Shown here: positions 1 to 64,000 of the stretch, in pieces
Numbering within the stretch: the stretch's first letter is position 1
Layout of the letters: every line of letters begins with the position of its first letter
NCBI GenBank assembly: GCA_023038255.1
Contig: CP082927.1
Span: forward strand, 18,436-82,435
Source of the DNA: Candidatus Peribacteria bacterium
Lineage (GTDB): Bacteria; Patescibacteriota; Gracilibacteria; Peribacterales; Peribacteraceae
Direction of reading: 5' to 3'
DNA: 64,000 nucleotides
Position numbers and translations under genes: made by a program
Notes under the pieces: model-generated
Seen by the model: the letters and a program-made list of their open reading frames with translations, nothing else
Databases searched by the model: none
Told to the model about the DNA's origin: nothing

Positions 1-1
1 A

Positions 2-871
2 GCCGATGCGGATCTGATTTTGAAGATGGCGGCGGAGATGGACAGTGTACTCTTGAAAGGCGGAGATGATCGTCTGAAAGGAAAAATTCTCGCCTCACTC
101 TTTTACGAGCCGTCCACACGCACGCGCCTGAGCTTCGAATCCGCCATGCTGCGTCTGGGTGGGAACGTCATTACGGCGGACGGTTTACAGTTCTCCTCGA
201 TGTACAAAGGCGAGACGATTGAAGACACGATCATGATGGCCAGCGGCTACAGCGATATTATTGCCATGCGCCACCCGGAACAGGGATCTGCGGACAAAGC
301 GGCTGCCGCGAGTCTGGTGCCGTTCATCAATGCAGGAGATGGCCCCGGTCAGCACCCGACACAGGCACTGCTCGATCTCTACACCATCCAGAAAGAGCGC
401 GGCACGGTCGATGGCCTGCATGTCGCGATGGTCGGTGATCTCCTCTACGGACGCACCGTTCATTCCCTTTGCTATCTGCTTGGCCTCTACAACGATATCC
501 GCTTCACCTTCATTGCGCCCGAGCAGCTCCCGATGCCAGAAAAAGTGACAAGCTACCTGAAGGAAAAGGGAATCGCCTACATCGAAACAACCGATCTGGC
601 AGCCGGTCTCGATGCAGACATTCTCTACATGACCCGCGTCCAGAAAGAGCGCTTCGAGAACATCGACGAATATGAATCGCTCAAGCTGAAGTACGTGCTC
701 ACCGCCAATCAGCTCACAGGGAAAAATGTGACCGTCATGCACCCGCTTCCCCGAGTCGGAGAGATTGCCACAGATGTCGATGCGCTTCCGACTGCCGCAT
801 ACTTCCGCCAGGCAAGAAACGGTGTGCCGGTCCGCATGGCGCTCCTTTCGCTTCTGTTGGGAGCGGACTAA
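2..871 (+). CDS. pyrB: aspartate carbamoyltransferase catalytic subunit, 5' end cut by window edge
   Basis: Frame of ORF 20..871 stays open back to base 2. Motifs STRTRLSFE, HPTQALLD, HPLPR. Confidence 0.9.
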   Translation, partial: ADADLILKMAAEMDSVLLKGGDDRLKGKILASLFYEPSTRTRLSFESAMLRLGGNVITADGLQFSSMYKGETIEDTIMMASGYSDIIAMRHPEQGSADKAAAASLVPFINAGDGPGQHPTQALLDLYTIQKERGTVDGLHVAMVGDLLYGRTVHSLCYLLGLYNDIRFTFIAPEQLPMPEKVTSYLKEKGIAYIETTDLAAGLDADILYMTRVQKERFENIDEYESLKLKYVLTANQLTGKNVTVMHPLPRVGEIATDVDALPTAAYFRQARNGVPVRMALLSLLLGAD

Positions 872-888
872 GTCGCTGATACCATGCG

Positions 889-2418
889 GTGGTGCCCGCT
901 TTTTTGACGCGCATCATCAGCATATCGTCGCCTGCTTTTCCGGTTGTGCTTATTCTGCCACTCGCGGTCGTCTATTTTGCCTGCTTTCAGTCACAGCTTT
1001 CCCAGAAAAATACCGCTTACTTTGGTGGTGACACCTGGGAATATCAGTCGATGGCGGTGAATTTTGCGTATGGTCATGGCGTAAATACGTTTGGCGGCGT
1101 GGAGCCGTTTGAGACGTATCAATTCGGGAGCATGGAATGGAATGCGGCTGATACGGGGATGAGTAATGCGACATATCTGGATCAGAAGAGGCGCTTTACG
1201 GTTGATGGACGCGGAGATGGATCAATGAATACGTTTCGCATGCCGCTCTACACTGTTTTCCTGGGGGTGATCTATGCAGTCGCAGGTGTGCATCCGCTCA
1301 TTGCCAAGAGTATCCAGCTACTGCTTTTGACACTTGTAGCGGGAGGATTGCCCTTACTCGGTTCCCTCTGGTGGAAGAAAAAGGGAATGATCGCAGGCCT
1401 TCTTGCCGGTGCGCCATCCGTCGCCGCAACGGTACGATTTGCCGATGTGATTTTGGTCGAGTCACTCGCAATCGCTGTGCTCTTTCTGTGTGTGCTAGGC
1501 GGTGTATGGTACGAGAGGCGCCCGGGTGCCGGTCGCGCGGCGCTGCTCGGAGCCTTACTCGGTTTGTGTCTGCTCACAAAATTATCGCTCATTCTGCTGC
1601 CATTTCTTTTGTTTTTCCTGATCTGGTGGCGCCACCCGCGGCACTATGCTCACTACATCCGCGACATGCTGCTCATCGTCAGCATTGCACTCATTACCGT
1701 CTTGCCTTGGTCGATCTACGCCAGCGTCCGCTCACACACATTTGTCATCTTTTCGACGGAATCCCACAATCAGGGATTATTCGATGCGCATAACGAATAC
1801 ACAGCGATTGATGGAGAGTGGCATCCGGAATGGGAAACAGATCCGCAGAGCGCGTATAACACTGATGGGATGGAGGAGTATGCAGACGGTGTACGTATTG
1901 CACATTTCTATCTCCAACACCCGACCCGCATGATCCGTCTGCCGCTCAGTAAAATGGTCGCTGCCTTTACGGTCGTTCCGTCTATCGTCCTTCTTGTTGT
2001 TTTTCTGATGCTGGAAGGACTCATGGGATCGCTTCTCACTCGTAGATCTGTTCGATTGGCCGCACTCGTCTTCGGCCTGAGTGTATGGTGGATGCTGATG
2101 GATGACAGAATGCTGTATGCAACACTGATGCCGCTTGTGAATACGCCGTATCTGTGGGGATTGCTTCCGGGGGTGACTGCCATCATCGCACTACTGCTCC
2201 GTCGCGTTTACATGCCATCATTCCCGCCCATCCCGCTGATGGTGACCGCAGTTGCGCTCAACTTTGTCCTGATGATGATTCTCGTCATGTCAGATTCAGC
2301 CATCTACATGAGTCGCCATGTGAAGGTGGCGGAATTTTTGTGGATACTGCTTGCGGCCCTTATGCTCGTGCACTGGATTGCCGCGCTCATCACACCTTCT
2401 CTGCAGACCCATGACTAA
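889..2418 (+). CDS. polytopic membrane protein, GT-C (ArnT/PMT-like) glycosyltransferase candidate
   Basis: 509-aa ORF with GTG start, many hydrophobic helices and an early loop GGDTWEY. Sits beside other glycosylation genes. Family assignment is tentative. Confidence 0.5.
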   Translation: MVPAFLTRIISISSPAFPVVLILPLAVVYFACFQSQLSQKNTAYFGGDTWEYQSMAVNFAYGHGVNTFGGVEPFETYQFGSMEWNAADTGMSNATYLDQKRRFTVDGRGDGSMNTFRMPLYTVFLGVIYAVAGVHPLIAKSIQLLLLTLVAGGLPLLGSLWWKKKGMIAGLLAGAPSVAATVRFADVILVESLAIAVLFLCVLGGVWYERRPGAGRAALLGALLGLCLLTKLSLILLPFLLFFLIWWRHPRHYAHYIRDMLLIVSIALITVLPWSIYASVRSHTFVIFSTESHNQGLFDAHNEYTAIDGEWHPEWETDPQSAYNTDGMEEYADGVRIAHFYLQHPTRMIRLPLSKMVAAFTVVPSIVLLVVFLMLEGLMGSLLTRRSVRLAALVFGLSVWWMLMDDRMLYATLMPLVNTPYLWGLLPGVTAIIALLLRRVYMPSFPPIPLMVTAVALNFVLMMILVMSDSAIYMSRHVKVAEFLWILLAALMLVHWIAALITPSLQTHD

Positions 2419-3415
2419 GTCCATAGACGCATCGCAGGTTTCCATCATCATTCTGTACTGGAATGGATATGACGATACGCGCGCAACGATCCAGTCATTG
2501 CTGCACTGCACACCGACTGCTGCGGAGATTGTCGTCTGCGACAACGGGTCCGACATCAATGGCGCTGCTTTGTTTAGCAAAGAATTCGGTGATACCATCC
2601 GGTGTGTTCGCTTTCCGGAAAACTACGGAGTGACAGGAGGATTCAACGCAGCAATCAGTCAGGCAGATCGTCCATTTGTTGTGATACTGGACGATGATAC
2701 AGAGGTGACAGAAGGATGGCTGGAGGCATTACTGGCAGCCATGGAAGATCCGCAGGTTGCAGCCTGCCAGCCCAAATTCCGCTCGCTGCGCGATCCTGCA
2801 TTTTTTGATTACAACGGCAGCTCTGGAGGATATCTCGACCGGTTTGGCTACCCGTTCACGCGCGGACGCATCATCCATACTGTGGAGAAAGACAGGGGTC
2901 AGTATGACACGCTCTGTGACATTCACTGGACCAGTGGCGCATGCATGATGTTTCGCAGAGCATTATGGGACAAGCACGGTCCGTTTGTGCATTTCCATGA
3001 AGTGGATCTGTGCTGGCGTTGGCGCAATGATGGCTATCGGATTGTATCCGTTCCATCATCTGTCGTGCGGCACAAAGGGGCACCTCTGCGTTCGTATGCT
3101 CCACAGCGCCTCTCTACGTATCACCGCAACAATCTACTCACCATCCTCTCGCTAAGTTCCCCGTTACAACTCATCACAGTTCTCCTTCCGCGCCTCTGCC
3201 TGGAGTGGGTGACGATTGTCTATTATCTCTGCACTGGACACATTGCCGCCGCGTGGGCTGTCTGCCGCGCATTTTTCTCATTCCTCATTCACGTACCGCA
3301 GACCGTCATCCATCGCCCGCGGGCAAAACGCTACGCACCACTTTTCCCCCGCAGCATCGTCTGGGCCTATTTTATCCGTCGCCGCAGAACATTCAGTGAA
3401 CTTCTCTCGCGCTAA
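2411..3415 (+). CDS. family 2 glycosyltransferase
   Basis: SIIILYWNG, VVCDNGS and ILDDDTEV (DXD) motifs. ATG 2411 overlaps the upstream stop (ATGA). Hydrophobic C-terminus. Confidence 0.8.
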   Translation: MTKSIDASQVSIIILYWNGYDDTRATIQSLLHCTPTAAEIVVCDNGSDINGAALFSKEFGDTIRCVRFPENYGVTGGFNAAISQADRPFVVILDDDTEVTEGWLEALLAAMEDPQVAACQPKFRSLRDPAFFDYNGSSGGYLDRFGYPFTRGRIIHTVEKDRGQYDTLCDIHWTSGACMMFRRALWDKHGPFVHFHEVDLCWRWRNDGYRIVSVPSSVVRHKGAPLRSYAPQRLSTYHRNNLLTILSLSSPLQLITVLLPRLCLEWVTIVYYLCTGHIAAAWAVCRAFFSFLIHVPQTVIHRPRAKRYAPLFPRSIVWAYFIRRRRTFSELLSR

Positions 3416-3474
3416 ACAATTGCCGAACGAATTGGGACATTGTACGGTGACTACCTTGTTTCTTTCTGTGCCGT

Positions 3475-4812
3475 ATGACACATGAATCGCTCAGGTCAGA
3501 GATTCTCCAGCTGGTGGAACGGTACAGTGTAGAACGATGGCCGGCGCAGACATTCCGGCCGGGCGTAGACCTTATCCGTATCGCAGAAACGATATTTGAT
3601 GCACAAGAAATATCTGCTCTCACAAACATTGCACTCGATTTCGCACTGGTCACCGGTGAGCAGACAGATCGTCTGGAAGCCGCACTCGCACAGTACATCG
3701 GCGTGAAGCATGCGATGCTCACCAATTCCGGATCATCCGCCAATCTCCTCGCTATTACAGCCCTGATGTCCCCGCTCCTGCGCGATCGACGTGTACAGCC
3801 CGGAGATGAGGTCATCACTGCAGCGGCCTGCTTCCCCACCACTGTAAATCCGATTGTGCAGAACGGACTGATTCCTGTGTTTGTGGACAGTGCTTTCCCC
3901 AGCTGCAACATCGACGTCGGCGCTATCGAGCGTGCCATCACACCGCGGACAAAAGCTGTCATTTTCGCACACACCCTCGGTAATCCTGCCGATCTCGACG
4001 CACTCGTTGCGCTGACGGAAAAGCATCACCTCTGGCTGATTGAAGACAACTGTGACGCACTCGGCAGTCTGTACAAAGGCAAAAAGACCGGATCATTCGG
4101 GCATCTATCGACCGTCAGCTTTTATCCTGCGCACCACATGACAACAGGCGAAGGTGGCGCTGTGTTTACGGATGATCCGCTCCTCAAAAAAATTGTGGAG
4201 TCCGTGCGCGATTGGGGCCGCGACTGCTGGTGCAAGCCGGGCAAAGAAAATACCTGCGGCATGCGCTTTGGCTGGCAGTGGAAGCATCTGCCGGAAGGAT
4301 ATGATCACAAGTACACCTACAGCCACATTGGCTATAACCTCCGGATGACCGATATGCAGGCGGCCATCGGCCTTGCCCAAATGCAGAAGCTGCCATCATT
4401 TGTAGAGAAACGAAAACAGAACGCCATCTCGCTCCGCGAAAAAATCCAGGATCTCGAAGAATTCTTTATTCTTCCAACTCCGCTCGATGGCGCAGAGCCC
4501 AGCTGGTTTGGGTTCCCGCTCACCGTTCGCGACCCTGCCCGTCTCGATCGCGTTCGTGTGACCGCCGCTCTCGAAAAATCACTGATTGCCACGCGCCCGC
4601 TCTTTGCCGGAAACATCATCCATCAGCCCGCGTATCAACATGTCCAGTATCGCGTTGCAGACACGCTAGAAACCGCCGACCGCATTATGCGCGACACATT
4701 CTGGGTCGGGATTCATCCGGGTCTTACAGAGGCACATCTATCGTACATGGCCGGGCAGCTGCACCAGATCTGCCGGCAATCGCATTCGGTGATTCCCTTG
4801 GACACAGAATAG
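3475..4812 (+). CDS. DegT/DnrJ/EryC1-family enzyme, RfbH/DdhC-like sugar 3-dehydrase
   Basis: 445 aa. DNCDALGS and a Cys-rich insert CWCKPGKENTCG, as in RfbH-type CDP-4-keto-6-deoxyglucose 3-dehydrases. Confidence 0.75.
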   Translation: MTHESLRSEILQLVERYSVERWPAQTFRPGVDLIRIAETIFDAQEISALTNIALDFALVTGEQTDRLEAALAQYIGVKHAMLTNSGSSANLLAITALMSPLLRDRRVQPGDEVITAAACFPTTVNPIVQNGLIPVFVDSAFPSCNIDVGAIERAITPRTKAVIFAHTLGNPADLDALVALTEKHHLWLIEDNCDALGSLYKGKKTGSFGHLSTVSFYPAHHMTTGEGGAVFTDDPLLKKIVESVRDWGRDCWCKPGKENTCGMRFGWQWKHLPEGYDHKYTYSHIGYNLRMTDMQAAIGLAQMQKLPSFVEKRKQNAISLREKIQDLEEFFILPTPLDGAEPSWFGFPLTVRDPARLDRVRVTAALEKSLIATRPLFAGNIIHQPAYQHVQYRVADTLETADRIMRDTFWVGIHPGLTEAHLSYMAGQLHQICRQSHSVIPLDTE

Positions 4813-4820
4813 TGTCTTTC

Positions 4821-4829
4821 TGCTACTAT
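4821..4829 (+). promoter_or_regulatory. extended -10 box TGCTACTAT, 7 nt upstream of the pyrC ATG
   Basis: TGn + TACTAT at 4821-4829; ATG at 4837; no Shine-Dalgarno sequence in between. Confidence 0.45.
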
Positions 4830-4836
4830 TAAACCA

Positions 4837-6159
4837 ATGACGCGCACCCTCCTCCACGGCGGCACCATCATCAGCGATGGCATTGAATCAAAAGACGATG
4901 TGCTGATCGAACACGGGAAAGTATTGGAGATCGCCCGCTACATTGAAGACGCCGACGAAACTATCGACGTAACCGGGAAAATCCTCACGCCCGGCTTCAT
5001 TGATTGCCACGTCCATTTCCGCGAGCCGGGACTGGAACACAAAGCAACCATGAAAACGGAAGCCGCCTCTGCAGTCGCAGGTGGTGTCACCACGGTGTGT
5101 GAAATGCCGAATACCATTCCCCCGACCAATACCGCTGCTGCGCTTGCGGATAAAATCCGCCGTGCCGCAGAGATTAAAGACTGCGATCTGCATTTTTTCT
5201 TCGGCATCACGGAAGATGCACACCTGGCAACACTCATCGAACTGATGAGTTCCAGCGCAGAAGAATCCATCAGACTGCGCAACCGTCTTGCGGGTGTGAA
5301 AATCTACCTCGACCATTCCACCGGAGATCAGAAAATTGCCGATGCACTCCTCGACGGAGTCTTTGCTGCCTGTGCCGCACATGACCTGACGCTCGTTGCA
5401 CATTGCGAAGATCCCGCCACCAATGCGCAGGCCGCTCTCCAGAACACACGTACAAACATTGCTGCGCACTCTCTGGTTCGCCCGGCGCAAAGCGAAGTCA
5501 TCGCCATTGAACGCGCGATTGAACTCGCACAGGATCACGACACGCGGCTGCATATCGCTCATCTCTCGACTGAAGGCGGCATCAATGCTGTGCGTGATGC
5601 GAAACTCGAAGGCATCAACGTGACCTGCGAAGTTGCCCCGCATCATCTCTTCCTCACGACAGACGACTACGAACGTCTGGGAACGCTTGGCAAAATGAAT
5701 CCGCCTCTGCGCTCCCAAAAGCACCGCTTCGCGCTCTGGCAGGGAATCATCGACGGCATTGTCGACTGTATCTCGACCGATCATGCCCCGCATACACTCG
5801 AAGAAAAGCAGGCAGGCGAACCGCTCAAAGCGCCATCCGGAGTGCCGGGTGTCGAAACCATGATCCCCCTCCTCCTTTCCGTTGCTGCGAAACACTGGCC
5901 GAATCCGGGAGAGCAGAACGCAGCGTGTCCGAAGCTCAGCATCAACGATATTGTCCGTCTTTGTTTTGAGAACCCGAATCGCATTTTCAAGCTCGGAAAA
6001 CAGAGCATCGCGAAAGAGCATACGGCGGATATTGTCGTCATCAACCCGGAAGCAGAGTGGACCATCGATGCGAAAAAGCTGCATAGCCTTTGCGGCTGGA
6101 GTCCGTTTGATGGGTGGACCGTGAAAGGGCGGATTGATCGTGTGCTGAGTGCCCGTTAA
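4837..6159 (+). CDS. pyrC: dihydroorotase
   Basis: GFIDCHVHFREPG metal-binding motif, 440 aa, amidohydrolase-type sequence throughout. Confidence 0.9.
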   Translation: MTRTLLHGGTIISDGIESKDDVLIEHGKVLEIARYIEDADETIDVTGKILTPGFIDCHVHFREPGLEHKATMKTEAASAVAGGVTTVCEMPNTIPPTNTAAALADKIRRAAEIKDCDLHFFFGITEDAHLATLIELMSSSAEESIRLRNRLAGVKIYLDHSTGDQKIADALLDGVFAACAAHDLTLVAHCEDPATNAQAALQNTRTNIAAHSLVRPAQSEVIAIERAIELAQDHDTRLHIAHLSTEGGINAVRDAKLEGINVTCEVAPHHLFLTTDDYERLGTLGKMNPPLRSQKHRFALWQGIIDGIVDCISTDHAPHTLEEKQAGEPLKAPSGVPGVETMIPLLLSVAAKHWPNPGEQNAACPKLSINDIVRLCFENPNRIFKLGKQSIAKEHTADIVVINPEAEWTIDAKKLHSLCGWSPFDGWTVKGRIDRVLSAR

Positions 6160-6794
6160 TTGATTGTCTTCAGTACATCGCTGATATGTGTGATTTCGTA
6201 ATCCGCAGGCTCTCCTGAGTAATGCGTATGCGGGCCACGGACCAGGCAGCTTTTCATCTTTGCTCTTTGTGCAGCCATCACGTCAAACCCCTGATCGCCG
6301 ATGAACAGGCACTGTTCGGGTTGTACACCAAACAGCCGGGCAACCATCAGGAGTCCAGCCGGATCGGGCTTCCCTTTTTCAATACCGGGCGTGGTGGTTG
6401 TAATAATCAGATCAGTCTTGTTGCGAACGCCCAGTCTGACGTTGGCTGCATCTACAAAGCCGTCTGTGGAATTCGTGACAATGGCAATCTTTTCGCGGGC
6501 CTTGCGCTGTCTTGCAAGAATCTCCTCGGCTGATTCTAGCCACTCTGCATTTTCCTGCAGCCACTCAATGTGGTGCGTGTCACGGATCCGCCGGAATTCA
6601 TCGATATCCTCCTGCGGGAGATTCATGTCTTTCAAAAGGTCCCGCAAACGGACGCCCTGGCCATTCAGCTCACCGAAGTCTTTGGGGAAAGGGAGGGCAA
6701 ATTCTTCAAAAGCCAATTTGGTAGCACGGACGTGCGACTCGTTTGAGTCTGTAAGAGTGCCGTCCAGATCATAAATGCGGAGAAGTCCGTTCAT
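6156..6794 (-). CDS. HAD-superfamily hydrolase (phosphatase)
   Basis: HAD motifs DLDGTLTDS, VTNS and GDQGFD. Confidence 0.8.
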   Translation of the reverse strand: MNGLLRIYDLDGTLTDSNESHVRATKLAFEEFALPFPKDFGELNGQGVRLRDLLKDMNLPQEDIDEFRRIRDTHHIEWLQENAEWLESAEEILARQRKAREKIAIVTNSTDGFVDAANVRLGVRNKTDLIITTTTPGIEKGKPDPAGLLMVARLFGVQPEQCLFIGDQGFDVMAAQRAKMKSCLVRGPHTHYSGEPADYEITHISDVLKTIN

Positions 6795-6840
6795 GGGCCG
6801 GATACAGTAAATGAGACTGTGGTTTTAGGAAAGGGTCTTA

Positions 6841-6868
6841 CAAAAAAGAGGCAGGATAACCCGCCTCT
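6841..6868 (-). terminator. intrinsic terminator downstream of rnj
   Basis: Stem AGAGGC/GCCTCT (6847-6852 / 6863-6868) followed by a U-run on the minus strand. The loop contains GGGTTAT. Confidence 0.5.
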
Positions 6869-6891
6869 CTTCTTTTGCATGAGCGTATTCT

Positions 6892-8829
6892 TTAGACCTC
6901 TACAAAGAGAGGGATAACCATCGGTTCGCGATCGAGCTTGCGGTCGAAGTACCGGTATAAGGCTCCCGTCACCGCACGTTTGAATTCTTTGCGGTCGGTA
7001 GTGCCTCGTCCGAGTTCTTCTTCGTAGGCTTTCTTTGCAGCGGCAATCACTTCGCTCATGATTTCCGTTTGTTCCGATCCGTAGATCAGACCGCGGGTAA
7101 TCACATCGGGGTCGCCGACGAGTCTCTTGCTTTCGGCATAGACTTTGAAGAGCACAATGATCGCACCGGCGCCGCTCATGACCTTGCGGTCTGTGAGAAC
7201 TTTCTGGCCTTCGCCGGCAGCACCGCGTCCGTCGATAATCACATCGCGGAACGGGGCTTTCTGCTTGCTCTTCCGGAGCGCTCCCCCGGTTTCAAATTCG
7301 AGGATTTCGCCGTTGGTGAGCAAGTGGATCTGGTTGTCCGGGTAGCCGATCTTGCGTGCGAGGTCCGCGTGCGCAGCGCGCATGTGCGGTTCGCCGTGTT
7401 CAGGAATCACGTGACGGGCGCGGACCAGGCGGTGCATCAGGAGGATGTCGTTCTGGTAGCCGTGACCGGTGGTGTGGAGTGCAAATTCGCTGTTGGTCTT
7501 CACGACTGCACCCTTGAGGTACAGATTGTTTACGACCTTCGCGACAGCGCGCTCGTTTCCCACAATCGGATTGGAGCTGAGGATCACCGTGTCGCCTTTC
7601 TTCACGTTGACTGCTCTGTGCGTCCCGAGTCCCATGCGGGCGAGGCCGGCCATTTCTTCACCCTGGCTTCCCGTGGTGATGATAATGACTTCGTCGTCGC
7701 GCAGCTTCTCCATGCCCGGGCTCGCTTTGCGGACGAGTCCGCGCGGCGCTTTCAGGTATCCGAGATTCATCGCGATTTCGACGTTGGTTTCCATGCTGCG
7801 GCCGGAAAGATAAATCTTGCGATTCGTTTCCTTGGCAACATCAATCACCTGCTGCACGCGGTTGAGGAGGCTACTGAAGGTGGAAATGATCACTCTTCCT
7901 TCGGCACCTGCAATGAGGTTCCGGATGGTATCCGCAATTTCGCTTTCACTCTTTGAGTTACCCGGCTTGGTGGCATTCGTGGAGTCTGCAATGATCGCGA
8001 GCACACCTTTCTGCCCGAGCTCGGAGAGTCTCTGGAAGTCTGCAGGCGGTTCGTTCATCGGCGTTAAGTCGAATTTGAAGTCTCCCGTGTGCAGGATGGT
8101 TCCGTACGGTGTGTGTACCGCAATGGCTGCGGAATCCGGAATGGAATGCGTGACGCGCAGGAATTCAACTTGCACTTTGCCAAACACAACCTTCTGTCCG
8201 TAGGGCACGACGTTGGAGTTGGCTTTGCTTGTAATGTTTTCTTCATCAAGACGCTTCTTCACAAACGCCATCGTCAGCTTTGTGCCGTACATGGGTGGGA
8301 AGTGGAGTTGCGGAAGGAGATGCTGCACTGCACCGATGTGGTCAAGGTGACCGTGTGTAAAGAGCACAGCCTTGATCCGGTTTTCGCGTCCCTTGAGGCA
8401 CGTGATGTCCGGAATGAGATAGTCGATACCGAGCATATCGTCATCCGGGAACTGAAGTCCCAGGTCGATAATAAAGATGTCTCCATCGACTTCGAGGACG
8501 AAACAGTTGCGTCCGACCTGCTCGAATCCTCCGAGAGGATAGAGCTTGAGTCCGCCGCGCTTACCGTCGACCTGCATTACGGGTTGCACTGCACCCTGTG
8601 TCTGTTCACGCTGAGCGGGGCGCTGACCCTGTTGCGGGCGCGGTCCACGCTGGCCGTGACGATTATGTTGCGGAGCGCGAGCTCCTGCCTGTGGTGTTCC
8701 AGCGGCATTCTTCTGAGGGCCAGTAGCCCCCTGCTGGGTAGGCTGCTGTCCGTTTTTGGGACGATCAGTGTTGGTCGCGCCCGGAGTCGCAGCATTGTAT
8801 CGCTGCAACCAATCTTTCACCGTTTTCAT
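6892..8829 (-). CDS. rnj: ribonuclease J
   Basis: HGHLDHIG metallo-beta-lactamase motif and RNase J-like C-terminal region. Start placed at ATG 8829 (MKTVKDW). First ~110 aa are Q/G/P/R-rich. Confidence 0.9.
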   Translation of the reverse strand: MKTVKDWLQRYNAATPGATNTDRPKNGQQPTQQGATGPQKNAAGTPQAGARAPQHNRHGQRGPRPQQGQRPAQREQTQGAVQPVMQVDGKRGGLKLYPLGGFEQVGRNCFVLEVDGDIFIIDLGLQFPDDDMLGIDYLIPDITCLKGRENRIKAVLFTHGHLDHIGAVQHLLPQLHFPPMYGTKLTMAFVKKRLDEENITSKANSNVVPYGQKVVFGKVQVEFLRVTHSIPDSAAIAVHTPYGTILHTGDFKFDLTPMNEPPADFQRLSELGQKGVLAIIADSTNATKPGNSKSESEIADTIRNLIAGAEGRVIISTFSSLLNRVQQVIDVAKETNRKIYLSGRSMETNVEIAMNLGYLKAPRGLVRKASPGMEKLRDDEVIIITTGSQGEEMAGLARMGLGTHRAVNVKKGDTVILSSNPIVGNERAVAKVVNNLYLKGAVVKTNSEFALHTTGHGYQNDILLMHRLVRARHVIPEHGEPHMRAAHADLARKIGYPDNQIHLLTNGEILEFETGGALRKSKQKAPFRDVIIDGRGAAGEGQKVLTDRKVMSGAGAIIVLFKVYAESKRLVGDPDVITRGLIYGSEQTEIMSEVIAAAKKAYEEELGRGTTDRKEFKRAVTGALYRYFDRKLDREPMVIPLFVEV

Positions 8830-9143
8830 AAAACGTTGGTATTGAAAATAGAAATGAACTGCTTTCAGCGTACACTCCCCTTGACGGGAAAGCAAGCTCA
8901 CTCTTGTTGCAGCATCGAGTTTTTGGCTTAAGATCAATGTTTTTTTATCAAGATTTTTTGTTCCTGTTAGAAAGTAGGAAGGAGATCAGTAGGTTGCAGA
9001 AACTTTTCAAAAAGAAATTCCATCAGCCCTGCTCCCTGTATCGCTCCTTATGTACAACCTACAACCCTTCCTTCAAAAGCAAATCAAAACACATACAAAT
9101 CAACGTGACGTCACCCACTATCCACGCTACCCTGTCCTACCGT

Positions 9144-11210
9144 ATGGACATCTCCGTCCGAACCGGACACACACGGGCTCAGCGCGACATGACACTTGTG
9201 TCTCTGCCTTTTGAAAGCATGCAGAAAGAGCAGGTGTGTTTGCTGATGGAAGTGCTCGGGAAAGACGATAGTGCCCGCACGATTGTTCACGAATGTGAAC
9301 TGATTGTGCAGCATGCAGTGTTGGAAGCGGAGGGCGATGCCGCAGAGCGTCTGGATAGTGCACTCAAAGAAATGAATGGTCTCCTGAAAGGCATGCTTCT
9401 CTCGGGGGCGGTCCAGGACGTTCACATGATTATCGCAATTATGGATCGTAACGATGTGCTCCACATTTCCCATGCGGGGCGTGCGGAGGGGTATCTCATC
9501 CGCAAAGGGATTGCGAGCCAGATTACGGAATACAGCGGCGGCAAGCCGACACCCGCATTCGTGCACATCGCAAGCGGTGCTATTGAGCCAAACGATATGC
9601 TGGTCTTTTCAACCCAGCGCTTGCTCCGGTCACTCACGCCGGCACAACTTGCAAAGCTTGCAGCAAACCGCGACACCGTTCTGGAAATGCTGGAGCGTGC
9701 ACTTGAAACAGACAGTGAACATGCGGCACTCGCCACCCTCGATTTTGCACCGAGCGGCGGCAAGGCATTCATCGACGAACCGCTTCGTGGCAGAGAAGAG
9801 ACACGGTCTGTCCCGCGCTCCCGCAGGGGGCAGCAGCAGACGGTCCTCGAAAAAATCGTATCCTTCCTCCCGTCATTCGCAACGATCCGCTCCTCTATTC
9901 CGTCGGTAGAAACGGTGCGCTCCCATCTGCCGTCCAAAGAAGCGATGGATAAGGTCAGCAAAAAAGTAGCGAAAGGCGGTACGTCGTCACTCTCCTTCCT
10001 TTCCACGATCGGTTCCATGAAATGGGTCGGGACTGTGAAAGACCGCTTTACGGAACTGATGGCCGATCTGCATCATCCGAAGCGTCGCAAACGCGCCCAT
10101 CTCCTTCTGATCGCCAGTGCTCTCGTGATGCTCCTGGTCATTTGGGCTGTGGTGCACCTCTTTACCAACAGCCAGCGCAGCAAGACCAGAGCCGACCTCG
10201 AGGCACTCGTCACGCAGATCAACACAGAAATCCAGACAGCGGATAACCGTCACATTATTGGCGATGCGGATGCAGCAAACGCCATCCTCGACAATGCTGC
10301 CGAACATGCAAAGCAGGTCATGGACAACCAGTCCGGTCTCTTCCGTCAGGAAGCATTCAATCTTCTGGAGCGTATCCGCAGCAAAAAAGAGGAGATCAAT
10401 AACATCGTCCGCATTTCCCCGCGCCTGGTTGCAAACCTCTCCACTGATGTGCCGAGTATTCAGGCAACCGGCCTGATCGGCATTGCAGACGGTGAATTCG
10501 TCGCCTTCGACAAGCAGAATGCATACCGCGTTCTCCTGAACTCCGTCGAAGACCCGCACAGAATTTCCGATGACGCTCCCGTCATCGACGGCGCATCTTT
10601 CTCCCGCTTCCAGTCCGAAGTGTTCCTTGTCAGCGGCAACGCTGTGACAGAAGTACAGAACGGCCAGGCTATTACCATGAAAACCGATGATCCAAAGGGG
10701 TGGGTCACCGGCCGCGCCATCTCTGCCTACCTCCGCTTCCTGTACATCCTCTCCCCCGACAACAACCAGATCTACAAGTATGAGCGCCTCAACAACCGCT
10801 ACGGCCCGCCTGTTGAATATAATGTGAACGGCAATCTGCAGAGCTCCCTCGACATGACCATCGACGGCAGTGTGTACGTGCTGAACCAGGGTGGCACGCT
10901 CCTGAAACTCTTCCGCGGCGAGACCCAGCCGTTTGTCATCCGCCAGGCTCCTGCAGATCTCCTGAAAGACGCGACCAAGCTCTTCAAGGTGGCAGACCGC
11001 AACTTCTATCTGCTGGACCCGACCCACGCCCGCGTGATTGTTCTCAGTGATGGTGGTCCGACGGGTGAGTCATCGTACGTGAAGCAGTATGTGGTGGAAG
11101 GTGAGCAGGTCGGCACGCTGCAGGATCTGTATGTTGATAACGATGAGGCGCATTTGTATGTGATGGACGATAAGCGTATTTATGTGATTGATCTGAGCAC
11201 GACGCGTTAA
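9144..11210 (+). CDS. membrane protein: N-terminal PP2C-like (degenerate) domain, one TM helix, repeat-rich C-terminal domain
   Basis: Start moved to ATG 9144 (MDISVRTGH). PP2C-like layout but without the metal-binding DG..G/SDG motifs. TM helix LLLIASALVMLLVIWAVVHLF. Confidence 0.5.
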   Translation: MDISVRTGHTRAQRDMTLVSLPFESMQKEQVCLLMEVLGKDDSARTIVHECELIVQHAVLEAEGDAAERLDSALKEMNGLLKGMLLSGAVQDVHMIIAIMDRNDVLHISHAGRAEGYLIRKGIASQITEYSGGKPTPAFVHIASGAIEPNDMLVFSTQRLLRSLTPAQLAKLAANRDTVLEMLERALETDSEHAALATLDFAPSGGKAFIDEPLRGREETRSVPRSRRGQQQTVLEKIVSFLPSFATIRSSIPSVETVRSHLPSKEAMDKVSKKVAKGGTSSLSFLSTIGSMKWVGTVKDRFTELMADLHHPKRRKRAHLLLIASALVMLLVIWAVVHLFTNSQRSKTRADLEALVTQINTEIQTADNRHIIGDADAANAILDNAAEHAKQVMDNQSGLFRQEAFNLLERIRSKKEEINNIVRISPRLVANLSTDVPSIQATGLIGIADGEFVAFDKQNAYRVLLNSVEDPHRISDDAPVIDGASFSRFQSEVFLVSGNAVTEVQNGQAITMKTDDPKGWVTGRAISAYLRFLYILSPDNNQIYKYERLNNRYGPPVEYNVNGNLQSSLDMTIDGSVYVLNQGGTLLKLFRGETQPFVIRQAPADLLKDATKLFKVADRNFYLLDPTHARVIVLSDGGPTGESSYVKQYVVEGEQVGTLQDLYVDNDEAHLYVMDDKRIYVIDLSTTR

Positions 11211-11211
11211 A

Positions 11212-11246
11212 GGGTTATGGGTGATTGGTTATGGGTTATGGGGTTT
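11212..11246. repeat. tandem heptamer array GGGTTAT GGGTGAT TGGTTAT GGGTTAT GGGGTTT
   Basis: Read directly. Begins 2 nt after the stop at 11210. Confidence 0.85.
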
Positions 11247-11259
11247 TGGAATTCCCCCT

Positions 11260-11700
11260 TTATTTCTTGATGTGTTTACGCCTGATACTGCTTTTGTGAA
11301 TGTGGGGGTCGAAGCCTGGCAAGCGCTCTACGGCATACGGAAGATCATCGTCGGTGATGCCGGGTGGCAGCTTCTGATCATAGCCCAGGAGAATCAGATC
11401 CGGATGGATCTCGCGAACCGGCTTCAGAAAATCCTCACCGTCTCCCAGAATGACATGCGCCGCAGGGAATGCGTTTGCAATCGCGTCCTTGCGGGCATCT
11501 TCGGTTTGTAACGGCGCACGGCCTTTTATTTTCAACACATTGCTATCGCGCGCAACAATCACGTACAAATCCCCTCTCTTGGATGCCTCTGTCAAAAGGA
11601 AGAGGTGGCCGGGATGGAGATCGTCGAATGTGCCGCTTACAAGAATGCGCATAACAGAATCATAGTCGAAAACTTTGGAATCCGCGCACATCTTTCTCAT
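11260..11700 (-). CDS. cytidylyl/adenylyltransferase-family protein (RibL-like FAD synthetase candidate)
   Basis: ILVSGTFDDLHPGH is the (T/H)xGH nucleotidyltransferase motif; ~130-146 aa. ATG 11652 is an alternative start. Confidence 0.7.
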   Translation of the reverse strand: MRKMCADSKVFDYDSVMRILVSGTFDDLHPGHLFLLTEASKRGDLYVIVARDSNVLKIKGRAPLQTEDARKDAIANAFPAAHVILGDGEDFLKPVREIHPDLILLGYDQKLPPGITDDDLPYAVERLPGFDPHIHKSSIRRKHIKK

Positions 11701-11704
11701 TGTT

Positions 11705-11739
11705 CCCCATAACCCATAACTGGTAACCCATAACCAATT
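11705..11739. repeat. heptamer array of the GGGTTAT family, G-rich on the minus strand
   Basis: CCCCATAACCCATAACTGGTAACCCATAACCAATT. Inverted relative to 11212-11246. Confidence 0.85.
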
Positions 11740-11740
11740 C

Positions 11741-11749
11741 TGCTATACT
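11741..11749 (+). promoter_or_regulatory. extended -10 box TGCTATACT, 10 nt upstream of ATG 11760
   Basis: Read directly. Confidence 0.4.
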
Positions 11750-11759
11750 GATACGAAAC

Positions 11760-12005
11760 ATGCACATCCTCACAAAACTCTACCGTCTGCCTTTCGTCCG
11801 CAATATTGCCGGTGCCGCCTTCGGTATGGCAGTCGCGCTTGTGCTCTATGGCGTATACGGCGTCGGCAGCAGGGTTGTTGCAGCGTTGATTCCAGTGGAC
11901 GCCCCATCAGAACAGAACAATGATGTGAATGAGGAAGGCGCGAGGAATGCCAAACTGATAGAGACTGCATTGCGTGCAAAAAAGATTGCAGAGGAGGTAC
12001 ACTGA
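11760..12005 (+). CDS. small membrane protein, unknown function
   Basis: 81-aa ORF with one hydrophobic helix, 5 nt upstream of pilD. Confidence 0.4.
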   Translation: MHILTKLYRLPFVRNIAGAAFGMAVALVLYGVYGVGSRVVAALIPVDAPSEQNNDVNEEGARNAKLIETALRAKKIAEEVH

Positions 12006-12010
12006 GCGGC

Positions 12011-12772
12011 ATGTCCGCCATCTTCCTGGATCCCATTGTCGCCATCCCGCTCCTGGCCATTCTCGGTCTGGTGTTTGGAAGTTTCGGGAACGTGCTGATG
12101 GATCGCGTCACCTCGGAAAAAAGTATGGGAGGGCGGTCGCACTGCATGAGTTGTCATCGCATTCTCACGCCGTGGGAACTGGTGCCGGTCATCAGTTTTT
12201 GTGCACTGCGCGGCAAGTGCTATCAGTGCAAAGCACAGATTCCCTGGGAATACACACTCATTGAATTACTCGGTGGTGCGCTCTTTGTGGTTGCCGGCAT
12301 GCTCACATCGTATGCGCTGCTGCCTGCACTCTTTCTTGCGCTTGCACTCTGGTCCATGCTCCTCATCGGCATTGTCGATGCCCGCACGCAGCTTATCCCC
12401 GATCTCCTGACAGCCGTCCTCGGATTGAGCGCGCTTCTCTATCACGTCTTTCTCGGTGATGTTGTCTGGACCGGCGCCCTTCTTGCGTTCGCGTTTTTCG
12501 GGCTGCAGTGGGCCCTCAGCCGCGGCCACTGGGTTGGCAGCGGTGATATTCTCCTCGGCATCGCACTCGGGCTCCTGCTTGGCCCCTGGCAATACGTAGT
12601 GGTGATGTTAATGGGTGCATACATTGTCGGCGCCCTTCTTGTTTCCGTCTTACTCGGACTCGGGTCCATCTCCCGCACACAGCATATCGCCTTCGGGCCG
12701 TTCCTGGTCGTGGGCACAGTCATCTCGCTGTTGTTTGGGGAGGTGATCTTACGGGTAGTGTGGCCAATGTAA
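12011..12772 (+). CDS. pilD: prepilin peptidase (A24 family)
   Basis: Cys-rich N-domain CMSCHRILTPWELVPVISFCALRGKCYQCKAQI followed by a polytopic A24-like core. Confidence 0.85.
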   Translation: MSAIFLDPIVAIPLLAILGLVFGSFGNVLMDRVTSEKSMGGRSHCMSCHRILTPWELVPVISFCALRGKCYQCKAQIPWEYTLIELLGGALFVVAGMLTSYALLPALFLALALWSMLLIGIVDARTQLIPDLLTAVLGLSALLYHVFLGDVVWTGALLAFAFFGLQWALSRGHWVGSGDILLGIALGLLLGPWQYVVVMLMGAYIVGALLVSVLLGLGSISRTQHIAFGPFLVVGTVISLLFGEVILRVVWPM

Positions 12773-12910
12773 AAAAAATCGGACTCACTCATGGAGAGGA
12801 GCCCGATAATATTCTACGCCAGTCGTGAGGCCACTAAGGGCTGTTCGCTGGCGATGAGCTTCTATTCTCTTCGGGAGGACAGGAGTTCACCGCCAAGAAC
12901 GATGACTGAC
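12771..12910 (-). ncRNA. candidate ~140-nt structured RNA, class unknown
   Basis: Minus-strand TTGACA-16 nt-TAGAAT promoter and an intrinsic terminator: stem 12780-12786 / 12799-12805 with a G-U pair that forms only on the minus strand, then U8. 5' and 3' ends can pair. No convincing ORF. Confidence 0.35.
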
Positions 12911-12916
12911 GAGGTA

Positions 12917-12944
12917 ATTCTATGGGTTTTTGGCAATTTGTCAA
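12917..12944 (-). promoter_or_regulatory. sigma70-like promoter TTGACA-16-TAGAAT for the candidate RNA
   Basis: -35 at 12939-12944 and -10 at 12917-12922, read as reverse complement. Confidence 0.5.
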
Positions 12945-12958
12945 CTATTTTGTACACT
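12930..12958 (+). promoter_or_regulatory. sigma70-like promoter TTGGCA-17-TACACT (TG-extended) for smpB
   Basis: -35 at 12930-12935 and -10 at 12953-12958. Overlaps the divergent promoter. Confidence 0.45.
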
Positions 12959-13006
12959 GTTTCACGCACAGAAACTCCCCTACACTGCCATTCTGCAATT
13001 TCCCCT

Positions 13007-13447
13007 ATGAAAACAGTCGCAAGTAACCGCCGGGCACGTTTTGACTACGACATAGTCGAAACCATTGAGGCTGGGCTGGTGTTGACCGGTCCGGAAGTGA
13101 AATCCTGCCGTTTGGGGCATATCGACTTAAGTGGCGCCTATGTCTCGTTTTTACATGACAAACCTGCGCTCAAGCAGTGCAAAATCTCGCCATATCCGTT
13201 TGCAGCAGCCACAGAAATCCTGCCGATCGGGCGGGACAAGCCGTTGCTCCTGAAAAAAGCGGAGGCGGAAAAATTGCAGACACTCCTCAGCCAGAAAGGA
13301 ATCAGCGTTATTCCTTTGGAAGTGAAAGCAGGAAAATACATCAAAGTGGTGATTGGAATCGGTAAAGGACGGAAGACGATTGATAAGCGGAAAGTGATTA
13401 AAGAAAGAGATATCAAAAAGAGATTGAAGAAGGGGGAGGAAATTTGA
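13007..13447 (+). CDS. smpB: SsrA-binding protein
   Basis: NRRARFDYDIVETIEAGLVLTGPEVKS and a basic C-terminal tail. Start moved to ATG 13007. Confidence 0.9.
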   Translation: MKTVASNRRARFDYDIVETIEAGLVLTGPEVKSCRLGHIDLSGAYVSFLHDKPALKQCKISPYPFAAATEILPIGRDKPLLLKKAEAEKLQTLLSQKGISVIPLEVKAGKYIKVVIGIGKGRKTIDKRKVIKERDIKKRLKKGEEI

Positions 13448-13495
13448 GGATATTTTCTCTGGCTCTTCCCCTTCCCTTCGCCCTATTCTCTTCTC

Positions 13496-14092
13496 ATGTC
13501 TTTGCTCCCGCCCCAAATCACCCGCACGATTGAAGAGTTCCAGAAGCTTCCGGGCGTCGGTGCGAAGTCGGCGGAGAGACTGGTGTTTCATCTTCTCAGA
13601 AGTTCCCGCGCCAATCCGGAGTCGCTCGGAAAGGCACTGATTGAATTGAAGCAGCAGCTGCGTTTTTGCCGCGAGTGTCAGATGGTGACGACGAATGAAC
13701 GGTGTGTAATCTGCGAAGATCTGGGTCGTGACAAGAGCATGATTCTGGTGGTGGAAGAGCCGCTCGAAGTGGTGGCGTTTGAAAAGACGCAGTACAAAGG
13801 CGCCTACCATGTGCTGCATGGCGTGCTCTCGCCTATCGATGGCATGGGCCCGGAACAGTTGAAAATCCGTGAGCTGATTGAGCGCGCAAGAGCAGGGGGC
13901 ATCCGCGAAATTATCATCGCGACGGACCCGGATATTGAAGGTGAAGCGACTGCAACCTATTTGCGCGAACAGTTGAAAACCATTGTCCCGAGCATCACGC
14001 GCCTCGCGCATGGGCTCCCCATGGGGGCGGATATTGAATTTGCGGATCAGGTCACACTGAGAGAGGCGCTGGCGGGAAGACGGTCACTATAA
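13496..14092 (+). CDS. recR: recombination protein RecR
   Basis: LPGVGAKSAERL helix-hairpin-helix, CRECQ..CVIC zinc finger, Toprim-like region. Confidence 0.9.
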   Translation: MSLLPPQITRTIEEFQKLPGVGAKSAERLVFHLLRSSRANPESLGKALIELKQQLRFCRECQMVTTNERCVICEDLGRDKSMILVVEEPLEVVAFEKTQYKGAYHVLHGVLSPIDGMGPEQLKIRELIERARAGGIREIIIATDPDIEGEATATYLREQLKTIVPSITRLAHGLPMGADIEFADQVTLREALAGRRSL

Positions 14093-14139
14093 AAATGGCC
14101 CCTTTCGAGGCCTGGGTTCTTTCTTCCTCACCTGTGCTG

Positions 14140-14349
14140 TTATTTCTGGCGGTACTTTTTCCGGGGCTTTTCTGTTGAAAATAAACCCGCAAAATATGCC
14201 GCAGAAACCAATCCAGCCACCATCACTATCCATGCCCACCACGAGTCGCCAACAGGGTTCCCAGCGTGTCCGCTGATGCCCAAAAGGGTTGAACCGGATA
14301 ACATAACGGCGGAACTGACAAGGATGCCTACAATCTGCATAAAGCGCAT
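14140..14349 (-). CDS. small two-helix membrane protein
   Basis: ATG 14349 is preceded by GGAG. Two hydrophobic segments and a basic C-terminus. Confidence 0.4.
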   Translation of the reverse strand: MRFMQIVGILVSSAVMLSGSTLLGISGHAGNPVGDSWWAWIVMVAGLVSAAYFAGLFSTEKPRKKYRQK

Positions 14350-14483
14350 GCCATTCTCCAAAGAAAGGATCAATCAGAACGATGTGCTCTGATGTATTAG
14401 TATAATAATACATATGAATAGTATGTCAATTACCGATGCTCCCCCCCCATCTCCCATGCCCCATTGCGGAAATGAGGCTTTTT

Positions 14484-14492
14484 TGCTATACT
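14484..14492 (+). promoter_or_regulatory. extended -10 box TGCTATACT upstream of the pilus operon
   Basis: 23 nt upstream of ATG 14516. Confidence 0.45.
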
Positions 14493-14515
14493 GAAGAGAA
14501 ATATTTCGCAGCCTC

Positions 14516-14908
14516 ATGCCAAAAGAAAAACCAACATCCACCACCAAGGCAAAGAAGAAAATTCTCATTGTGGAAGATGAGAGGCCTCTTGCACATGCGC
14601 TCGAATTGAAAATGATGCACGAGGGATACGACACGCACGTTGCATCGACCGGTGAAGAGGGTTTGAAAGAAGCATCAACCGGAAAGTACGATCTCATTCT
14701 GCTCGACCTGATTTTGCCCGGGCTCGACGGCTTTACGATTCTCGAAAATCTCAAACAGAAAAAATCCAAAACAATGGTGATTGTGCTGAGTAACCTGGGA
14801 CAGGATGAAGACCGCAAGAAAGCGGAAGAATACGGAGCGAAACAGTATCTCGTGAAATCCAACGTCCCGCTCGCTGACATTGTAAAAGTCGTAAAGTCCA
14901 TCCTCTAA
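14516..14908 (+). CDS. stand-alone response-regulator receiver (CheY-like)
   Basis: ILIVEDE...DLILLDLILPGLDG...K receiver motifs. 130 aa, no output domain. Confidence 0.85.
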   Translation: MPKEKPTSTTKAKKKILIVEDERPLAHALELKMMHEGYDTHVASTGEEGLKEASTGKYDLILLDLILPGLDGFTILENLKQKKSKTMVIVLSNLGQDEDRKKAEEYGAKQYLVKSNVPLADIVKVVKSIL

Positions 14909-14946
14909 AAAACCCAATCACCAATTTCCAATAACCAATAACCCGC
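14909..14946. repeat. heptamer array AACCCAA TCACCAA TTTCCAA TAACCAA TAACCCG (GGGTTAT family, minus orientation)
   Basis: Fills the receiver-pilB spacer. Confidence 0.8.
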
Positions 14947-14953
14947 ACCCATC

Positions 14954-16756
14954 ATGGCTCTCACAGATGCAGAACTCGGGAAACTTCTTCTGGATTTAAG
15001 CTACCTGTCTGCAGAGGATGTGAAGCGTGCGGAGACGCATGCAAAAGCGCACAGCATGACGCTGAAAGATGCGCTGACAGAGCTCGATCTCCTCAGTCAG
15101 AATATTTACGAAAGTGCGGTCGCGGAGTACTACCACTTGTCCTACTACGATCTCTCCACAAACCCGCCGTTGCCGGAACTGGTGGACCTGTTGCCGGAAG
15201 ATATCGGCCGCAACTACAGCGCGATTGTCATCAAAAATGAGAAGGACAAAATTGTGGTTGCAACATCTGACCCGACAAACAAATTTCTGGAAGAAGCGGT
15301 ACGTCTGAACTTCGGTCAGACAATCGCGATTTTTCCGGACAAGGAGAGTACTGATAAAAAAACAACCTCACGCAAAGCGGCTGCGCATTTTTCTTTCTCC
15401 AAACAGAAGGTCGAAGAGCGCAAAAAGTACACAGGAAAAATTGAATTCGCGTACACCGCGCGCAAAGGTCTCGAAGCGTTTTTCGTACAGTACAGAAAGC
15501 CCTTGGCGACACGCTTCCAGCAGATTATCGATGCCAACAAAAAAGTCGCTCCGGAAATTCTCGAAGAAATTTTCAACGATGCCATCGGTCTTCGCGCATC
15601 CGACATTCACTTCGAACCGCAGGACAAAATTGTCGTTGTGCGCTTCCGCGTGGACGGCGTGCTGCACGAAGCGGGTCGCATTCCGAAGGAATACTACGAA
15701 GGTGTGGTGAACCGCATGAAGATTGCGGCGAACATGCACATCGACGAACACTTCATGGCGCAGGATGGTGCCATCCGTTACGACACCGGTAACGGCAACA
15801 CCATGGACATCCGCGTCTCTATTGTGCCGATTGTCGACGGTGAAAAGATTGTGCTGCGCCTTCTCTCCGAGTACGTGCGCTCCCTCACTCTCGCAGACCT
15901 CGGTTTCTCGGAAGAGCACCGTGCTGTGCTGGAGAAAGCCAGCCACAAACCGTTCGGTATGATCCTCACGACAGGACCCACAGGATCAGGAAAATCTACC
16001 ACGCTCTACGCGCTCCTGAAGCTCCGCAATCACCCGGACGTGAACATTTCCACCATTGAAGATCCGGTTGAATACAAAGTGCCGGGCATCAACCACATTC
16101 AGGTGAATACCGAAACAAACCTCACATTCGCAAACGGTCTCCGCGCTCTGATGCGTCAGGACCCGAATATTATTCTCGTGGGAGAAATCCGCGATGGTGA
16201 AACCGCATCAATCGCTGTGAACGCTGCGCTCACCGGTCACCTTCTCTTTAGTACACTCCACGCAAACGACGCGGTGACATCTGTTCCCCGTCTGCTGGAA
16301 ATGGGCGTCGAGCCGTTCCTTCTGGCATCCACTCTCGAAGTCGTGATTGCCCAGCGTCTCGTACGCCGCATCTGCCCGAACTGTCGCTATAGTTACTCTG
16401 TTTCGCAGAGCGACATCTCGAAACTTTTTCCGAATGCATCCAAGTTCTTCGAAAAGAAGAAGTCCACCCTGCTCTATAAAGGGAAGGGATGTGAGGCGTG
16501 CGGCGGCATCGGCTACTCCGGACGTATCGGTATTTATGAATTGCTCATCATCACACCCGAGGTAGAGGAACTGATTGTGAAGCGCTGTTCCAGTGCGGAG
16601 ATTGAAAAGGTTGCCCGCAGTAAAGGTATGCGTTCACTCTTTGAAGACGGATTCGACAAAATGCTTGCGGGCGCCACCACGCTCGAAGAACTGCTTCGCG
16701 TCGCAAGTCCTCCTTCTGCTCCTGCCCCGCATGTTAAAGAAAACAAAGCAGACTAA
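14954..16756 (+). CDS. pilB: type IV pilus assembly ATPase (GspE/PilB family)
   Basis: T2SSE N-domain, Walker A GPTGSGKST, CPNC..CEAC tetracysteine motif. Confidence 0.9.
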   Translation: MALTDAELGKLLLDLSYLSAEDVKRAETHAKAHSMTLKDALTELDLLSQNIYESAVAEYYHLSYYDLSTNPPLPELVDLLPEDIGRNYSAIVIKNEKDKIVVATSDPTNKFLEEAVRLNFGQTIAIFPDKESTDKKTTSRKAAAHFSFSKQKVEERKKYTGKIEFAYTARKGLEAFFVQYRKPLATRFQQIIDANKKVAPEILEEIFNDAIGLRASDIHFEPQDKIVVVRFRVDGVLHEAGRIPKEYYEGVVNRMKIAANMHIDEHFMAQDGAIRYDTGNGNTMDIRVSIVPIVDGEKIVLRLLSEYVRSLTLADLGFSEEHRAVLEKASHKPFGMILTTGPTGSGKSTTLYALLKLRNHPDVNISTIEDPVEYKVPGINHIQVNTETNLTFANGLRALMRQDPNIILVGEIRDGETASIAVNAALTGHLLFSTLHANDAVTSVPRLLEMGVEPFLLASTLEVVIAQRLVRRICPNCRYSYSVSQSDISKLFPNASKFFEKKKSTLLYKGKGCEACGGIGYSGRIGIYELLIITPEVEELIVKRCSSAEIEKVARSKGMRSLFEDGFDKMLAGATTLEELLRVASPPSAPAPHVKENKAD

Positions 16757-18677
16757 GTCTGCCGCCCCCGCCGGCATGCATCCGGGCTCCGTCAATCTTG
16801 TCGGCATGCTCCGCAAAATGGCGCCGTTTTTGTTCGCAAAAAAGAAAAAGGTACAGCCGCATGAAGTGGCTGCAAAAAGAACAGCAGCAAAGCCCGTACA
16901 TCACGCCAAAGCAAAACCGCATCCGCATGCGCTTAAGGGAAAAGAAAAAGAATCGAAGCCGAAAGGATCTCTGGTCGTTGCAAAGAAAGAGGAAAAAATG
17001 ACGGACGATCAGGTGGCTGCAACCAAAGAGGCGCTGATGGAAGAGGAAGGATTCATGCAGAAGGTTGTGAAAACCGGCCCCACGGCAACTATCACCACCC
17101 CCAAAAAGAGCTTGTGGTCGATGTTCGCTCGCGCGCCAAAAGAGGAGGATGCACTGTTGCCTGCTGTATTGGCCCCAGCGGCACAAGAAGAAAAGCTGAC
17201 ACAGGAGGAACTCAAAGATGATCAATTTTTGAAGCATGTCGAGCAGAAGCGCTCAGACAGCGTGGTCGGGACCGCAACCGACGATCCGGATGCGCCGCCC
17301 CCACCGGATTTGGGTATCCGCCCGAAGACTGCTCTGGAAGCGTTTGCGGGTGGAACGGAACAGGCGCCATCCCCACAGGCAGATGCGGCTCCGGTGAAAG
17401 GGAAAATCATCTCTGCTGCACAGCTGAAAAAAGAAGCACAGGATGCCAAAGAAGCGGCAACCCGCATTGCCAGGCAGACAGAAAAAGAGATGAAAGAAGA
17501 ACAGGAAAACAAAGAGGCGGGTAAAAAAGAGGAGCCTGCAAAAGATGTGCCTCCCCCCGTACCGCACGCCAAGCGTGTCGGGCCGCAGCAGTCGAATGGA
17601 TTCCAGAAATTCATCGCATCGGTCGGTCACTTCGGCATGGGAAAAGAGCGCATGCAGTTCATTGAAAATCTCGCCACCATGTTGAATGCGGGGCTGCCGC
17701 TCATTGATGCACTGCGCACACTGGGCATGGAAACGCGCAACAAAGGTTTCCGGAAAATCATTATCCGCATTACCGAAACGGTCGAAAACGGAACACCGCT
17801 ATGGCGTGCTATGGACGCGGAAGACTTGTTCTCTTTGCATGCAATCGCTCTTGTACGCATAGGTGAAGAGGCCGGTAACCTCGCCAAAAACATGGAGTAC
17901 CTCGCGGCACAGGAAACCAAGGATCATGAACTCGTGCAGAAAGTGAAAATGGCAATGATCTATCCGAGCATCGTCATGGTCATCATGTTTGTGATTGTGA
18001 TGGGACTCGGAATGTTCGTGCTCCCCAACCTCATCGGTGTGCTGACGTCGCTCAATGTGGAACTGCCGTTCATCACCCGTATGGTGATCAAATTCAGTGA
18101 CGTGTTCTCTGCATACGGACTCATCATCGCACCCGGATCGATTCTCGGTATGGGACTCTTTGTCGTTCTGGCGAAGTACACGGTACTGAAAGTGCCGGTG
18201 CAGTGGCTGGTGTTCCGCATCCCCGGAATTGGCTCCCTGCTGCGCTCTGCAACCATTGCGCGCTTTGGTGTGATTGTCGGCGGACTCCTGAAAGCGGGTG
18301 TGCCGGTGGTCGATGCCGTGCAGTCTCTGGTCGAAGTGACGCCGATTCTTGTGTACCGCAGACTCTACGAAAAACTGCGCGATCACATTACGATCGGCGA
18401 CTCGTTCTCGAAGAGTTTTGCCGCTATCAAGGGTAGTCAGAAACTGCTCCCCGTGTCTGTGCAGCAGCTTGTGGTGACCGGTGAAAAATCCGGAGCGCTG
18501 GCGGACATCATGTTGAAAGTGGCCGATATCTACGACAAAAAAGCGAGCGAGACCGCACAGAAACTGCCGGTTATTCTAGAACCGATTCTCCTGCTGATTA
18601 TCGGTACGCTCGTGGGTACGATTGCATTCGCCATCATCGTGCCGATCTACTCGATTGTCGGAAACGTCGGACGGTGA
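16731..18677 (+). CDS. pilC: type IV pilus platform protein (GspF/PilC family) with a long charged N-terminal extension
   Basis: The GspF-like region covers the last ~355 aa (from FQKFIASVGHFGMGKERMQFIENLATML). Start is uncertain: ATG 16731 or 16776. Confidence 0.8.
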   Translation: MLKKTKQTKSAAPAGMHPGSVNLVGMLRKMAPFLFAKKKKVQPHEVAAKRTAAKPVHHAKAKPHPHALKGKEKESKPKGSLVVAKKEEKMTDDQVAATKEALMEEEGFMQKVVKTGPTATITTPKKSLWSMFARAPKEEDALLPAVLAPAAQEEKLTQEELKDDQFLKHVEQKRSDSVVGTATDDPDAPPPPDLGIRPKTALEAFAGGTEQAPSPQADAAPVKGKIISAAQLKKEAQDAKEAATRIARQTEKEMKEEQENKEAGKKEEPAKDVPPPVPHAKRVGPQQSNGFQKFIASVGHFGMGKERMQFIENLATMLNAGLPLIDALRTLGMETRNKGFRKIIIRITETVENGTPLWRAMDAEDLFSLHAIALVRIGEEAGNLAKNMEYLAAQETKDHELVQKVKMAMIYPSIVMVIMFVIVMGLGMFVLPNLIGVLTSLNVELPFITRMVIKFSDVFSAYGLIIAPGSILGMGLFVVLAKYTVLKVPVQWLVFRIPGIGSLLRSATIARFGVIVGGLLKAGVPVVDAVQSLVEVTPILVYRRLYEKLRDHITIGDSFSKSFAAIKGSQKLLPVSVQQLVVTGEKSGALADIMLKVADIYDKKASETAQKLPVILEPILLLIIGTLVGTIAFAIIVPIYSIVGNVGR

Positions 18678-18781
18678 AATAGCTTTTAGGACATGGACAT
18701 TTGGGATCAGAGACGAAAGAGCGTCAAGCTGTTTTGACGTTCTGCACAAGAAGAAGCGTGAAAGGTGGAATAGAATCACCG

Positions 18782-20038
18782 ATGAACTCTTCCTCCTTCC
18801 CCGCCCCTCCTATGAAGCGCGCAGGCTTTACTATCGTGGAAATGCTGATGGTGATCGGTATTATCGGCGTGATCAGTGGTGTCACTGTTCCGCTCTATCG
18901 TGATTACCAGGTTCGCAATGATTTGAACGTTGCCACCGAACAGGTGACGCAGGGATTGGCGCGCGCGCGTTTGCTTTCACAGTCTGCACAAAGTGATGCA
19001 GGGTGGGGATTCTACGTGCCGGCCGGCATTCTCTACAAAGGTGATTCCTATGCAACACGCGTTGCCGGAGCAGATGAGACCTATCCGATGCCGTCGACTA
19101 TTACGGTCACCGGTATTTTCGACATTTCCTATACAAAAGTGAAAGGCCAGCCCAGCTCCACCGGCTCCATTATTCTGACTGCGCTCGACAGCGAACAGCG
19201 CACTATTGAAATTGAAGTGCAGAAAGAAACAATTGCTGTGGTCGAAGGGGACAATCTCACCATTTGTCACAAAATCGGCGGATCTGCAGAGCAGACAAAA
19301 GTGATCCCCGATGCGGCATGGCCGGGACACCAGAATCACGGTGACACGCTCGGTGCTTGTGCCACAGCTGCAAGTTCTGTCAGCAGCTCCCGCTCGTCAT
19401 CACGTTCCAGCAGTTCAGTATCATCATCACGTTCTAGCTCGGCGCCTTCTTCCCTCTCCAGCAGCGTAGCCAGTGCAACCTGTGCTGACCGCTTCTCTGT
19501 CTCTGCCGATAACACCATTACAACAACCGGTCCGCTCAGCGTTATCTTCCAGTCACTCGGTGCACAGTTCGGATACGGAAACGGCGGCCCGACAGTGCCG
19601 GTTACCGTCAAATATTCCAAGAAAGCCAATGGAAACAGCGCGAGCAATCTCTTTAGCGGCAATGCCATCAACGGCACAGGGGGCGCAACGCAGACCGTGA
19701 CCGGATTTAAAAACGGCGACAAGGTTGTCCTGAAATTCCGCGCGTACTACAACGACAACGGCTGGCTGACCTATGACAACACAGTTGTCAGCAATGTGAA
19801 TAACGGATCTGTGAAAGTCCTCAGAAACGGTGATCTTGCGCCAACCATTCCGGGCTCCAGCGGGCAGCAAAGCGTGTCATCACTCCTCCAGCCGATTACG
19901 GTCAATGGCCGCATCAGCATCGGACAGTATGATGTCGTTATGATTGTGGACTTCAACTACGCCGACTGTCCTACCTGCACATCTGCTGACTTCCAGGATG
20001 GTATTGTGCTCGTTAAATTCCAGGCTCCGTCCTGCTAA
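18782..20038 (+). CDS. large pilin-like protein (class III signal, Ser-rich linker, C-terminal beta-rich domain)
   Basis: MKRAG/FTIVEML prepilin motif with Glu5. ATG 18812 is an alternative start. Ser-rich stretch at 19370-19471. Confidence 0.7.
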   Translation: MNSSSFPAPPMKRAGFTIVEMLMVIGIIGVISGVTVPLYRDYQVRNDLNVATEQVTQGLARARLLSQSAQSDAGWGFYVPAGILYKGDSYATRVAGADETYPMPSTITVTGIFDISYTKVKGQPSSTGSIILTALDSEQRTIEIEVQKETIAVVEGDNLTICHKIGGSAEQTKVIPDAAWPGHQNHGDTLGACATAASSVSSSRSSSRSSSSVSSSRSSSAPSSLSSSVASATCADRFSVSADNTITTTGPLSVIFQSLGAQFGYGNGGPTVPVTVKYSKKANGNSASNLFSGNAINGTGGATQTVTGFKNGDKVVLKFRAYYNDNGWLTYDNTVVSNVNNGSVKVLRNGDLAPTIPGSSGQQSVSSLLQPITVNGRISIGQYDVVMIVDFNYADCPTCTSADFQDGIVLVKFQAPSC

Positions 20039-20050
20039 ATGATCATTCCA

Positions 20051-20097
20051 AATCCGAAGTGCGATCAGGTCCTGCATATTCGCACTTCGGATTTTTT
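20051..20097 (+). terminator. intrinsic terminator
   Basis: 14-bp stem AATCCGAAGTGCGA / TCGCACTTCGGATT followed by a T-run. Confidence 0.75.
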
Positions 20098-20125
20098 GTT
20101 TCTATAAGGTACTCTGTCTCTCCGT

Positions 20126-21577
20126 ATGGTTCCTGTCATCCATAGGAAACAACGGCCGGGCTATCTGCTCCTGGAAGCGCTGCTCGGTATGGCGATTTTT
20201 TCGATCTTCATGTCCGCACTCGGCATGACGCTTTTGTACGGACAGGAAAATACGGTGAATGCCGGTGACCGCACCCGCGGCGTCTATCTTGCGTCCCGTA
20301 CCATGGAAGGAGTCCGGGCTATCCGCGATGGTTCGTTTTCGTCGGTGACAACAGGAACAAAAGGAGTCTGGGTGAATCCGGCAACACATCGCTGGGCGTT
20401 CAGCGGCACGAGCATGACGCTGAGTGGTTCGTACGTCACCAGTGTGACTATTTCTTCGAAGGCCAGTGATTGGCTGGCATTTACCGGGACAACCAGCTGG
20501 AAACACGGATACAACAGAGCGGGGGTTATTACGCTGACGGGGGAAGTAACTGACTGGCGATCTGCCAAATCTGTCGGCAACTGGGGAACACCGACACTGG
20601 AAGGAAGTCTGGCGCCTGGTGGAACCCCGCTCTTCAACAAGCTTGCGATTGCGGGAAACGTTGCCTATGTCACATGCAATGCAACGACGGGTTTGTACAT
20701 GATCAATATTGCCAATACCGCAACGCCGGCACGACTGAATAGCGCATTTTCCATCGGTTACAGTGCGTACGATGTCGTCATCCGCGGCAAGCGCATGTAC
20801 GTTCTGACTTCAGATTCGAATGCAGAGCTGAAGGTGTATAGCATTACGAACCCATCAGTCCCCACCCTTATCACCAGTTATAATCTGCCGGGGAACGGAC
20901 TTGGTACATCGCTCGCGACGGGCTTTTATGATCTCTATGTGACCGCCACGTACAGCGCGACAGCGGGCCAGTATGAACTGTATGCATTTGATATTTCCAA
21001 CAGCGGCAGCGTTGTCCTGACCAGTGGCATCAACGATACAGCAACCATGCATGCCATTGCCCTGTCCGGGACGTCGGCTTATATCGGCAGCGCGCAGGAT
21101 ACGGGAGAGCTGACAGTGATGTACACATCTGCAACCGGTGCGATCACAGCCAACGGGACTTTCAACCTGACCGACCGTACACTGAACGGTATTGCCATCG
21201 CCGTGTCGGGCACCTCGGCTATTCTCGGAACAGAAAAAGGGACAAGTATTTCCGAGATGGCGCTCTTCAGTGTCGGAAGCGGTGTGCCTTCCGCCCTGCC
21301 TGGTCCGTGGTATCACGAAACAAGCGGCAGTCTCCTGGATGTCGATATGGATCCGTACCGCTGCTACACATTCGTAGCGGTCAGCTCCGGACGCAAAGCA
21401 TTCCAGGTGGTGAACATGCGCAATAAAACAACACTGCCGGAACTGTATTCCTACAACTCTTCTACCGGCCTCGGGCGCGGACTGACGTACGACGCTGTGC
21501 GTGACAGGGTGTTTGTGACAACTGACAGTGCCATTCTGATATTCAGCCCCGCTGCTTCCGGAGGAAACTGCCCATGA
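20126..21577 (+). CDS. pilin-like protein with repeat (LVIVD/beta-propeller-like) C-terminal domain
   Basis: RPG/YLLLEAL prepilin motif. Repeats of the type MYVLTSDSNAELKVYSITNPSVP. Confidence 0.65.
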   Translation: MVPVIHRKQRPGYLLLEALLGMAIFSIFMSALGMTLLYGQENTVNAGDRTRGVYLASRTMEGVRAIRDGSFSSVTTGTKGVWVNPATHRWAFSGTSMTLSGSYVTSVTISSKASDWLAFTGTTSWKHGYNRAGVITLTGEVTDWRSAKSVGNWGTPTLEGSLAPGGTPLFNKLAIAGNVAYVTCNATTGLYMINIANTATPARLNSAFSIGYSAYDVVIRGKRMYVLTSDSNAELKVYSITNPSVPTLITSYNLPGNGLGTSLATGFYDLYVTATYSATAGQYELYAFDISNSGSVVLTSGINDTATMHAIALSGTSAYIGSAQDTGELTVMYTSATGAITANGTFNLTDRTLNGIAIAVSGTSAILGTEKGTSISEMALFSVGSGVPSALPGPWYHETSGSLLDVDMDPYRCYTFVAVSSGRKAFQVVNMRNKTTLPELYSYNSSTGLGRGLTYDAVRDRVFVTTDSAILIFSPAASGGNCP

Positions 21578-21990
21578 TGCATCTACGCGCACGCAACGGC
21601 TATGTCTTCCTGGTCACGGTTCTCATGATCGGGGCGATTGCGTCGACCACACTTCTCTCCCTGCTCCTGCTTGGATGGGCGGCGGAACAGAACGGCGCAC
21701 TGGTTGAGCGTTCCCAGCATGCATTTGAACTGATGCAGATTTGTGCTGAACGTTCCCTGCGCTCCCTGCGTCTTGACCCGACCTACGCGGGGAATGAAAC
21801 ATTCACATTCGCCAGGGGGACCTGCAAAGTGTATGACATAGGCGGCAGCGGGAATCTCGACCGCACGCTCTGCATTGAAAGCGTGAGCGGTCCGGTGACC
21901 CGGCGTGTCGAAATACAGGTGAACAGGATTTTCCCTCTTACGACTATCCGTTCCTGGCAGGAAGTCACCGCATTCACCCGTTGCACATGA
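21574..21990 (+). CDS. minor pilin-like protein lacking Glu5 (PilX/GspK-like)
   Basis: NG/YVFLVTVLMIGAI. ATGA overlap with the upstream gene. Confidence 0.5.
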   Translation: MMHLRARNGYVFLVTVLMIGAIASTTLLSLLLLGWAAEQNGALVERSQHAFELMQICAERSLRSLRLDPTYAGNETFTFARGTCKVYDIGGSGNLDRTLCIESVSGPVTRRVEIQVNRIFPLTTIRSWQEVTAFTRCT

Positions 21991-22631
21991 CCAACCGTTT
22001 CTTCCAGCGTCGGGCCGGCAGTACACTCGTGGAGCTGCTGATTTTTGCTGCACTGCTGGGCATTGTGATGGGCGCCGTCCTTCCGTTGCTCTTCATGGCT
22101 GCGGAAGACAGACTCCTGCAGCAGACTATTTCTCTCGTCGAAAGAAACGGAGTGCAGGCCATGCAGAACATTACCCAGCGCGTCCGGAACGGTGAGCGGA
22201 TTATTACGCCTGCGCTCGGTATGACAGGATCGGTTCTTGTAGTGCAGACAAGTTCGGGAGCTATCAATCCCACTATAGTCGGCATCAACAGCGGCTCTCT
22301 GATTGTCATTGAGCGTGTCACCAAAGAAATCATCACGTCATCACAGGTGGCAATCACACATTTTGAAGTCAGAAACACGTCGGTATCAGACACCCATCCG
22401 AGTGTCGAAATTATCTTCAATGTCTCGCGCACCACGCGCCTCCAGCAGCCGCACTCCTACGGGGAAATATTCAGAAGCAGCATCACACTTTTTCCGAATG
22501 ATCTTCCATCCGGTGCCAATGACCAATGTGTAGCGCCATTTTGCCTGCCGGCCAATACATTCAACTGGCAGATTTATGATCCGGTGTCGGCTGACTGTCT
22601 GGAAGCGACATTGCCGATGACATGTACCTAG
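21987..22631 (+). CDS. minor pilin-like protein
   Basis: RAG/STLVELL prepilin motif. ATG 21987 overlaps the upstream TGA. Confidence 0.6.
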   Translation: MTNRFFQRRAGSTLVELLIFAALLGIVMGAVLPLLFMAAEDRLLQQTISLVERNGVQAMQNITQRVRNGERIITPALGMTGSVLVVQTSSGAINPTIVGINSGSLIVIERVTKEIITSSQVAITHFEVRNTSVSDTHPSVEIIFNVSRTTRLQQPHSYGEIFRSSITLFPNDLPSGANDQCVAPFCLPANTFNWQIYDPVSADCLEATLPMTCT

Positions 22632-22762
22632 CGCCGCATAACCCGTCCTCTTTCAGAGTGCAGTCAAGACAGAAAAATTTTACGTGCGCCCATTGTTGTT
22701 ACAATAAGGTCCACTTCCAGGACAGATTCTTGTCTGTCCGATCATTCTCTTCCCTTACTTTT

Positions 22763-23212
22763 ATGAGTTTTTCTGCTCTTCGAGCACGAAAAGGGTTCAC
22801 GCTCATTGAACTCCTGCTCGTGATCGGCATCATTGCCATCCTGGCATCCATCGTCATTGTGGCGATCAACCCGACCAAGCAGTTGGCTGACGCTCGCAAC
22901 GCACAGCGCCGCGCGGATGTGAACACCATCCTCAACGCCGTGTACCAGTACGCGATCGACAACAACGGTAACCTCCCGACAACCATCACCACCACCGCTC
23001 AGATGGTTTGCGCAACAGGCGCAGCTGACTGTACGGGTAAGGTCGATCTCGATGTCCTCACAGGTTCCTACATTGTCAAACTCCCGATGGATCCGCAGGT
23101 CGATTCCGCTTCCGGTGGAACCGCTTACGTCATCGGTATCGACAGCAGCAACCGCGTGACTGTTTCCGCACCTCGTGCAGAACAGGGCGTCACGATCAGC
23201 GCACAGCGCTAA
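22763..23212 (+). CDS. type IV pilin (major-pilin type)
   Basis: MSFSALRARKG/FTLIELLLVIGIIAILASIV; 149 aa; followed by a hairpin. Confidence 0.8.
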   Translation: MSFSALRARKGFTLIELLLVIGIIAILASIVIVAINPTKQLADARNAQRRADVNTILNAVYQYAIDNNGNLPTTITTTAQMVCATGAADCTGKVDLDVLTGSYIVKLPMDPQVDSASGGTAYVIGIDSSNRVTVSAPRAEQGVTISAQR

Positions 23213-23248
23213 TCGTCCGTCTTTTAGTATCGAAAAAGTATGAGCAAA

Positions 23249-23280
23249 CAATGCCTCCGCAAGGGGGCATTGCTTTATAA
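23249..23280 (+). terminator. hairpin downstream of the pilin gene (weak T-run)
   Basis: 10-bp stem CAATGCCTCC/GGGGGCATTG with a GCAA loop, then CTTTAT. Confidence 0.4.
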
Positions 23281-23307
23281 AAAGAATCATTGATAAACTG
23301 CCGGTTG

Positions 23308-23760
23308 ATGCATCCTTCCCTTTGTCATCGCCGCGCGGGTTTTACGCTTCTGGAACTTCTGGTGGTGATCGGCATCATTGGTGCACTCGCATCGATTGTT
23401 GTCGCCGCTCTCAGCCCCACGCGCCAACTTGCATCCAGTCGTGATGCAAAGCGGCAGAGTGATGTGAATGCGATTCTGAATGCGGTGTATCAGTACACCA
23501 TTGATCATAAGGGCATACTGCCCGGAGGAATCCCTCAGGGAGATACGCCGCGGGGTATTTGTACTGTCACGGCAACGAGCTGCAACAACGGTGTGAATCT
23601 GAGAATACTATCGGGTTCGTATCTGGTCGCTATCCCCATTGATCCGCGTGCGCCGGAAAACGGAACGGGCACCATGTACTTCATCCATCAGAACACAAAC
23701 AGCCGTCTGACGGTTACGGCCCCGCTCGCCGAGGAAAAATCTATCGTTGTGACGCGCTAA
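23308..23760 (+). CDS. type IV pilin paralogue
   Basis: HRRAG/FTLLELLVVIGIIGALASIV. Shares DVN.ILNAVYQY with 22763..23212. Confidence 0.75.
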   Translation: MHPSLCHRRAGFTLLELLVVIGIIGALASIVVAALSPTRQLASSRDAKRQSDVNAILNAVYQYTIDHKGILPGGIPQGDTPRGICTVTATSCNNGVNLRILSGSYLVAIPIDPRAPENGTGTMYFIHQNTNSRLTVTAPLAEEKSIVVTR

Positions 23761-23838
23761 ACAGGGTTTTAAAGTCATTATAACAGCCAGAATCCCGGAA
23801 CGGCTTGGCCGGCTTCTCTGGCGAAAATCGGACTTTTT

Positions 23839-23847
23839 TGCTATAAT
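23839..23847 (+). promoter_or_regulatory. extended -10 box TGCTATAAT upstream of the kinase gene
   Basis: 20 nt upstream of ATG 23868. Confidence 0.45.
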
Positions 23848-23867
23848 AAGAGGAAAACACACATTCT

Positions 23868-26096
23868 ATGCCAGACGCACCTGCGCCGTCCCCATTGGCA
23901 GCATCACGCACCTCGATTCTGCGTCGTATGGTCATGCAGGCTGCGATTCTGACCACATTCATCATTGTGCTTTTTTCAACGGTGTCGTTCATCATCGCAC
24001 AGCGCATTTTGCAGGAATCGGTGCTCACACAGCTCTCCTCTCTTGCAACTGCATCGGAGGAAGGTTTGGAACAAACGCTGTCCCTCGCACGCGAACGCGC
24101 ATCCTTACTTTCAGCAAATACAGAGGTGAAGCGTGTCTTTGCGGGCCAGGCGGGATCAGCAGAGCTTGGACGATTGCTCGCCGTGTTACAGCGTGATGAG
24201 CCGGCCCTTGCCGGTATCGAAGTCTACAATGCCGGCACCCAGATTCTCGGACAGGCCGGAGAGGCTGTCGGGTTACCTGCAGAAGCACTGCGCATGCCGT
24301 TTCACCGTCCGGTGATAGGGAAAACCGGCTGGCAGTGGTATGACGCGTTTACGCCGGTATGGGATGAGCAGGCGAATAAGATTGGAATCATTGCGCTTCG
24401 CTACCGCGCTACACCATTCATTGAGCCTCTCCTGCGCCTGGCACCCGCTCTGGGTGGCAGCGCCCGCACGATTTTCGGGGTGGAACAGAGCGGTCGCATT
24501 ATCGTTATGCACCCCGATAGAAATGCAGAGCAGTCCTACATTCTCTATGTAAAAACAGCCGATGATGGTGTTGCCGGTATGCCGATTGCCCGTGGCGTCT
24601 TTGGAGAGGAAGGTGTCGGACGTTTTTACGATGAACAGGGGCGCGATGCGCTCGCTGCGTACCGTGTGCTGCCTTCTCTTGGTTGGGGAATGGCGGTGCA
24701 GATTGATCGCGATACCGCTCTCCAGCAGACAGAATCGCTTGCGTTCTCTGCTGCCATGCTTGGCGCGCTGCTCATTCTCCTCTCGATTGCTCTTGCCTAT
24801 CTCCTCTCTTCCGAACTGACAGCCCCGCTCCGCGGTCTTGCACGCCGCGTGTCGGAGCTGCGCCCGGGTCACTGGAAAATCCAGCAGACTGTCCGCACCG
24901 GCGACGAAGTGGAAATGCTTGAGCATCAGATTGCAGATATGAGTGTGCGCCTGGAACAGCTCTACAAAAATCAGGAACACGAAATTACACAGCGCACTGC
25001 CGCACTCCGGAAACAGTACACACTCGATCGTACGATTCTCGACAGCATTGATCAGGGTGTGATCACCGTCGACCGCAAAGGCATGATTATGGGGGTTAAC
25101 CCCGCCGCCGCCCGTCTGCTTGCACGCAAGAAAGAAACAATCATTGGTACATCTGCCGTGAAGGCACTGGATCTGCGCGGACACCGCGGCACACCCCTTG
25201 GCATCACACACCCGCTTACCACCTGCCTGCAGAAACGCCGCCAGGTCCGCTCCCCTGCTGATGCACACTGGAACATCATGCGCACGGACAGCACCATGCT
25301 GCCGGTTCTTCTTGCAGTCAGTCCGCTCACTGACGGCAAAACATTCTTCGGTGCCATCATTGTGCTGCAGGATATTACAGAAGAACGCAGACTTGATTAT
25401 CTCAAGTCCGAATTCATCACGCTCGCATCACACCAGCTCCGCACGCCGCTCTCCGCCATCCGCTGGTATGTAGAACTCTTTGACGAGGAAAAGAAAACAC
25501 TTACAGCGGACCAGCGTTCGTACCTGAAAGAAATTGATCATGGTCTCGACCGTATGGTCGCGTTGCTCACCGCCCTTCTCCATGCATCCCATCTGGAAGG
25601 CGAAGGTCTCCGTCCGGAAATGCAGATCATCGACGCCGGCGCACTCGTCCGCGAAATGGAAAAAGACTGCGAGACGATGGCAGGCGAAGCAGGTCTGCAC
25701 TGCATGCTCAGCGCCCCGCGCCGCAAGATTATGGTCAAAACCGATCCGACTCTGCTGCGTATTGTGCTGCAGAACCTGGTCAGCAATGCTGTGAAATATT
25801 CCCGCAAAGGAAAGCGCATCAGTATTGGATTTTCTGCGAATAAGAGCACTATTGTGTTCTCTGTGCAGGACGAAGGTGTCGGTATTCCGGTTGCCGAACA
25901 GAAGCGTGTTTTCCAGCGCTTCTTCCGTGCAAAGAACGTCCGCCAGATGGATACCGATGGAAACGGACTCGGACTCTACATCACGAAATCCATTGTCGAG
26001 CGCCTTGGTGGCACGATTGAATTCAAGAGCCGTGAGAATGAAGGAACAACATTTACGGTGACCTTTCCGGTGAATGGGAAAAAGAAGGCTGCGTAA
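23868..26096 (+). CDS. sensor histidine kinase (periplasmic sensor, HAMP, PAS, HisKA, HATPase)
   Basis: H-box SHQLRTPLSAI, N-box NLVSNAVKYS, DEGVGIP, GNGLGLY. Two TM helices flank a ~270-aa sensor region. Confidence 0.85.
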   Translation: MPDAPAPSPLAASRTSILRRMVMQAAILTTFIIVLFSTVSFIIAQRILQESVLTQLSSLATASEEGLEQTLSLARERASLLSANTEVKRVFAGQAGSAELGRLLAVLQRDEPALAGIEVYNAGTQILGQAGEAVGLPAEALRMPFHRPVIGKTGWQWYDAFTPVWDEQANKIGIIALRYRATPFIEPLLRLAPALGGSARTIFGVEQSGRIIVMHPDRNAEQSYILYVKTADDGVAGMPIARGVFGEEGVGRFYDEQGRDALAAYRVLPSLGWGMAVQIDRDTALQQTESLAFSAAMLGALLILLSIALAYLLSSELTAPLRGLARRVSELRPGHWKIQQTVRTGDEVEMLEHQIADMSVRLEQLYKNQEHEITQRTAALRKQYTLDRTILDSIDQGVITVDRKGMIMGVNPAAARLLARKKETIIGTSAVKALDLRGHRGTPLGITHPLTTCLQKRRQVRSPADAHWNIMRTDSTMLPVLLAVSPLTDGKTFFGAIIVLQDITEERRLDYLKSEFITLASHQLRTPLSAIRWYVELFDEEKKTLTADQRSYLKEIDHGLDRMVALLTALLHASHLEGEGLRPEMQIIDAGALVREMEKDCETMAGEAGLHCMLSAPRRKIMVKTDPTLLRIVLQNLVSNAVKYSRKGKRISIGFSANKSTIVFSVQDEGVGIPVAEQKRVFQRFFRAKNVRQMDTDGNGLGLYITKSIVERLGGTIEFKSRENEGTTFTVTFPVNGKKKAA

Positions 26097-26124
26097 AAAA
26101 GACCTCCGCGCTCGGGCGAAGGTC
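26095..26124 (-). terminator. intrinsic terminator for the minus-strand orphan gene
   Basis: Stem 26101-26109 / 26116-26124, with a G-U pair only on the minus strand. U6 follows on the minus strand. Confidence 0.5.
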
Positions 26125-26181
26125 AAAAAAGGAAAGGAATAGTTGTTCTCCCACATCGATAATTTGGGTGCTATGTTCCGA

Positions 26182-26652
26182 CTACGAAGCGGTGGCAGTG
26201 ATGCTTTGCCGGAGCGCTTCTGTCGACGTACGTCGTCTGCCCTGCAGCAACTTTGTTTTGATCAAACAGGATTCCAGGGGCGGAGTGGCGTCGATGGTGT
26301 CGAGAATGTCGCGCATGACCATTGTATCGACGGCAAAATCCAGTTCCCATCCGACGATCTCGTCCGAGTCATTCGTCAACGCTGCAACACTCAAACATGC
26401 ACCATTGAATCGAAAGATGATCGTATCGTCTGTTTCCGTTTGTTCAATAGGATCGGACGTGGCCGCTTCAATGTAGCGTCGCGTACATTCCTCTTCGTTC
26501 TTCCCCCCGATTGATCGTAAAAATGATTGGCACGCTGAGACGCTGATCGTTGCGTCATAGGCTTTTGGACCTTTCAAACCTGGCATGATTTTCAGTAATG
26601 CCATTGCCAGATCGAGGTTGCCTGTCCGGACTGTCAAACTTAGCCTCTGCAT
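26182..26652 (-). CDS. hypothetical protein
   Basis: ATG 26652 is preceded by AAGGAGGAAATT. No recognisable motif. Confidence 0.5.
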   Translation of the reverse strand: MQRLSLTVRTGNLDLAMALLKIMPGLKGPKAYDATISVSACQSFLRSIGGKNEEECTRRYIEAATSDPIEQTETDDTIIFRFNGACLSVAALTNDSDEIVGWELDFAVDTMVMRDILDTIDATPPLESCLIKTKLLQGRRRTSTEALRQSITATAS

Positions 26653-26901
26653 AATTTCCTCCTTGTCGGATAATAAAGAGAACACACTGTCCTCTCCCAG
26701 CACTGCACTCTTTCTAAAAAAGCGCGATGCAGGAAGGAGACCTACGGGGTTTTGAAGGATCGCGCGACACTATGGTATTGGTCAAAGGAGTTGTCAATTT
26801 TATGTGTCATACCCTGCTTTTGGGTACGTAAAATCAGACTCTGACAGCAATAGGCCGCCAGAGTCCTGAAGGGAAAAGGTGGAAACGCTCTTTTTCGTCA
26901 G

Positions 26902-27381
26902 TTACGTAAGGACCAGCTCATATTCTGATTCAGGTTCTAAAATATCCTCCGGAGTATCTGTATGTTTGGCATTCCAGATCTTCATTTCGCAAAAACCTTC
27001 TGATCGCAGTACGCAATATGCTGTATGCAGAGGATCTTCATCACCCATTTGGCTATGAAACCCTGCAATACAAACGTGCCAGTCGTACAGCGTCTCAAGA
27101 CGCCTTTTGATGGAGAAACTGATTTCGCCATCAAGCAGAAAGATGTGCTCTGCATTACAGCTGTAGGACATCTTGGGAATGCTGCATGTGATCGCGTTGC
27201 TCCGCTCCTGCAGCCTGTCTATTGGCATGCACCGTCGGACGGCCTCCAGGAAATGACGGATGGCATTCGTCGTACTGACTCCTTTCGTAAAAATAAGTTC
27301 CCATGCCATAATGATCATACACAGATCATCCGTAGTGAATTCCAGACGTGTTCTCAATTCTCCAGCTCCTTTGCAGGTCAT
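26902..27381 (-). CDS. hypothetical protein
   Basis: 159-aa ORF with an upstream TTGACA-16-TACTAT promoter at 27478-27505. No recognisable motif. Confidence 0.45.
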   Translation of the reverse strand: MTCKGAGELRTRLEFTTDDLCMIIMAWELIFTKGVSTTNAIRHFLEAVRRCMPIDRLQERSNAITCSIPKMSYSCNAEHIFLLDGEISFSIKRRLETLYDWHVCIAGFHSQMGDEDPLHTAYCVLRSEGFCEMKIWNAKHTDTPEDILEPESEYELVLT

Positions 27382-27514
27382 GAAAATAAAAGAGAGTGAC
27401 CTCTCCTCCCAGCGCCACCCTCAAGAGTGAGCACAACGCAGGAAGCAGATAGCGGCGATAGCAAAGAGCGGGGCCCTATAGTAAAAAGTGAGGGATATTT
27501 GTCAATCATTTTAG

Positions 27515-27589
27515 TGGAGCCGCTTGTCGGATTTGAACCGACGACCTACTCATTACAAGTGAGTTGCTCTACCACTGAGCTAAAGCGGC
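27515..27589 (-). tRNA. tRNA-Thr (anticodon UGU), CCA encoded
   Basis: Cloverleaf folded by hand: acceptor GCCGCUU/AAGCGGC, anticodon loop CUUGUAA, T-loop UUCAAAU. Confidence 0.9.
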
Positions 27590-27739
27590 GTACTTACGGA
27601 TTTTACCCTATTACTCATACCCGACCGAGTTACATTGTTTCCTGACGCCTCACTATGTGAGGCTGGGCACTGAGCTAAAGCGGCGAACTTAGGAACTCGG
27701 GCACTTTACATTTGCTGAGGCAAAATCCCAAGCCTTTTA

Positions 27740-27768
27740 TTGTCAAATTCAGGCATTTCCGGCATAAT
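27740..27768 (+). promoter_or_regulatory. promoter TTGTCA-17-CATAAT for rnpB
   Basis: -35 at 27740-27745 and -10 at 27763-27768. Confidence 0.5.
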
Positions 27769-27771
27769 AGG

Positions 27772-28147
27772 GTTCTGCTCTTTGATGATCGCCCCAATCC
27801 AGCCTCGGCTGAGATTGTGGGAGGAACGTCCGGACTCCACTGAAACGCCATGCGGCTAACGGCCGTCGCCTCGATATAATCCATAAAATCGGGGTAGGAC
27901 AAGTGCCACAGAGACGATCCCCTTTAGTGGGGAGTGAAACGCCACGGAGTACCGTGGATTGTGCAACACACGTGTATGCATAATCGGTAAACTCATGGTG
28001 GAGCAAGGAGGAATTGGGTTTTTGGAATCAGTGATGGTTTCGTCACTCCATCTACCCCTCCGCATCGAGGTATCCAGGCAACTGGTACCCCAGAGAGATG
28101 ATCATCCACTCGCAAGAGTGACAGAATCCGGCGTACAAGAGCAGGAT
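27772..28147 (+). ncRNA. rnpB: RNase P RNA, bacterial type
   Basis: Conserved GAGGAACGUCCGGACUCC, AAGUGCCACAGAGACGA and ACAGAAUCCGGCGUACAAG. P1 pairing of 27772-27782 with 28137-28147. Confidence 0.85.
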
Positions 28148-28153
28148 AAAGCA

Positions 28154-28176
28154 GCCACGCTTAGCGTGGCTTTTTT
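28154..28176 (+). terminator. intrinsic terminator after rnpB
   Basis: GCCACGC-TTA-GCGTGGC followed by T6. Confidence 0.7.
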
Positions 28177-28195
28177 GTGTATACTCTCCATAACT

Positions 28196-29590
28196 ATGAA
28201 AAAGTCCGAGGCCCTCTTCGGCTTGGCGCGTATTCCATTGGATGCGCTTGCTGTCTGTGCAGCGCTGCTTTTGAGCTACCGCCTGCGTGAGGCGAATATC
28301 GATCTCGTGCCGTCGGTCCAGTTGCTCGACACAGCATCCACGCTGCCCGAGTTCTGGTGGTACGTCCGCGGCTTTATCCTTCCGAGCGTCGCGGTCTACG
28401 TTGGCATTGCCACTATGGTTGGGCTGTATGCATTGCAGTCGACGCGTAGTGCGTGGAATGAAGTGGCACGTATATTGCTTGTCACCCTTCTCTGGCTGGT
28501 CCTGGTAATGGCGTGGTTTTTCCTTGTCCGCAGGCAGTTGTTTTTTTCCCGTATCCTGCTGCTGCACTCGCTGTTCTTCATGACATTCTTCGCCATCCTC
28601 GGACGTGCGAGTGTGACGGTGTTGCAGCGGTCGCTTCTGCGGTCGGGAATTGGGGTGCGGTATGTGGTCTCAGTTGGGAAGCAGAAACTGGCAGACAGTG
28701 CGCGCAGGACTCTTGCACGGGATGCGCGGTATGCGTATTTGGGACACGTGACGAATCTGGATGCCATCATGAAACTCAGCAGCAAACAGAATCTGGATCT
28801 TGTACTTCAGACAGATCCCAACCCTGAAAGTGATACCACCCTTCTGCTCATCGACTTCTGTCGCAGCCACCATATCGGCTACGCATTCCTGCCGCCGGTC
28901 TTTGCGGATGTCCCGCATCAGCTTGTGGTTGAACGCTTGGGATTACTCCCCATGATCCGCTTCCGCCCCACGCCGCTGGATGGATGGGGACGTATTTTCA
29001 AGCGCACATTCGACATCATCATCAGCCTGATTCTCCTTGTCCTGCTCTCCCCCGTTTTTCTGATTGTCACGCTCGCCATTCTCATCGATTCCGGTCGGCC
29101 CATTTTCTACGTGTCGAAACGTGTGGGCGAAGAGGGAAAGAAAAAAATAGGCGTGCTCAAGTTCCGTTCGATGATTCCCGATGCTGACAAGCGCAAGCAG
29201 GAACTCATCGATAAAAATCACCGCAAGGACGGTCCGCTCTTCAAAATCAAAAATGATCCGCGTGTGACCCGTGTAGGCGCGTTTCTCCGCCGCTGGTCCA
29301 TTGATGAGTTCCCGCAGCTTCTGAACGTTCTGGGGGGCTCTGTGTCCCTTGTAGGGCCACGTCCGCATCTGCCCGAGGAGGTCAAACTCTATAGCTCATA
29401 TCAGCGCCGTGTGTTCGCTGTTCGCCCGGGTGCCACAGGGCTTGCACAGATCTCCGGTCGCTCAGACCTGAAGTTTGACGAGGAAGTCGCGCTGGATCTG
29501 AAGTATGTGGAGGAGTGGACGCTCTGGTTGGATTTGTGGATTTTGTGGAGGACGGTGGTGGTAGTGTGTTCGAGGAAAGGGGCGGATTAG
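28196..29590 (+). CDS. polyprenyl-phosphate sugar phosphotransferase (WbaP/bacterial sugar transferase family)
   Basis: [20 protein letters not shown]...VLKFRSM...[21 protein letters not shown]. Start moved to ATG 28196, downstream of rnpB. Confidence 0.85.
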
Positions 29591-29860
29591 AAGTGTCACA
29601 CTGCTTGCCGGCCGTAGCTTTTAGCGAAGGCTGGAGGACGCTCGAAGTGTGATGTATGTGGTTGTTCTGTTTTTGTATTGTTTGCCCTTCGGGGTCGTTC
29701 TTTCTTGTCTGCCCGACAAGAAAGAACCAAAGAAACGCACCGGCACCAAACGCCTCTCCACCTGCCGCAACACCCCTCGTTGGTGCCGGGAGCCACCCCT
29801 TGTACCTCTTAGACCATGACGTCTGTCAGTCTTTATTTCTGAAAGCTGAAAGCTTCCCTT

Positions 29861-29886
29861 AATCTCATTCCTCATTCCTCAATCTT
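29861..29886. repeat. heptamer array AATCTCA TTCCTCA TTCCTCA ATCTT, left arm of an inverted repeat
   Basis: 29868-29885 is the exact reverse complement of 30252-30269. Confidence 0.85.
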
Positions 29887-29903
29887 TTGCTACCATTTAT
29901 CCA

Positions 29904-30239
29904 ATGAAGAACCTCGATCGCATCGTCGCCGGCGTCTGCGGACTTATTCTCCTGATTGTTGCTGTGCAGAGCCTGTTCCCGCGCGCCTATGTACCGGCTC
30001 CGCCACCACCTCCGCAGGAGATTGGTACCTGTACGGGTGAGCCCATCCTCGTGGACTTTGCATTCACAGGGGGCGTGAACGAGCCGTGGACCTGCCGCGA
30101 ACAGTGCGACGACAATGAGCCGCGCTATATTCTGTATACGAACGGTCGCGCAACACAGTGTGAAACGCCGCCGGGATGTAATGACACGGGGGAGGACAAC
30201 AATATCACCTGCGTGCCGCCGGTGAAATCGGTGGAGTAA
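29904..30239 (+). CDS. small exported Cys-rich protein
   Basis: 111 aa, N-terminal hydrophobic helix, PPPPP linker, 7 Cys in the mature part. Confidence 0.5.
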   Translation: MKNLDRIVAGVCGLILLIVAVQSLFPRAYVPAPPPPPQEIGTCTGEPILVDFAFTGGVNEPWTCREQCDDNEPRYILYTNGRATQCETPPGCNDTGEDNNITCVPPVKSVE

Positions 30240-30247
30240 GCGACAGG

Positions 30248-30270
30248 GTTGAGATTGAGGAATGAGGAAC
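30248..30270. repeat. right arm of the inverted repeat (GAGATTGAGGAATGAGGAAC)
   Basis: See 29861-29886. Confidence 0.85.
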
Positions 30271-30285
30271 TGTTATAGTGGTTGC

Positions 30286-30693
30286 ATGAGTATGCGACGA
30301 CTATCGATTCTATTGGCAGTTTTATGTGGAGGTTTATTCCTGATTTTTGCTGTCTTTACATGGCCTGTGTGGGGATCGATGATTCAGGATTACAGTACCA
30401 GAGTAGCTTTTAGCGAGTCTGATTGGCTCGCCGGTGTTGATGGGAGAGCTGCGAATCCAAAGCGGACACAAATGGTTGATAGCCTGCTTCAGACTGTTGA
30501 TTTTCATGGCAGAACGAAAACAGAAGTTATTGCCATACTCGGCGATCCGACACCGGCGGATTATTTTTCAGAGTATGATTTAGTCTACTGGCTCGGGCCG
30601 GAGCGAGGATTTTTGAGTATTGATGATGAATGGCTGGTATTCACGCTCGATAATTCTGCGAAGGTGTCTGACTACAGGGTCATCACTGATTAG
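30286..30693 (+). CDS. membrane-anchored hypothetical protein
   Basis: MSMRRLSILLAVLCGGLFLIFAVF anchor. Start is uncertain (30262, 30286 or 30292). Confidence 0.45.
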   Translation: MSMRRLSILLAVLCGGLFLIFAVFTWPVWGSMIQDYSTRVAFSESDWLAGVDGRAANPKRTQMVDSLLQTVDFHGRTKTEVIAILGDPTPADYFSEYDLVYWLGPERGFLSIDDEWLVFTLDNSAKVSDYRVITD

Positions 30694-32975
30694 AACAACT
30701 TCAACTGATCCGGCTCCTTTTTCGCGGGAGCTTCATCCGCCTGCACATCATCGCTTTCGCCAAACTGTGCCAGATACGCAATCACGCGTTTGCCGTAGCC
30801 TTTTTCCTTGAGCCTTTTATCCAGCACCATCATCTCCCCGCCATCAACGCGCTGCCTGCAGAACATACGCAGTAACCGGAAGCCACGGCACTCCACCCTC
30901 GGCAGTGCGTAGCCTTCGAAGGAATTACGGTGGTGGTCTTTGCGCTTGCCGAAGACCGGGTGGTTTGGGTGATCAAATGGGAGTGCCTCCAGAATCAGGC
31001 GGTCGACGGAGTTCTGCGGGAGCTCGGAGCCTTCGTACATCCACGGCGTGAGGATCATGATGGTGGTGCCTTCGCTCGTGAGGAATTCTGACTCCATACG
31101 GTTCTGTCCGCCGGAGAGGCCCTGGCAGATCAGTGTCACGTTTTTCTGTTCGAGGTTCTGCGTGTGGTCAATGTAGAGCTGCTCGATGGTGCGCTTGCTG
31201 CCGGCAAGGATAATAGTTTTTCCGGGGAGAGGATCTTTCAGGAACGTTGCCGATGTCATGTCATCCGGGAAAGACACAGTGACAGGACAGGGTGTGCGCC
31301 GGTCATCAATGGTGGAAAGTACGGGGCGCTTCGGGGGCACCACTTCCACGACAGACTCGGTACAGCCGCGCGGGACAAGGAGTGTTGTGGCGTAGACGTC
31401 GTACAAATACCGGTCGAGGAAACGGTCGACGTATTCGGGCGCGGCGTTCAGGTACAGACTTCCGTTGATGCGGCTTTCGGCCCAGACAATGTTCTCGCTC
31501 AGAAGAGAGGGCTCCAGCAGGGCAGCGAGTTCGAGGAGCATCTGGCGGGTTTTTTCGGGGAGATCTGTGCCCGACAGGATGTCCCCTACCTGTGCGCGGA
31601 GGCCTTTGGTTTCGGGGGTGTCGAGATCGCCTTTGGTGATGAAGTGCACGTCTCCACCCTGGCGGATTTTTTCCACCCAGATACTCAGCAGATCCGTGAG
31701 GCTGGTGAGCATCTCATCTCCGGATGATGCGGCGCGCAGATTGTCGATGCTGCATTCATGCCCGAAGGCCTTCGTGGCGGTGTCCTCCAGCATGGAGGCA
31801 TCATCAATAATAATGTGTGCATCTTTGGTGAGGGCGCTATGCGCGGCATGTCCCGCATCAGCTAGGAACGCAAGGAGCTGACGGTGGTCCAGCAGGAACA
31901 CGCTGGAGGATGTTTTAAACTGTGACGTATATGCATCCGCCTGTTCGGTGCAGGCAAGCTTGCCGTACCAGATGTCTTTTTCCACTCCGTGCAGGGAAAA
32001 GTCATTGCGTGTGCGTGGCTTGAACCAGCGCAGTTTCATGGCGAGCAGTGCCTCGTCCGATGTCATGGATGTCTGCGCGAGCAGGGCGGTTTCTGCATCG
32101 GGGTTGAGGAGCAGATGTGCGGGGTGGATGACGGTGACATGGTCCGGAATATGCAGGCGGCTCAGTTGTGCTTCCAGATTCTTGACCGCAATCCACGTTG
32201 TCCCGTCGCTCTCCGCAGCACCATTGATGATCTCCTGGAGCCCGTCCGGATGGAGGCCTTCTTCATACAATTGCACGGTTCCTACCGCAGGTTTCACAAC
32301 TGTCACTTTCCGCTCCCCGATCGCCGCTCCCTGATCTCCAGCTAGTGGTGCAATCCACGATGCTCCTGCACCTCCTTCCTGCGGCAGCGCATCGAAGAGT
32401 CGAGCGTACCCGGAACCCGTTCGTCCGAGCATGTCTTTTGCAAAGGCCAGTTCCTCTGCATTCAATTCCAGCAGTCTCTCCCAGATTTTTCCGAGCAGTT
32501 CGAGTGTGGCGCGGACATCGCCGAGTGCTCTGTGCGCAGGTGCATGATTCAGCTTGAGCGTCGCGCTCATGTACGCCAGTGAGTAGCTCCGGAACTCCGG
32601 AAACACGAGCGATGCGAGCATTGAGGTATCAATCCACGGGCGACTACTCAGATCAATCCCCTCACCGCGGATCATCCCGATATCAAAGCCAAGGTTTTGT
32701 CCCACGAGCAATGTATCTTCCCCAATATGTCCGCGGATCTCCTCCAGTTTTTCCTCAAAGCGCGGCTTGTCTTTTATATCCTCCGGGAAAATACGCGTGA
32801 GGATCTGAATGTGTGCTGGGATTTCTTCTGTCACGCTCAGCAGTTGCTCAAACGTATCTGTCACCTGACCGTCTCTTGCCTGCATGGATGCAAATTCAAT
32901 GACATGATGCACTTTCGGCACGAAGCCGGTTGTTTCTGTGTCGAGGACGGTAAAGGGGAAGGGGGGCAGTTTCAT
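30690..32975 (-). CDS. dinG: DinG-family protein: N-terminal DEDDh 3'-5' exonuclease plus a helicase-like body with degenerate ATPase motifs
   Basis: FTVLDTETTGF and HRALGDV exonuclease motifs. C-terminal ILTPWMYEGSELP...LEALPFDHPNHP matches DinG. No GxGKT; DEAH replaced by DDAS. Confidence 0.7.
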   Translation of the reverse strand: MKLPPFPFTVLDTETTGFVPKVHHVIEFASMQARDGQVTDTFEQLLSVTEEIPAHIQILTRIFPEDIKDKPRFEEKLEEIRGHIGEDTLLVGQNLGFDIGMIRGEGIDLSSRPWIDTSMLASLVFPEFRSYSLAYMSATLKLNHAPAHRALGDVRATLELLGKIWERLLELNAEELAFAKDMLGRTGSGYARLFDALPQEGGAGASWIAPLAGDQGAAIGERKVTVVKPAVGTVQLYEEGLHPDGLQEIINGAAESDGTTWIAVKNLEAQLSRLHIPDHVTVIHPAHLLLNPDAETALLAQTSMTSDEALLAMKLRWFKPRTRNDFSLHGVEKDIWYGKLACTEQADAYTSQFKTSSSVFLLDHRQLLAFLADAGHAAHSALTKDAHIIIDDASMLEDTATKAFGHECSIDNLRAASSGDEMLTSLTDLLSIWVEKIRQGGDVHFITKGDLDTPETKGLRAQVGDILSGTDLPEKTRQMLLELAALLEPSLLSENIVWAESRINGSLYLNAAPEYVDRFLDRYLYDVYATTLLVPRGCTESVVEVVPPKRPVLSTIDDRRTPCPVTVSFPDDMTSATFLKDPLPGKTIILAGSKRTIEQLYIDHTQNLEQKNVTLICQGLSGGQNRMESEFLTSEGTTIMILTPWMYEGSELPQNSVDRLILEALPFDHPNHPVFGKRKDHHRNSFEGYALPRVECRGFRLLRMFCRQRVDGGEMMVLDKRLKEKGYGKRVIAYLAQFGESDDVQADEAPAKKEPDQLKLF

Positions 32976-32996
32976 GGAGGGAGGATAGCAGATAAT

Positions 32997-33072
32997 GGTT
33001 ATGGGAAATCAGTTATGGGTTATGGGAACCTATAAGAGACCCCATAACCCATATTCCCATAACTCATAACCC
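32997..33072. repeat. palindromic pair of heptamer arrays forming a long hairpin
   Basis: Perfect 12-bp core ATGGGTTATGGG (33015-33026) / CCCATAACCCAT (33041-33052), plus imperfect outer pairing. Confidence 0.8.
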
Positions 33073-33077
33073 GTTCA

Positions 33078-34352
33078 TTACGCAGCCACAGCTCCTTCCC
33101 CTGCCATCGGCTGATCGCTGTCCGGAGTCAGAGATGCCGCTTCCCCGGTGGCAACGTCTGCCGCGGGGACAACCTCAATCTTCTCCTGCAGTTCTTCAAT
33201 TGCTTCTGCGTTGGTCTCTTCAACCGTGTCCGACTGCATCATTTCTGTGCCGTCGCGGAGGGACGAGAGCTTGGCCTTGAACGCAGGCAGCTCTTCGTAG
33301 TTATACATGTCGAGTTCGAAGCCTGTCAGGTCCGTTGCGAGTCTGATGTTCTGGCCTTTCTTTCCGATCGCCATCGGGCGCTGTGCTTCTTCGACGAACA
33401 CGGCTGCACGCTTTTTGATGCGGCGGCCCTGGTCATCCACCTGCTCGGTTCCGTTCACAATAATCACGGCGGAAATGGCAGCGGGCTGAAGAGCAGTGGA
33501 AATCAGTTTGATGGCGTCCTCGCTCCACTCAAGCATGTCGACGCGCTCACCATTGATCTCTTCCATCACCGCCTGAATACGCACACCTTTCTGTCCGACA
33601 CAGGCGCCGATCGGGTCGATGCGCGGGTCCTTGGAGCTGACGGCGACCTTGCTGCGGAATCCGGCATCGCGGGCAATACCGCGGATTTCGACATCACCAT
33701 TGCGGACTTCCGGAATTTCGAGTTCAAGCAGTTTCTTCACAAGCAGCGCATGGGTGCGGCTGATTTTGAGCTGTGGTCCTTTGCCGGTCATTTCGACTTT
33801 CTCCAGGAACACGCGGATGCGCTTACCGGTGTAGTAGTGTTCGCCGGGGATCTGCTCACGCCATGGGAGCGAGACGGTCATGCCTTCAATTTCGAGCGTC
33901 ACCCAGTTCGGGTCGACCTTCGTGACAGTTGCTGTCAGGAGTTCGCTTTCGCGGTCCTTGAACTTTTCAAACAAGCTCATGCGCTCTGCTTCCTGGAGTT
34001 TCTGGAGGATCACCTGCTTGGCAGCCTGCGCAGCAATGCGTCCGTACTCTGCGGGCGTCACATCAATCTCCACTTCGTCACCAACCTCAACATCGCGCTT
34101 GATGCGCTTGGCATCGTCAAACTTCATTTCAAAGTTCTCGTTTTCCACTTCCTCCACGACTTCTTTGATGAGCAGAATGCGCGGCATCTCCGCACCTTCG
34201 TCGAGCTCGACGCGGATTTCCATTTCTTTGTTACCGTAGTCCTTGCGGTATGCGGTAGCGATAGCCTGTTTGACGGCTTCGATGACCTGCTCCGGAGAGA
34301 CATTTTTCTCGGAACAAATCTGATTGATAGCGGCGATGAATGATGCGCGCAT
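33078..34352 (-). CDS. nusA: transcription termination/antitermination factor NusA
   Basis: N-terminal FIAAINQICSEKNVSPEQVIEAVKQAIATAYRK, then S1 and KH regions. Start moved to ATG 34352. Confidence 0.9.
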   Translation of the reverse strand: MRASFIAAINQICSEKNVSPEQVIEAVKQAIATAYRKDYGNKEMEIRVELDEGAEMPRILLIKEVVEEVENENFEMKFDDAKRIKRDVEVGDEVEIDVTPAEYGRIAAQAAKQVILQKLQEAERMSLFEKFKDRESELLTATVTKVDPNWVTLEIEGMTVSLPWREQIPGEHYYTGKRIRVFLEKVEMTGKGPQLKISRTHALLVKKLLELEIPEVRNGDVEIRGIARDAGFRSKVAVSSKDPRIDPIGACVGQKGVRIQAVMEEINGERVDMLEWSEDAIKLISTALQPAAISAVIIVNGTEQVDDQGRRIKKRAAVFVEEAQRPMAIGKKGQNIRLATDLTGFELDMYNYEELPAFKAKLSSLRDGTEMMQSDTVEETNAEAIEELQEKIEVVPAADVATGEAASLTPDSDQPMAGEGAVAA

Positions 34353-34388
34353 AGGATGAGGGGTTAAGATTGAGGGATGCGGGTTGGT
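34353..34388. repeat. heptamer-like array GGATGAG GGGTTAA GATTGAG GGATGCG GGTTGGT abutting the nusA start
   Basis: Read directly. Mixes both heptamer flavours. Confidence 0.6.
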
Positions 34389-34498
34389 CACACTGAGCGG
34401 AGCCGAAGTGTGCGGCAAAACCACCATTCCGATGCTACGGAATAGTGTGAATTACTGAAACCATAGCTAGTATAGCCAAATTGACATGCAGCGCAAGG

Positions 34499-35371
34499 TT
34501 ATTCGCGGCTGCTCAGGCCCTTCAAAAACGCCCGGTAATGCCGTCCCCGCATGGTCGGCGTCAGGGCAATTAGCCTGTATGCAAGCAGTTTCAGCCCGGT
34601 TGGCATCCGTCCCAGTTCCGGATAATCCGCGGTTAAGAGTGTGAGGGATGTGCCGAGTGTTTCCATACGTTTGAGAGAATCACCCAGTTCGATGTGATGA
34701 TGATGCAGCGCCGTCGCATCGCGTTCGTAGAAGAGCGGAATCTCTGCGTCACGCAGCTGCTTGCCCCAGAGAATATCTTCCCAGCCGTAGAGTGTTGCGT
34801 CTTCGTTGAACGGGAATTTTTTCGCAATGGCAGTCGGTACACTGATGTTGCTGGTGTAGGTGAAACGCTCCTGCATTTCTGCCGGAATCAGCATGCCTGC
34901 GTATTTTTTGATGATCGGGTACCCGAACTGCCAGCCTGTTTTTTCGAGCCAGCGCATCACGCTATTAATGCCGCATGCCGGGTCCCATGTCGTGAATCCA
35001 AGTACGGCAATGGGGCGCGGGTTGAGCGTTGAGGCCTGTGTCTGCATCCGCAGATGTTTCTCGCACGCATCCGGCGCCAGAAAAATATCATCACCAATAA
35101 AAAGGACATACGGGGCAGTCGCCTTCTCCACTCCACGGTTGCGCGCGACTCCCTGTTGCGATTTTGGAATGGCAAAATACTGGATGGACAGGTCATGCGT
35201 TGACGGGTTCAGCATGACACGGGTCTCTTCGTCGTCTTCACCGTCGTGGACGACAATCACTTCAAGCTGATTTGTGATGGTCTGTTTCGCCAGTGCCTGC
35301 AGACATTTCTCCAAAATGACCGCCCGTTTGTGTGTGGGGATGATGACCGAGAGGATCGGCTGGTTCGGCAT
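34499..35371 (-). CDS. family 2 glycosyltransferase
   Basis: LSVIIPTHKRAVILEKCLQAL...FIGDDIF. ATG 35371 is preceded by TACAAT with a 6-nt gap. Confidence 0.8.
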   Translation of the reverse strand: MPNQPILSVIIPTHKRAVILEKCLQALAKQTITNQLEVIVVHDGEDDEETRVMLNPSTHDLSIQYFAIPKSQQGVARNRGVEKATAPYVLFIGDDIFLAPDACEKHLRMQTQASTLNPRPIAVLGFTTWDPACGINSVMRWLEKTGWQFGYPIIKKYAGMLIPAEMQERFTYTSNISVPTAIAKKFPFNEDATLYGWEDILWGKQLRDAEIPLFYERDATALHHHHIELGDSLKRMETLGTSLTLLTADYPELGRMPTGLKLLAYRLIALTPTMRGRHYRAFLKGLSSRE

Positions 35372-35699
35372 AGATCGATTGTAGCGCAGGTTCAACCGGT
35401 GTGGGCTCAGAATATTGAATCTGCTCCTTCAGCAGATCGAGGGGGCGGATAATAGTCCCATAGGATTCGTAAATTTCAGGAATACGACAGAGTGCCACTG
35501 TGTATATCTGTTGCACTGCATTAATTAAATTCTGTATGTGAGCGGATGTCACTTTGTCATCATCAGCCCGGAGAATCAGATGGAGCCGGACTGCAGTGAT
35601 GACGCTTTCACGTAAAATTGCCAGATAAGAAGCCTCTCCTTCCACTGGTGTGAGAGGATATGTTTCTTCGATGCGGGAAAGACAGTTGGCTGTATTCAT
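35262..35699 (-). CDS. hypothetical protein; 3' part overlaps the glycosyltransferase start
   Basis: 145-aa ORF. TTGACA-17-TAATTT-6-ATG lies upstream. Tail overlaps 34499..35371 by 110 nt. Confidence 0.4.
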   Translation of the reverse strand: MNTANCLSRIEETYPLTPVEGEASYLAILRESVITAVRLHLILRADDDKVTSAHIQNLINAVQQIYTVALCRIPEIYESYGTIIRPLDLLKEQIQYSEPTPVEPALQSIYAEPADPLGHHPHTQTGGHFGEMSAGTGETDHHKSA

Positions 35700-35754
35700 A
35701 GTAGTAAATTAATATAATTTCAGTATTTTGTCAAATAGGTCTACAATCGGGCCT

Positions 35755-36414
35755 ATGAAAGCGATTTTCCTGAACTTTGCAAGCAATAACTCTTCTCCGG
35801 AGGCAGAAGCCTGCTTTGCGCTTGTGACTGAAGAAAAGACGGTTGCCTACACCCCCGTGGATCACCGTATTGGCGACAGTGGATTGATGCCCTTACTCGA
35901 AGAAACCCTGCAAAAGGCCGGTTGGACCTACAAAGACCTCACACATATCGCCTGTATAGTCGGTCCGGGCGGATTTACCAGTCTGCGCATGGCGGCATCA
36001 CTGGCTAATGTCATCGCTGATCAGTTGAAGATCCCCGCTACAGGCATTCATCTGTCTGATTTGTACTACGTACGATCTAAGAACCCCAATAACCAATCAC
36101 CAATCACCAATAACCCATTCATCTGGTTTCATTCTACAAAGAAAACGGATGTCTTTGTTCGTACATTCGGCATTGAAGAGTCGCCCTGGGAAGATCCAAC
36201 ACTCGTTCCCGTCGCAGATCTTGCAGCCCATAGCTCGCAGCTCGCAGCGTCGTCCTGGAGCGGCGAACTCATCCCCGACCATCGCATCATCATCGATTCA
36301 TTCTCGTTACAGCCCGCAACACTACAGCCCGTTGCAGATATTCTTCCTGCATTTCTCGCACCCCAAACCTACGGTACAGGCTTGCTGCAGCCGTGGTATG
36401 GGAGAGGATGGTGA
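35755..36414 (+). CDS. tsaB: tRNA t6A biosynthesis protein TsaB (YeaZ family)
   Basis: IACIVGPGGFTSLRMAASLANVIA motif. ATG 35755 lies 7 nt after TACAAT. Confidence 0.7.
   Translation: MKAIFLNFASNNSSPEAEACFALVTEEKTVAYTPVDHRIGDSGLMPLLEETLQKAGWTYKDLTHIACIVGPGGFTSLRMAASLANVIADQLKIPATGIHLSDLYYVRSKNPNNQSPITNNPFIWFHSTKKTDVFVRTFGIEESPWEDPTLVPVADLAAHSSQLAASSWSGELIPDHRIIIDSFSLQPATLQPVADILPAFLAPQTYGTGLLQPWYGRGW
36082..36117. repeat. heptamer array inside tsaB (AACCCCA ATAACCA ATCACCA ATCACCA ATAACCC)
   Basis: In frame; encodes NPNNQSPITNNP. Confidence 0.8.
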
Positions 36415-36416
36415 TG

Positions 36417-37316
36417 TTACGCAGCCTGGGCTTCCCAGAACCTGTTGATCGCGTCGATGTGTGCGGCATCAAAATCTTTCTGTGCCTGGGTAATGTCCTT
36501 TTTGTGTCTTCCAAGCTCCTCGTGATGCACGTCAATCAGGCGCTGCATTTCTTCCGGCTTGAGCGCAGCCAGTACCACAACGGGTTCAGGGCCATTTTTA
36601 CCGTTTCTCTGAATGTCTTTAAAGGCCACGTCTTTCCGTTCGTACTGCGCATGCAGAAGATCGGTTTGCCACGCATTGAACGTACAGATGCTCTCGCAAT
36701 GGCCCTCACCATTTTTCAGATAGACCATTGTGTCTTCGTGCGGCTTTGTGGTGGTCATGAAGAAAGATCCGACCGGAACATCTGTCCATTCAGTAGAGCG
36801 GAATAACATGGTCTGAAGATGATCCAGTGTCTCCTGATTCGTCCCACGGGCCTTCTCTGCAAGCAGCAACTCTTCGCGTTCGCGCATAATCTGCAGCGGA
36901 CCCGGCAGGGGCCTGTAGTGGACGGGTGTACGCAGGAGGGTTTCGTATTTTTTACGAATCTCATCCTGGCCTGGAACATACGCAACCTCCACACGCCTAT
37001 TGGCATCCATGTTATTGCTGATGCGCATAGGGTCAGGCAGATCCGGGACGGGTAGTTTATTGGCCTCAGTGCGCACCTGGTTCATTCGTAGCGCATACTC
37101 TCTCTGTTCCTGTATAGACTGTCTCTTCGCAAGATCACTTTCCGTCGGTGCCGTGATGCGCACACGCCGGTCGCCCTGCTTTTCCCACAATTTATCGTCT
37201 CCCGCTTCTGTAAAGAGGGTGCCGTCCGGGAGATTGCCAAAGGCGTCATCACGATAATCCGGCTGCGGAGAGTGTGTACGAGGGCAAAGACGGTGTTCGC
37301 GGAGTGAAAACTGCAT
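36417..37316 (-). CDS. hypothetical protein
   Basis: ATG 37316 (MQFSLREH) chosen because a TATAAT box (37345-37350, minus strand) lies upstream of it. No recognisable motif. Confidence 0.45.
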   Translation of the reverse strand: MQFSLREHRLCPRTHSPQPDYRDDAFGNLPDGTLFTEAGDDKLWEKQGDRRVRITAPTESDLAKRQSIQEQREYALRMNQVRTEANKLPVPDLPDPMRISNNMDANRRVEVAYVPGQDEIRKKYETLLRTPVHYRPLPGPLQIMREREELLLAEKARGTNQETLDHLQTMLFRSTEWTDVPVGSFFMTTTKPHEDTMVYLKNGEGHCESICTFNAWQTDLLHAQYERKDVAFKDIQRNGKNGPEPVVVLAALKPEEMQRLIDVHHEELGRHKKDITQAQKDFDAAHIDAINRFWEAQAA

Positions 37317-37464
37317 AGAGTGTATATTGGTATGAATTGTTAACATTATACAACAAATTATGGATTTAATCAACTATGAATAATACCCAAAAAGACGGGG
37401 AAAAGATGCGTTTAAGGCGAGGATTGCTATACTCTTCGCTCTTCATTCAGATATTCTCAAACGT

Positions 37465-40221
37465 ATGGCTATTCTCGATTCCCTCAACAAACTCCTCGGC
37501 GACCCGAACGAAAAAGAACTCAAGAAAATCCGCCCTGTGGTTGCAGAGGTGAGAGCATTCGAAAAGCGTCCGGAGATCCGCGCCCTGACTCTGGCCGATT
37601 TGCCTGCAAAGACTGAAGAACTCAAAAAGAAAATTGCGGATGGCATGACACTCGATCAGATTCTGCCGGAGGCATTCGCCGTCGCCATCCGTGCCTGTGA
37701 ACTGCTGGTTGGCCACAAGGAAATAATCGGGCGTCAGGAATTTGTGTGGAATATGGTGCCGTTTGATGTGCAGATTCTGGGAGGAGCGGCGCTGCACAAA
37801 GGCATGATTGCAGAAATGAAAACAGGAGAAGGAAAGACGCTCGTGTCTACATTGCCGGTGTATCTCAATGCTCTCAGTGGCAAAGGCGTCCACGTTGTGA
37901 CGGTGAACGACTACCTCGCAAAGCGCGACAGCCAGTGGATGGGAGTGCTCTACAAGGCACTCGGTCTCACGGTTGGTGTCGTCGTCCATGGCATTAACAC
38001 CGAAGACCGCCGCGCCGCCTACGCATCAGACATTACCTACGGAACCAACAACGAATACGGGTTTGATTACCTGCGCGACAACATGGTGAGCAGCATCAAG
38101 CAGCAGGTGCAGCGCGGACTAAACTTCGCCATTGTGGATGAAGTAGACTCGATTCTCATCGACGAAGCCCGCACCCCCCTCATCATCAGCCAGCCGGCGG
38201 AGGAATCCACAACCAAGTACATGCAGTACGCGATGCTTGTAAAAAACCTGCAGGAGAATGTGCACTACACGAAAGATGAAAAGCAGCGTGCAGCGGTGTT
38301 GAGTGATGAAGGAATCAAGAAAATGGAAGAGCTTCTCAATGTGGAAAATATCTACACCGAGAAAGGATTCGAAGAAGTGCATCACATCGAACAGGCGCTC
38401 CGCGCGCATGCCATTTATCAGCGTGATGTCGATTACGTGGTCTCGAACAACGGCGAAATCGTGATCGTCGATGAATTTACCGGACGTCTGATGCCGGGCC
38501 GCCGCTACAGCCACGGTCTGCATCAGGCGATTGAAGCGAAAGAAGGGGTGGAAGTGCAGCGCGAATCAAAAACACTCGCAACCATCACGTTCCAGAACTA
38601 CTTCCGTTTGTACAAAAAACTCGCCGGTATGACCGGTACCGCAAAGACGGAAGAAGAGGAATTTGAATCCATCTACAAGCTCCGCGTACTCGTCGTGCCC
38701 ACACACCGCCCGATGGTCCGCGACGACCGTTCCGATGCCATCTATCGCACTGTGTCTGCGAAATTCAAAGCTGTCGCAAAGCTCGCAAAAGAGAAAAATG
38801 CACTCGGTCAGCCGGTGCTCATCGGCACAACATCCATCGAAAAATCCGAAGTCCTCTCGCTTCTCCTTAAGCAGGAAAATGTGCCGCACCAGGTGCTCAA
38901 CGCCAAGCATCATGAACAGGAAGCAGAGATTGTCGCCGGAGCCGGACAGAAAGGATCAGTGACGATTGCGACCAACATGGCCGGTCGTGGAACAGATATC
39001 AAACTCGGTGACGGTGTGCAGGACCTTGGTGGTCTCGCGATTCTCGGAACAGAACGTCATGAATCCCGCCGCATTGATAACCAGCTCCGCGGTCGCGCCG
39101 GACGCCAGGGTGATCCGGGAGAGTCTCAGTTCTTTGTGTCCATGGAAGATGATCTCATGCGTTTGTTTGGTGGTGACCGTCTGAAGATGATGATGGAACG
39201 TCTGAATGTGCCGGAAGATGTGCCGCTGCAAAACGGTATGGTCAGCCGCAGTATTGAAGGTGCGCAGAAGCGCGTGGAAGGACATCACTTCGACACCCGT
39301 AAACACGTGCTCCAGTACGACGACGTCATGAACAAGCATCGTGCGCTTATTTATAAGCGGAGGCAGAAGATTCTCGAGAAGATCGACGAACAGGTTATGG
39401 GTGATGGGTTATCGGTTATGGGAAACGAAAATGCTGATGGATCGTTGCATGAAGATATTCTGCGTTCTATCAAAAAAGAAGGACGCAATATTGTCATGAC
39501 ACATGCGGTCGGACAGGATCCGGATCAGTGGGCTATTGAAAAAATTGTCGATGAATTAAGTGGTCTGCATCCGCAGTTCAGAGAGATTCTCAGTGAAGCA
39601 AAACTGAAGACATTTGTGGAGCAGGAAAAAATGGCAGACGCCGTCGAGCAGGCGCTCGGATCGTTCTACGACATCAAGTGCAAAGAGAGTGGCGAAGACA
39701 TTGTGGCGCAGGCAGAACGCGTCATCACCCTGCGTTCCATTGATACGCACTGGATGGATCACATCGATGACATGGCACATCTGCGCGAACAGGTGGCCTT
39801 TGCCGGCTACGCCCAGCGTGATCCGGTCATTGAGTATCAGGACCAGGGCTTCCGCCGCTTCCAGAGTCTGCTGAATAACATCGAAAGCGCAATTGTGCGC
39901 GCCATTCTCCAGGTTGATTTTGCCCAGTTCGCGCCGCGCCAGATTCTTGAGCAGGCCGAACAGGATCTTGCAGGTCTCACCACGAACGAAGCACAGATTG
40001 AAGGAGAGCTCGACCAGACCGGTGTCGGTGCGCTCAATGTTCTGAATGAGAATAACCAGAACACGATGCTCGGGCAGGCGGTCCGTCAGCAGCTCGGTGG
40101 CCAGCAGCGCGTCACAACTCCGCAGGCAAAGCCTTTGTCATCGGAGAAAGTCGGACGCAATGATCTGTGCCCGTGCGGCAGCGGGAAGAAGTACAAGAAG
40201 TGTCACGGACAGGACGAATAA
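37465..40221 (+). CDS. secA: preprotein translocase ATPase SecA
   Basis: MKTGEGKT Walker [30 protein letters not shown]-terminal [14 protein letters not shown] zinc finger. Confidence 0.95.
39393..39423. repeat. heptamer array inside secA (GGTTAT GGGTGAT GGGTTAT CGGTTAT GGG)
   Basis: In frame; encodes [10 protein letters not shown]. Confidence 0.8.
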
Positions 40222-40223
40222 GA

Positions 40224-40406
40224 TCACTTCTTCTTTTTCAGATCTTTCGCATCCGGCTTCTTCTTTTTCTTCAGCATATTGATAAGTGTATCCGGAACGG
40301 GCAGTGCAATTTCCGCGACGACCCATCCGACTCCATCCAGAATTTCTCCGGCAATGCTGGAGGATTTTTTCTTGGGTGGAACAGGCTCTGGTTTTTTGGT
40401 GGCCAT
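40224..40406 (-). CDS. possible small lysine-rich protein (weak call)
   Basis: 60-aa ORF from ATG 40406. No SD or clear promoter. Converges on the secA stop. Confidence 0.2.
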   Translation of the reverse strand: MATKKPEPVPPKKKSSSIAGEILDGVGWVVAEIALPVPDTLINMLKKKKKPDAKDLKKKK

Positions 40407-40531
40407 GAGTATGATGGGGGGAAGAGTTTCCTCTCTATGACTCCCTTTTGAACAAAATGTGACAATAAAGAAAGGAAGAATTCCAGGAAGTGTCATACCA
40501 TGTAGAATGATCGTTATCTTCCCCATTACCC

Positions 40532-42043
40532 ATGAAAATGTTCCTCTCTTCATCTGCCATCGCAAGTCTCGTATTGTCTGCCATCGCTTTCTTTCCGCCG
40601 ACACAAGCAAGCGCACTTAGCTGTATGCAGGCTCCCCCCTTTACAGAGGCCGTTGCACAAGCAGAAATCATTCTGGAAGTGATGCCGTTGCAGCTTGCTT
40701 CAACAGAGGAGATATCGTTCCACTGGGATGTAAAAGTGCTGAAGACGTATAAAGGCGATGTGACGGTTGGTGCGAGAGTGCAGGTGATAGAAAGCGTCTG
40801 GCCTTCCACGAAGGATTATCAGTCCGCTCTTCATGAGGAAGAGCCGATGCTCCTCTTCCTCCGTGCCAGTAAAATACCTGACACATTTATTTACGGCCTC
40901 TGTGACTTTACGAGCCGCTCTCTGGTCGAAAAGCCGCTGACTGCGGAGGAGAAAAAGATTCTCAACGCAGCATCAACAGACGACACATGCCAGCCTTATG
41001 TCTGTAAGGACGGCACTACACATGCGCGTTGTGCAGCAGATGGAACCGTCATCAATTACTTTGCACCAGTGTGTCTGACACATGGCGGGGATGCAGAAGC
41101 GTCTGGGTTCACCGATGTATCAGCGACTCATGCGAATGCAGATGCCATCGCGTATGTGAAGGCAGAAGGTATTGTCTCCGGTTATGCTGATGGAACGTAT
41201 CGGCCGGATCAGACTATCAATCGCGCAGAGTTCACAAAAATCATCACTGTCGCGCTGTACGGGCAGGCAATGATCGACCAATGTGGATCTTTCTATCCTT
41301 TTTCCGACGTCCCGCGCGATGCATGGTACGTGAAACATGTCTGTCGTGCGCGTGATGGCTGGCTCTTGAGTGGTTATCCGGACAATACCTTCCGCCCCGC
41401 GCAGAATATTAACTTTGTAGAGGCAGCAAAAATTCTGGCAAACGGCTATAACCTGATTCATCGCGAAGAGCACTGCAACGGCAAGCTCTGCCCCGATGTC
41501 GATACAGTGGACCATCCGTGGTATGAGCAATACGTCCGTGCTCTGGCTGCTGAAAATGCCATTCCTTTCTCTATTGTCGGTCTGAATCAGGCGATCACCC
41601 GCGGGGAAATGGCGGAGATCATTTATCGTTTGAAGACGAAAAATACCGACAAGCCATCACGGACATATAACTATCTCCTTGGATTAATGGAAACATCCGG
41701 CGAAGACGACAGTGTTCGCAGAGATGATAAGCGAAGTTCAGATGTGAACAGTATTCTCAGCGCGATCCGTTTCTACGCTCTTGATCACAATGGATCATTG
41801 CCATCAGGAATTCCTTTGAATGAATCCCTGGAAATTTGCAGCGATACTGAATGTGATTCTTCTTTTGTGGAGCTTCAAGTGCTGGTTGGAACCTATCTTC
41901 CTGCCATTCCTCAAGATCCGCTCATTACAAGTCAGGCAGAGACTTTCTACTTTATCTCCCGTGACAACGCCGGATATGTCACTATTTCTGCGCCGCATGC
42001 AGAGTCAAGGGTAGTGAGTGTTACGTTGTCCGTTGGTAATTAG
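40532..42043 (+). CDS. secreted SLH-domain protein with C-terminal pilin-head-like domain
   Basis: Signal peptide, SLH repeats (FTDVSATHANADAIAYVKAEGIVSGYADGTYRP; FSDVPRDAWYVKHV...SGYPDNTFRP). The last ~105 aa align to the local pilins. Confidence 0.7.
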   Translation: MKMFLSSSAIASLVLSAIAFFPPTQASALSCMQAPPFTEAVAQAEIILEVMPLQLASTEEISFHWDVKVLKTYKGDVTVGARVQVIESVWPSTKDYQSALHEEEPMLLFLRASKIPDTFIYGLCDFTSRSLVEKPLTAEEKKILNAASTDDTCQPYVCKDGTTHARCAADGTVINYFAPVCLTHGGDAEASGFTDVSATHANADAIAYVKAEGIVSGYADGTYRPDQTINRAEFTKIITVALYGQAMIDQCGSFYPFSDVPRDAWYVKHVCRARDGWLLSGYPDNTFRPAQNINFVEAAKILANGYNLIHREEHCNGKLCPDVDTVDHPWYEQYVRALAAENAIPFSIVGLNQAITRGEMAEIIYRLKTKNTDKPSRTYNYLLGLMETSGEDDSVRRDDKRSSDVNSILSAIRFYALDHNGSLPSGIPLNESLEICSDTECDSSFVELQVLVGTYLPAIPQDPLITSQAETFYFISRDNAGYVTISAPHAESRVVSVTLSVGN

Positions 42044-42094
42044 GGTATCGTTTTACGGAGTTTTGGATGTAAGTCTGTGCTAGACTTATCCCCC

Positions 42095-43060
42095 ATGTCT
42101 CCCCAAAAAATAATCGGCCATGCCCGCCAGCTTGCGGAACTTGCAGCGGATATTGAAAGCAAGAATATCGCGCACGCGTACTTGTTTGCGGGAACGCCGA
42201 ACCTCGGAAAGACAACGGTGGCGCAGTGGTTTGCGCGTGAGCTTTTGACGGAGGGAAAAACGCACGAGGAAAAAGAGGAGATTGATCACCAGATTCTGCA
42301 CATGATCCATCCGGATCTGATGGTGCTGGATCAGCTGTGGATTGAAGACAAATGCGAAGACTGGGATGTCATCGCACGTTCAAGCAATGTACCCCAGCAG
42401 CATCGCGCAAAGGCACCTGCCATGCGGACGGATGTCATTGGGATCGACGACGTACGCGAGATCCAGAGCCGCTTGCAGGAGACGGGAAACGGTCAGTATC
42501 GCTTCTGTCTTATTCGCGGCATCGAACGTATGCAGGACGCTGCGGTGAATGCGCTCCTGAAGACGTTGGAAGAGCCGCCGCCCGGACGCATTTTTCTGCT
42601 CACGACAGACTCACTCCAGACCGTACTTCCCACTATCCTCTCGCGATCCCGCGTGATCCGATTCCAGCGCGTCTCCGATCGGGACGTCGCAACACTGCTT
42701 GAAGAAACAGAGGAAGAGGATCGCCGGTTTATTCTGCACCTCGCACAGGGCGCCCCCGGCCGCGCGATCCGCCTGGCCAATGATCCCGATGCACTGCGTG
42801 AAGAGAAGCAGTTCCATCAGCAGGCGATGTCGTTCTGGAATACATCGTCCCCCATCGATCGCATGATGGCGCTGACACCGCTGCACGAACGTGGGGCAGA
42901 GTCCGAACGGTTCCTGTTTCACCTCGCACTCGCGCTCCGGGAGAAAGGTGAGTACACGCATGCACAGCAAAAAGCGTTAAATGAGCTTGTGGAAGGACTT
43001 CGGACAAATGCGAGCCGTCCGCTTATGACAGAGCATTTTGCGACCCAAATCGCCCAATAA
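42095..43060 (+). CDS. holB: DNA polymerase III delta' subunit
   Basis: AHAYLFAGTPNLGKTT, LLKTLEEPP, SRSRVIRF. ATG 42095 lies 8 nt after TGCTAGACT. Confidence 0.8.
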   Translation: MSPQKIIGHARQLAELAADIESKNIAHAYLFAGTPNLGKTTVAQWFARELLTEGKTHEEKEEIDHQILHMIHPDLMVLDQLWIEDKCEDWDVIARSSNVPQQHRAKAPAMRTDVIGIDDVREIQSRLQETGNGQYRFCLIRGIERMQDAAVNALLKTLEEPPPGRIFLLTTDSLQTVLPTILSRSRVIRFQRVSDRDVATLLEETEEEDRRFILHLAQGAPGRAIRLANDPDALREEKQFHQQAMSFWNTSSPIDRMMALTPLHERGAESERFLFHLALALREKGEYTHAQQKALNELVEGLRTNASRPLMTEHFATQIAQ

Positions 43061-43111
43061 TCCCGTATTTTTGAGTATCTTTGGGAGATTTTCCCCTATA
43101 ATCGTCGCTCT

Positions 43112-44398
43112 ATGGATATTCGGTATCACATCACAGGCGGTATTCCTTTGCAGGGCGAAGTGACGATCAGTGGATCAAAAAATGCAGCCTTGCCGCTTAT
43201 TGCCGGATCAGTGCTCGTGAGTGGCATCACTGTGCTCCACAACGTTCCACGTCTGCGTGATACAGAAACCCTCCTGAAAATTCTCGAATTCCTCGGTGCC
43301 ACGACGCATTTTGAAAACGGTACCGCCACCATCGATACCACCAAACTTGAAAGCAAACCGATCCCGTCCGAGCTTGTCTCCAAGCTGCGCGGCGCCATTG
43401 TGCTTCTGGGTCCGCTCCTCGCACGCTTCGGTGTTGTTGAAATGTCCTATCCGGGTGGATGTGTGCTCGGCAAGCGTCCGGTTGAGGCGCATGTGCTGGC
43501 TCTCATGCAGATGGGTGCGGAGAACATGAGTACCTCGGATGTCATTCACCTCCAGGGGAAACTCCAGCCGAGCCGCATCATCATGCCCGCTTTTTCTGTC
43601 ACCGCGACAGAGATCGCGATTTGGGCTGCAGCCGCAACGGTCGGCGAGACGCGCATCGACATTGCCACCGCTGAGCCCCACGTACAGGCTGTCTGCCGTA
43701 TGGCGCAGGAGATGGGTGCAAGAGTGGAGGGAATCGGCACGAACACGCTTATCATCCACGGAGTCGGCCACCTGCGTGCGGTTGAATTCCGTGTGCCGTT
43801 TGATTATCTGGAAGCAGGATTGTTCGTTATTGCCGCTCTCGTCACAAAAGGAAAGCTGAGACTCCGCGATGTTGATGCCAATGACCTGATTGTCTTTCTC
43901 GACACTATCCGCCGCGCCGGGGGGCTCTGGAAATATGATCCCGCAGAGCGTGTGCTGTTTGTGGATGGCGAGCTCTCTATTCTCCAGTCGATGAAAGTGC
44001 AGACCGGTATTCACCCCGGCTTCCCAACGGACTTACAGGCCCCTATGGGAGTGTTGATGACGCAGGCAAAGGGGGTGAGCCGTATTTTTGAATGTATCTT
44101 TGAGGGGCGCATGGCGTATCTGTACGAACTGGAAAAGATGGGTGTGCACATGGAAATCCTCAATGCCCATCAGGCGCTTATTATCGGTCCTACACCTCTC
44201 AAAGGCCGCACCGTTGCATCCAATGATATCCGTGCCGGTGCCGCTATGGTCCTTGCCGGGCTCTGCGCAGAAGGCCGCACCATTGTGACAGACGTGCATT
44301 ACATTGAGCGTGGTCACGACAGGCTCGACGAGAAGCTGCGCAGCGTCGGGGCTAAAATCGATCGCGTCGTGGTCGATGCACCTCCGCCCCAGTCGTAA
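43112..44398 (+). CDS. murA: UDP-N-acetylglucosamine 1-carboxyvinyltransferase
   Basis: ISGSKNAALPLIAGSVL, YPGGCVLGKRPV (catalytic Cys loop), 428 aa. Confidence 0.95.
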   Translation: MDIRYHITGGIPLQGEVTISGSKNAALPLIAGSVLVSGITVLHNVPRLRDTETLLKILEFLGATTHFENGTATIDTTKLESKPIPSELVSKLRGAIVLLGPLLARFGVVEMSYPGGCVLGKRPVEAHVLALMQMGAENMSTSDVIHLQGKLQPSRIIMPAFSVTATEIAIWAAAATVGETRIDIATAEPHVQAVCRMAQEMGARVEGIGTNTLIIHGVGHLRAVEFRVPFDYLEAGLFVIAALVTKGKLRLRDVDANDLIVFLDTIRRAGGLWKYDPAERVLFVDGELSILQSMKVQTGIHPGFPTDLQAPMGVLMTQAKGVSRIFECIFEGRMAYLYELEKMGVHMEILNAHQALIIGPTPLKGRTVASNDIRAGAAMVLAGLCAEGRTIVTDVHYIERGHDRLDEKLRSVGAKIDRVVVDAPPPQS

Positions 44399-44452
44399 GC
44401 CCCCGTATTTTCCCTAGCCCAAACCCTCACCCTCACCCTACAATCTATACAT

Positions 44453-44989
44453 ATGGCACAACTGACTTTCTCTCTCGTTGGCGGCTCCACCCTGAAGTGT
44501 TCCGGTGGTCCTATGCCCTTCACCGTCTTTCCGGACAAAGTCCAGAGCGGCGTCCTGAATCTTTTGCCGTCTCCGCAGGAAAGTCCCAGCCGCGAAATCA
44601 TTTCCTGGCCGGGTGAGTACGATATTGCCGGCATCACCGTGCGCGGTATTGGCCAGAACGAAGGTCAGAAAGTATCGTATGTACTCGACATCGACGATAT
44701 CCGCTTTGCCTTCCCTGCGTCTCCGCTCGAAGACTGGCGCGATGAAGACATCGAACGCATGGGCGAGGTCCATGTGCTTGTTCTTCCTGCAGAAGACCCC
44801 AAGAAATGCCAGGCGCTCCTGGATGAAGTGGACCCGCGCGTTCTGTTCATTGTGCCCGGCAGCGACGGCAGTCTGAATCCGGATATGCTCAAGTCCTGCG
44901 GCGCAGCGGACAAAGAGCATGTAAAGGAATTCAAGCTGAAGGGAGCCTTTGGCGCTGAAGGACGTGAGGTTGTGGTCTTCAGTAATTAA
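44453..44989 (+). CDS. hypothetical protein
   Basis: 178-aa ORF. TACAAT lies 8 nt upstream of the ATG. No diagnostic motif. Confidence 0.5.
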   Translation: MAQLTFSLVGGSTLKCSGGPMPFTVFPDKVQSGVLNLLPSPQESPSREIISWPGEYDIAGITVRGIGQNEGQKVSYVLDIDDIRFAFPASPLEDWRDEDIERMGEVHVLVLPAEDPKKCQALLDEVDPRVLFIVPGSDGSLNPDMLKSCGAADKEHVKEFKLKGAFGAEGREVVVFSN

Positions 44990-45029
44990 GCATCGACGCA
45001 TTCAGAGGAATTACCTATCCTTTTGCCAT

Positions 45030-45104
45030 GCCCCTGTAGTTCAACGGATAGAACAGTCCCGTCCTAAGGGATAGATATTGGTTCAATTCCAGTCGGGGGC
45101 ACCA
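45030..45104 (+). tRNA. tRNA-Arg (anticodon CCU), CCA encoded
   Basis: Hand-folded: acceptor GCCCCUG/CGGGGGC, anticodon loop GUCCUAA, T-loop UUCAAUU. Confidence 0.9.
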
Positions 45105-45145
45105 TTCGACTTCGGCCTTGCGGGGCCTCCGCAGCGGATGCTCAC

Positions 45146-45898
45146 TTAATTTTTCTTCATTTTTTCCGCCGTGGTCCACAGTAACCAGAAAGCGTTTGTC
45201 ATCATTTTAAAGATGGATTCTGAATCGATAATGAGTCCAAATTGGGCACTTTCTTCATAACAAAGAAATCCTACTTTGCTTCTATCGAACATCAGGATCT
45301 CCAAGTCGTTGTCGAGTGGATCGGGAAATTCCAACAAGCAATGTTCGCGAAAATGCAGAGCATCATCCTTATGAATTTGTTCATTGGTGGGATTTCGCGG
45401 GCAAATGAGTCGAATAAAATTCTTACGTGCCTTGCGTTCGGGAACAATGTCTTTTTGAATAAAATGGAAAAGTTCTTTTGGCATTTTTGCGTAATCCGAA
45501 AAACCAACGGTTTGCCCACTGGATTGCGACATATCACGAAGGACCTCTTTTAAACCCTCCATTCCTTCATAAAATCGCACACGGGGCTTTAGAGGTGATG
45601 CAAATGCGATATCCATGAGTTCCGGTAAAATACTTTCGGCATCACGGGCTGCAGACTTAAAACGCTCAATTAAATTACGCGGAGACGTTGCGGAAATGTG
45701 ATGAACACCTTGTCGTTTCGTGATCGACAGTACTCCTCTTCTTGCTAGCTGTACCGTAATATCGTAGACAGTTGAGCGCTTTAGATGCGTCTTTGTTGCC
45801 AGTTGCGTGACAGTGGCCTCTCCTTTTTCGAGGGCAGCCAAATAGATTTTGGATTCTTTATCATTTAATCCATTATTAGCGAGGACGTTTTCGATCAT
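45146..45898 (-). CDS. TrmB-family transcriptional regulator
   Basis: N-terminal winged-HTH: LNDKESKIYLAALEKGEATVTQLATKTHLKRSTVYDITVQLARRGVL. Confidence 0.7.
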   Translation of the reverse strand: MIENVLANNGLNDKESKIYLAALEKGEATVTQLATKTHLKRSTVYDITVQLARRGVLSITKRQGVHHISATSPRNLIERFKSAARDAESILPELMDIAFASPLKPRVRFYEGMEGLKEVLRDMSQSSGQTVGFSDYAKMPKELFHFIQKDIVPERKARKNFIRLICPRNPTNEQIHKDDALHFREHCLLEFPDPLDNDLEILMFDRSKVGFLCYEESAQFGLIIDSESIFKMMTNAFWLLWTTAEKMKKN

Positions 45899-45990
45899 CC
45901 CTCCATTGTAGATTATTTTATCGGAAAAAGCGATAGTAAATTTATATTTAAATAGATAAATCAGAGAGGTTTATCAATACTTTACAAATG

Positions 45991-46010
45991 TATATTTTAC
46001 TTAAAATATA
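45991..46010. promoter_or_regulatory. 20-bp AT palindrome TATATTTTA-CT-TAAAATATA in a divergent promoter region
   Basis: Perfect 9-bp arms. Overlaps a TATAAT at 46007-46012. Confidence 0.4.
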
Positions 46011-46092
46011 ATACTTTGCATACTATGTACAGCTGTTACAGCAGCTTGTTCTTTTCATTACCAAGGTGCCAAACTCAGAAAGTAAGTGAATC

Positions 46093-46638
46093 ATGTTCGC
46101 ACTCTCACTGTCCCCTCAGGTCGGACTCGTTCAGCAGCAAGCCATGGAAATGCGGTGTGACATCTGCGGTGCAGCTATGGTGCTAGAAGATGAAGGGGTC
46201 ATGCATCACTGTCACTGGGATTGTCCCGAGAAGGTTGCCGCTCGTCTATTCCGTCACGTCAGGAAACTGCGCGAACAAGTGAATATACGTTGTGTGAAAT
46301 GTCTCACTGGAAAATTGGGCGTGAATAGGTGCGACTTCTTCGAGTGCAGATCGTGTAAAGCGCAGTACTGCAGAAGATGGATCAATGGAGAGACAATCGA
46401 CAATCTTATTGAACTCATCGATCGATCCAAGGACAATATAAATGACGCATGCATCTCTGCATATCTTCTGAGTAAGCCGGGCAAGTGCGACTTTCCTGAA
46501 AATGATTTCTCAGAGCAACTGAGGGAGGTGAATCGCGTGCGAAAAGCCATTAAGCGCGAACTGAGAAAGCAGCGCCACTGGTTGAGCAATACACATATTT
46601 ATTTTAATGGCGAAAAGTATATGGCAACCACTGAATAG
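46093..46638 (+). CDS. Cys-rich (double zinc-ribbon-like) hypothetical protein
   Basis: CDICG..HHCHWDC and CVKC..CRSC clusters. Followed by a strong terminator. Confidence 0.5.
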   Translation: MFALSLSPQVGLVQQQAMEMRCDICGAAMVLEDEGVMHHCHWDCPEKVAARLFRHVRKLREQVNIRCVKCLTGKLGVNRCDFFECRSCKAQYCRRWINGETIDNLIELIDRSKDNINDACISAYLLSKPGKCDFPENDFSEQLREVNRVRKAIKRELRKQRHWLSNTHIYFNGEKYMATTE

Positions 46639-46673
46639 CTTGTGGCAAGACGGCACATAGGTGAAAAGAGCCC

Positions 46674-46702
46674 AGCCTCTGCATGTATTGCAGAGGCTTT
46701 TT
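46674..46702 (+). terminator. intrinsic terminator
   Basis: AGCCTCTGC-ATGTATT-GCAGAGGCT followed by T5. Confidence 0.75.
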
Positions 46703-46767
46703 AGGGTGCAGGTCGCCCTCTGGTAAAAAATCTTTAAGATTCATAACAACATCCATACACTGCATCC

Positions 46768-47355
46768 GTGACCCTGACTGTTCTCACAGGCCTTATTGGC
46801 GCAATCATTCTCGTTTGTGGTGCGGCCTATCCGCCCGAAAAAGTTACACATCCCGCGCGATCTGTAAAAAACTGGCTCTTTGCGGCTGGCGGTTTTTTGA
46901 TGCTTGCCTATTCCCTGCTGAATTATTTGGCGGGCGACACTATATTTTTTCTTATTCTCCAGATCTTCATTGCGCTGACCACGGTATTAATGATGCTGAA
47001 TACTCATGATCGATTCGACACGCCGCTTATTATGGGGATCGGCATTATCATGGTCCTCTGGTCTCTGGCGTTGTTTGAAGGCATCAACACGGTGTTTTTT
47101 GTGATCGGACTGTCCGGTATCGGACTGGGGTATGCACTTGATATGGGTACTCTGAAACGGGAAATAGCACTGACAACCGGCAGTGCCCTTATTTCCCTGT
47201 TTAGCTTTGCCCAGGGTGACCTGATTTTCTTCTGGCTCAATCTCTTCTTTGCGCTGTTTTCCGGATGGTATGCGCTGAGAATGCTGCGTGCCACGCGGAG
47301 AATCGCATACAATAAAACACCCCCTGTCATCCATGACAGAGGGGGGGGCGTTTAG
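46768..47355 (+). CDS. membrane protein with internal 3-helix duplication
   Basis: GTG start, six hydrophobic helices, repeated GD.IFF motif (GDTIFFLILQIF / GDLIFFWLNLFF). Confidence 0.5.
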   Translation: MTLTVLTGLIGAIILVCGAAYPPEKVTHPARSVKNWLFAAGGFLMLAYSLLNYLAGDTIFFLILQIFIALTTVLMMLNTHDRFDTPLIMGIGIIMVLWSLALFEGINTVFFVIGLSGIGLGYALDMGTLKREIALTTGSALISLFSFAQGDLIFFWLNLFFALFSGWYALRMLRATRRIAYNKTPPVIHDRGGGV

Positions 47356-47876
47356 TACGTCTCGGCAGGAGCGATAAATGACACCAGTACGTATCGTGCC
47401 TTTGGGTTGTGAGGATGCTCCACAACAGATATCCCTTCTTTTTTGAAAGTGGGGATATGGTCAATATCGCGAATGCTACTTGCGACCGACGCAAGTTCGT
47501 CGGGAGATTCACGCCAGGGTGTGGTGACTACGCCAAATGCAGATTGTTCCTCATCGGATCGAATTCGGAGGATGGAATCGATCAGGAGAGTGCCTTTCAT
47601 GGCCGTTTTGAATTCAATCGTTGCATCAGGCCCTTCGATGCGAATGGTCGGTTCCTCGGTTGTTCCTAGCTGTTCTTTGATGAGCTCAGCCCACGGCTCA
47701 ATTTCACTTCGAATGGGTTTTGCTTTGAAGTGGGCCTCCCAGCGCAGATCTCCTACGCGTTGGATGTTATGGACAGTGAGAGGCTCGCGAGGAGGAGCCG
47801 GACGACACAGGATGAGGATGGGAAATCCTACGCTGATGACTAGCAGGAACGACGCAATGGCGATCTTCTGAAACAT
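47352..47876 (-). CDS. membrane-anchored/exported hypothetical protein
   Basis: N-terminal helix MFQKIAIASFLLVISVGFPILIL. No known motif. Confidence 0.5.
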   Translation of the reverse strand: MFQKIAIASFLLVISVGFPILILCRPAPPREPLTVHNIQRVGDLRWEAHFKAKPIRSEIEPWAELIKEQLGTTEEPTIRIEGPDATIEFKTAMKGTLLIDSILRIRSDEEQSAFGVVTTPWRESPDELASVASSIRDIDHIPTFKKEGISVVEHPHNPKARYVLVSFIAPAETY

Positions 47877-47900
47877 CTTGTACTCCTAGCCGGGGGGTGT

Positions 47901-47935
47901 AAAAAAACGCATACGTCAGACAACTGCCTGACGTA
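47901..47935 (-). terminator. intrinsic terminator after the exosortase-like gene
   Basis: 8-bp stem TACGTCAG/CTGACGTA. On the minus strand it is followed by UGCG and U7. Confidence 0.55.
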
Positions 47936-47980
47936 AAGCAAGTATGACGTGCTCTTTACTTGTCAGCAATCCCGCGTGAC

Positions 47981-49030
47981 CTACCCCTTCTTTTTGCGTG
48001 GTACAGGGGCTTTTTTAATATGTGGTTTGCGCAATGGGGCCTTTTTTGGGGCAGGGGCTGGGAGGGTGACGTGCGGCAGGATAAGGCGCAGATAGAGCAC
48101 GCAGAACACAAAGAGCAGCAGGGAACCCGCAGCTCCGTGGAACAGGGTGAGTCCCATATCCGGAGCAAAAGAGCCGACAATCATAATCAGGACAATGCGC
48201 AGGATGTTTACAAGGAGGATCAGGAAACAGCCGAGCAATGCTGCCGCAGCGGCATGCGGAACAGAGATTGTCCGTTTTTTGGAGATCTTCCAGCAGAGAA
48301 ACAGGAAGAGTCCGAGAAACAGAACAATCGCGGAAAATTCCGAACAGCTGTAGCCAAACTCCGCAGTGAAGCCATTGTACGAAAGTGCCCATCGATTCAT
48401 AAAAGATTCCCCGCCCGGAAGGATATTCAGAATCGACTGCGTGACAGAGACCGTCCATGGTCCGATGTGATGATAGTACGCAGCTTCCGGCACTGAACCG
48501 AAGAGGTAGGCAAGAAAGATTGCCGCCAAAAACACCAGTGTGAGCCCGTGTCTGCGGATGAAGGAAGATGGAAAAAAGAGAAACAAAAGCGGAACCAGCG
48601 GAAGCAGGAGAATGGCATACAGGCTGGTGACCACAATCGCTGTATTGACCAGTGGGTCGCGATCAATGAATTGCGCGAGGAGGTTGAGTGAGTCATCGGA
48701 TGGGTGCGTGCAGACCCAGACGATAATGAGTGCCACACACAGCCCTGCCAGCGCCCCGGTTACTTCTAGTGCACTCGGTCGGGCAAGTGTTTTGAGAGCG
48801 CGGATGTGGTCATAGCTCAGAACCCCGAACATCCCAAGCAGACAGGCTAGAAGAACGAGCGGGAACGAGGAGATGCCACTCGGACCAATGGAGCCATTGG
48901 TAGAAAAAGGATCAAGGAGAGTGGAGTTAAACAGAAAGAAGAAGCCCAGAATACAGACGTAGAGCACGCACAACCGAAAGAAAAGCGATCTGCCGGAAGG
49001 AGTAAGCCGCTGCAGAAGAGGGCGTGGCAT
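47981..49030 (-). CDS. exosortase/archaeosortase-family membrane protein (candidate)
   Basis: Polytopic protein with ordered Cys (GYSCSEF), Arg (VNILRIV) and His (LFHGAAG) motifs, 49 and 20 residues apart, as in the EpsH family. Lys/Pro-rich tail. Start moved to ATG 49030. Confidence 0.55.
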   Translation of the reverse strand: MPRPLLQRLTPSGRSLFFRLCVLYVCILGFFFLFNSTLLDPFSTNGSIGPSGISSFPLVLLACLLGMFGVLSYDHIRALKTLARPSALEVTGALAGLCVALIIVWVCTHPSDDSLNLLAQFIDRDPLVNTAIVVTSLYAILLLPLVPLLFLFFPSSFIRRHGLTLVFLAAIFLAYLFGSVPEAAYYHHIGPWTVSVTQSILNILPGGESFMNRWALSYNGFTAEFGYSCSEFSAIVLFLGLFLFLCWKISKKRTISVPHAAAAALLGCFLILLVNILRIVLIMIVGSFAPDMGLTLFHGAAGSLLLFVFCVLYLRLILPHVTLPAPAPKKAPLRKPHIKKAPVPRKKKG

Positions 49031-49038
49031 GGAGAAAA

Positions 49039-50442
49039 TCAGAACAGTCGCTCGAGATCGTATCGTGAGAGAATGAAGGCTCCGCCAATGAAGAGCAGGC
49101 TTAAAGACCACCACGAGAAGAACGGAACCGCAGTGGGGCCGGAGACGTTTGCGTCAGCATCGACGAAGAGAGTGTAATACACCGTCATGCGCATGTGGTC
49201 GATGCGCACAATGGGAGTGCCGAATTCCTGCGAGACGCCCGCTGCAAACCCAAAGTTCGATGCGTTCACATCGCCCCCTCCCAGTGTTGCCCCCCACAGA
49301 TCCGCGGCGCCACCATACGTCGTGTAGGTGTTGATGCTTGGCGTGGCACCAATACCCTTATCTGTCCCTGTTGTAGATCCGTTTTTAATCAGCATAATCG
49401 TGTCTTCGCTCCAAGCTCCTCCGTTATTGTCCGACCAGTAAATTTCGGCCATCACACCGTCGATCGTGTCATTGCTTGCAATGGGAAAGCTAAAGTTCGT
49501 GGCATTCAGAAGCTGGCTCAGGCGGTCTGCTCCTGTGACAGCTGCCGAAGCGTATGTACCGTTTTGCGATGCGGCGTTGCTCGGGTTGGACCATGCAATA
49601 GTGCCGCCTCCACCGCTGCTAAAGGTGCCGCCGCTCAGAGGGCCGCTTGTGGGATCGATGATGTAAGGAAGAGACAGTTCTGCTGCGTTATAGACATACG
49701 TGTAAGACCCGTTTACCTGCTGAACGATGTGTACAGGCGTGGGTAGCAGTGTTTTTTCTGTATCAGTCAGAAACGGTTTCTCCGTGGAAAAGACCTGTTC
49801 CCCATTGGGGTCCACAAAGGTAAACACATCATCAGCGAGCGATGCAGTCAGCCCGTTCGATGGAACGATGCGGAACGAGAGATCGGCGGGATGGGCGGTG
49901 GAAACATGGATATTTTTTTGCACACTGTTCCCGGTTACATTCCAGCGGAGGATGGTTCCTTCGCCCAATTGATACGCAATGGTGGTGTCATTTTCAATCA
50001 CTCCTTTTGCATTCCCCGCAAAGGAGACGGTAAAGCTGTAGCCGTCCTGCCACACGGTGTAGCGCGGACGGAGGAGATCGAAACGGATGCGCACATTGTT
50101 GCTCAGTCGGTCAAAGACAAAGGTGTCACCCTCTTTTCGTCCGGTCTGTTCTGTGGGAATGAGTTGTCCGTAGATATCGCGTGTGAAAATGCCATCACTG
50201 GCGGATACACTCGCATATTTTCCCGGCGATACCTCGAAGGTTGCCGACCGTTCCGTTCTTTTGGTGATCACCTCCCGCGCGGTCTCCGGCATATGGAAAT
50301 CGGCGGGGTTCAGTACTGATGCGGACGGATAGGTTGGGGACAGCTCCGATGCATTTCCTGCAATGGACAGGAAAGGAATGGCAAAAGACAGCGCGCCGGA
50401 TACGTACAGAATTTTTTGAAAATGTGCGCGTGAAAACATCAT
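49039..50442 (-). CDS. secreted protein with C-terminal sorting-signal-like tail (putative cargo)
   Basis: Signal peptide MMFSRAHFQKILYVSGALSFAIPFLSIAGNA. C-terminus GPTAVPFFSWWSLSLLFIGGAFILSRYDLERLF (motif, TM helix, basic residues). Confidence 0.6.
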   Translation of the reverse strand: MMFSRAHFQKILYVSGALSFAIPFLSIAGNASELSPTYPSASVLNPADFHMPETAREVITKRTERSATFEVSPGKYASVSASDGIFTRDIYGQLIPTEQTGRKEGDTFVFDRLSNNVRIRFDLLRPRYTVWQDGYSFTVSFAGNAKGVIENDTTIAYQLGEGTILRWNVTGNSVQKNIHVSTAHPADLSFRIVPSNGLTASLADDVFTFVDPNGEQVFSTEKPFLTDTEKTLLPTPVHIVQQVNGSYTYVYNAAELSLPYIIDPTSGPLSGGTFSSGGGGTIAWSNPSNAASQNGTYASAAVTGADRLSQLLNATNFSFPIASNDTIDGVMAEIYWSDNNGGAWSEDTIMLIKNGSTTGTDKGIGATPSINTYTTYGGAADLWGATLGGGDVNASNFGFAAGVSQEFGTPIVRIDHMRMTVYYTLFVDADANVSGPTAVPFFSWWSLSLLFIGGAFILSRYDLERLF

Positions 50443-50523
50443 CGGGATTTAACCATAGAATGTGGCTTTATTTCAATGAAAAAGACGCTCTCCGCACGTT
50501 GTTATTTCCTCTGATACACTTCT

Positions 50524-51060
50524 GTGGTGAATCACTTCATTGCATTCTTACGCGGCATCAATGTGGGTGGCAACAAGAAAGTGCCGATGGCGGATCTAAA
50601 AATAATGTTTGAGACAATGGGATATACGAATATCCGGACACTCCTCAATAGCGGCAATGTCCTCTTCGATGCAGATGAAACATCCGCCTCTCTTCTTGCA
50701 GAAGCGATTGAAGCACAGATGGAACAGACATTCGGCTTTGGTGCGCATACCATCATCCGCACGCTTGATGAGATGCAGGCACTCGTGCAGTCGAATCCGT
50801 TTAAGGGTATCAGGGTTACACCTGCAATGCGTCTCTACATCACTTTTCTCACCGATAAGCCGACGGGCAAGCTGAAGATTCCGTACGAGTCGCCGGACAA
50901 GCTCTTCAAAATCCTTGCCGTCACCGATTCACATATTTGCAGCGTACTAACGGTGACCGACACAAAGAATACGACCGATGCGATGGGGATTCTGGAGAAG
51001 GAATACGGGAAAAACGTGACGACGCGGAATTGGAATACGGTGGAGAAAATGCTGATCTAA
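50524..51060 (+). CDS. DUF1697-family protein
   Basis: FLRGINVGGNKKVPMADLK...NIRTLLNSGNVLF signature. GTG start. Confidence 0.75.
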   Translation: MVNHFIAFLRGINVGGNKKVPMADLKIMFETMGYTNIRTLLNSGNVLFDADETSASLLAEAIEAQMEQTFGFGAHTIIRTLDEMQALVQSNPFKGIRVTPAMRLYITFLTDKPTGKLKIPYESPDKLFKILAVTDSHICSVLTVTDTKNTTDAMGILEKEYGKNVTTRNWNTVEKMLI

Positions 51061-51294
51061 CGGCACAGGAGATAGTGACAGCCTTATTTGAAGGGGGTAT
51101 AAACATGCTAACGAGTTCCTGTCCTTCAATGCGGGGAGCCGTGAATTCCACAATGTTTCGGATCGTTCCTTGGGCTACAAGAGTAAAACTATGACTAGTC
51201 ATAGAATTGCATCTCGAACACCTCTCGTGACCGATCTCTATGCCAGGATCCTGGCACTAACATTAAAGAGTCTCCCCCGGACAGGAACTCTTTT

Positions 51295-51678
51295 TTACGC
51301 TGCTTTCATCGGCAAAATCGCAGTCTCTGGATCGTCTGCATCTGCACGGCCCAGGCTGTTGTATTCAAATGTCATGTAGCTCATTAATGTGCCACAGATA
51401 GCATCAATCTCCTGCTGTATTTCTGAAAGCGCATTTGGTTGTGTAGTGGAATCAATCTGAATAATGATTTTGCCGGATGGTCCCCAGGGGGTCGGGAAAG
51501 AGCAGCCACTGACGCCAGAAACGGCAATCACCTGATCATGAATCCTGGTCCACATGTTAAAAATCTCCTCGTCCCGTCTGCGGATATTTGCAGCTATCAC
51601 CTCGGAGCCCAATTCATGTGCTTCACTTCCCAGCATTTCTGCCATCGGAAGCCGTAACTGTGTATCAGGTGACATCAA
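51295..51678 (-). CDS. hypothetical protein
   Basis: 127-aa ORF, no motif recognised. Confidence 0.35.
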   Translation of the reverse strand: MMSPDTQLRLPMAEMLGSEAHELGSEVIAANIRRRDEEIFNMWTRIHDQVIAVSGVSGCSFPTPWGPSGKIIIQIDSTTQPNALSEIQQEIDAICGTLMSYMTFEYNSLGRADADDPETAILPMKAA

Positions 51679-51817
51679 CAGGAAACGCTACTCCAGGAAT
51701 ATGCGTCGCGAAATGGATTCTTTGTGTTCAGCATCCTTCGCATACCACAGCTGTCTTCCGTAAAAACTTCAAGCATTTTTTCGCCCCGACTTTCCGTTTC
51801 TGGTAGAGTGTAGCACT

Positions 51818-53545
51818 ATGAAACGCACCGCCCTCTTTCTTGGTTTACTCGCCCTTCCTGTCACGACGTTCGCACTGGATTTTTCCAATGCAACGAGTCA
51901 GTACAAAGATGCACCGTTCTCCACTGCGGAGACTGCAGGCATCAGCGTGTTGACCAATCTGACGGCTGTGACTGGTAACCCGGATGGGACCTTTGCGCCA
52001 AACCGCATCGTGAACCGTGCGGAGTTTTTGAAGATCCTCTTCAAGAGCCACCCCGATATTCTTGTCACGGACAATGACGCCTCCGCCTGTTTTCCCGATG
52101 TCCGCAAAAATGACTGGTTCAGCAGCTACGTATGTCTCGCAAAAACCAGGAAAGTAGTGGGCGGATATCCGGATGGATTCTTCCGTCCAGCCAACCCCGT
52201 GAACTATGCCGAAGCACTGAAAATGCTGTCCGAGCTCTACAGTCCGTACCCGGTTGTGTGTCTGGATGAAGGCGCACGCGGCGAATGTTCACAATACAAA
52301 ACATACGAAGACGGAGCCCCATGGTATGAGCAATACACTGATTGGGCTGTGTCCGAAGGTCTCATGATTCCTGGTGGACCGGCAATTGCTGCACCTCTGA
52401 CACGCGGACAGGTGGCGCGCCTCGCTGCATCATACCGCGCATGGTTCGATGGTGAATTGGCTCAGTACCGCGACTTTGAACGCGGCAAGACACCGGCTTC
52501 ATCCAGCAGCTCTGTATCGTCTCAATCATCAAGTTCCTCGTCATCGGTCTCCTCCTCTTCATCTGCATCATCCGTCAGCGTTTCCTCCTCTTCCTCGAGC
52601 AGTGCTGCCATCAAAGAATTCCCTGCAGCCAGCCATTTCCTGCTGACAGGCAAGCGCACGCCCGTGGTGATGGATGGTATCTTCACGAGTCAGTCCGAAG
52701 ACGGGTTGCTGCGTATTGTCGATATCACTCTGCGACAGGAAGTGAAATCCATTGCCAGCATGACGCTCGTGGATGAACAGGGAAAAGACATCGCAACGCT
52801 CACACTCGGAACAGATAACAATGCAGATCGTCGCAAGTGGCGCGCATCTCTTCCGGAGAGCAGCACCTACAAACTGCTGCGTGGTGTGCCTACGCTCCTT
52901 GGTGTGAAATACACGCTCTACGACCGCACGAGCGGCGGTGTGCCGAATGAGTTTGTGGATGGCGTGGAGAAGTTCTCCATCACCCTCAGTGGGGTGGCAA
53001 CCAATGCATCCATTCAGGTTGTGCCGGCAAATACACATTATCCTCAGCACCAGACAAGCGATGCACGCATAACAGGTCTCTCCAATGCAGGATCACCCAC
53101 TGATGTGATGACGCCTGGCACAAAGCGCCTGATCGGTAAGTTTGCGATCAGTGGCCAGACGGCAACAGGCGGCGTACTGCGCGTGACAGGACTGTCGTTT
53201 GTCAGAGAGTCCAATCACATTTCCCTCTCAAACATCCGCATCGGCGGTCCGGCAGAAGTGGAACAGGCAGATTGCGGGATTGATGCGCAAAGTAATCGCG
53301 TGACCTGTGGCGTGATTCCTGAAGGGTATCGCTCCGTCGGTGCCAGTGCACTGATTCTCTCTGTGTTTGCAGATGTCACCATCGACGAAGGGTTCCAGGA
53401 AGGCACGCTCCGGATCACGCTCCCCGGTCGCGGACAGATTGGACAGGTTGGTGCACTCAAATGGGAAGACAGCTCCGGTCGTTACAACTGGATTGAAGCT
53501 GACGTGCCGTTTGAAAGCGGGACGCTGTGGACGGTGAAGCCGTGA
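51818..53545 (+). CDS. SLH-domain surface protein with Ser-rich linker
   Basis: Signal peptide, SLH repeats (GNPDGTFAPNRIVNRAEFLKIL; FPDVRKNDWFSSYV...GGYPDGFFRP), poly-Ser block. Confidence 0.75.
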   Translation: MKRTALFLGLLALPVTTFALDFSNATSQYKDAPFSTAETAGISVLTNLTAVTGNPDGTFAPNRIVNRAEFLKILFKSHPDILVTDNDASACFPDVRKNDWFSSYVCLAKTRKVVGGYPDGFFRPANPVNYAEALKMLSELYSPYPVVCLDEGARGECSQYKTYEDGAPWYEQYTDWAVSEGLMIPGGPAIAAPLTRGQVARLAASYRAWFDGELAQYRDFERGKTPASSSSSVSSQSSSSSSSVSSSSSASSVSVSSSSSSSAAIKEFPAASHFLLTGKRTPVVMDGIFTSQSEDGLLRIVDITLRQEVKSIASMTLVDEQGKDIATLTLGTDNNADRRKWRASLPESSTYKLLRGVPTLLGVKYTLYDRTSGGVPNEFVDGVEKFSITLSGVATNASIQVVPANTHYPQHQTSDARITGLSNAGSPTDVMTPGTKRLIGKFAISGQTATGGVLRVTGLSFVRESNHISLSNIRIGGPAEVEQADCGIDAQSNRVTCGVIPEGYRSVGASALILSVFADVTIDEGFQEGTLRITLPGRGQIGQVGALKWEDSSGRYNWIEADVPFESGTLWTVKP

Positions 53546-53546
53546 C

Positions 53547-53574
53547 GGGTTATTGGTTATGGGTAATGGGGTAC
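53547..53574. repeat. heptamer array GGGTTAT TGGTTAT GGGTAAT GGGGTAC
   Basis: Starts 2 nt after the stop at 53545. Confidence 0.85.
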
Positions 53575-53632
53575 TATAAATGAGTTTTTCTTAAAGAGAA
53601 TGCCACCCCCGATAACAGGTAGCTTTCATGCG

Positions 53633-54463
53633 TCACTTAAGCTCTGCAGCCATGGCCACAGCAGCCTTTCTCGCAGCTTCCTGCCAGTCTGATTTGTCTG
53701 AGGCATAGATAATGCTACGACCTGCATTCACCACGGCTCCTGTGCCATCTGGGAGGAATCCGTGCTTCACGTCGGCAGCTGTGCCGCCCTGTGCGCCGTA
53801 ACCGGGAATGAGGAATGGGATGTGTGGCATGATTGTGCGCAGATATTTCATCTCTTCCGGATACGTGGCGCCGACAACCGCACCGACAAAACTCAAGTTT
53901 GTTTCCGGGCCGATGTGGTGCATTCCCCATCCTTCTGTGAGCTGTGCGACGTGTTCGTGCACCACTTCATCGCCAATCGGCAGATCCTGCAGATCTCCGG
54001 AGCTTTCATTGCTGGTCTTTACCAGCACGAAGATTCCCTTCTCATTCTGCACGCAGCGTTCAATAAACGGCAGAATGCCGTCAGAACCCAGGTATGGTGT
54101 GACGGTCAGTGCATCGACAGGGCTCCCGTTAAAAAGGTACGCATCGGCATACGCTTCGCAGGTGGACCCGATATCATTGCGCTTTCCGTCGGCAATCACG
54201 AGCAGGTTCTTTGATTTTGCATATTCGCATGTCTCCCAGAAAACCTTGATCCCCTCCCAGCCGAGCAGCTCGTAATACGCAAGCTGTGGCTTCACGCATG
54301 CGGCAATATCGAACGTCGCATCAATGATCCCTTTGTTAAATGCCAGCACGCCCGCAGCGTCGCGGCTGATACCGTCGGGAAGTTTTCCAAGCGACGGGTC
54401 CAGTCCGACACAGACCGGGGATTTGGCTTTGGCAGAGGCGGTGAGGAGATCAGTGAAATGCAT
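53633..54463 (-). CDS. pyrF: orotidine 5'-phosphate decarboxylase (type 2)
   Basis: VCVGLDP, KPQLAYYE, DGKRNDIGST motifs. Confidence 0.9.
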   Translation of the reverse strand: MHFTDLLTASAKAKSPVCVGLDPSLGKLPDGISRDAAGVLAFNKGIIDATFDIAACVKPQLAYYELLGWEGIKVFWETCEYAKSKNLLVIADGKRNDIGSTCEAYADAYLFNGSPVDALTVTPYLGSDGILPFIERCVQNEKGIFVLVKTSNESSGDLQDLPIGDEVVHEHVAQLTEGWGMHHIGPETNLSFVGAVVGATYPEEMKYLRTIMPHIPFLIPGYGAQGGTAADVKHGFLPDGTGAVVNAGRSIIYASDKSDWQEAARKAAVAMAAELK

Positions 54464-54474
54464 TGCTCTGCATT

Positions 54475-55977
54475 CTATTCAAATCCCAGGTTTTGTCGAT
54501 ACTGAAGAGCTTCGGCAATATGAGCAGCTTCAATTGCATGGCATCCCGCCAAATCCGCGATGGTTCGGGCAACCTTGATGGTCCGGTGATACGTGCGCGC
54601 GGAGAGATTCAGGCGTTCGGCGGCCTGTTTCAGCAGGGTTTCCGATGCACTATCCATTGCGCAGAAATCACGGATCTCCCGGACACCCATTTCTTTGTTG
54701 GTGGAAATGGGAAGATGTTTGAAGCGGACTATCTGCCTCTCTCGCGCCCGGACCACACGATCAAGAATCATGCGGGACGTCTCCCCGGTTGTGCGGGGCT
54801 TTTGTCCGAGGTCTTCAATCGGCACAGGCTGCACATCAATCGTGAGATCCATGCGATCCAGAAACGGTGCACTGATACGTCGTTGCATGCGGCTTTTGCC
54901 GCCGGTTGCGTACTGTGGCGGGTTCATAGCGCCAATCAGGAGAACATCGGCGGGGAATGTCACAGATCCCTGTGCACGGGTGATCGTAATTTTGCGGTCC
55001 TCCAGGGGCTGACGGAGCACTTCCAGAACCTGCATCGGAAACTCCGCGAGTTCGTCCAGAAAGAGGACGCCCTTGTGTGCCAGGCTGATTTCTCCGGGCC
55101 CGGGAATCTGCCCACCACCCACAATGGAAATGCCGCTCGCGGTGTGGTGAATGAGACGGAAGGGCCGATGCATGATAAGCGGCTGGTCTGCAGGCAGGAG
55201 ATTGGCGACAGAATAAATGCGTGTCACTTCCAGCGATTCCTCACGCGAGAGCGGCGGGAGAATGCCGCGCAGGGCCTGTGCCAGAAGTGTTTTCCCGGAA
55301 CCCGGTGCGCCGCTCAGAAGAACATTGTGGCCGCCTGCCGCTGCAATCTCCAGCGCGCGCTTTGCGAGGTCCTGTCCGCGGATATCAGCAAAATCCACGA
55401 GAATAGAAGGGGCATTCTTTAACTCAGGTGCTTCAATAGGAGTCGGCTTTTTCGTGCCGCTGAGCACCGCAATCAGCTCAGGTAACGTCTTGGGTGCAAT
55501 GACGTCTATACCCGGCACAAGCGCCGCTTCAGGGCCGTTCATAAAAGGAACAACCAGCGTTTTGATCCCCTTCTCTCTGCATGCAAGAGCGGCAGGCAAA
55601 ACGCCGGACACATGTCGCAGTGTTCCATCCAGTGCGAGCTCGCCCAGGAACGCGGTATTGTTCGTCACATCATCAGGAAGTGTCACAAGTTCGTTCACCA
55701 TCAGCAACCCGAGTGCAACGGCCAGGTCGTAGCGTGGGCCGACTTTGCGGACATCAGCGGGGGCCAGATTGATGACGATACTCTTGCCGGTCGGGAGTCT
55801 GTAGCCGCTCGCGCGCAGCGCCAGTCGCACGCGCGATTTACTTTCCTGCACCGCCGTATCCCCCAGCCCGACAATCGTGATCATGCCTTCGCCGGGCGTC
55901 GCGCCGATCTCCACGGTGATGCGTTCACTATGGAGTCCGATGTTTGCAAATGATGTGAGATTGGTAAGCATTCTCAC
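54475..55977 (-). CDS. comM: YifB/ComM-family Mg-chelatase-like AAA+ ATPase
   Basis: N-terminal Lon-like domain, Walker A GAPGSGKT, LFLDELAEF, C-terminal HTH-like region. Confidence 0.9.
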   Translation of the reverse strand: MRMLTNLTSFANIGLHSERITVEIGATPGEGMITIVGLGDTAVQESKSRVRLALRASGYRLPTGKSIVINLAPADVRKVGPRYDLAVALGLLMVNELVTLPDDVTNNTAFLGELALDGTLRHVSGVLPAALACREKGIKTLVVPFMNGPEAALVPGIDVIAPKTLPELIAVLSGTKKPTPIEAPELKNAPSILVDFADIRGQDLAKRALEIAAAGGHNVLLSGAPGSGKTLLAQALRGILPPLSREESLEVTRIYSVANLLPADQPLIMHRPFRLIHHTASGISIVGGGQIPGPGEISLAHKGVLFLDELAEFPMQVLEVLRQPLEDRKITITRAQGSVTFPADVLLIGAMNPPQYATGGKSRMQRRISAPFLDRMDLTIDVQPVPIEDLGQKPRTTGETSRMILDRVVRARERQIVRFKHLPISTNKEMGVREIRDFCAMDSASETLLKQAAERLNLSARTYHRTIKVARTIADLAGCHAIEAAHIAEALQYRQNLGFE

Positions 55978-56070
55978 ACCATATCCATTTCAAAAAAGAG
56001 TGCGAGTAAAAGGTGTACGAAAGTACACTAATAGGTTGCGTGGAGCCCTGAGACATCACAGAATTTCAAC

Positions 56071-56445
56071 ATGCAAAACCCATCTCCAAAAGCACCTCAT
56101 ATGGAAGTCGGTCAGTCCGGTGAAGAGACGGCAACTCATCATCTTCGCTCCCTCGGCTTACGCATTACTGGCAGAAATATCCGCATTGGGAAAGATGAAA
56201 TCGATATTGTCGCCTTCGATCCCATTGACCATGTCTATGTCTTTGCAGAAGTAAAAACACGGACGGCAATCAGTGATGACTTTCATCCAAACATCAACAT
56301 TACATGGCGCAAACGGGGTTGCATGCGGCGTGCAGCACGACGATTTATGACGCAGTTTGAAGAAGAAATAGGCTGGAGACTCGACGTTGTCTGTGTGATG
56401 AACGGCAAAGTGGTGGATCACTTCATCGATGTCACCACAAAGTAA
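56071..56445 (+). CDS. yraN: YraN-family endonuclease (UPF0102)
   Basis: GEETATHHLRSLG...DEIDIVAFD...FAEVKTR pattern. Confidence 0.8.
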   Translation: MQNPSPKAPHMEVGQSGEETATHHLRSLGLRITGRNIRIGKDEIDIVAFDPIDHVYVFAEVKTRTAISDDFHPNINITWRKRGCMRRAARRFMTQFEEEIGWRLDVVCVMNGKVVDHFIDVTTK

Positions 56446-57130
56446 TAGCCGCCACATCCGCCTCGTCTTCCTGGAATAACTCTTTCACCGGCCAGCGCGT
56501 CTCGTCTTCTGTGCTTGCAAGCATCTCAGTCCATGTGCGCTTTTTGTCGGCACCCGTCAGAAGGAAGACGGTAGAGTGTGCAGATGCAATGGGATTCAGT
56601 GTGAGGGTAATGCGATCGTGGATGACGAATCTGTCAGTGGTTGTGTGAATGACGATACGTGTCTCGTCCATCATGTGCGGCAGAAGCGGCGGGAAGAGTG
56701 AGGCAATGTGCCCGTCGTCTCCCATACCGAGAACCATGACATCCGTAAGGTTTTCCGCCCACAGAGCGTGCACCTGTCCCTCGTAATCCTGTACACATTC
56801 TTCAATAGGCAAAGAGGTATCCGGAAAGATCAGCTGGGCATCCGGAATCTGCGCATGCATCAACAATGTATCGCGAACGAGTCTTTGATTACTGTCCTGA
56901 TGCGTAGCGGGCACATACCGCTCATCCACCAGATGAACAAAGACTTTTGACCAATCAATATCTTCCCGACCAAGTGCCGAGTAGACGGGGCGTGGTGTTG
57001 ATCCTCCACTCAGTCCAATAATGCACTGACCGCGGTCAGCAATTGCGCGCTTCATGCGGTGGCTAATCCACTCCACAGCTTTCTGTGTGAAGTCGGAATC
57101 GGAGGTGGCGGGGAGGTGGGCGTAATGCAT
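56432..57130 (-). CDS. pgl: 6-phosphogluconolactonase
   Basis: GLSGGSTPRPVY, LGMGDDGHIASLFP motifs. Confidence 0.85.
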   Translation of the reverse strand: MHYAHLPATSDSDFTQKAVEWISHRMKRAIADRGQCIIGLSGGSTPRPVYSALGREDIDWSKVFVHLVDERYVPATHQDSNQRLVRDTLLMHAQIPDAQLIFPDTSLPIEECVQDYEGQVHALWAENLTDVMVLGMGDDGHIASLFPPLLPHMMDETRIVIHTTTDRFVIHDRITLTLNPIASAHSTVFLLTGADKKRTWTEMLASTEDETRWPVKELFQEDEADVAAITLW

Positions 57131-57254
57131 AACAGGGATGATACCGCAAAAGAGTGGAAAAATCGACGTATGCGCATACCGGGGAATGAGGATTATTTTT
57201 TTATGGGAAAATATTTTTTGGTAGCTTCAAGGGCTATAAGCCCTGTCATTTGTT

Positions 57255-58055
57255 TCAGATAGGGTCATGAACGATGCTGTTATCTTCTTTCGGGTTTGCA
57301 GCATAGAACAGGGCAATATCTTTCAGGCGCTCCCGTGTGGGGAGGGGGCCATTTTTTAGTTCGGCGTACAGCTGTTCCCAATGAAATCCATCGCAACACA
57401 GTCGCGTTTCATCTGCCTGGTAGCGTTCCCAGCTTTCTACAATTTTCCGGACAATTTGTGCCGGGTGGCGTACAGGAAAATGTGCGAGTGCAAGATGCGG
57501 AGACGGGTACATGAGAATGGGATCGTCGCCCTTTAACTGATGACTCCCTGTAGGAATATGATAGGCAGTATTCTGGTAGCGTCGTGGAATGAGAATTTTA
57601 TGGAATTGTGGAGATTCCCGCTCCCGGCGGTTTTGGATGCGTGCAGTAGTGCACAATTCTCCGGCATTGTCATGGGGGGTCGGAACATAGGTGCGCCAGG
57701 GCAGAAGGGCGACATGGTCTGGAGAGAGTGTCGCAATGCTTTCCTGAATGGATCCAAGATCACTGAGGAGAAATTCATCAGCATCCAGCGGGAGAATCCA
57801 GTCAGGAAGTGCAGAATGAGGCAGATTGTGCATGACATCCGTCAGGGCTTTTCCTTGTCTGTGGACAGGGCTTTCATCATACCGAAGGTCGATAGGCAGT
57901 CCTTCTTCGGCAAGGCGTTGCAGAATAAGGGGGGTTTCATCCGTACTGGCATTATCAATAATCACCATTCGATCAATGATGTCTGCATGGTGTCGCACAA
58001 AGTCCTCGATAATATCAGCTTCATTCCGGACCCAGCTGATTGACAGTATAGACAT
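57255..58055 (-). CDS. glycosyltransferase family 2-like protein
   Basis: VRNEADIIEDFVRHH...IIDNASTDET...LDADEF. Paralogue of 60217..61071. Confidence 0.65.
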   Translation of the reverse strand: MSILSISWVRNEADIIEDFVRHHADIIDRMVIIDNASTDETPLILQRLAEEGLPIDLRYDESPVHRQGKALTDVMHNLPHSALPDWILPLDADEFLLSDLGSIQESIATLSPDHVALLPWRTYVPTPHDNAGELCTTARIQNRRERESPQFHKILIPRRYQNTAYHIPTGSHQLKGDDPILMYPSPHLALAHFPVRHPAQIVRKIVESWERYQADETRLCCDGFHWEQLYAELKNGPLPTRERLKDIALFYAANPKEDNSIVHDPI

Positions 58056-58077
58056 ATGTTAATAATAGCATCCATTT

Positions 58078-58146
58078 TTATGCAAACCACCCCACCCCCT
58101 CCCGCTTGATCGACTCCTCTGCCTCCTTCGCACCCTTCGATCCCGA
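58078..58146 (-). pseudogene. relic copy of the zwf 3' end
   Basis: 50 of 57 nt identical to 58763-58819. Translates as ...GSKGAKEAEESIKREGVGWFA* versus Zwf ...GSKGPKEAEEWIEREGVSWF*. Confidence 0.65.
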
Positions 58147-58172
58147 CAGAAGTGCCTGGACGCCGCTTTTCA

Positions 58173-58721
58173 TCAAGGGAGCAAACGCTCCATGACATGT
58201 ACCTCGTGCGATATGCCGTCAGGCGATGTGTCCGTGCCGGTCTGTATGACTGCAAACCCCGCTTTTTCATAAATATGAATAGCCGGAGCATTGCTGACCG
58301 CAACCACCAGATGCAACCGGTCAATCAGGTCTCTATAGTCTTTGCTCACATACTCAATAGTTGCCTTCGTTATTTCCTGCCCGTACTTCTTATTCCGGTG
58401 CTCGGGAAGAACATCCAGACCGTAATAGATTTTTCCGTCTCCGTATCTGTCTGCCAGTGTCACGGAACCAACAATCATATGCTGCTGCCGGTCGAGTGCC
58501 ATAAGTTTGCGTCGTGATGTATTGCGTAATGCATGCACAACTGCATGGAAAAAATGGTCCTGATTTTCAATGGGGTGCCCGCCCGCTGTCTGCATTTCCT
58601 GTACTTCCTCTCTGGTGAGGAGTGCCAAACGGATGTTCTGTGTTTTATGAATGGTCTGGCCTTCTTTCAGTGTCCAGAGCATGTCTTCCTGCGCATCGGT
58701 AAACCTCCAGTGATCGGTCAT
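58173..58721 (-). CDS. GNAT-family N-acetyltransferase
   Basis: RNKKYGQEI...NAPAIHIYEKAGF acetyl-CoA-binding motifs. Confidence 0.8.
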   Translation of the reverse strand: MTDHWRFTDAQEDMLWTLKEGQTIHKTQNIRLALLTREEVQEMQTAGGHPIENQDHFFHAVVHALRNTSRRKLMALDRQQHMIVGSVTLADRYGDGKIYYGLDVLPEHRNKKYGQEITKATIEYVSKDYRDLIDRLHLVVAVSNAPAIHIYEKAGFAVIQTGTDTSPDGISHEVHVMERLLP

Positions 58722-58759
58722 ACTGATATTGTATACTTTTATGTATTTTTGTCACCCTC

Positions 58760-60208
58760 TTAAAACCACGAAACCCCCTCCCGCTCAATCCACTCCTCTG
58801 CCTCCTTCGGACCCTTCGACCCTGCCGCATACTGCACCAAAGGCGTCTCTGATTTTGCGACGTGTGTCTGCAGTGGATCAATCAGTCTCCAGGCTGCGCG
58901 CACTTCGTCAAACGTGAGGAACCACTGCTGGCGGCCGTGGATGGTTTCGAGAAGCAGCAGCGCGTGTTCGGGAAGACAGTCGCCAAAGCAGACGAGCGGA
59001 TCTTCCATAATCAGCGGGCGGAATTCGGGTTCCGGTCCTCCGACTTTTGTCTGGAGATAGAGTTTCATGCCCGCTTCTCCCTGCACAATAATATCGATGC
59101 GGTTTGGGCCACTTCCCTTTCCGACGGCATGCGGTTCCTGGAACTGAATAGAGATGCGCGTTTCTTTTTTGTCGAGACGCTTGCCGGATTTCAGGTAGAA
59201 CGGCACCCCTTCCCAACGGGACATGCGCGTGAGGAGTTTGAGCGCGATAAACGTATTTGTGCGCGATGACGGATCAATCTCGTCTTCCTCGGTGTACCCC
59301 ACAACGTGTTCCCGTCCGATTTTTCCTGCTTTGTATTGGCCGGCCAAAATCACGTCGTTCAGGTCAGATGCAGGAGGAAGGTAGAGTTGTTCGACGGCGT
59401 TCAGGCGGCTGTCGCGGAAGTGTGTTTCGTCTTCCCGCAGGCGCATGGTCAGGAGGCCCATCATCAGAACCAAGTGGCTCTGGAACATGTCGCGGAGCGT
59501 GCCTGTGTGCTCGAAGTAGCCGGCGCGCCCTTCCAGCCCGAGGCTTTCAGATGCGGAAATTTCGACATGGTGGATGATGGAATTTTTGAGGAGGCGTTCG
59601 AGAACAGGGTTGGCAAAGCGAAGATAGTAGATGTTCCGGAAGGCGTCTTTTCCGAGGTAATGGTCGAGTAGGAAAATCTGTTCCTCGGTCATGTTCTTTG
59701 TGAGCGCGCTCCGGATGTCCTCAAAGGTTTTTAAGTCATGCCCGATCGGCTTTTCGACAATGCAGCGGAAGGCGGTCTGCGGGTGCTTGGTCATGCCACT
59801 GATATTGAGCTGCTCCACAATGCTGCTGAAAGCGGTCGGCGGCACGGAGAGGTAGGCGATGCGCGAATGTTCGCCCCAACTGGCTTCGAGGGTATTCAGA
59901 CGCGCGCCCAAAGCTTTGAAATCATCAGGAGAGTCGTAACTGCCGCGCTGATAATGCACGTGAGAGAGGAAGTTTTGCAGAATGTCCTCGTTTACCTCAA
60001 TCATATCCGTGCGGATGGATTCATTGACCAGGGCGCGGAAGCCCTCCTCTGTCATTTCACTGCGCGCATACCCCACAATGGCAAAATTATCCGGCAGGCG
60101 CTTCTTGAGTGCGAGCACGTAGAGGGCAGGATAAATCTTCAGCTTTGCGAGGTTGCCGGAGGCACCGAAGAGAATGAAGCTGAAAGGATGGGGGGCGGAG
60201 AGGGTCAT
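58760..60208 (-). CDS. zwf: glucose-6-phosphate dehydrogenase
   Basis: FGASGNLAKLKIYPAL, DHYLGKD motifs, 482 aa. Confidence 0.95.
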   Translation of the reverse strand: MTLSAPHPFSFILFGASGNLAKLKIYPALYVLALKKRLPDNFAIVGYARSEMTEEGFRALVNESIRTDMIEVNEDILQNFLSHVHYQRGSYDSPDDFKALGARLNTLEASWGEHSRIAYLSVPPTAFSSIVEQLNISGMTKHPQTAFRCIVEKPIGHDLKTFEDIRSALTKNMTEEQIFLLDHYLGKDAFRNIYYLRFANPVLERLLKNSIIHHVEISASESLGLEGRAGYFEHTGTLRDMFQSHLVLMMGLLTMRLREDETHFRDSRLNAVEQLYLPPASDLNDVILAGQYKAGKIGREHVVGYTEEDEIDPSSRTNTFIALKLLTRMSRWEGVPFYLKSGKRLDKKETRISIQFQEPHAVGKGSGPNRIDIIVQGEAGMKLYLQTKVGGPEPEFRPLIMEDPLVCFGDCLPEHALLLLETIHGRQQWFLTFDEVRAAWRLIDPLQTHVAKSETPLVQYAAGSKGPKEAEEWIEREGVSWF

Positions 60209-60216
60209 GTGAAGTT

Positions 60217-61071
60217 TTATTGTAGACCACTCTCCGCGCGGTCTGCCAGTGTCTTTACTGCGACATACGAACCGAGGGGGTCGTGTATGAGGTCTGGGGT
60301 CCTTGCTGCGGCATCGGCGGCATATTGCTCCGCGAGTGTCACAGCGTCATTGTGTGTGAATGTGGCCTGCCTGCCGGCAGCTTCGTACAGAATGCGCCAT
60401 TGGAAACAGTCTCCTGCTTTTCCGTGCGGATTGTCCCGTTGCCGTGGCCAGGCGTGAATGGCTTTTTGCCGTGCCTGTTCGGCAGAACGGATGGGGAGGT
60501 GTGCAAGCCAGAGCGTATCCGAGGGGTCGGATGGGATATCGTGTCCGTGCAGCGCAACACTGTGCGACCCCTGACGAATGACGAGAGAGGATCTGTGGAA
60601 AGTGCGCGGAATGAGTACTTTGGAATACTGCGGCATCTCCTTACTGCGACGGTGGGACATGCGTTCCACAAGGGAGTCAGTGGGTGTTTTTGGAATGTAC
60701 GTCCGCCACGGAAGAGCGGTAATGCGGTCTGCGGGCAGGGATTCCAGGGCCGTGCGCAAAGAAACCCCCTCTCTTGCACAAAGAAATTCATCACAGTCCA
60801 GCGGCACCAGCAGATCTGGTTGATGCAGCTCTATTGCACGGTGTGCCGCTTCCGTCAGAATGGATGATTGCTCGTAGGCTGCCACATCTGAATACTCAAG
60901 AGTAACCGGTAGCCCTTCCGCTCTGAGCTGCAGGGCGATCTGTTCTGTTTGGTCGATACTTTTGCCGTGCAGAATGAGAATCATTTCATCAATAAACCGC
61001 ACATGATGCCGCACAAACAGTTCCAGAATGTCTGCCTCGTTGTAGACCATGGTGAGCGATACAATTTTCAT
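60217..61071 (-). CDS. glycosyltransferase family 2-like protein
   Basis: VYNEADILELFVRHH...LDCDEF. Paralogue of 57255..58055. Confidence 0.65.
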   Translation of the reverse strand: MKIVSLTMVYNEADILELFVRHHVRFIDEMILILHGKSIDQTEQIALQLRAEGLPVTLEYSDVAAYEQSSILTEAAHRAIELHQPDLLVPLDCDEFLCAREGVSLRTALESLPADRITALPWRTYIPKTPTDSLVERMSHRRSKEMPQYSKVLIPRTFHRSSLVIRQGSHSVALHGHDIPSDPSDTLWLAHLPIRSAEQARQKAIHAWPRQRDNPHGKAGDCFQWRILYEAAGRQATFTHNDAVTLAEQYAADAAARTPDLIHDPLGSYVAVKTLADRAESGLQ

Positions 61072-61811
61072 GAACGTCTGAGGAAGCGGGCAAGGAATGA
61101 ATCGTGAGGAACAAGCGGCGCGCGCGGCAGGCGTAGTGCACGGGGAATGCGCTGACCGTGGTGCATGTTGCAGTCGAGAATATCAATGCCCTGCCTCCGC
61201 ATGTCAACAAATGCGTCCCACATCAGAAGTCTGCTTTTGGCGGAGAGGGCGAGGGCGTCTTCGGTTGTTTCGAATGCCGGTGTTTCGTAAAAATATCCCT
61301 GTGGACCTTTGTACGGACACCCCGCAATGCGTACAGGCTGATCCGGATTGAGGAGGGCCATGATGTTGATGGCATCTGTGAGTGACGAACCTCTGTGGAC
61401 CATCGCCTCGTCGAAGGTGGTCGCAATGGTCTGGTGCGTATTTTCCCAGTGCCCACGATTGTAGAGGCGTACGGTTACTGTTGGCATTACACTCCGGATG
61501 GAGTGGATCAGTGCTTTCATATCATCCTCTCCTCCGTCCAGTGTTTCGGGGCAAAGAAAGAGTGTGTGCAGGCGCTCAAATAGTGCAGGGTCTTTTGCTG
61601 CAGCCGTCATTCTTTCCTGTAGAAGATCCCGGCAGAATGCATCATAACAATCACCGACAATCCAGACAGTCGGACGAAATCCGGCCAGTCTCCAGTGAGG
61701 CGGAAAGCCGTTCAGCACTGCAACGGACGGACTCTGGTCCAGACGGGTGCGTTCGCGCGCAGTCAGCTGCAGCAGATGCGGGGAATTGCCGAAGACGTAG
61801 GAGGTATGCAT
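61068..61811 (-). CDS. hypothetical protein, possible sugar (nonulosonate) transferase
   Basis: N-terminal FGNSPHL resembles the GNGPS motif of DUF115/GT42-type enzymes. Context only, weak. Confidence 0.35.
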   Translation of the reverse strand: MHTSYVFGNSPHLLQLTARERTRLDQSPSVAVLNGFPPHWRLAGFRPTVWIVGDCYDAFCRDLLQERMTAAAKDPALFERLHTLFLCPETLDGGEDDMKALIHSIRSVMPTVTVRLYNRGHWENTHQTIATTFDEAMVHRGSSLTDAINIMALLNPDQPVRIAGCPYKGPQGYFYETPAFETTEDALALSAKSRLLMWDAFVDMRRQGIDILDCNMHHGQRIPRALRLPRAPLVPHDSFLARFLRRS

Positions 61812-61908
61812 GAGACGGACGGAGTCAGAAGTGTAGTGCCTTCTACATCTCTATTGTACGGGACCTTGGACTATGGAACGATGCGTTTGTTCACTTTTCT
61901 TCCAGTGC

Positions 61909-62664
61909 ATGCAGACACTTATTACCATTTGCGCCCGTGGGGGCTCTACAGGCATGACAGGGAAAAATATTCACCCGCTTCTGGGTGTGCCACTGCTTGT
62001 GCATTCCATCCGGCAGGCACAGGATTATGCGCGGTTGATTGATGCCGACATTGCCCTCTCGACAGACAGTCCCCTTATCTTGGGTATTGCGGCAGAGGCC
62101 GGTCTGCGGACGGACTACAAACGTCCTGCAGAACTGGCAACCGATAGCGCAGGAAAAATTGATACCATGCGGCATGTGCTTGCCTACGAAGAAGGACGCC
62201 GCGGGTGCATGTATGATTTTTTGCTGGATCTGGATGTCACCTCTCCGCTGCGGACAAAGCAGGATATTGAATCTGCGTTTGCGGCACTGGAGGCAGCGCC
62301 GGAGGCGCTCAATATTTTTTCTGTGAGTGTGTCCCGCAGAAATCCGTACTTCAACATGCTGGAGCGCCTGCCGTCTGGCTATGCTGCTGTCTGTAAACAA
62401 CCGGATAACACAGTGTACGCCCGCCAGGATGCGCCCCCTGCTTTTGAGATGAATGCCGCGTGCTATCTGTTCCGGCGTGCGTTTTTTGAAGAGGGATGCA
62501 GGAGTTCTGTGTCCGATAAATCTCTGATGCTAGAAACGCCGCACATCTGTTTCGATATCGATACGCCGCAGGATTTTGCGTTCATGGAATTCCTTCTGCA
62601 GGAAGACCGTCTGGATTTTCCGTTGTGGATGATGAACACGCAGCGCGTGCCGGTCTCTGTGTAA
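61909..62664 (+). CDS. acylneuraminate (nonulosonate) cytidylyltransferase family protein
   Basis: ICARGGSTGMTGKNIHPLLGVPLL, DLDVTSPLR motifs. Start moved to ATG 61909. Confidence 0.8.
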   Translation: MQTLITICARGGSTGMTGKNIHPLLGVPLLVHSIRQAQDYARLIDADIALSTDSPLILGIAAEAGLRTDYKRPAELATDSAGKIDTMRHVLAYEEGRRGCMYDFLLDLDVTSPLRTKQDIESAFAALEAAPEALNIFSVSVSRRNPYFNMLERLPSGYAAVCKQPDNTVYARQDAPPAFEMNAACYLFRRAFFEEGCRSSVSDKSLMLETPHICFDIDTPQDFAFMEFLLQEDRLDFPLWMMNTQRVPVSV

Positions 62665-62673
62665 TATGCCGCG

Positions 62674-63963
62674 TCAGGAGACGTGATAGCGCAGTGTCCA
62701 CTTCCCGCTTTCACGCGTCCAGAGATGCGGGTCGCGGAAGGAGTCGACTGTCGCATGGAATTCCTCTTCGGAGATGGAAATGTATTCCAGAAAATCTTTG
62801 AAGTATCGATTCGGAAATTCGCCGTCAAAACGCTGTACCAGTGAGACGCCTTCTGCGCGTGTAATGTCATGGTGCCGGATTTCCTGCGATGCATCGTGCG
62901 TTGCGCGTCCGTATCCGAATTTGATGTACGAGGTGTAGTAGAAAAAATCATCCGTCTTGTCGTCCAGACTGTTGTATTTGCTGTAGGTGCCCGGCGTCCG
63001 TTCGGGTGCGGCTTCAAATCCGCAGTGTTCGGAAGCGTAGTAGTATGCGCCCTGCGGATGCCATTGCAGATAGGCACCCAGATAATGAAACGCGACACCG
63101 GTTTTTTGGATCGCTTCCGGGTCTGCCGGAAAGTATGGTTCCAGCTGTCCGAGCGGAATGCCCTGCTCGACGTACGCAGCGACTGGCACGCCACCCAGAT
63201 ACAGTTCATCCAGATTTTCCCCATGCAGATACTGCAGGCGGTAGCCTTCATTCTGGCGGGGGTCTTCTGTGAATGTTTTCTGATCGATAGAAATATTGGC
63301 GCCGTATTCTCCGGGATTTTCTCCCATGAAAATAAGGGGGATGTCGTACTGCAGCGCTGTTTTTACGGCATGGATTTTCTGTCCGATGATGAAGGGTTGA
63401 AACGGGTGCAGCAGATGGAGAAATGCGTTCCGGGTGAGGAGCCTGTGCAGAGTGGGATTGGGTGTGAAGAGACTGTTGTCTGCGCCACAGGTGCGGTTCC
63501 AGCTCTGAAAATTTTTCCAGCCGATGTCGGTATAGATATGCGGTGCCCAGGTGACGGTCAGCGGGTGCATGCCGTATTTGTATTTGAGGACATGTGCCGC
63601 ATAGCAGCTGTCTTTGCCGCCGCTTCCCGGAACAAGAACATCGTATCGGCCATCTGTTCTGCGGTGCCGGTCGAGAAGTTCACGGAGCTCGCGCTCGCGT
63701 TCCTTCCAGTCAATGCGTCCGTCAAATTTTGCCTCGCAAAAACGACAGGCAGCGCAGACGCCGTCTGCATCAAAATCAATATAGGTATGTCTATGGCGGG
63801 TGTGGTGTTTGTATTCGTTGGTGGAAGACGGACGGGTGTTGGGCATGACGCACTTTTTGCAGAAGACGACGTCCTGCGGCATGCCATACAGTGGAAGGGT
63901 GTCAGTCATTGGGAAAGGAGTGTGCCATTCATGCGTGCCCTGCGCCAGCAAACGCAGCGCCAT
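62674..63963 (-). CDS. N-acetyl sugar amidotransferase (PP-loop, WbuX/PseA-like)
   Basis: CKKCVMPNTRPS...DGVCAAC zinc ribbon and SGGKDS PP-loop. Confidence 0.85.
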   Translation of the reverse strand: MALRLLAQGTHEWHTPFPMTDTLPLYGMPQDVVFCKKCVMPNTRPSSTNEYKHHTRHRHTYIDFDADGVCAACRFCEAKFDGRIDWKERERELRELLDRHRRTDGRYDVLVPGSGGKDSCYAAHVLKYKYGMHPLTVTWAPHIYTDIGWKNFQSWNRTCGADNSLFTPNPTLHRLLTRNAFLHLLHPFQPFIIGQKIHAVKTALQYDIPLIFMGENPGEYGANISIDQKTFTEDPRQNEGYRLQYLHGENLDELYLGGVPVAAYVEQGIPLGQLEPYFPADPEAIQKTGVAFHYLGAYLQWHPQGAYYYASEHCGFEAAPERTPGTYSKYNSLDDKTDDFFYYTSYIKFGYGRATHDASQEIRHHDITRAEGVSLVQRFDGEFPNRYFKDFLEYISISEEEFHATVDSFRDPHLWTRESGKWTLRYHVS

Positions 63964-64000
63964 TTAGCGCATCTCTGAGCGAACCGATCGTCCATGTTCC
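63964..64000 (-). CDS. 3' end of an upstream minus-strand gene (fragment, unidentified)
   Basis: Open frame ...EHGRSVRSEMR ends at TAA 63964-63966, directly abutting ATG 63963. Confidence 0.3.
   Translation of the reverse strand, partial: EHGRSVRSEMR

Follow-up and report, generated by a model that had tools for sequence, protein, structure and literature searches.

Heptanucleotide arrays of about four units at gene junctions and in frame within genes of a Peribacteraceae bacterium

The ~1.24 Mb genome of an uncultured member of the Peregrinibacteria (CPR; Peribacteraceae) is dotted, throughout the 64,000-nt window analysed here, with arrays of ~31 bases consisting of four 7-base units of the GGGTTAT type. 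What are these arrays, how did they arise, and why do they lie where they do? The initial annotation described them as REP-like arrays of 4-5 units at gene boundaries, with G-quadruplex (G4) spacing and no described counterpart.

Arrays at gene junctions

The family itself is real and non-random. Eight (KGGTKAT)x4+GGG arrays lie where the initial annotation had placed them. When the window was scanned with (NGGTNAT)x4+NGG (22 specified positions), seven of the eight sites scored 20-22/22, the eighth, at 33041, carrying one indel; in 100 second-order Markov simulations, the top score was 17 and 0.2 matches of at least 16 were expected. Tandem Repeats Finder returned period-7 arrays of 3.4-4.4 copies at 11212, 11706, 14914, 32997, 33041, 36086, 39393 and 53547, and a lag-autocorrelation scan of the window, which assumes no unit, gave four clusters at lag 7 (0.07 expected) and one at lag 6, with lags 4, 5 and 8-12 empty. 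Solitary GGGTTAT units occur three times against ~8 expected, so that the single unit noted earlier at 6853-6859 is at chance level. The G-rich strand is the + strand in four arrays and the − strand in the other four. Six of the eight adjoin stop or start codons, as had been claimed, whereas two lie in frame within secA and tsaB.

Array 1 (11212-11243, +; GGGTTAT GGGTGAT TGGTTAT GGGTTAT GGGG; 22/22) begins 2 nt past the stop of a 768-aa ORF (8904-11210, +), and 16 nt separate it from the stop of a convergent cytidylyltransferase gene (11260-11700, −). Array 2 (11705-11736, −; read on that strand, TGGTTAT GGGTTAC CAGTTAT GGGTTAT GGGG; 20/22) ends 4 nt before the first in-frame ATG of the same gene, in the divergent spacer facing a prepilin peptidase gene (12011-12772, +). 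Array 3 (14913-14944, −; GGGTTAT TGGTTAT TGGAAAT TGGTGAT TGGG on that strand; 21/22) occupies the space between a response-regulator stop (14908) and the pilB ATG (14954), with the C-rich strand as the sense strand, while array 7 (53547-53571, +; GGGTTAT TGGTTAT GGGTAAT GGGG), with three units, begins 2 nt past the stop of an SLH-domain protein gene (51818-53545, +) and faces the convergent pyrF, which ends at 53633.

Arrays 4a (32996-33026, +) and 4b (33040-33072, −; one 1-nt indel) are the left and right arms of an inverted pair between nusA (stop 33078, 5 nt from the end of 4b) and a dinG-like exonuclease/helicase gene (start 32975), both encoded on the − strand. As proposed earlier, the pair is predicted to form a hairpin (−42.8 kcal/mol, z = −5.0), and relatives carry compensatory GC-to-AU changes, with three pairs altered on both sides. 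The arms are identical at 63/63 positions between genomes with only 80% DNA identity, and the orthologous arrays of lineages L124 and L250, built of GAGTTAT units without G-tracts, retain both periodicity and hairpin. Of the arrays claimed for both sides of nusA, the downstream pair is robust; the upstream sequence (34353-34388, −), C-rich and abutting the probable nusA ATG (34352), is only weakly 7-periodic in the window, whereas the same position holds clear arrays in L128 (AGGACTT, 9.6 copies) and L124 (TTCGTAT, 4.4 copies).

That leader had been grouped with a GATTGAG/GAATGAG flavour, the other two members of which are short (2.6-3 units). The left arm (29864-29885, +; CTCATTC CTCATTC CTCAATC, ~3 units) ends 18 nt upstream of a 111-aa ORF (29904-30239), and the right arm (30252-30269, −; AGATTGAGGAATGAGGAA) starts 12 nt past its stop; since 30252-30269 is 100% complementary to 29868-29885 over 18 nt, a perfect inverted repeat brackets the ORF. 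The CCCTCA run reported earlier is a genuine hexamer array (44418-44438, −; CCCAAA CCCTCA CCCTCA CCC on the + strand). A TACAAT box and an ATG at 44453 come directly after it, relatives keep it as (CCCTAA)n or (CCCTAG)n, and its G-rich strand is a canonical G4 motif.

Arrays within genes and in relatives

Array 5 (36084-36116, −; 22/22) lies in frame within the tsaB ORF (35755-36414, +), encoding NPNNQSPITNNP in TsaB; the GGTGAT variant in its two middle units eliminates the in-frame TAA that perfect ATAACCC repeats would give. Array 6 (39392-39422, +; 22/22), in frame within the secA ORF (37465-40221, +), encodes 10 residues of the hypervariable SecA linker, an insertion relative to B. subtilis SecA. 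Across 100 homologues, this linker contains lag-7 amino-acid repeats in 18, compared with 1.4 expected. The secA array is identical at 33/33 positions between genomes that share just 80% DNA identity, while in the tsaB loop arrays have been replaced wholesale between relatives. In L124, a secA array at amino acid 892 matches in length the non-repeat sequence that relatives carry there, as if overwritten. Insert sizes relative to empty sites vary (+15, +21, +27, +30, +60 nt).

In the window and the loci of relatives together (168 kb), we found 37 period-7 arrays against 3.3 expected, other periods being enriched about twofold; period 7 is thus specifically over-represented. Array length is capped at ~4.4 units (~31 nt) regardless of unit sequence, the copy-number mode being 4.3-4.4 for units as unlike as GGGTTAT, AAATCCG, AATTGAG, CTAGTAA and GACTTAG. 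Comparison with close relatives, which had been suggested, showed that arrays recur at the same gene junctions and in the same protein loops with quite different, often G-poor units (AAATCCG, AATTGAG, CTAGTAA) of unchanged length, each array being either exactly conserved or replaced as a whole. Although these loci are 90% coding, 15 arrays are intergenic and 14 coding, which makes arrays ~10 times denser in the 10% non-coding DNA, where they sit directly against stop or start codons, ending 4-9 nt before starts or starting 2-5 nt after stops. The coding ones are in frame, in hypervariable surface loops of SecA, TsaB and a family-2 glycosyltransferase. The description 'at gene boundaries' is therefore incomplete: genes themselves house, in frame, two of the window's eight arrays and roughly half of those found at the loci of relatives.

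Each genome holds a few unit families, common to several loci (at least five unrelated ones in L127), and one family may occupy different loci in different genomes: GGAGAYC units are found in tsaB of L123 and at the 3′ end of secA in L124, and AATTGAG units in L124, L127 and L249. In L127 and L249, inverted (GAGAATK)4 arrays bracket a PF05635 gene (23S rRNA intervening-sequence protein, IVP) that the window lacks. No array occurs in the 22.7 kb of lineage L126 that were examined, and strains with 98% nucleotide identity show no copy-number change. A Shine-Dalgarno motif precedes 14 of 120 genes in this clade, the same as in the antisense control, i.e. there is no signal; leaders are C/T-rich, G-poor and apparently very short.

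Relation to known repeats

Counter to the statement that no such element had been described, the window arrays belong to a class of heptanucleotide repeats that already includes STRR, GGGNATC and TAACTGA repeats (PMC4692102, PMC4679880). Its members are widely distributed (in cyanobacteria, Bacteroidota and Planctomycetota, among others), and in an unbiased sample of other phyla we counted 53, 56, 55, 25 and 4 arrays with 2, 3, 4, 5 and 6 units, respectively, i.e. the same cap. Matches to our pattern elsewhere come mostly from filamentous cyanobacteria with GGTAATT, GGTCATT or GGTGATT arrays. The cyanobacterial STRR (short tandemly repeated repetitive) heptanucleotides of Calothrix, Anabaena and Nostoc, reportedly described by Mazel et al. 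in 1990, likewise comprise several families per genome at many dispersed, mainly non-coding loci, but are often far longer (tens of units), with other units and in large multicellular cyanobacterial genomes.

The GGGAATC and GGGGA(C/T)T heptamers of Xanthomonas and Nostoc (Rehm et al. 2015; PMC4692102, which also cites the Calothrix repeats) share with our arrays the tandem 7-nt units with a G-run, the clear preference for four units, the position close to the end of the upstream ORF (~90% intergenic there, with an intragenic minority), the frequent convergent inverted pairs able to form stem-loops, the recurrence at the same gene pairs across related species with turnover of sequence and length, and the lack of a tie to any gene function class. 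They differ in that the unit here is GGGTTAT/TGGTKAT, with G-tracts often just GG and no canonical G4 fit, that the arrays here reside in a 1.2 Mb CPR genome, and that length is more uniform (almost none above 5 units versus up to 26). The in-ORF share is also much larger (2/8 here and about half in relatives versus 7-11%), and it is unusual that some of these arrays lie in frame within essential genes such as secA. TAACTGA arrays (MacGregor 2015; PMC4679880), known from marine Beggiatoaceae, cyanobacteria and Bacteroidetes, resemble ours in forming short sets (2-6 copies, ~170 loci), mostly a few nt upstream of the starts of genes without Shine-Dalgarno sites, with mobility suspected but without a known mechanism; their in-ORF copies occur only at the protein periphery. 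Unlike ours, they have one dominant unit whose forward orientation gives stops in all three frames, whereas here several units coexist in mixed orientation, after stops as often as before starts.

Heptamer repeats within ORFs that yield protein only at frame-keeping copy numbers are otherwise familiar from phase variation, as in neuO of E. coli K1 and the contingency loci of Haemophilus. There, copy number varies between cells or strains and switches surface genes on and off, whereas here strains 2% apart have the same copy number and the in-ORF repeats reside in the essential housekeeping genes secA and tsaB. Another parallel for the siting is offered by the Rickettsia palindromic elements, 100-150 bp palindromes inserted in frame in proteins, and the Borg tandem repeats, which create disordered protein regions (PMC9879509): in both, conserved proteins tolerate in-frame repetitive DNA at sites that are permissive, surface-exposed or disordered, and this DNA turns over fast and independently between lineages. 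The unit of Borg in-ORF repeats is divisible by three; a 7-nt unit gives a 7-amino-acid period only over three units.

Origin of the arrays and competing explanations

We favour, with somewhat more confidence than doubt, the reading that the arrays are heptanucleotide simple-sequence repeats, produced by slippage or template switching and retained only where the site is permissive, and that inverted pairs act as stem-loops. In bacteria, slippage and template switching have a 7-nt bias. Arrays would arise and spread when DNA is replicated or repaired, by strand slippage or by short-patch template switching from one array to another, and would survive only in unconstrained sequence; in a 90% coding genome, such sequence amounts to gene junctions and disordered linkers. 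The cap at ~4 units may stem from instability once misaligned pairing exceeds ~25 nt. Several observations sit uneasily with this account: local slippage leaves unexplained why one unit family occupies many loci of a genome and why families such as GGAGAYC and AATTGAG occupy different loci in different genomes, and it does not account for the all-or-none conservation of the secA array and the hairpin arms. Heptamers inside an essential ORF could not grow unit by unit without frameshifts, and the L124 secA array seems overwritten at unchanged length.

The occurrence of one family at different loci in different genomes and the seeming overwriting in L124 secA would suit a tiny mobile or templated element, in which a lineage-specific enzyme copies ~31-nt blocks, taken from existing arrays or a template, into new sites and inverted arrays are the terminal repeats of small gene cassettes, as the bracketed PF05635 gene might illustrate. 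Near-fixed length agrees with this, as do the array-free stretch of L126, the wholesale replacement in tsaB and the order of variant units common to arrays 2 and 4a (TGGTTAT-GGGnnAn-CAGTTAT-GGGTTAT) and to arrays 1 and 6 (GGTTAT-GGGTGAT-KGGTTAT). We nevertheless consider such an element unlikely, because target-site duplications, terminal inverted repeats inside an array and nearby transposase or reverse transcriptase genes were not seen, insert sizes are uneven, and independent origin at few permissive sites is an adequate alternative. A cis-acting role, in which a single-strand RNA- or DNA-binding protein with a ~7-nt footprint (S1, cold-shock, KH-type, possibly NusA) steers translation initiation or termination, has been proposed for TAACTGA repeats (PMC4679880) and would fit the tight spacing to starts and stops, the clade's lack of a Shine-Dalgarno signal, its C/T-rich leaders, the wholly unstructured C-rich strand (minimum free energy 0 as RNA) and the nucleotide-perfect conservation. 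It appears a rather doubtful general explanation, given the unrelated unit families within one genome, the mixed orientation to transcription (4 versus 4), the in-ORF half of the arrays and the array-free L126.

G4 or i-motif folding of four G-tracts 4 nt apart, which would modulate transcription, termination or translation at gene ends, is the model proposed for GGGNATC repeats (PMC4692102). Position and four-unit preference agree with that work, and four units with GGG/GG runs plus a terminal GGG(G) are the G4 minimum; three of the eight arrays have G4Hunter scores of at least 1.2 (range 0.94-1.52), and the hexamer array is a canonical motif. As a defining property, however, G4 spacing fails: none of the eight heptamer arrays fits G3+L1-7, four G3 tracts are present in two, G-poor units in relatives give arrays of identical length, the GAGTTAT orthologues keep periodicity and hairpin, and only 4 of 55 four-unit arrays of other phyla have four G3 or C3 tracts (the other 51 lack a set of four). 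We regard this explanation as improbable. Extragenic palindromes of the REP/BIME type, or an assembly artefact, could be invoked for copies that are mostly extragenic and include one inverted pair; both are refuted, as single arrays are direct repeats without self-complementarity (fold z-scores −1.5 to +0.5), the arrays are identical in Logan SRR15633504, JGI 3300033569 and JGI 3300033566, which are independent assemblies, and arrays also occur in relatives.

Under the slippage and template-switching reading, most single arrays would probably have no sequence-specific function, while inverted pairs may have been co-opted as stem-loops, as in the strong hairpin after nusA and the brackets around small genes. 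The persistence of arrays at orthologous junctions of a streamlined genome hints at function, and the nucleotide-perfect secA array and hairpin arms, in genomes 80% identical, suggest that constraint or homogenisation acts on them.

The heptanucleotide array family and its class

Eight sites in the window carry a genuine family of heptanucleotide arrays and read as the initial annotation had described them: arrays 1 (11212-11243, +), 2 (11705-11736, -), 3 (14913-14944, -), 4a and 4b (32996-33026, + and 33040-33072, -; an inverted pair between nusA and a dinG-like gene), 5 (36084-36116, -), 6 (39392-39422, +) and 7 (53547-53571, +). Tandem Repeats Finder called arrays with a 7-nt period at 11212, 11706, 14914, 32997, 33041, 36086, 39393 and 53547, with 3.4-4.4 copies each and 4.3-4.4 in seven of them. 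The pattern (NGGTNAT)x4+NGG matched 20-22 of its 22 specified positions at seven sites, compared with a maximum of 17 in 100 second-order Markov simulations, and the eighth site deviates from it by a 1-nt indel. Lag-autocorrelation, which assumes no unit, yielded four clusters at lag 7 in the window against 0.07 expected; lag 6 gave a single cluster, and lags 4, 5 and 8-12 gave no cluster. The shared build is KGGTKAT x4 capped by GGG(G), 31-33 nt long, with three units in array 7. The G-rich strand is the + strand for four arrays and the - strand for the other four, and is mixed relative to transcription. Because three independent assemblies carry identical arrays, these are not assembly artefacts.

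Other members proposed for the family fared less evenly. The lone unit at 6853-6859 is at chance level, as solitary GGGTTAT occurs three times in the window versus about eight expected. The CTCATTC/GAATGAG pair is short, yet its members make up an 18-nt inverted repeat without mismatch around a 111-aa ORF, while 34353-34388 is only weakly periodic. The run at 44418-44438 is a true hexamer array.

The likeness to REP elements had to be abandoned, since the folding of single arrays is on a par with that of shuffled sequences (z -1.5 to +0.5), their C-rich strand yields a minimum free energy of 0 kcal/mol, and they lack the stem-loop of a REP/BIME-like palindrome. The proposed hairpin of the inverted pair 32996-33072 was borne out (-42.8 kcal/mol, z = -5.0). 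Quadruplex-type spacing, also suggested initially, found little backing when predicted: none of the eight arrays contains the canonical G3+L1-7 motif, two have four G3 tracts, solely with an 11-nt loop, and G4Hunter scores range from 0.94 to 1.52. Judged by motif, the arrays do not appear convincingly quadruplex-forming. MITEs, defined by terminal inverted repeats and target-site duplication over 50-500 bp, are likewise rejected, as the arrays are direct repeats of 25-33 nt without target-site duplication in the flanks or in comparisons of occupied with empty sites. No transposase, such as the RAYT (Y1) enzyme that accompanies REP/BIME palindromes, was found among about 20 window ORFs scanned against profile libraries, and a scan for consensus promoters and terminators around arrays 1-3 returned nothing at the arrays.

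Repeats with a 7-nt unit have been on record in bacteria since 1990 and have spread to hundreds of loci there. The initial remark that no described element with this unit was known does not make the family an undescribed one: heptanucleotide tandem arrays are already a described class (PMC4692102, PMC4679880). Rehm et al. 2015 reported about 185 Xanthomonas loci with GGGAATC and GGGGA(C/T)T repeats, which also occur in Nostoc, identified no function for them and attributed the four units to a requirement for four G-tracts (PMC4692102); the Calothrix heptanucleotides, the short tandemly repeated repetitive sequences (STRR) of cyanobacteria, are cited there. MacGregor 2015 described 169 sets of TAACTGA repeats in 2-6 copies, the majority just ahead of the start codons of genes without Shine-Dalgarno sites, with copies within ORFs confined to the protein periphery (PMC4679880). 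For a general excess of heptanucleotide repeats across prokaryotes and for the idea of polymerase slippage, both refer to Mrazek et al. 2007. The window units resemble this class (STRR, GGGNATC and TAACTGA) in being head-to-tail, with period 7 above chance and above other periods, and in that one unit family is dispersed over many loci (eight in the window). As with the GGGNATC repeats, four units are favoured (7/8), and the arrays are mainly intergenic (6/8), lie near the upstream ORF end and include one inverted pair; unlike them, they lack four uninterrupted G3 tracts fitting G3+L1-7 (0/8), and their unit is KGGTKAT rather than GGGAATC or GGGGA(C/T)T. The repeat class is already known, and the KGGTKAT unit and the phylum (CPR) are new.

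A genome-collection scan was run with GGTNATNGGTNATNGGTNATNGG, a loose pattern that matches the classic cyanobacterial STRR and informs on the distribution of the class, not on close relatives; among the matches listed, filamentous cyanobacteria predominate, accompanied by Bacteroidota, Planctomycetota, Acidobacteriota, Verrucomicrobiota, Chloroflexota and one Saccharibacteria. A metagenome scan with GGGNNANNNGTTATGGGTTATGGG shows that the GGGTTAT unit is not unique to the clade: among the matches listed were unrelated contigs, many with eukaryote-like TTTAGGG telomeric arrays containing TTATGGG variants. These TTTAGGG-type contigs (L133-L135, L146, L165, L170, L202, L223 and others; arrays of as many as about 700 copies) most likely derive from telomeres or subtelomeres of eukaryotes (algae) and have no relation to the bacterial arrays.

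Location of the arrays and their fate in relatives

The proposed association with gene boundaries holds for six of the eight arrays, which are intergenic and lie 2-5 nt past stop codons or 4-9 nt ahead of start codons; arrays 5 (36084-36116) and 6 (39392-39422) depart from it, being in frame inside genes. The loci examined are 90% coding and contain 15 intergenic versus 14 coding arrays, an about ten-fold density excess in non-coding DNA. Array 6 encodes a 10-residue peptide in secA, and array 5 encodes NPNNQSPITNNP in tsaB. The middle two units of the latter are the GGTGAT variant, which removes from the frame the TAA of perfect ATAACCC repeats and thereby suggests that the array is translated.

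Relatives were compared in the secA neighbourhood, up to 10 kb on each side. SecA is 88% identical to that of the window in L124 and L250, 87% in L123, 86% in L126, 82% in L251, 80% in L128 and 79% in L127; homologues at 70-77% identity are named Candidatus Peribacteraceae or Peregrinibacteria and the same protein occurs on contigs of 1.24-1.25 Mb, and the window is therefore part of a small CPR genome. Two strains, L122 and L249, share 98.1-98.9% nucleotide identity with the window over collinear stretches. In the window together with L123, L124, L126, L127 and L128 (168 kb), 37 period-7 arrays were found against 3.3 expected, other periods being at about twice expectation. The GGGTTAT-type family is scattered over eight arrays in the 64-kb window and another five in L123. 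L126 lacks heptamer arrays throughout the 22.7 kb around secA, where about six would be expected at the density of the others; together with its 'empty' tsaB loop, this suggests that the process which generates the arrays is absent from this lineage or has been lost in it.

The SecA peptide sits in a hypervariable linker, is an insertion relative to B. subtilis SecA and is missing from three homologues at 86-88% identity. Across 100 Peregrinibacteria SecA homologues, 18 show lag-7 runs of at least three identical residues in the linker versus 1.4 expected, with lags 3-6 and 8-12 at chance; a period of seven amino acids is the product expected when a 7-nt repeat is translated. The same protein loops repeatedly hold coding arrays whose units differ by lineage: the SecA linker contains GGTTATG in the window and L123, AAATCCG in L127, GACTTAG in L128 and GTTGAGG/GTGGGGT in L251; the TsaB loop contains CCAATAA in the window, GGAGATC in L123, an inverted pair in L127, CACCAGC in L128 and a 13-bp palindrome in L124; and a loop of a family-2 glycosyltransferase contains GGTTATG in L123, GGTTACT/GGTTTTT in L124, AGCCGCC in L128 and two arrays in L251. 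The L124 palindrome, a perfect inverted repeat in frame in tsaB (8880-8925; GTAAAGACGTCCG CAT CGGACGTCTTTAC), occupies the exact position where other lineages have heptamer arrays.

Some arrays are perfectly kept. In genomes that share 80% identity over their alignable DNA, the secA array is 33/33 identical and the hairpin arms 63/63; the tsaB array, in contrast, is replaced wholesale between relatives. The nusA-dinG hairpin also occurs in L123, L124 and L250, where three of its base pairs differ in both partners; two of these, in the inner stem, have gone from GC to AU. These compensatory changes are real, but supportive rather than decisive, because a shift of units from GGG to GAG across the L124 and L250 genomes could partly account for them. 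The array that follows the gene for an SLH-domain protein and faces pyrF is retained in L123 and L124, having lost all G-tracts in the latter. Every array has the same sequence and copy number in L122, L249 and the window, with 420 substitutions and 10 indels separating L122 from the window over 22.4 kb; a phase-variable contingency repeat is not supported, as copy number does not differ between strains at this level of identity.

Units and unit order are also shared between loci. GGAGAYC occurs in tsaB of L123 and at the secA 3' end of L124, AATTGAG in L124, L127 and L249, and the internal order of variant units is common to arrays 2 and 4a, and to arrays 1 and 6. In the 3' region of secA, L124 has an array of GACGGGA x4.1 (12675-12703, amino acid 892; window about 40120-40150) that equals in length the non-repeat sequence of three relatives (15/30 nt identical, no gap), which looks like in-place overwriting, not insertion. 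Insertion of a fixed-size block is ruled out by insert sizes that vary relative to empty sites. Besides the inverted arrays that bracket the 111-aa ORF in the window, inverted (GAGAATK)4 arrays flank a PF05635 gene (23S rRNA intervening-sequence protein, IVP/Avd-like) between holB and aroA in L127 and L249; this gene is absent from the window. The L249 copy lies inside an 85%-identity segment and the L127 copy at the same position. That 4-kb segment of L249 (13744-17720; window about 41209-45049) is apparently a recombination import, the rest of the strain being 98.3-98.9% identical.

Origin of the arrays

In the best-supported reading, the arrays are heptanucleotide simple-sequence repeats, and their periodicity, length cap, location, stability and hairpin conservation are all observed. 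We infer that slippage or template switching would generate them and that the cap near four units may arise because misaligned pairing beyond about 25 nt turns recombinogenic. They would persist solely where sequence may vary, surviving in intergenic bases and disordered protein loops because the genome is so compact, and inverted pairs would serve as stem-loops.

The four-unit cap is general and independent of quadruplex potential. In the window and its relatives the modal length is 4.3-4.4 copies regardless of unit: GGGTTAT in the window and L123; GAGTTAT, TTCGTAT, AGAATTG and GACGGGA in L124; AATTGAG, CTAGTAA, ACCTACA and a perfect AAATCCG x4.4 in L127; and AGGACTT and CACCAGC in L128. Because the cap holds for G-poor units, quadruplex formation does not explain it. 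The same follows from other phyla, where period-7 arrays outside the search pattern, in the loci of the GGTNATNGGTNATNGGTNATNGG matches listed, number 53, 56, 55, 25 and 4 for 2, 3, 4, 5 and 6 units, respectively, and only 4 of the 55 four-unit arrays contain four G3 or C3 tracts. Quadruplex folding as a general explanation is accordingly rejected, with no motif fit among the eight window arrays and 51 of these 55 lacking such tracts.

Slippage leaves several observations unexplained, namely the occurrence of one unit family at many loci, and at different loci in each genome; the shared variant-unit order (arrays 2/4a and 1/6); the all-or-none conservation (secA and the hairpin arms versus tsaB); the frameshifts that unit-by-unit heptamer growth would cause in an essential ORF; the unchanged length of the L124 secA array at amino acid 892; and the small genes bracketed by inverted arrays (the 111-aa ORF and the PF05635 gene). 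These observations would also suit a trans-acting binder that recognizes the arrays, which we consider unlikely; several unrelated units coexist in each genome, which argues against one specific binder. Taken together, the G-independent cap, the recurrence in the same loops and the perfect conservation or whole replacement suggest homogenization or block copying rather than simple slippage. Shared families, variant order, all-or-none conservation, overwriting and brackets all favour a block-copying or homogenizing process that spreads the arrays; as an alternative to simple-sequence repeats we nevertheless hold it to be quite improbable. The same low odds apply to its more specific form, a Peribacteraceae-specific copy-and-paste activity (short-patch template switching or an enzyme) that would write genome-specific heptamer arrays of ~31 nt into permissive DNA.

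If such copy-and-paste did operate, its targets would repeatedly include the same surface loops of essential proteins, some overwritten at unchanged length; new linker peptides would arise, small gene cassettes would gain inverted brackets, the four-unit quantum would be a property of the process and not of G-quadruplex folding, and the explanation of the Xanthomonas and Nostoc repeats would need revision. The present case adds a phylum, the CPR, whose genomes are tiny, densely coded and represented by many sequenced close relatives, so that gain, loss and replacement of single arrays can be traced. It combines three notable features, a G-independent cap at ~31 nt, in-frame recurrence in the same loops of essential proteins and all-or-none conservation, which, if confirmed genome-wide, would make the clade a good system for mechanism discovery.

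Leaders and neighbouring elements

The upstream regions of 120 called genes (locus L001 and the secA neighbourhoods L123, L124, L126, L127 and L128) are C/T-rich and G-poor and carry no Shine-Dalgarno signal, an SD-like motif preceding 14 of the 120 genes, the same as in the antisense control. A TACAAT or TATAAT box precedes the ATG of several genes by about 8-12 nt (e.g. window 44436-44452 and 35738-35754), which suggests leaderless or very short-leader mRNAs. With leaders apparently this short and no Shine-Dalgarno signal, unstructured arrays beside start codons could matter for initiation.

The hexamer array ahead of a 178-aa ORF is retained in relatives as (CCCTAA)n or (CCCTAG)n. Orthologous to window 44418-44438 are (CCCTAA)4-5 arrays in L123 (16744-16770), L124 (15286-15314) and L249 (16945-16973), exactly complementary to TTAGGG, the telomere repeat of vertebrates; their G-rich strand is the template strand, and they lie beside a TACAAT box.

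Rfam returned no family at any array, its only matches in the window being RNase P RNA and two tRNAs. In heterocystous cyanobacteria, STRR are found inside the RNase P RNA gene; unlike there, the window gene (27773-28150, +; bacterial class A, 143 bits) has no heptamer array. It is adjoined by tRNA-Thr(TGT) (27515-27589, -), and tRNA-Arg(CCT) lies at 45030-45104 (+). Just upstream of array 1, the 3' end of a 768-aa ORF without a Pfam hit contains a tandem repeat with a 27-nt period (11128-11188; 2.4 copies, 78% match), which would encode a 9-residue peptide repeat.

What the first reader, a model, noticed from the sequence alone, without database searches (positions are those of the whole stretch)
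12771..12958. Promoter- and terminator-bounded ~140-nt RNA candidate divergent from smpB
The 234-nt pilD-smpB spacer contains a near-consensus minus-strand promoter: TTGACA (12944-12939), a 16-nt spacer, and TAGAAT (12922-12917). A minus-strand intrinsic terminator follows: CGGGCUC...GAGUCCG with a G-U pair that would be an A-C mismatch on the plus strand, then U8 (12778-12771). There is no minus-strand CDS to serve.

The predicted RNA (about 12910 to 12771) can pair its 5' end CGUCAGUC with GACUGGCG near the 3' side, and UUGGCGGUGA with UCAUCGCCAG, giving a rod-like fold. Its promoter overlaps back-to-back with a plausible smpB promoter (TTGGCA-17-TACACT). It is too short for tmRNA, and I could not match the SRP helix-8 consensus.
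Basis: seen in the sequence. Interest (0 to 1): 0.6.

Follow-up and report, generated by a model that had tools for sequence, protein, structure and literature searches.

The report
New structured small RNA beside smpB
The gap between the pilD and smpB genes of this tiny uncultured groundwater-type bacterium holds a real small non-coding RNA gene with its own promoter and terminator, a conserved fold, no match to any catalogued RNA family, and a function still unknown.

Summary

**What is there.** On the minus strand of the 234-nt pilD–smpB spacer lie three parts:
- a near-consensus sigma-70 promoter (TTGACA-16-TAGAAT, 12944–12917);
- a ~97-nt three-way-junction RNA core (12912–12817);
- a hairpin followed by U8 (12807–12771).

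**Conservation.** The organism is a Candidatus Peribacteraceae bacterium (CPR). Two covariance models built here find one full-length copy per genome. Whole-genome searches hit 22 of 151 family genomes. At the expected site upstream of smpB, 33 of 46 Peribacteria loci have a hit. No hit came from 15 genomes of other families of the class.

**Structure.** 94.6% of pair cells are paired and 32 of 37 pairs show double changes. With 74 G·U against 8 A·C cells, the minus strand is the functional one. A TTGACA-like −35 box is kept in 39 of 41 loci.

**What it is not.**
- No Rfam 15 family matches the window or any of 32 homologous loci.
- It is not 5S, tmRNA or Y RNA, nor 6S RNA, for which a better though sub-threshold candidate lies elsewhere.
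- It is not SRP RNA, and the genome has no Ffh or FtsY.
- It is not a repeat.

**Function.** Unknown. My best guess (about 0.45) is a stable, protein-bound structural RNA acting through its junction core. No transcript data were available.

The parts
12939..12944 (-). -35 box TTGACA of the RNA gene
   Evidence: A TTGACA-like box lies 32-45 nt upstream of the model start in 39 of 41 homologous loci.
12917..12922 (-). -10 box TAGAAT, 16-nt spacer. The predicted transcription start is about 12910, inferred and not mapped.
   Evidence: TAnnnT-type hexamers sit at the same place in the relatives.
12817..12912 (-). Conserved RNA core, a three-way junction. P1 is 12911-12904 with 12824-12817. The long P2 is 12900-12875 with 12869-12843. 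The short P3 hairpin is about 12842-12829.
   Evidence: Covariance models R1 and R2 match here at 73.4 and 67.6 bits. MFE fold, consensus fold, covariation.
12859..12885 (-). Distal P2 module. CUCCUGUCCUC (12885-12875) lies opposite GAGAAUAGAAG (12869-12859), with a conserved C×A mismatch. The module is absent from the short-P2 lineages.
   Evidence: Invariant in the six congeners. It is the only such hairpin in the own genome.
12779..12807 (-). Terminator stem-loop
   Evidence: MFE fold. A GC-rich hairpin of differing sequence sits at this place in most relatives.
12771..12778 (-). U8 tract. It overlaps the last two bases of the pilD stop codon on the other strand.
12011..12772 (+). pilD (prepilin peptidase), convergent neighbour
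   Evidence: Pfam A24_N_bact 2.7e-25 and Peptidase_A24 7.1e-09.
13007..13447 (+). smpB, divergent neighbour. Its ATG lies about 97 nt from the predicted RNA start.
   Evidence: Pfam SmpB 3.4e-38.

Best explanation
This is a real, independently transcribed, non-coding RNA gene of a family not yet catalogued. So far it is seen only in Candidatus Peribacteraceae (Peregrinibacteria, CPR).

**How it is made (inferred).**
- A strong constitutive sigma-70-type promoter starts transcription at about 12910 on the minus strand.
- The RNA folds into a three-way junction. P1 joins the 5' end to a 3' segment. P2 is a long arm of variable length. P3 is a short hairpin.
- Transcription stops at a hairpin followed by a U-tract at 12771.

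**How it works (inferred, about 0.45).** It is a stable, abundant structural RNA that acts through its folded junction core by binding a protein. It would thus resemble RNP or protein-sequestering RNAs such as SRP RNA, 6S RNA or Y RNA, rather than an RNA that base-pairs with mRNAs. The distal P2 module would be an accessory binding site that some lineages have lost.

**Confidence in each part.** That it is a genuine structured RNA gene on the minus strand: about 0.9. That it works as just described: about 0.45. The partner is unknown. The single confidence figure given for this explanation (0.5) is for the whole statement, mechanism included.
For: **Gene anatomy.**
- Promoter with 11 of 12 matches, kept in 39 of 41 homologous loci.
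- A GC-rich hairpin plus T-run of differing sequence lies downstream in most loci.
- The core contains no AUG (read), and the element ends against the convergent pilD.

**Structure.**
- z = −5.2.
- On a MAFFT alignment of six congeners, 15 of 45 RNAalifold pairs show compensatory changes.
- On 17 sequences, 94.6% of 609 cells are paired. 32 of 37 pairs show double changes. 0 of 500 shuffles reach the observed values. Slid controls give 34.8–46.0%.
- The 22 highest mutual-information column pairs are all predicted pairs.

**Strand.**
- 502 Watson-Crick, 74 G·U, 8 A·C and 25 other cells. The plus strand would therefore carry 74 A·C mismatches.
- Reverse-strand model scores are at most 24.6 bits, against 41.6–103.2 for the forward strand.

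**Distribution.**
- One full-length match per genome.
- R2 hits 22 of 151 family genomes, in 13 of 84 genera.
- 33 of 46 Peribacteria smpB loci have a hit at the expected site.
- 0 of 15 genomes from other families of the class.
- In 29 control smpB loci from other taxa, no hit lies at the expected site.

**For a protein-binding mode (inference).**
- The RNA is almost fully paired.
- The only long unpaired stretch, the linker before the terminator, varies in sequence.
- Sequence is conserved inside helices and at the junction: GUCA, GCG, UG.C.
- P1 joins the 5' end to a 3' segment, as in stable RNAs.
- Short-P2 forms cap P2 with tetraloops such as UUCG (L072; L071) and GAAA (L016). The junction is therefore the constant part.
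Against: - No transcript has been seen. No RNA run holding the sequence was listed, so expression, ends and abundance are all inferred.
- No partner protein is identified, and nothing tested here shows protein binding.
- Alignments A4 to A6 were fitted to the model, which inflates the pairing percentages. The unfitted six-sequence alignment is small.
- Whole-genome searches detect the RNA in only 22 of 151 family genomes. The wider presence rests on weak hits (15.8–40 bits) judged by position.
- Two of those weak hits (L054, L055) lack the promoter.
- Linkage to smpB is mostly conserved synteny and is broken in L137.
Confidence: 0.5

Rival explanations
1. A trans-acting, base-pairing regulatory sRNA that controls mRNAs, for example those of smpB, pilus genes or others, through a short seed.
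For: It is a stand-alone unit bounded by promoter and terminator, of sRNA size. The pyrimidine-rich strand CUCCUGUCCUC resembles an anti-Shine-Dalgarno sequence (the resemblance is my own reading).
Against: Nearly every nucleotide is in a covarying helix. The C/U-rich stretch is itself paired, with covariation, and is missing altogether in the short-P2 lineages. The unpaired 3' linker is not conserved. No target prediction was done.
Confidence: 0.15
2. An RNA functionally coupled to SmpB and trans-translation. Either it binds SmpB, or its strong promoter competes with the adjacent divergent smpB promoter.
For: The RNA start lies about 97 nt from the smpB ATG. 32 of the 36 loci checked keep the pilD–RNA–smpB order; these loci are not de-duplicated between collections. 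In L083 and L085 the RNA and smpB were inverted together. In L078 pilD is gone but RNA–smpB stays.
Against: In L137 the RNA stays next to pilD and smpB is not adjacent. recR and pilD are equally syntenic, so adjacency may be inherited gene order. The genome has a normal one-piece tmRNA with a tag peptide. SmpB is of ordinary length, 146 aa.
Confidence: 0.12
3. A ligand-sensing or catalytic RNA, that is an orphan aptamer or ribozyme, whose conserved three-way junction is the active site.
For: The conserved nucleotides cluster at the junction. The peripheral arm varies in length and is tetraloop-capped, as in many aptamers and small ribozymes (recalled).
Against: No downstream gene on the same strand is available to regulate. 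No match to any riboswitch or ribozyme family of Rfam 15. Very few conserved unpaired nucleotides are available to form a pocket.
Confidence: 0.08
4. A plus-strand element of a pilD–smpB transcript (a 3'UTR or leader structure), a repeat such as a REP or MITE, or a chance hairpin.
For: The plus strand folds equally well, z = −5.15. pilD has no terminator of its own before the spacer.
Against: 74 G·U pairs would become A·C mismatches on the plus strand. The promoter and U-tract are oriented for the minus strand and conserved. The RNA keeps its orientation relative to smpB when pilD is elsewhere (L083, L085). It is single-copy in the 1.24-Mb genome. Conservation and covariation exclude chance.
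Confidence: 0.03
5. A very divergent or relic member of a universal RNA family: SRP RNA, 6S RNA or a 5S-like RNA.
For: No SRP RNA reaches threshold anywhere in the genome. Size and rod-like shape recall 4.5S RNA. The CCUG…AGAAG motif in distal P2 loosely recalls 5S helix III (my reading).
Against: No hit for these families at E ≤ 10 in the window, and none at E ≤ 10 or E ≤ 5 in the 32 homologous loci. There is no GNAR tetraloop or AGCA loop. No Ffh M domain and no SRP54-type GTPase is present. A genuine 5S scores 81.8 bits elsewhere, and a 6S candidate scores 35.7 bits elsewhere. Covariation supports a pairing register different from that of 5S helix III.
Confidence: 0.04

Closest known systems
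Bacterial small SRP RNA (4.5S, Rfam RF00169)
   Same: About 100 nt, with a closing helix formed by the 5' end and a 3' segment and a long irregular hairpin. Single copy, with a housekeeping-type strong promoter and terminator.
   Different: No covariance-model match. No helix-8 tetraloop or loop motifs. It has a side hairpin forming a three-way junction. The genome and 40 relatives lack SRP54-type GTPases, so there is no Ffh to bind.
6S RNA (RF00013)
   Same: A stable, highly paired, protein-sequestering RNA made from its own promoter.
   Different: About half the size, with no large central bubble and no model match at the locus. A separate 6S-like candidate lies at G000:C1:141287-141440, scoring 35.7 bits, which is below Rfam's cut-off.
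Bacterial Y RNAs (Ro/Rsr-bound)
   Same: A small RNA whose 5' end pairs with a 3' segment in a sequence-conserved stem, with a multi-helix body. The comparison is from recall.
   Different: No TROVE/Ro gene in the genome, no Rfam match, and it is not next to an rsr gene.
Orphan structured ncRNA motifs found by comparative genomics (for example the raiA motif/ModT; only the abstract of PMC11706538 was seen, in the listing)
   Same: Defined by covariation and conserved synteny, lineage-restricted, and of unknown function when first found.
   Different: No sequence or structure relationship to any of the 4227 Rfam 15 models. Restricted to a CPR family.

Membership tests
Stand-alone small RNA gene (own promoter and intrinsic terminator) | Sigma-70-type promoter on the RNA strand, conserved in orthologous loci | tested here: met
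   11 of 12 matches. A TTGACA-like box at -32 to -45 in 39 of 41 loci.
Stand-alone small RNA gene (own promoter and intrinsic terminator) | Intrinsic terminator right after the structured body, with no downstream CDS on that strand | tested here: met
   Hairpin plus U8. Hairpin plus T-run in most relatives. The convergent pilD follows. The simple scan did not list the window's terminator.
Stand-alone small RNA gene (own promoter and intrinsic terminator) | A discrete transcript is detected | not testable with these tools
   No RNA run holding the stretch was listed.
Structured (covarying) ncRNA | Base pairs maintained by compensatory changes, above controls | tested here: met
   15 of 45 pairs. 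32 of 37 pairs, 94.6% paired against 35-46% when slid, 0 of 500 shuffles. The top 22 mutual-information pairs are all predicted pairs.
SRP RNA (RF00169 / RF01854) | Covariance-model score at or above the gathering score; helix-8 motifs | tested here: not met
   No SRP hit at E ≤ 10 in the window region, and none at E ≤ 10 or E ≤ 5 in 32 homologous loci. The best genome-wide hit is 14.1 bits, inside what looks like coding sequence elsewhere. RF01854 gave no hit.
SRP RNA (RF00169 / RF01854) | Partner protein Ffh encoded in the genome | tested here: not met
   PF02978 gave 0 hits and PF00448 gave 0 hits. No DTAGR, P-loop and TKxD combination in any of the six frames (the motif is recalled).
6S RNA (RF00013) | Model match; about 180-nt rod with a central bubble | tested here: not met
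   No hit at the locus. The only 6S-like hit is elsewhere.
5S rRNA (RF00001) | Model match; helix IV/V with loop E | tested here: not met
   No hit at the locus or in homologues. The true 5S scores 81.8 bits at C1:196039-196153. The second arm here is only a 5-bp hairpin.
tmRNA (RF00023) | tRNA-like domain plus tag reading frame | tested here: not met
   No hit at the locus. A one-piece tmRNA with a tag peptide lies elsewhere.
Y RNA | Ro/TROVE protein in the genome | tested here: not met
   PF05731 gave 0 hits.
Repeat element (REP/MITE) | Multiple copies per genome | tested here: not met
   Only the locus itself matches in the 1.24-Mb genome. The other matches are 14-23 nt at E ≥ 0.5. One full-length model match per genome.
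Cis-regulatory leader or riboswitch | Lies upstream of a gene on the same strand | tested here: not met
   On the minus strand the RNA runs into a terminator and then the convergent pilD.

The most novel reading that the evidence does not exclude
The RNA is the scaffold of a previously unknown housekeeping ribonucleoprotein, specific to a CPR lineage that has lost the whole SRP system. It may work with SmpB in ribosome rescue, or it may take over a task normally done by a universal RNP. That would make it a new class of essential bacterial RNA rather than a dispensable regulator.
Probability: 0.1. Interest if true: 0.8.

Novelty: new member of a known kind. Interest (0 to 1): 0.55.

Why it matters
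CPR bacteria make up a large share of bacterial diversity, yet I found no description of their non-coding RNAs beyond rRNA, tRNA, RNase P and tmRNA.

This is a cleanly delimited RNA gene with strong covariation that matches none of the 4227 Rfam 15 models. The three literature searches and the passages read in PMC4736985 turned up no mention of it.

It offers three things:
- a ready-made covariance model for annotating Peribacteraceae genomes;
- a marker of conserved synteny;
- a defined candidate for biochemical partner hunting in organisms that cannot yet be cultured.

If it proves to be an RNP component, it would add to the very short list of housekeeping bacterial RNAs.

Tried and rejected
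- **Rfam.** The gathering scan of the window found only RNase P and two tRNAs elsewhere. Permissive scans of the locus and of 20 plus 12 homologous loci gave only microRNA, snoRNA and other chance hits.
- **SRP RNA, 6S, tmRNA, 5S, Y RNA.** All rejected.
- **5S helix-III mimic.** Considered because of the CCUG…AGAAG motif. Rejected: the covariation-supported register has a C×A mismatch, not the AA bulge, and no 5S model hit appears.
- **Hammerhead-like CUGAUGA.** Seen in two species only, so chance.
- **Repeat.** Rejected.
- **Second copy of the distal P2 motif in the own genome.** None found.
- **Pseudoknot search by mutual information.** Nothing above the helices.
- **Expression.** No RNA holder was listed.
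- **The minus-strand promoter at 14429–14402.** Checked as a possible second sRNA. It precedes a small hydrophobic ORF with a GGAG ribosome-binding site, and the fold has z = −1.0, so it is an ordinary small protein gene.
- **Other families of the class.** R2 gave 0 of 15. A by-eye look at 7 smpB upstream regions found no comparable unit.
- **A third, broader model.** Not built.
- **mRNA target prediction.** Not done.

Full report
**1. The observation**

The window is G000:C1:18436–82435 of a single-contig 1.24-Mb genome rated 99% complete.

- The pilD ORF (Pfam A24_N_bact and Peptidase_A24) ends at 12772.
- smpB (Pfam SmpB, 3.4e-38) starts at 13007.

On the minus strand the scan finds TTGACA-16-TAGAAT at 12944–12917, 11 of 12 matches. 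The region as a whole holds 4 promoter-like sites against 2.2±1.3 in shuffles. The site alone is therefore not significant.

The terminator hairpin, with one G·U pair, and the U8 at 12778–12771 are in the sequence and in the MFE fold. The simple terminator scan did not list them.

The 142-nt minus-strand stretch folds at −59.3 kcal/mol, z = −5.2, with 0 of 200 shuffles as good. The plus strand folds equally well, z = −5.15, so energy does not decide the strand.

**2. The organism**

Record titles of the closest SmpB relatives name Candidatus Peribacteria, Peribacteraceae and Peregrinibacteria MAGs. This is a CPR bacterium.

**3. Conservation in the genus**

A DNA search of 41 genomes, G000 included, matched 13. 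All five congeners matched. I extracted the pilD–smpB spacers of the six species, which range from 234 to 535 nt.

The part nearest smpB aligns throughout. It contains the −35 and −10 boxes, the structured body and a terminator hairpin. The extra length in the longer spacers lies between pilD and the terminator.

On a MAFFT alignment of the six RNAs (74% mean column identity), RNAalifold predicts:
- P1, formed by the 5' end and a 3' segment;
- a long P2;
- a 5-bp P3 hairpin;
- the terminator.

Of the 45 predicted pairs, 15 have compensatory double changes.

- TTGGCA becomes TTAGGG, TTGGTG, TTATTG, TTATAT or TAATAC.
- TACACT becomes AACGCT, AACGCT, GTCACT, TTTACT or CTCCCC.

A different block, C-C-C/A-T-A-C/A-A-C-T-G-C, lies about 20 nt upstream of the ATG and is kept in 6 of 6 species. 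It is a better candidate for the smpB −10 region or leader. This is an inference.

**4. The wider family**

Model R1 was built from the six cores and has 37 pairs. It found the RNA in 11 of 151 family genomes, in 5 of 84 genera.

All six new loci show the pilD-like ORF, the RNA on the opposite strand and smpB. All also show a TTGACA box, a TAnnnT box and a terminator of unrelated sequence.

Model R2 was built from 17 sequences. Its results:

| Search | Result |
|---|---|
| Family, whole genomes | 22 of 151 genomes, 13 of 84 genera, one match each |
| Near relatives, same family | 8 of 24 |
| Near relatives, 15 other families of the class | 0 of 15 |
| 46 Peribacteria-type smpB loci from named MAGs (L048–L093), default filters | 17 hits at the expected site |
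| Same loci, filters off | 12 more |
| Same loci, filters off, the six not yet scanned | 4 more |

The expected site is the minus strand within about 300 nt upstream of smpB. The total there is 33 of 46.

Two of these hits (L054, L055; 19.3 and 16.5 bits) lack the promoter and are doubtful.

Of the 13 loci without a hit:
- two have a truncated upstream flank (L052, L073);
- three (L065, L071, L074) show by eye a TTGACA promoter, a junction-like RNA and a terminator.

As a control I scanned 29 smpB loci from other taxa (97 kb) with filters off. Three hits reached 16 bits or more, and none lay at the expected site.

A TTGACA-like −35 box lies 32–45 nt upstream of the model start in 39 of 41 loci examined.

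**5. Structure and strand**

On the 17-sequence alignment, which is fitted to the model and so leans towards it:
- 94.6% of 609 pair cells are standard pairs;
- 32 of 37 pairs show changes on both sides;
- 0 of 500 shuffles reach any of the five measures;
- sliding the partners by 1–3 columns gives 34.8–46.0% paired.

On a 30-row alignment, the 22 column pairs with the highest mutual information are all predicted pairs. One likely spurious row, L070:473–567, was dropped first. No pseudoknot signal stands out.

Pair types are 502 Watson-Crick, 74 G·U, 8 A·C and 25 other. One U·G pair is present in 16 of 17 sequences. Read on the plus strand, the 74 G·U pairs would be A·C mismatches. Reverse-strand model scores are at most 24.6 bits against 41.6–103.2 for the forward strand. 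The functional strand is the minus strand.

**6. Anatomy across lineages**

Family-wide conserved letters (at least 80% of 30 rows) are:
- GUCA at the 5' side of P1;
- UG.C at its 3' side;
- G-C-G at the base of P2, next to a bulged nucleotide;
- a U and a G at the P3 loop and the start of its 3' strand.

Most lineages carry a long P2. Its distal part has a sequence-conserved module, CUCCUGU… opposite …AUAGAAG, with a conserved C×A mismatch.

Six loci (L045, L083, L085, L076, L057, L072) have a short P2 of a few pairs and lack the module. Short P2 arms are capped by tetraloops such as UUCG (L072; L071) and GAAA (L016). The constant part is therefore the junction, and the distal module is accessory.

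The linker between P1 and the terminator is A/U-rich and not conserved.

**7. Synteny**

In one search, 32 of 36 loci have pilD, the RNA, smpB and mostly recR in the same order. Several of these loci are the same genome reached through two collections and are not de-duplicated.

Exceptions:
- In L083 and L085, the RNA and smpB are inverted together between recR and pilD.
- L078 has no pilD upstream.
- In L137, the RNA with its promoter stays next to pilD but smpB is not adjacent.

Linkage to smpB is frequent but not absolute. It cannot be told apart from inherited gene order.

**8. What it is not**

- **Any Rfam family.** Rfam 15 gives nothing at the locus, at gathering thresholds or at E ≤ 10. 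The hits there are microRNA or snoRNA chance matches and a terminator-driven sX11 match at 14 bits. Nothing appears at the RNA position in 20 plus 12 homologous loci.
- **Other stable RNAs.** The genome has its own 5S (81.8 bits), a one-piece tmRNA with a tag peptide, RNase P RNA and a 6S-like candidate (35.7 bits, below cut-off).
- **SRP RNA.** No SRP RNA reaches threshold. The partner proteins are also missing:
  - no SRP_SPB domain;
  - no SRP54 GTPase domain in the genome, nor in any of 41 genomes of the class sample (controls 14 of 14);
  - no recalled GTPase motif combination in any of the six frames.

  A passage in PMC8080830 states that two SRP subunits are absent in many CPR bacteria. 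That loss is therefore known.
- **Y RNA.** No TROVE/Ro gene is present.
- **A repeat.** The element is single-copy.
- **A coding sequence.** The core contains no AUG (my reading of the sequences).

**9. How it most likely works**

*Shown:* a conserved transcription-unit anatomy and a covarying three-way-junction fold on the minus strand.

*Inferred:* it is transcribed constitutively and accumulates as a stable RNA closed by P1.

The mode of action is also inferred. Four features point to recognition of a folded shape by a protein, as with SRP, 6S or Y RNAs:
- the RNA is almost entirely paired;
- sequence is conserved within helices and at the junction;
- there is no conserved single-stranded seed;
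- one peripheral module is modular and has been lost in some lineages.

I put this at about 0.45. The rivals are:
- SmpB-coupled function or promoter interference, 0.12;
- base-pairing sRNA, 0.15;
- aptamer or ribozyme, 0.08;
- relic of a universal RNA, 0.04;
- plus-strand element or artefact, 0.03.

**10. Novelty and limits**

No family in Rfam 15 matches.

Three full-text searches found no description of this RNA:
-, Peregrinibacteria with SRP;
-, Peribacteria with sRNA terms, where none of the 15 papers listed (of 57,249 holding at least two of the terms) contains the word Peribacteria;
-, CPR with structured RNA and Rfam.

The Peribacteria genome paper PMC4736985 uses Rfam only for rRNA in the passages I saw.

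It is a new RNA family of a known general kind, a stand-alone structured bacterial ncRNA.

The main gap is the lack of any transcript evidence. The second gap is that the broad distribution rests on weak hits supported by position.

Noticed in passing
whole genome G000 and 40 relatives (outside the finding): No Ffh or FtsY. PF02978 and PF00448 find nothing in G000, and PF00448 finds nothing in 0 of 41 genomes of the class sample (controls 14 of 14). No SRP RNA reaches threshold. A passage in PMC8080830 already notes that SRP subunits are absent in many CPR bacteria.
   Followed up: partly
L009:455-506 (= G002:C5:9538-9589): One congener carries a second hairpin resembling distal P2 (CUCUGUACUU…GAGAAUAGAG; 22-24 bits). 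It lies in an insertion of about 1 kb between smpB and recR that G000 lacks. G000 has no such second copy.
   Followed up: partly
window 14097-14429 (minus strand): A second near-consensus promoter (TTGACA-16-TATTAT, 11 of 12) is followed by a GGAG ribosome-binding site, an ORF of about 70 codons for a hydrophobic protein, and two terminator-like hairpins. It looks like an ordinary small membrane-protein gene, not an sRNA.
   Followed up: partly
window 12979-12990: A conserved block containing TACACT or TAAACT lies about 20 nt upstream of the smpB ATG in all six congeners.
   Followed up: no
G000:C1:141287-141440 (minus strand; outside the window): A 6S RNA-like match over the full model at 35.7 bits, E = 5.9e-6. 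This is below Rfam's gathering score of 46.4.
   Followed up: no
window 12791-13447 (+): The mechanical ORF list extends smpB upstream to an ATG at 12791, giving 218 aa across the RNA gene. The SmpB domain starts at residue 4 of the 13007 start and relatives begin MKTVA…, so the extension is an artefact.
   Followed up: yes
window 27518-28150 and 45030-45101: RNase P RNA class A (143 bits) and two tRNA genes.
   Followed up: no

What the first reader, a model, noticed from the sequence alone, without database searches (positions are those of the whole stretch)
47981..50442. Exosortase/archaeosortase-like protein with one dedicated cargo bearing a novel C-terminal sorting tail
The two minus-strand genes are 8 nt apart, with an intrinsic terminator downstream (47901-47935).

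Downstream gene (47981..49030): a polytopic membrane protein with the ordered catalytic-type signature of the exosortase/archaeosortase (EpsH) family. A Cys in GFTAEFGYSCSEF follows an extracytoplasmic loop. An Arg in LLVNILRIV lies 49 residues later, and a His in LTLFHGAAG lies 20 residues after that. A Lys/Pro-rich cytoplasmic tail follows.

Upstream gene (49039..50442): a 467-aa protein with a Sec signal peptide. Its C-terminus has the tripartite layout of exosortase substrates: short motif (GPTAVPFF), hydrophobic helix (SWWSLSLLFIGGAFIL), then basic residues (SRYDLERLF). It carries neither a PEP nor a PGF motif.

If the genome is indeed CPR-like, a dedicated sortase-like protein-sorting system with a new recognition motif would be noteworthy.
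Basis: partly seen in the sequence, partly recalled or inferred. Interest (0 to 1): 0.75.

Follow-up and report, generated by a model that had tools for sequence, protein, structure and literature searches.

The report
Peribacterial exosortase with its own cargo
A membrane enzyme of the exosortase/archaeosortase family sits 8 bases behind the gene for a secreted surface protein whose C-terminal tail carries a sorting motif found in no current model library, so this is an unnamed branch of a known protein-sorting system, here in a CPR (Peribacteria) bacterium.

Summary

**The enzyme.** The 349-aa membrane protein (47981-49030, minus strand) passes NCBIfam's exosortase/archaeosortase signature model TIGR04178 (32.2 bits, cutoff 23). 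It reaches the cutoff of no named Xrt, Art or Crt subfamily. In 46 relatives down to 21% identity, the only invariant columns are Cys229, Asn275, Arg278 and His298.

**The cargo.** The upstream 467-aa protein has a signal peptide, two beta-rich domains and the tail AVPFFSWWS + helix + SRYDLERLF.

**The link between them.**
- Ten of the 12 relatives' loci examined also carry the pairing: nine encode 1-3 proteins next to the sortase gene, and one is called as a single cargo-sortase ORF. The cargo ends in [V/A]-P-x-[F/L]-S-x-W-S, then a helix, then K/R 17-21 residues after the Pro.
- The tail sits on unrelated passengers: a CBM-like protein, an NHL-repeat protein and others. Only the tail aligns between them.
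- No NCBIfam C-terminal sorting (CTERM) model reaches its cutoff on it.

**Origin and status.** Relatives with organism names are all Peribacteria. NCBI already labels one orthologue "exosortase/archaeosortase family protein".

**Limits.** Cleavage, the fate of the cargo and the "single cargo" claim are untested. The result is a new subfamily and signal flavour of a known kind, not a new kind of system.

The parts
49039..50442 (-). Cargo gene: a 467-aa secreted two-domain beta-rich protein with a C-terminal sorting tail
   Evidence: ORF. Full-length orthologues P0005-P0008 share 89-40% identity. AF2 model has pLDDT 78 and is all-beta over residues 45-425.
50353..50442 (-). Predicted Sec signal peptide (about aa 1-30, MMFSRAHFQKILYVSGALSFAIPFLSIAGN). 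There is no Cys, so it is not a lipobox.
   Evidence: Hydropathy peak at aa 11-25. The AF2 model is disordered over residues 1-37. No dedicated signal-peptide predictor was available.
49648..50310 (-). Cargo N-terminal beta domain (aa 45-265), restricted to close relatives
   Evidence: Only P0005-P0008, P0010 and P0072 share it. No Pfam, NCBIfam or PHROG family matches.
49168..49647 (-). Cargo C-terminal beta-sandwich (aa 266-425), a widespread module with no Pfam model. It is CBM-like and resembles phage tail proteins.
   Evidence: About 30 homologues match this third of the protein only. Foldseek finds CBM22/CBM4/CBM15 with TM about 0.45 per target, and uncharacterised caudoviral proteins at E = 1.9e-10, TMt 0.68.
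49042..49149 (-). Tripartite C-terminal tail (aa 432-467): linker NVSGPT, motif AVPFFSWWS, helix LSLLFIGGAFIL, then SRYDLERLF
   Evidence: This is the only segment that aligns with unrelated cargoes.
49105..49131 (-). Signature motif AVPFFSWWS (aa 438-446). Family consensus is [V/A]-P-x-[F/L]-S-x-W-S.
   Evidence: In 13 distinct tails: Pro 13/13, F/L 13/13, Ser 12/13, Trp 11/13. The first K/R falls 17-21 residues after the Pro.
49031..49038 (-). 8-nt spacer TTTTCTCC between the cargo stop codon (TGA) and the sortase ATG
   Evidence: In orthologous loci the two genes overlap by 1-4 nt or lie 2-12 nt apart.
47981..49030 (-). Exosortase/archaeosortase-family membrane protein, 349 aa, about 8 TM helices, N- and C-termini cytoplasmic
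   Evidence: TIGR04178 at 32.2 bits against a cutoff of 23. Hydropathy and positive-inside rule. AF2 model has pLDDT 92.2 and pTM 0.87.
48083..48349 (-). Signature region (aa 228-316) matched by TIGR04178. It contains the Cys, Asn, Arg and His.
48344..48346 (-). Cys229 codon: the predicted catalytic nucleophile, at the outer end of TM6
   Evidence: Invariant in 46 sequences. Position.
48197..48208 (-). Asn275-Ile-Leu-Arg278 in TM7
   Evidence: Asn275 and Arg278 are invariant in 46 sequences.
48137..48139 (-). His298 codon, at the outer end of TM8
   Evidence: Invariant in 46 sequences.
48701..48709 (-). Thr108-His109-Pro110 at the outer end of TM3, a clade-specific conserved motif of unknown role
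   Evidence: Invariant in the 6- and 10-sequence alignments. His and Pro are at least 90% conserved in 46 sequences.
47902..47935 (-). Terminator-like hairpin (10-bp stem, 4-nt loop) plus a run of seven T, 46 nt after the sortase stop codon

Best explanation
The two genes form a cognate sorting pair from an unnamed, so far Peribacteria-only clade of the exosortase/archaeosortase superfamily.

**Proposed mechanism.**
1. The cargo is exported through Sec by its N-terminal signal peptide.
2. It stays tethered by its C-terminal helix, with the K/R residue on the cytoplasmic side.
3. The [V/A]-P-x-[F/L]-S-x-W-S motif abuts that helix at the outer leaflet.
4. The polytopic enzyme holds Cys229, Arg278 (with Asn275) and His298 at the outer ends of TM6-TM8. 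It recognises the motif and cuts the cargo there through a thioacyl-enzyme intermediate.
5. By analogy with archaeosortase A, the intermediate is then resolved either by an amine of a membrane lipid head group, leaving the beta-sandwich protein lipid-anchored on the cell surface, or by water, releasing the protein.

**Shown here:** family membership by the signature model; invariance of the Cys/Asn/Arg/His columns; predicted topology; tight gene coupling; and a shared tail on otherwise unrelated neighbouring proteins.

**Inferred:** that cleavage happens at all, the cleavage site, the acceptor and the final location of the cargo.
For: - **Signature model.** TIGR04178 is passed by the window protein (32.2 bits, cutoff 23, residues 228-316) and by all 46 clade members.
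- **Related protein and Pfam.** The 1071-aa relative P0072 passes Pfam PF09721 over model positions 32-254 of 254.
- **Invariant residues.** C229, N275, R278 and H298 are the only invariant columns in 46 sequences at 21-92% identity.
- **Topology and fold.** Eight hydrophobic helices are predicted, with Cys and His at the outer ends of TM6 and TM8 under the positive-inside rule. The AF2 model is confident, with pLDDT 92.
- **Adjacency.** Sortase and tail-bearing gene are consecutive in the window, L001, L002, L003, L004, L005, L006 (two cargoes downstream), L012 (three upstream) and L013. They are called as one ORF in P0072. Gaps range from a 4-nt overlap to 12 nt for upstream cargoes.
- **Unrelated passengers.** The tail sits on the window's CBM-like protein, an NHL-repeat protein at 111 bits, a PT-HINT protein and a repeat protein with no family. 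In pairwise BLASTP the best alignment is the tail itself. This matches the published criteria for a sorting signal and for dedicated systems (10.1101/2023.06.07.544157).
- **Specificity.** The pattern with a helix occurs 12 times in 828 ORFs, each time on a gene beside a sortase gene or in a tandem run beside one.
- **Constant geometry.** The first K/R lies 17-21 residues after the invariant Pro.
- **Mechanistic analogy.** For ArtA, Cys-173 is the active-site residue, and a thioester intermediate resolved by a lipid ethanolamine has been proposed (PMC7157517).
Against: - There is no experimental evidence for cleavage or anchoring in this clade.
- Pfam PF09721 does not detect the window protein at E <= 1.
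- The window tail's 'basic cluster' has net charge of about zero.
- Two loci (L010, L011) have no tail-bearing gene next to the sortase.
- The 13 tails come from related organisms, so they are not independent observations. Part of the motif may be conserved simply as the start of a membrane helix.
- The geometry of Cys, Arg and His in the model could not be measured, because the coordinates are not exposed.
- No solved exosortase structure exists for comparison.
Confidence: 0.8

Rival explanations
1. The enzyme is real but not dedicated. It serves many substrates scattered around the genome, and the neighbouring gene is only one of them (a many-to-one system like XrtA/PEP-CTERM or ArtA/PGF-CTERM).
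For: Relatives carry two (L006) or three (L012) tandem cargoes. Loci L010 and L011 have a sortase without an adjacent cargo, so cargo can be encoded elsewhere. Only 64 kb of a roughly 1.24-Mb genome could be scanned.
Against: In the window and in every flank available (about 110 kb of related loci), no tail-bearing ORF occurs away from a sortase gene. The tight coupling of one cargo to the enzyme recurs in most loci.
Confidence: 0.2
2. The enzyme acts as a plain release protease. It hydrolyses the tail so that the beta-sandwich protein is shed from the membrane (or handed to the wall or S-layer non-covalently), with no lipid or other covalent anchor.
For: Whether exosortases and archaeosortases are one-step transpeptidases is still unresolved, even for ArtA (10.1101/2023.06.07.544157). 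No lipid-synthesis gene of the PssA or PssD type lies next to the pair in any locus.
Against: The Cys/Arg/His triad is the one shared with transpeptidating sortases. ArtA substrates are lipid-modified, and their cleavage depends on PssA and PssD (PMC7157517). Neither observation is direct evidence for this clade.
Confidence: 0.3
3. The C-terminal helix of the cargo is only a permanent membrane anchor. The adjacency is conserved gene order with no enzyme-substrate relationship.
For: The window's close relatives share wider synteny: DUF1697, the SLH protein, OMP decarboxylase and ComM are all conserved in L004.
Against: In distant loci, sortase and tail-bearing gene are the only neighbours that stay together. 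The passengers differ completely while the motif, including an invariant Pro and a constant Pro-to-K/R spacing, is kept. A plain anchor needs no such motif.
Confidence: 0.07
4. The membrane protein has a non-proteolytic, EpsH-like role in exopolysaccharide or envelope biogenesis, unrelated to protein sorting.
For: Exosortases were first noticed in EPS loci (my own knowledge of the EpsH/PEP-CTERM literature). Sugar-nucleotide genes lie a few kb away in L006 and L012.
Against: No glycosyltransferase or EPS cluster flanks the pair in the window. The strictly invariant residues are exactly the proposed protease triad.
Confidence: 0.03

Closest known systems
Exosortase E (XrtE) / VPEID-CTERM dedicated system of Alphaproteobacteria (TIGR04162; Haft et al. 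2012 J Bacteriol, from my own knowledge, paper not held in the library)
   Same: It is a dedicated design, with the enzyme encoded next to its single target or few targets. The tail motif starts with V-P, followed directly by a helix and basic residues. TIGR04162 is among the best-scoring named models for members of this clade (12 of 46 match; best E = 1.3e-12) and for its more distant relatives.
   Different: All scores are far below the TIGR04162 cutoff (at most about 55 bits against 150). XrtE carries a fused protease domain (model length 516), whereas this protein is 349 aa with no extra domain. The motif is VPxFSxWS rather than VPEID. The host is a CPR bacterium.
Archaeosortase A / PGF-CTERM of Haloferax volcanii (experimentally studied; PMC7157517)
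   Same: It belongs to the same superfamily signature and has the same ordered Cys...Arg...His. The P-x-F core of the motif abuts the helix. Substrates are Sec-exported surface proteins of a cell bounded by one membrane and an S-layer. It provides the mechanistic model: Cys thioester intermediate, removal of the tail and lipid attachment.
   Different: ArtA serves many substrates and needs PssA and PssD. No ArtA-model hit was seen for this clade. ArtA's lipid is archaeal, and no lipid-pathway genes are linked here. No processing has been shown here.
Archaeosortase C / PEF-CTERM (TIGR03762, TIGR03024)
   Same: ArtC is, together with XrtX, the named model that most clade members touch (21 of 46). 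The tail of relative P0072 (AIPEFSAVGF...) gives a weak PEF-CTERM match (11.8 bits). The P-[x]-F core is shared.
   Different: Scores are well below cutoffs (ArtC cutoff 100, PEF-CTERM cutoff 23). The window tail gives no PEF-CTERM hit at all. ArtC is archaeal and has several targets.
Exosortase A / PEP-CTERM of Gram-negative bacteria
   Same: It shares the superfamily, the tripartite tail and a V-P start to the motif (VPEP).
   Different: PEP-CTERM systems have many targets, are linked to EPS loci and occur in diderm bacteria. The window tail lacks the second Pro and scores with no PEP-CTERM model.
Sortase A / LPXTG
   Same: It is a functional analogue: a Cys/Arg/His enzyme acting on a motif + helix + basic tail. 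The Peribacter genome paper reports a sortase A in these genomes (PMC4736985).
   Different: The fold is unrelated, and sortase A is a soluble domain on a single anchor. The LPXTG motif is separated from the helix by a spacer. No significant LPXTG-anchor match was found (7.6 bits against 15.9 for one relative's tail).

Membership tests
Exosortase/archaeosortase superfamily | Match to the signature model TIGR04178 at or above its curated cutoff | tested here: met
   32.2 bits against cutoff 23, E = 1e-7, residues 228-316. Matched by 6 of 6 and 46 of 46 relatives.
Exosortase/archaeosortase superfamily | Ordered, essentially invariant Cys ... Arg ... His | tested here: met
   C229, R278 and H298 (plus N275) are the only invariant columns in 46 sequences down to 21% identity.
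Exosortase/archaeosortase superfamily | Deeply membrane-embedded polytopic protein (about 8 TM) with the conserved residues towards the extracytoplasmic face | tested here: met
   Hydropathy and the positive-inside rule give 8 TM, N-terminus in, Cys and His at the outer ends of TM6 and TM8, and Arg in TM7. The AF2 model is helical with pLDDT 92. These are predictions only.
Exosortase/archaeosortase superfamily | Match to Pfam PF09721 (Exosortase_EpsH) | tested here: inconclusive
   The window protein has no hit at E <= 1. Relative P0072 passes (31.5 bits against 25.7). P0077 has a precomputed hit.
Exosortase/archaeosortase superfamily | Removes the C-terminal signal of its substrate (endopeptidase or transpeptidase activity) | not testable with these tools
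   Needs mutagenesis and mass spectrometry.
Named subfamilies (XrtA-XrtY, ArtA-ArtH, CrtA-CrtC) | Score at or above the subfamily model's curated cutoff | tested here: not met
   For the window protein the best scores are ArtH 18 bits (cutoff 200), XrtF 14 (cutoff 90) and XrtM 14 (cutoff 125). Across 46 members there are only weak, scattered hits to 18 named subfamily models.
Catalogued C-terminal sorting domains (PEP-, PGF-, PEF-, VPEID-, MYXO-, GVDTG-CTERM, LPXTG and others) | Tail scores at or above the model's cutoff | tested here: not met
   The full cargo gives no NCBIfam hit at E <= 1. Of seven tails scanned at E <= 10, none reaches a cutoff, and the window tail gives no hit at all.
Tripartite C-terminal sorting signal (criteria in 10.1101/2023.06.07.544157) | Signature motif, then a hydrophobic helix, then basic residues, at the extreme C-terminus, with the motif abutting the helix | tested here: met
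   All 13 distinct tails fit. Pro is invariant, and the first K/R falls 17-21 residues after it. The basic part is weak in the window (SRYDLERLF).
Tripartite C-terminal sorting signal (criteria in 10.1101/2023.06.07.544157) | Shared by proteins that have no other sequence similarity | tested here: met
   For the window cargo, the NHL-repeat protein (L005) and the L012 repeat protein, the best BLASTP segment in every pair is the tail.
Dedicated (one-to-one) sorting system | Enzyme and target regularly encoded by consecutive or nearby genes | tested here: met
   Found in the window and in 10 of the 12 relatives' loci examined: adjacent genes in nine, and one called ORF in P0072. Absent in L010 and L011.
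Dedicated (one-to-one) sorting system | Only one target per genome | tested here: inconclusive
   There is one tail in the 64-kb window. Relatives have 1-3 adjacent targets. The rest of the roughly 1.24-Mb genome could not be searched. The tail-profile search of the protein database returned nothing.

The most novel reading that the evidence does not exclude
This is the first protein-sorting and anchoring system of the exosortase type in the Candidate Phyla Radiation. It is a Peribacteria-restricted clade with its own Trp-containing signal (VPxFSxWS-CTERM). The system would covalently fix lectin-like or adhesin-like proteins (CBM-like, NHL-repeat and HINT-containing passengers) to the cell membrane. 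In these organisms that anchor would have to be a scavenged or isoprenoid lipid, because the published Peribacter genomes were reported to encode almost no fatty-acid synthesis genes. In some lineages substrate and enzyme would be fused into one polypeptide (P0072) that processes itself in cis.
Probability: 0.2. Interest if true: 0.7.

Novelty: new variant of a known kind. Interest (0 to 1): 0.5.

Why it matters
CPR bacteria are thought to live attached to other cells, yet little is known about how they display surface proteins. This pair offers a concrete, testable route.

- **A tag for surface proteins.** The tail motif flags which Peribacteria proteins are displayed. Those found here include glycan-binding-like and NHL-repeat proteins, which are plausible attachment factors.
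- **A compact test system.** Two genes could be expressed heterologously to ask whether exosortase-family enzymes are transpeptidases, and which acceptor they use.
- **Better annotation.** Two new HMMs, one for the sortase clade and one for the tail, would replace 'hypothetical protein' or the generic family label in these genomes.

The result does not change the known picture of the superfamily, which already contains many subfamilies with their own signal flavours and several dedicated systems.

Tried and rejected
- **Pfam.** Neither protein gave a hit. PHROGs gave nothing for the cargo or the downstream 174-aa protein.
- **Word-indexed homologue search with the sortase.** It found only 3 proteins. 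The full HMMER scan was needed to see the family: 389 representatives at E <= 1e-3 and 41 at E <= 1e-30.
- **Tail profile against the 5.8-billion-protein set.** The first two attempts failed on input limits. The valid run found nothing at E <= 10, because a 36-column profile is too weak at that database size.
- **Genome-collection scan.** The 4-sequence alignment found one locus, L005.
- **Metagenome scan.** It returned two weak, uninformative loci, L008 and L009.
- **Solved structures.** There was no match by sequence. Foldseek against the PDB gave no match better than E = 1.3. Superposition of the triad on a known structure was therefore impossible, and the model's coordinates are not exposed, so Cys-Arg-His distances could not be measured.
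- **P0072 DNA.** The DNA of the fused protein could not be fetched, so the fusion could not be verified.
- **Downstream 174-aa gene as a third component.** Rejected: it is conserved only in the close relative L004, and a terminator-like hairpin separates it from the pair.
- **Longer GTG start at 49114.** Rejected: it overlaps the cargo by 76 nt, and orthologues align from the ATG at 49030.
- **Haft et al. 2012.** The paper is not held in the library.
- **Literature searches.** Searches linking exosortase with CPR, Patescibacteria or Peregrinibacteria found nothing relevant.
Full report
**1. Observation**

The ORF scan shows two consecutive minus-strand ORFs: 49039..50442 (467 aa) and 47981..49114. 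The latter has an internal ATG at 49030, which gives 349 aa. Orthologue N-termini align to that ATG.

The cargo stop codon TGA is followed by TTTTCTCC and then the ATG, so the gap is 8 nt. A 10-bp hairpin at 47935..47912 followed by a run of seven T lies 46 nt after the second gene.

The last 31 residues hold 10 K/R. Every sequence-level statement in the finding is correct.

**2. The membrane protein**

Pfam finds nothing. NCBIfam's signature model for the exosortase/archaeosortase family, TIGR04178, matches residues 228-316 at 32.2 bits against a curated cutoff of 23. Hits to named subfamilies are far below their cutoffs: ArtH 18 bits (cutoff 200), XrtF 14 (cutoff 90) and XrtM 14 (cutoff 125).

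The word-indexed search found only three relatives. A full HMMER scan of 1.84 billion representatives with a four-sequence profile found 389 at E <= 1e-3 and 41 at E <= 1e-30. About 45 of these align over the full length.

In a 46-sequence alignment at 21-92% identity to the window protein, the only invariant columns are C229, N275, R278 and H298. H109 and P110 are at least 90% conserved. All 46 sequences pass TIGR04178. Their weak secondary hits scatter over 18 named subfamily models, with XrtX and ArtC at 21 each and XrtE at 12, and none comes near a cutoff. Ten relatives sampled from the weaker matches are likewise unnamed exosortase-family proteins.

Hydropathy and the positive-inside rule give eight helices with the N-terminus inside. 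Cys229 and His298 fall at the outer ends of TM6 and TM8, Arg278 lies in TM7, and the Lys/Pro-rich tail is inside.

AlphaFold2 with the 43-sequence alignment gives a confident all-helical model, with pLDDT 92.2 and pTM 0.87. No solved structure resembles it by sequence or by fold (best Foldseek E = 1.3). The triad could therefore not be superposed on a known enzyme.

**3. The cargo and its tail**

The cargo has a hydrophobic N-terminal segment without a Cys, so it looks like a Sec signal rather than a lipoprotein signal. Two beta-rich domains follow at residues 45-265 and 266-425 (AF2 pLDDT 78). A disordered linker and the tail complete the protein.

Only four proteins share the full length (89, 61, 45 and 40% identity). 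About 30 others share only the second domain. That domain has no Pfam, NCBIfam or PHROG model. It resembles carbohydrate-binding modules (CBM22, CBM4, CBM15) weakly. It resembles uncharacterised caudoviral and tail-fibre proteins more strongly (E = 1.9e-10, TM 0.68 per target).

**4. Linkage between tail and enzyme**

Thirteen sortase loci could be inspected in all: the window and 12 from relatives. The window and ten of those 12 encode the sortase together with protein(s) ending in the same kind of tail:

| Locus | Arrangement |
|---|---|
| window | 8-nt gap |
| L004 | 7-nt gap |
| L001 | 1-nt overlap |
| L002 | 4-nt overlap |
| L003 | 4-nt overlap |
| L005 | 12-nt gap |
| L013 | 4-nt overlap |
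| L012 | three tandem cargoes upstream |
| L006 | two cargoes downstream |
| P0072 | cargo and sortase called as one 1071-aa ORF on four contigs |

The eleventh case is the P0001/P0005 pair, which lies on one 24.7-kb contig; its adjacency was not read directly. L010 and L011 have no adjacent cargo. L014 and L015 start at the sortase gene and are uninformative.

The 13 distinct tails give this consensus: [D/A/P]-[V/A]-P-x-[F/L]-S-x-W-S, followed by a hydrophobic helix and then K/R.

| Position | Conservation |
|---|---|
| Pro | 13/13 |
| F/L | 13/13 |
| Ser | 12/13 |
| Trp | 11/13 |
| First K/R | 17-21 residues after the Pro |

The passengers are unrelated. The window protein is CBM-like, the L005 protein is an NHL-repeat protein (111 bits), one L006 protein carries a PT-HINT domain, and the L012 and L013 proteins are repeat proteins with no family. 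In pairwise BLASTP between the three classes, the best segment is always the tail (E = 0.029, 1e-4 and 7e-5).

Among 828 six-frame ORFs of at least 80 aa in the window and all loci, the pattern with a hydrophobic helix occurs 12 times. Each occurrence is on a gene beside a sortase gene, or in a tandem run beside one. The three other pattern matches have no helix.

A tblastn of the window's neighbouring genes against all loci shows that sortase and cargo are the only pair that stays together outside the close relative L004.

These are the attributes listed for C-terminal sorting signals and for dedicated systems in 10.1101/2023.06.07.544157. That list includes a motif abutting the helix with no spacer, as in signals cut by deeply membrane-embedded enzymes.

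**5. Is the signal known?**

The full cargo gives no NCBIfam hit at E <= 1. Seven tails were scanned alone at E <= 10 and none reached a cutoff. The window tail gave no hit at all. The P0072 tail (AIPEFS...) gave a sub-threshold PEF-CTERM match of 11.8 bits against a cutoff of 23.

The motif is therefore uncatalogued. Its design, V/A-P-x-F/L directly before the helix, is nonetheless the familiar one of VPEP (PEP-CTERM), PGF and PEF.

**6. Organism**

- The one hit in the species-representative genome collection is titled Candidatus Peribacteria bacterium.
- NCBI names P0036 'exosortase/archaeosortase family protein [Candidatus Peribacteraceae bacterium]'.
- NCBI names P0041 a hypothetical protein of Candidatus Peribacteria.
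- JGI labels several relatives 'exosortase/archaeosortase family protein'.
- The window's proteins lie on a contig of 1,239,242 bp. Cluster mates at 90% identity or more lie on one of 1,248,119 bp.
- The five complete Ca. Peribacter riflensis genomes average 1,248,071 +/- 217 bp (PMC4736985).

The CPR assumption is therefore supported. That paper mentions sortase A and S-layer proteins but no exosortase. Searches found no paper linking exosortases with Peregrinibacteria, Patescibacteria or the CPR.

The window also encodes an SLH-domain protein, type IV pilus PilB- and PilC-like proteins and SecA.

**7. Mechanism**

The best-supported reading has five steps:

1. The cargo is exported through Sec.
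2. It is retained by the C-terminal helix.
3. The enzyme recognises the motif at the outer leaflet.
4. Cys229 attacks near the motif, assisted by Arg278 and His298.
5. The tail is removed.

The fate of the new C-terminus is inferred only by analogy with ArtA. There, Cys-173 is the active-site residue, cleavage depends on PssA and PssD, and a lipid ethanolamine has been proposed as the nucleophile (PMC7157517). Whether the family performs one-step transpeptidation is unresolved even there. Release by hydrolysis therefore remains a serious alternative for the last step.

**8. Rivals**

- **Many-substrate system.** This cannot be excluded, because only 64 kb of the genome was available and relatives have up to three cargoes.
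- **Plain membrane anchor with conserved synteny.** This is unlikely, given the conserved motif on unrelated passengers.
- **Non-proteolytic EpsH-like role.** This is unlikely, given that the invariant residues are exactly the proposed triad.

**9. Comparison and novelty**

The protein is a member of the exosortase/archaeosortase superfamily. The signature model, the triad and the topology tests were met, and the Pfam model test was inconclusive. It belongs to none of the named subfamilies, and its signal matches none of the catalogued CTERM domains; both were tested and not met.

The closest analogues are the dedicated XrtE/VPEID-CTERM system (by design) and ArtA/PGF-CTERM and ArtC/PEF-CTERM (by motif core and envelope type).

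The superfamily is already known to contain many subfamilies with their own signal flavours, including dedicated ones, and annotation pipelines already give orthologues the generic family name. This is therefore a new variant of a known kind. It is of moderate interest, mainly as the first such system recognised in the CPR and as a marker of Peribacteria surface proteins.

**10. Limits**

- Nothing here shows cleavage.
- The tails come from related organisms and are not independent samples.
- The P0072 fusion may be an artefact of reading TGA as sense. Its W/G-rich stretch is suspicious and its DNA could not be fetched.
- The window's GC content (52.9%) does not match the 58.5% stated for Ca. 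P. riflensis. The exact species is therefore not settled.

Noticed in passing
P0072 (not in the window; contigs in ENA ERZ27296333 and Logan SRR14366772): A 1071-aa called protein joins three parts in one ORF: a cargo-like N-terminal region, the tail AIPEFSAVGF...RWVLRRK, and a full exosortase (PF09721, 31.5 bits). It is seen on four contigs. It also contains a striking W/G-rich stretch (WGWGWGRWGWGGWDGWWDGWW...). It is either a natural substrate-enzyme fusion or TGA codons read as Trp by the gene caller. The DNA could not be retrieved.
   Followed up: partly
window 51818-53545 (+); L004 16476-18218 and 4060-5814; L012 3845-4468; L015 3296-4312; L011 7826-9091: Homologues of the window's 575-aa SLH-domain protein, mostly carrying the SLH domain, lie within a few kb of the sortase gene in five loci whose sortases share only about 30-59% identity. 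This may be coincidence, since Peribacteria encode several such proteins, or a hint that the sorted protein relates to the S-layer.
   Followed up: partly
window 49168-49647 (cargo aa 266-425): This beta-sandwich domain of about 150 aa (AWSNPxNA ... ATNFGFxIP ... DLWG ... DVNxxxFG ... VDxxxxTVYY) has no Pfam model. It also occurs in Woesebacteria proteins, in proteins with the T9SS sorting domain PF18962, in PT-HINT proteins and in uncharacterised caudoviral proteins (Foldseek E = 1.9e-10). It looks like a mobile binding module that different lineages attach to different sorting tails.
   Followed up: partly
window 46768-47355 (+): A 195-aa polytopic membrane protein with no Pfam family. A 48%-identical homologue lies about 3 kb from the sortase gene in L011, where the sortase itself is only about 31% identical to the window's. 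It was not found in the other loci.
   Followed up: partly
window 47352-47876 (-): A 174-aa protein with an N-terminal hydrophobic segment lies directly downstream of the sortase, after the terminator-like hairpin. It is 47% identical and syntenic in L004 only. No family was found in PHROGs.
   Followed up: partly
window 48701-48709 (sortase Thr108-His109-Pro110): A Thr-His-Pro motif at the outer end of TM3 is nearly invariant in this clade. It lies outside the region covered by the TIGR04178 signature. It may be an extra substrate-binding or catalytic element specific to the clade.
   Followed up: no
L006 2618-3619 and 3661-4584: Two cargo genes lie downstream of the sortase in a Peribacteraceae MAG. 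One carries a pretoxin-HINT/intein-like domain (PF07591, 50.9 bits) in front of the same beta-sandwich and the tail APDLSTWALLLLLP...ERKG.
   Followed up: partly
whole window: The window's GC content is 52.9%. The species assignment is therefore uncertain.
   Followed up: no
window 14954-18677 (+), 27773-28150 (+), 37465-40221 (+): Type IV pilus or type II secretion ATPase (T2SSE) and platform (T2SSF) genes, a bacterial class A RNase P RNA (143 bits) and SecA. These are ordinary context genes, consistent with the published Peribacter gene content.
   Followed up: no
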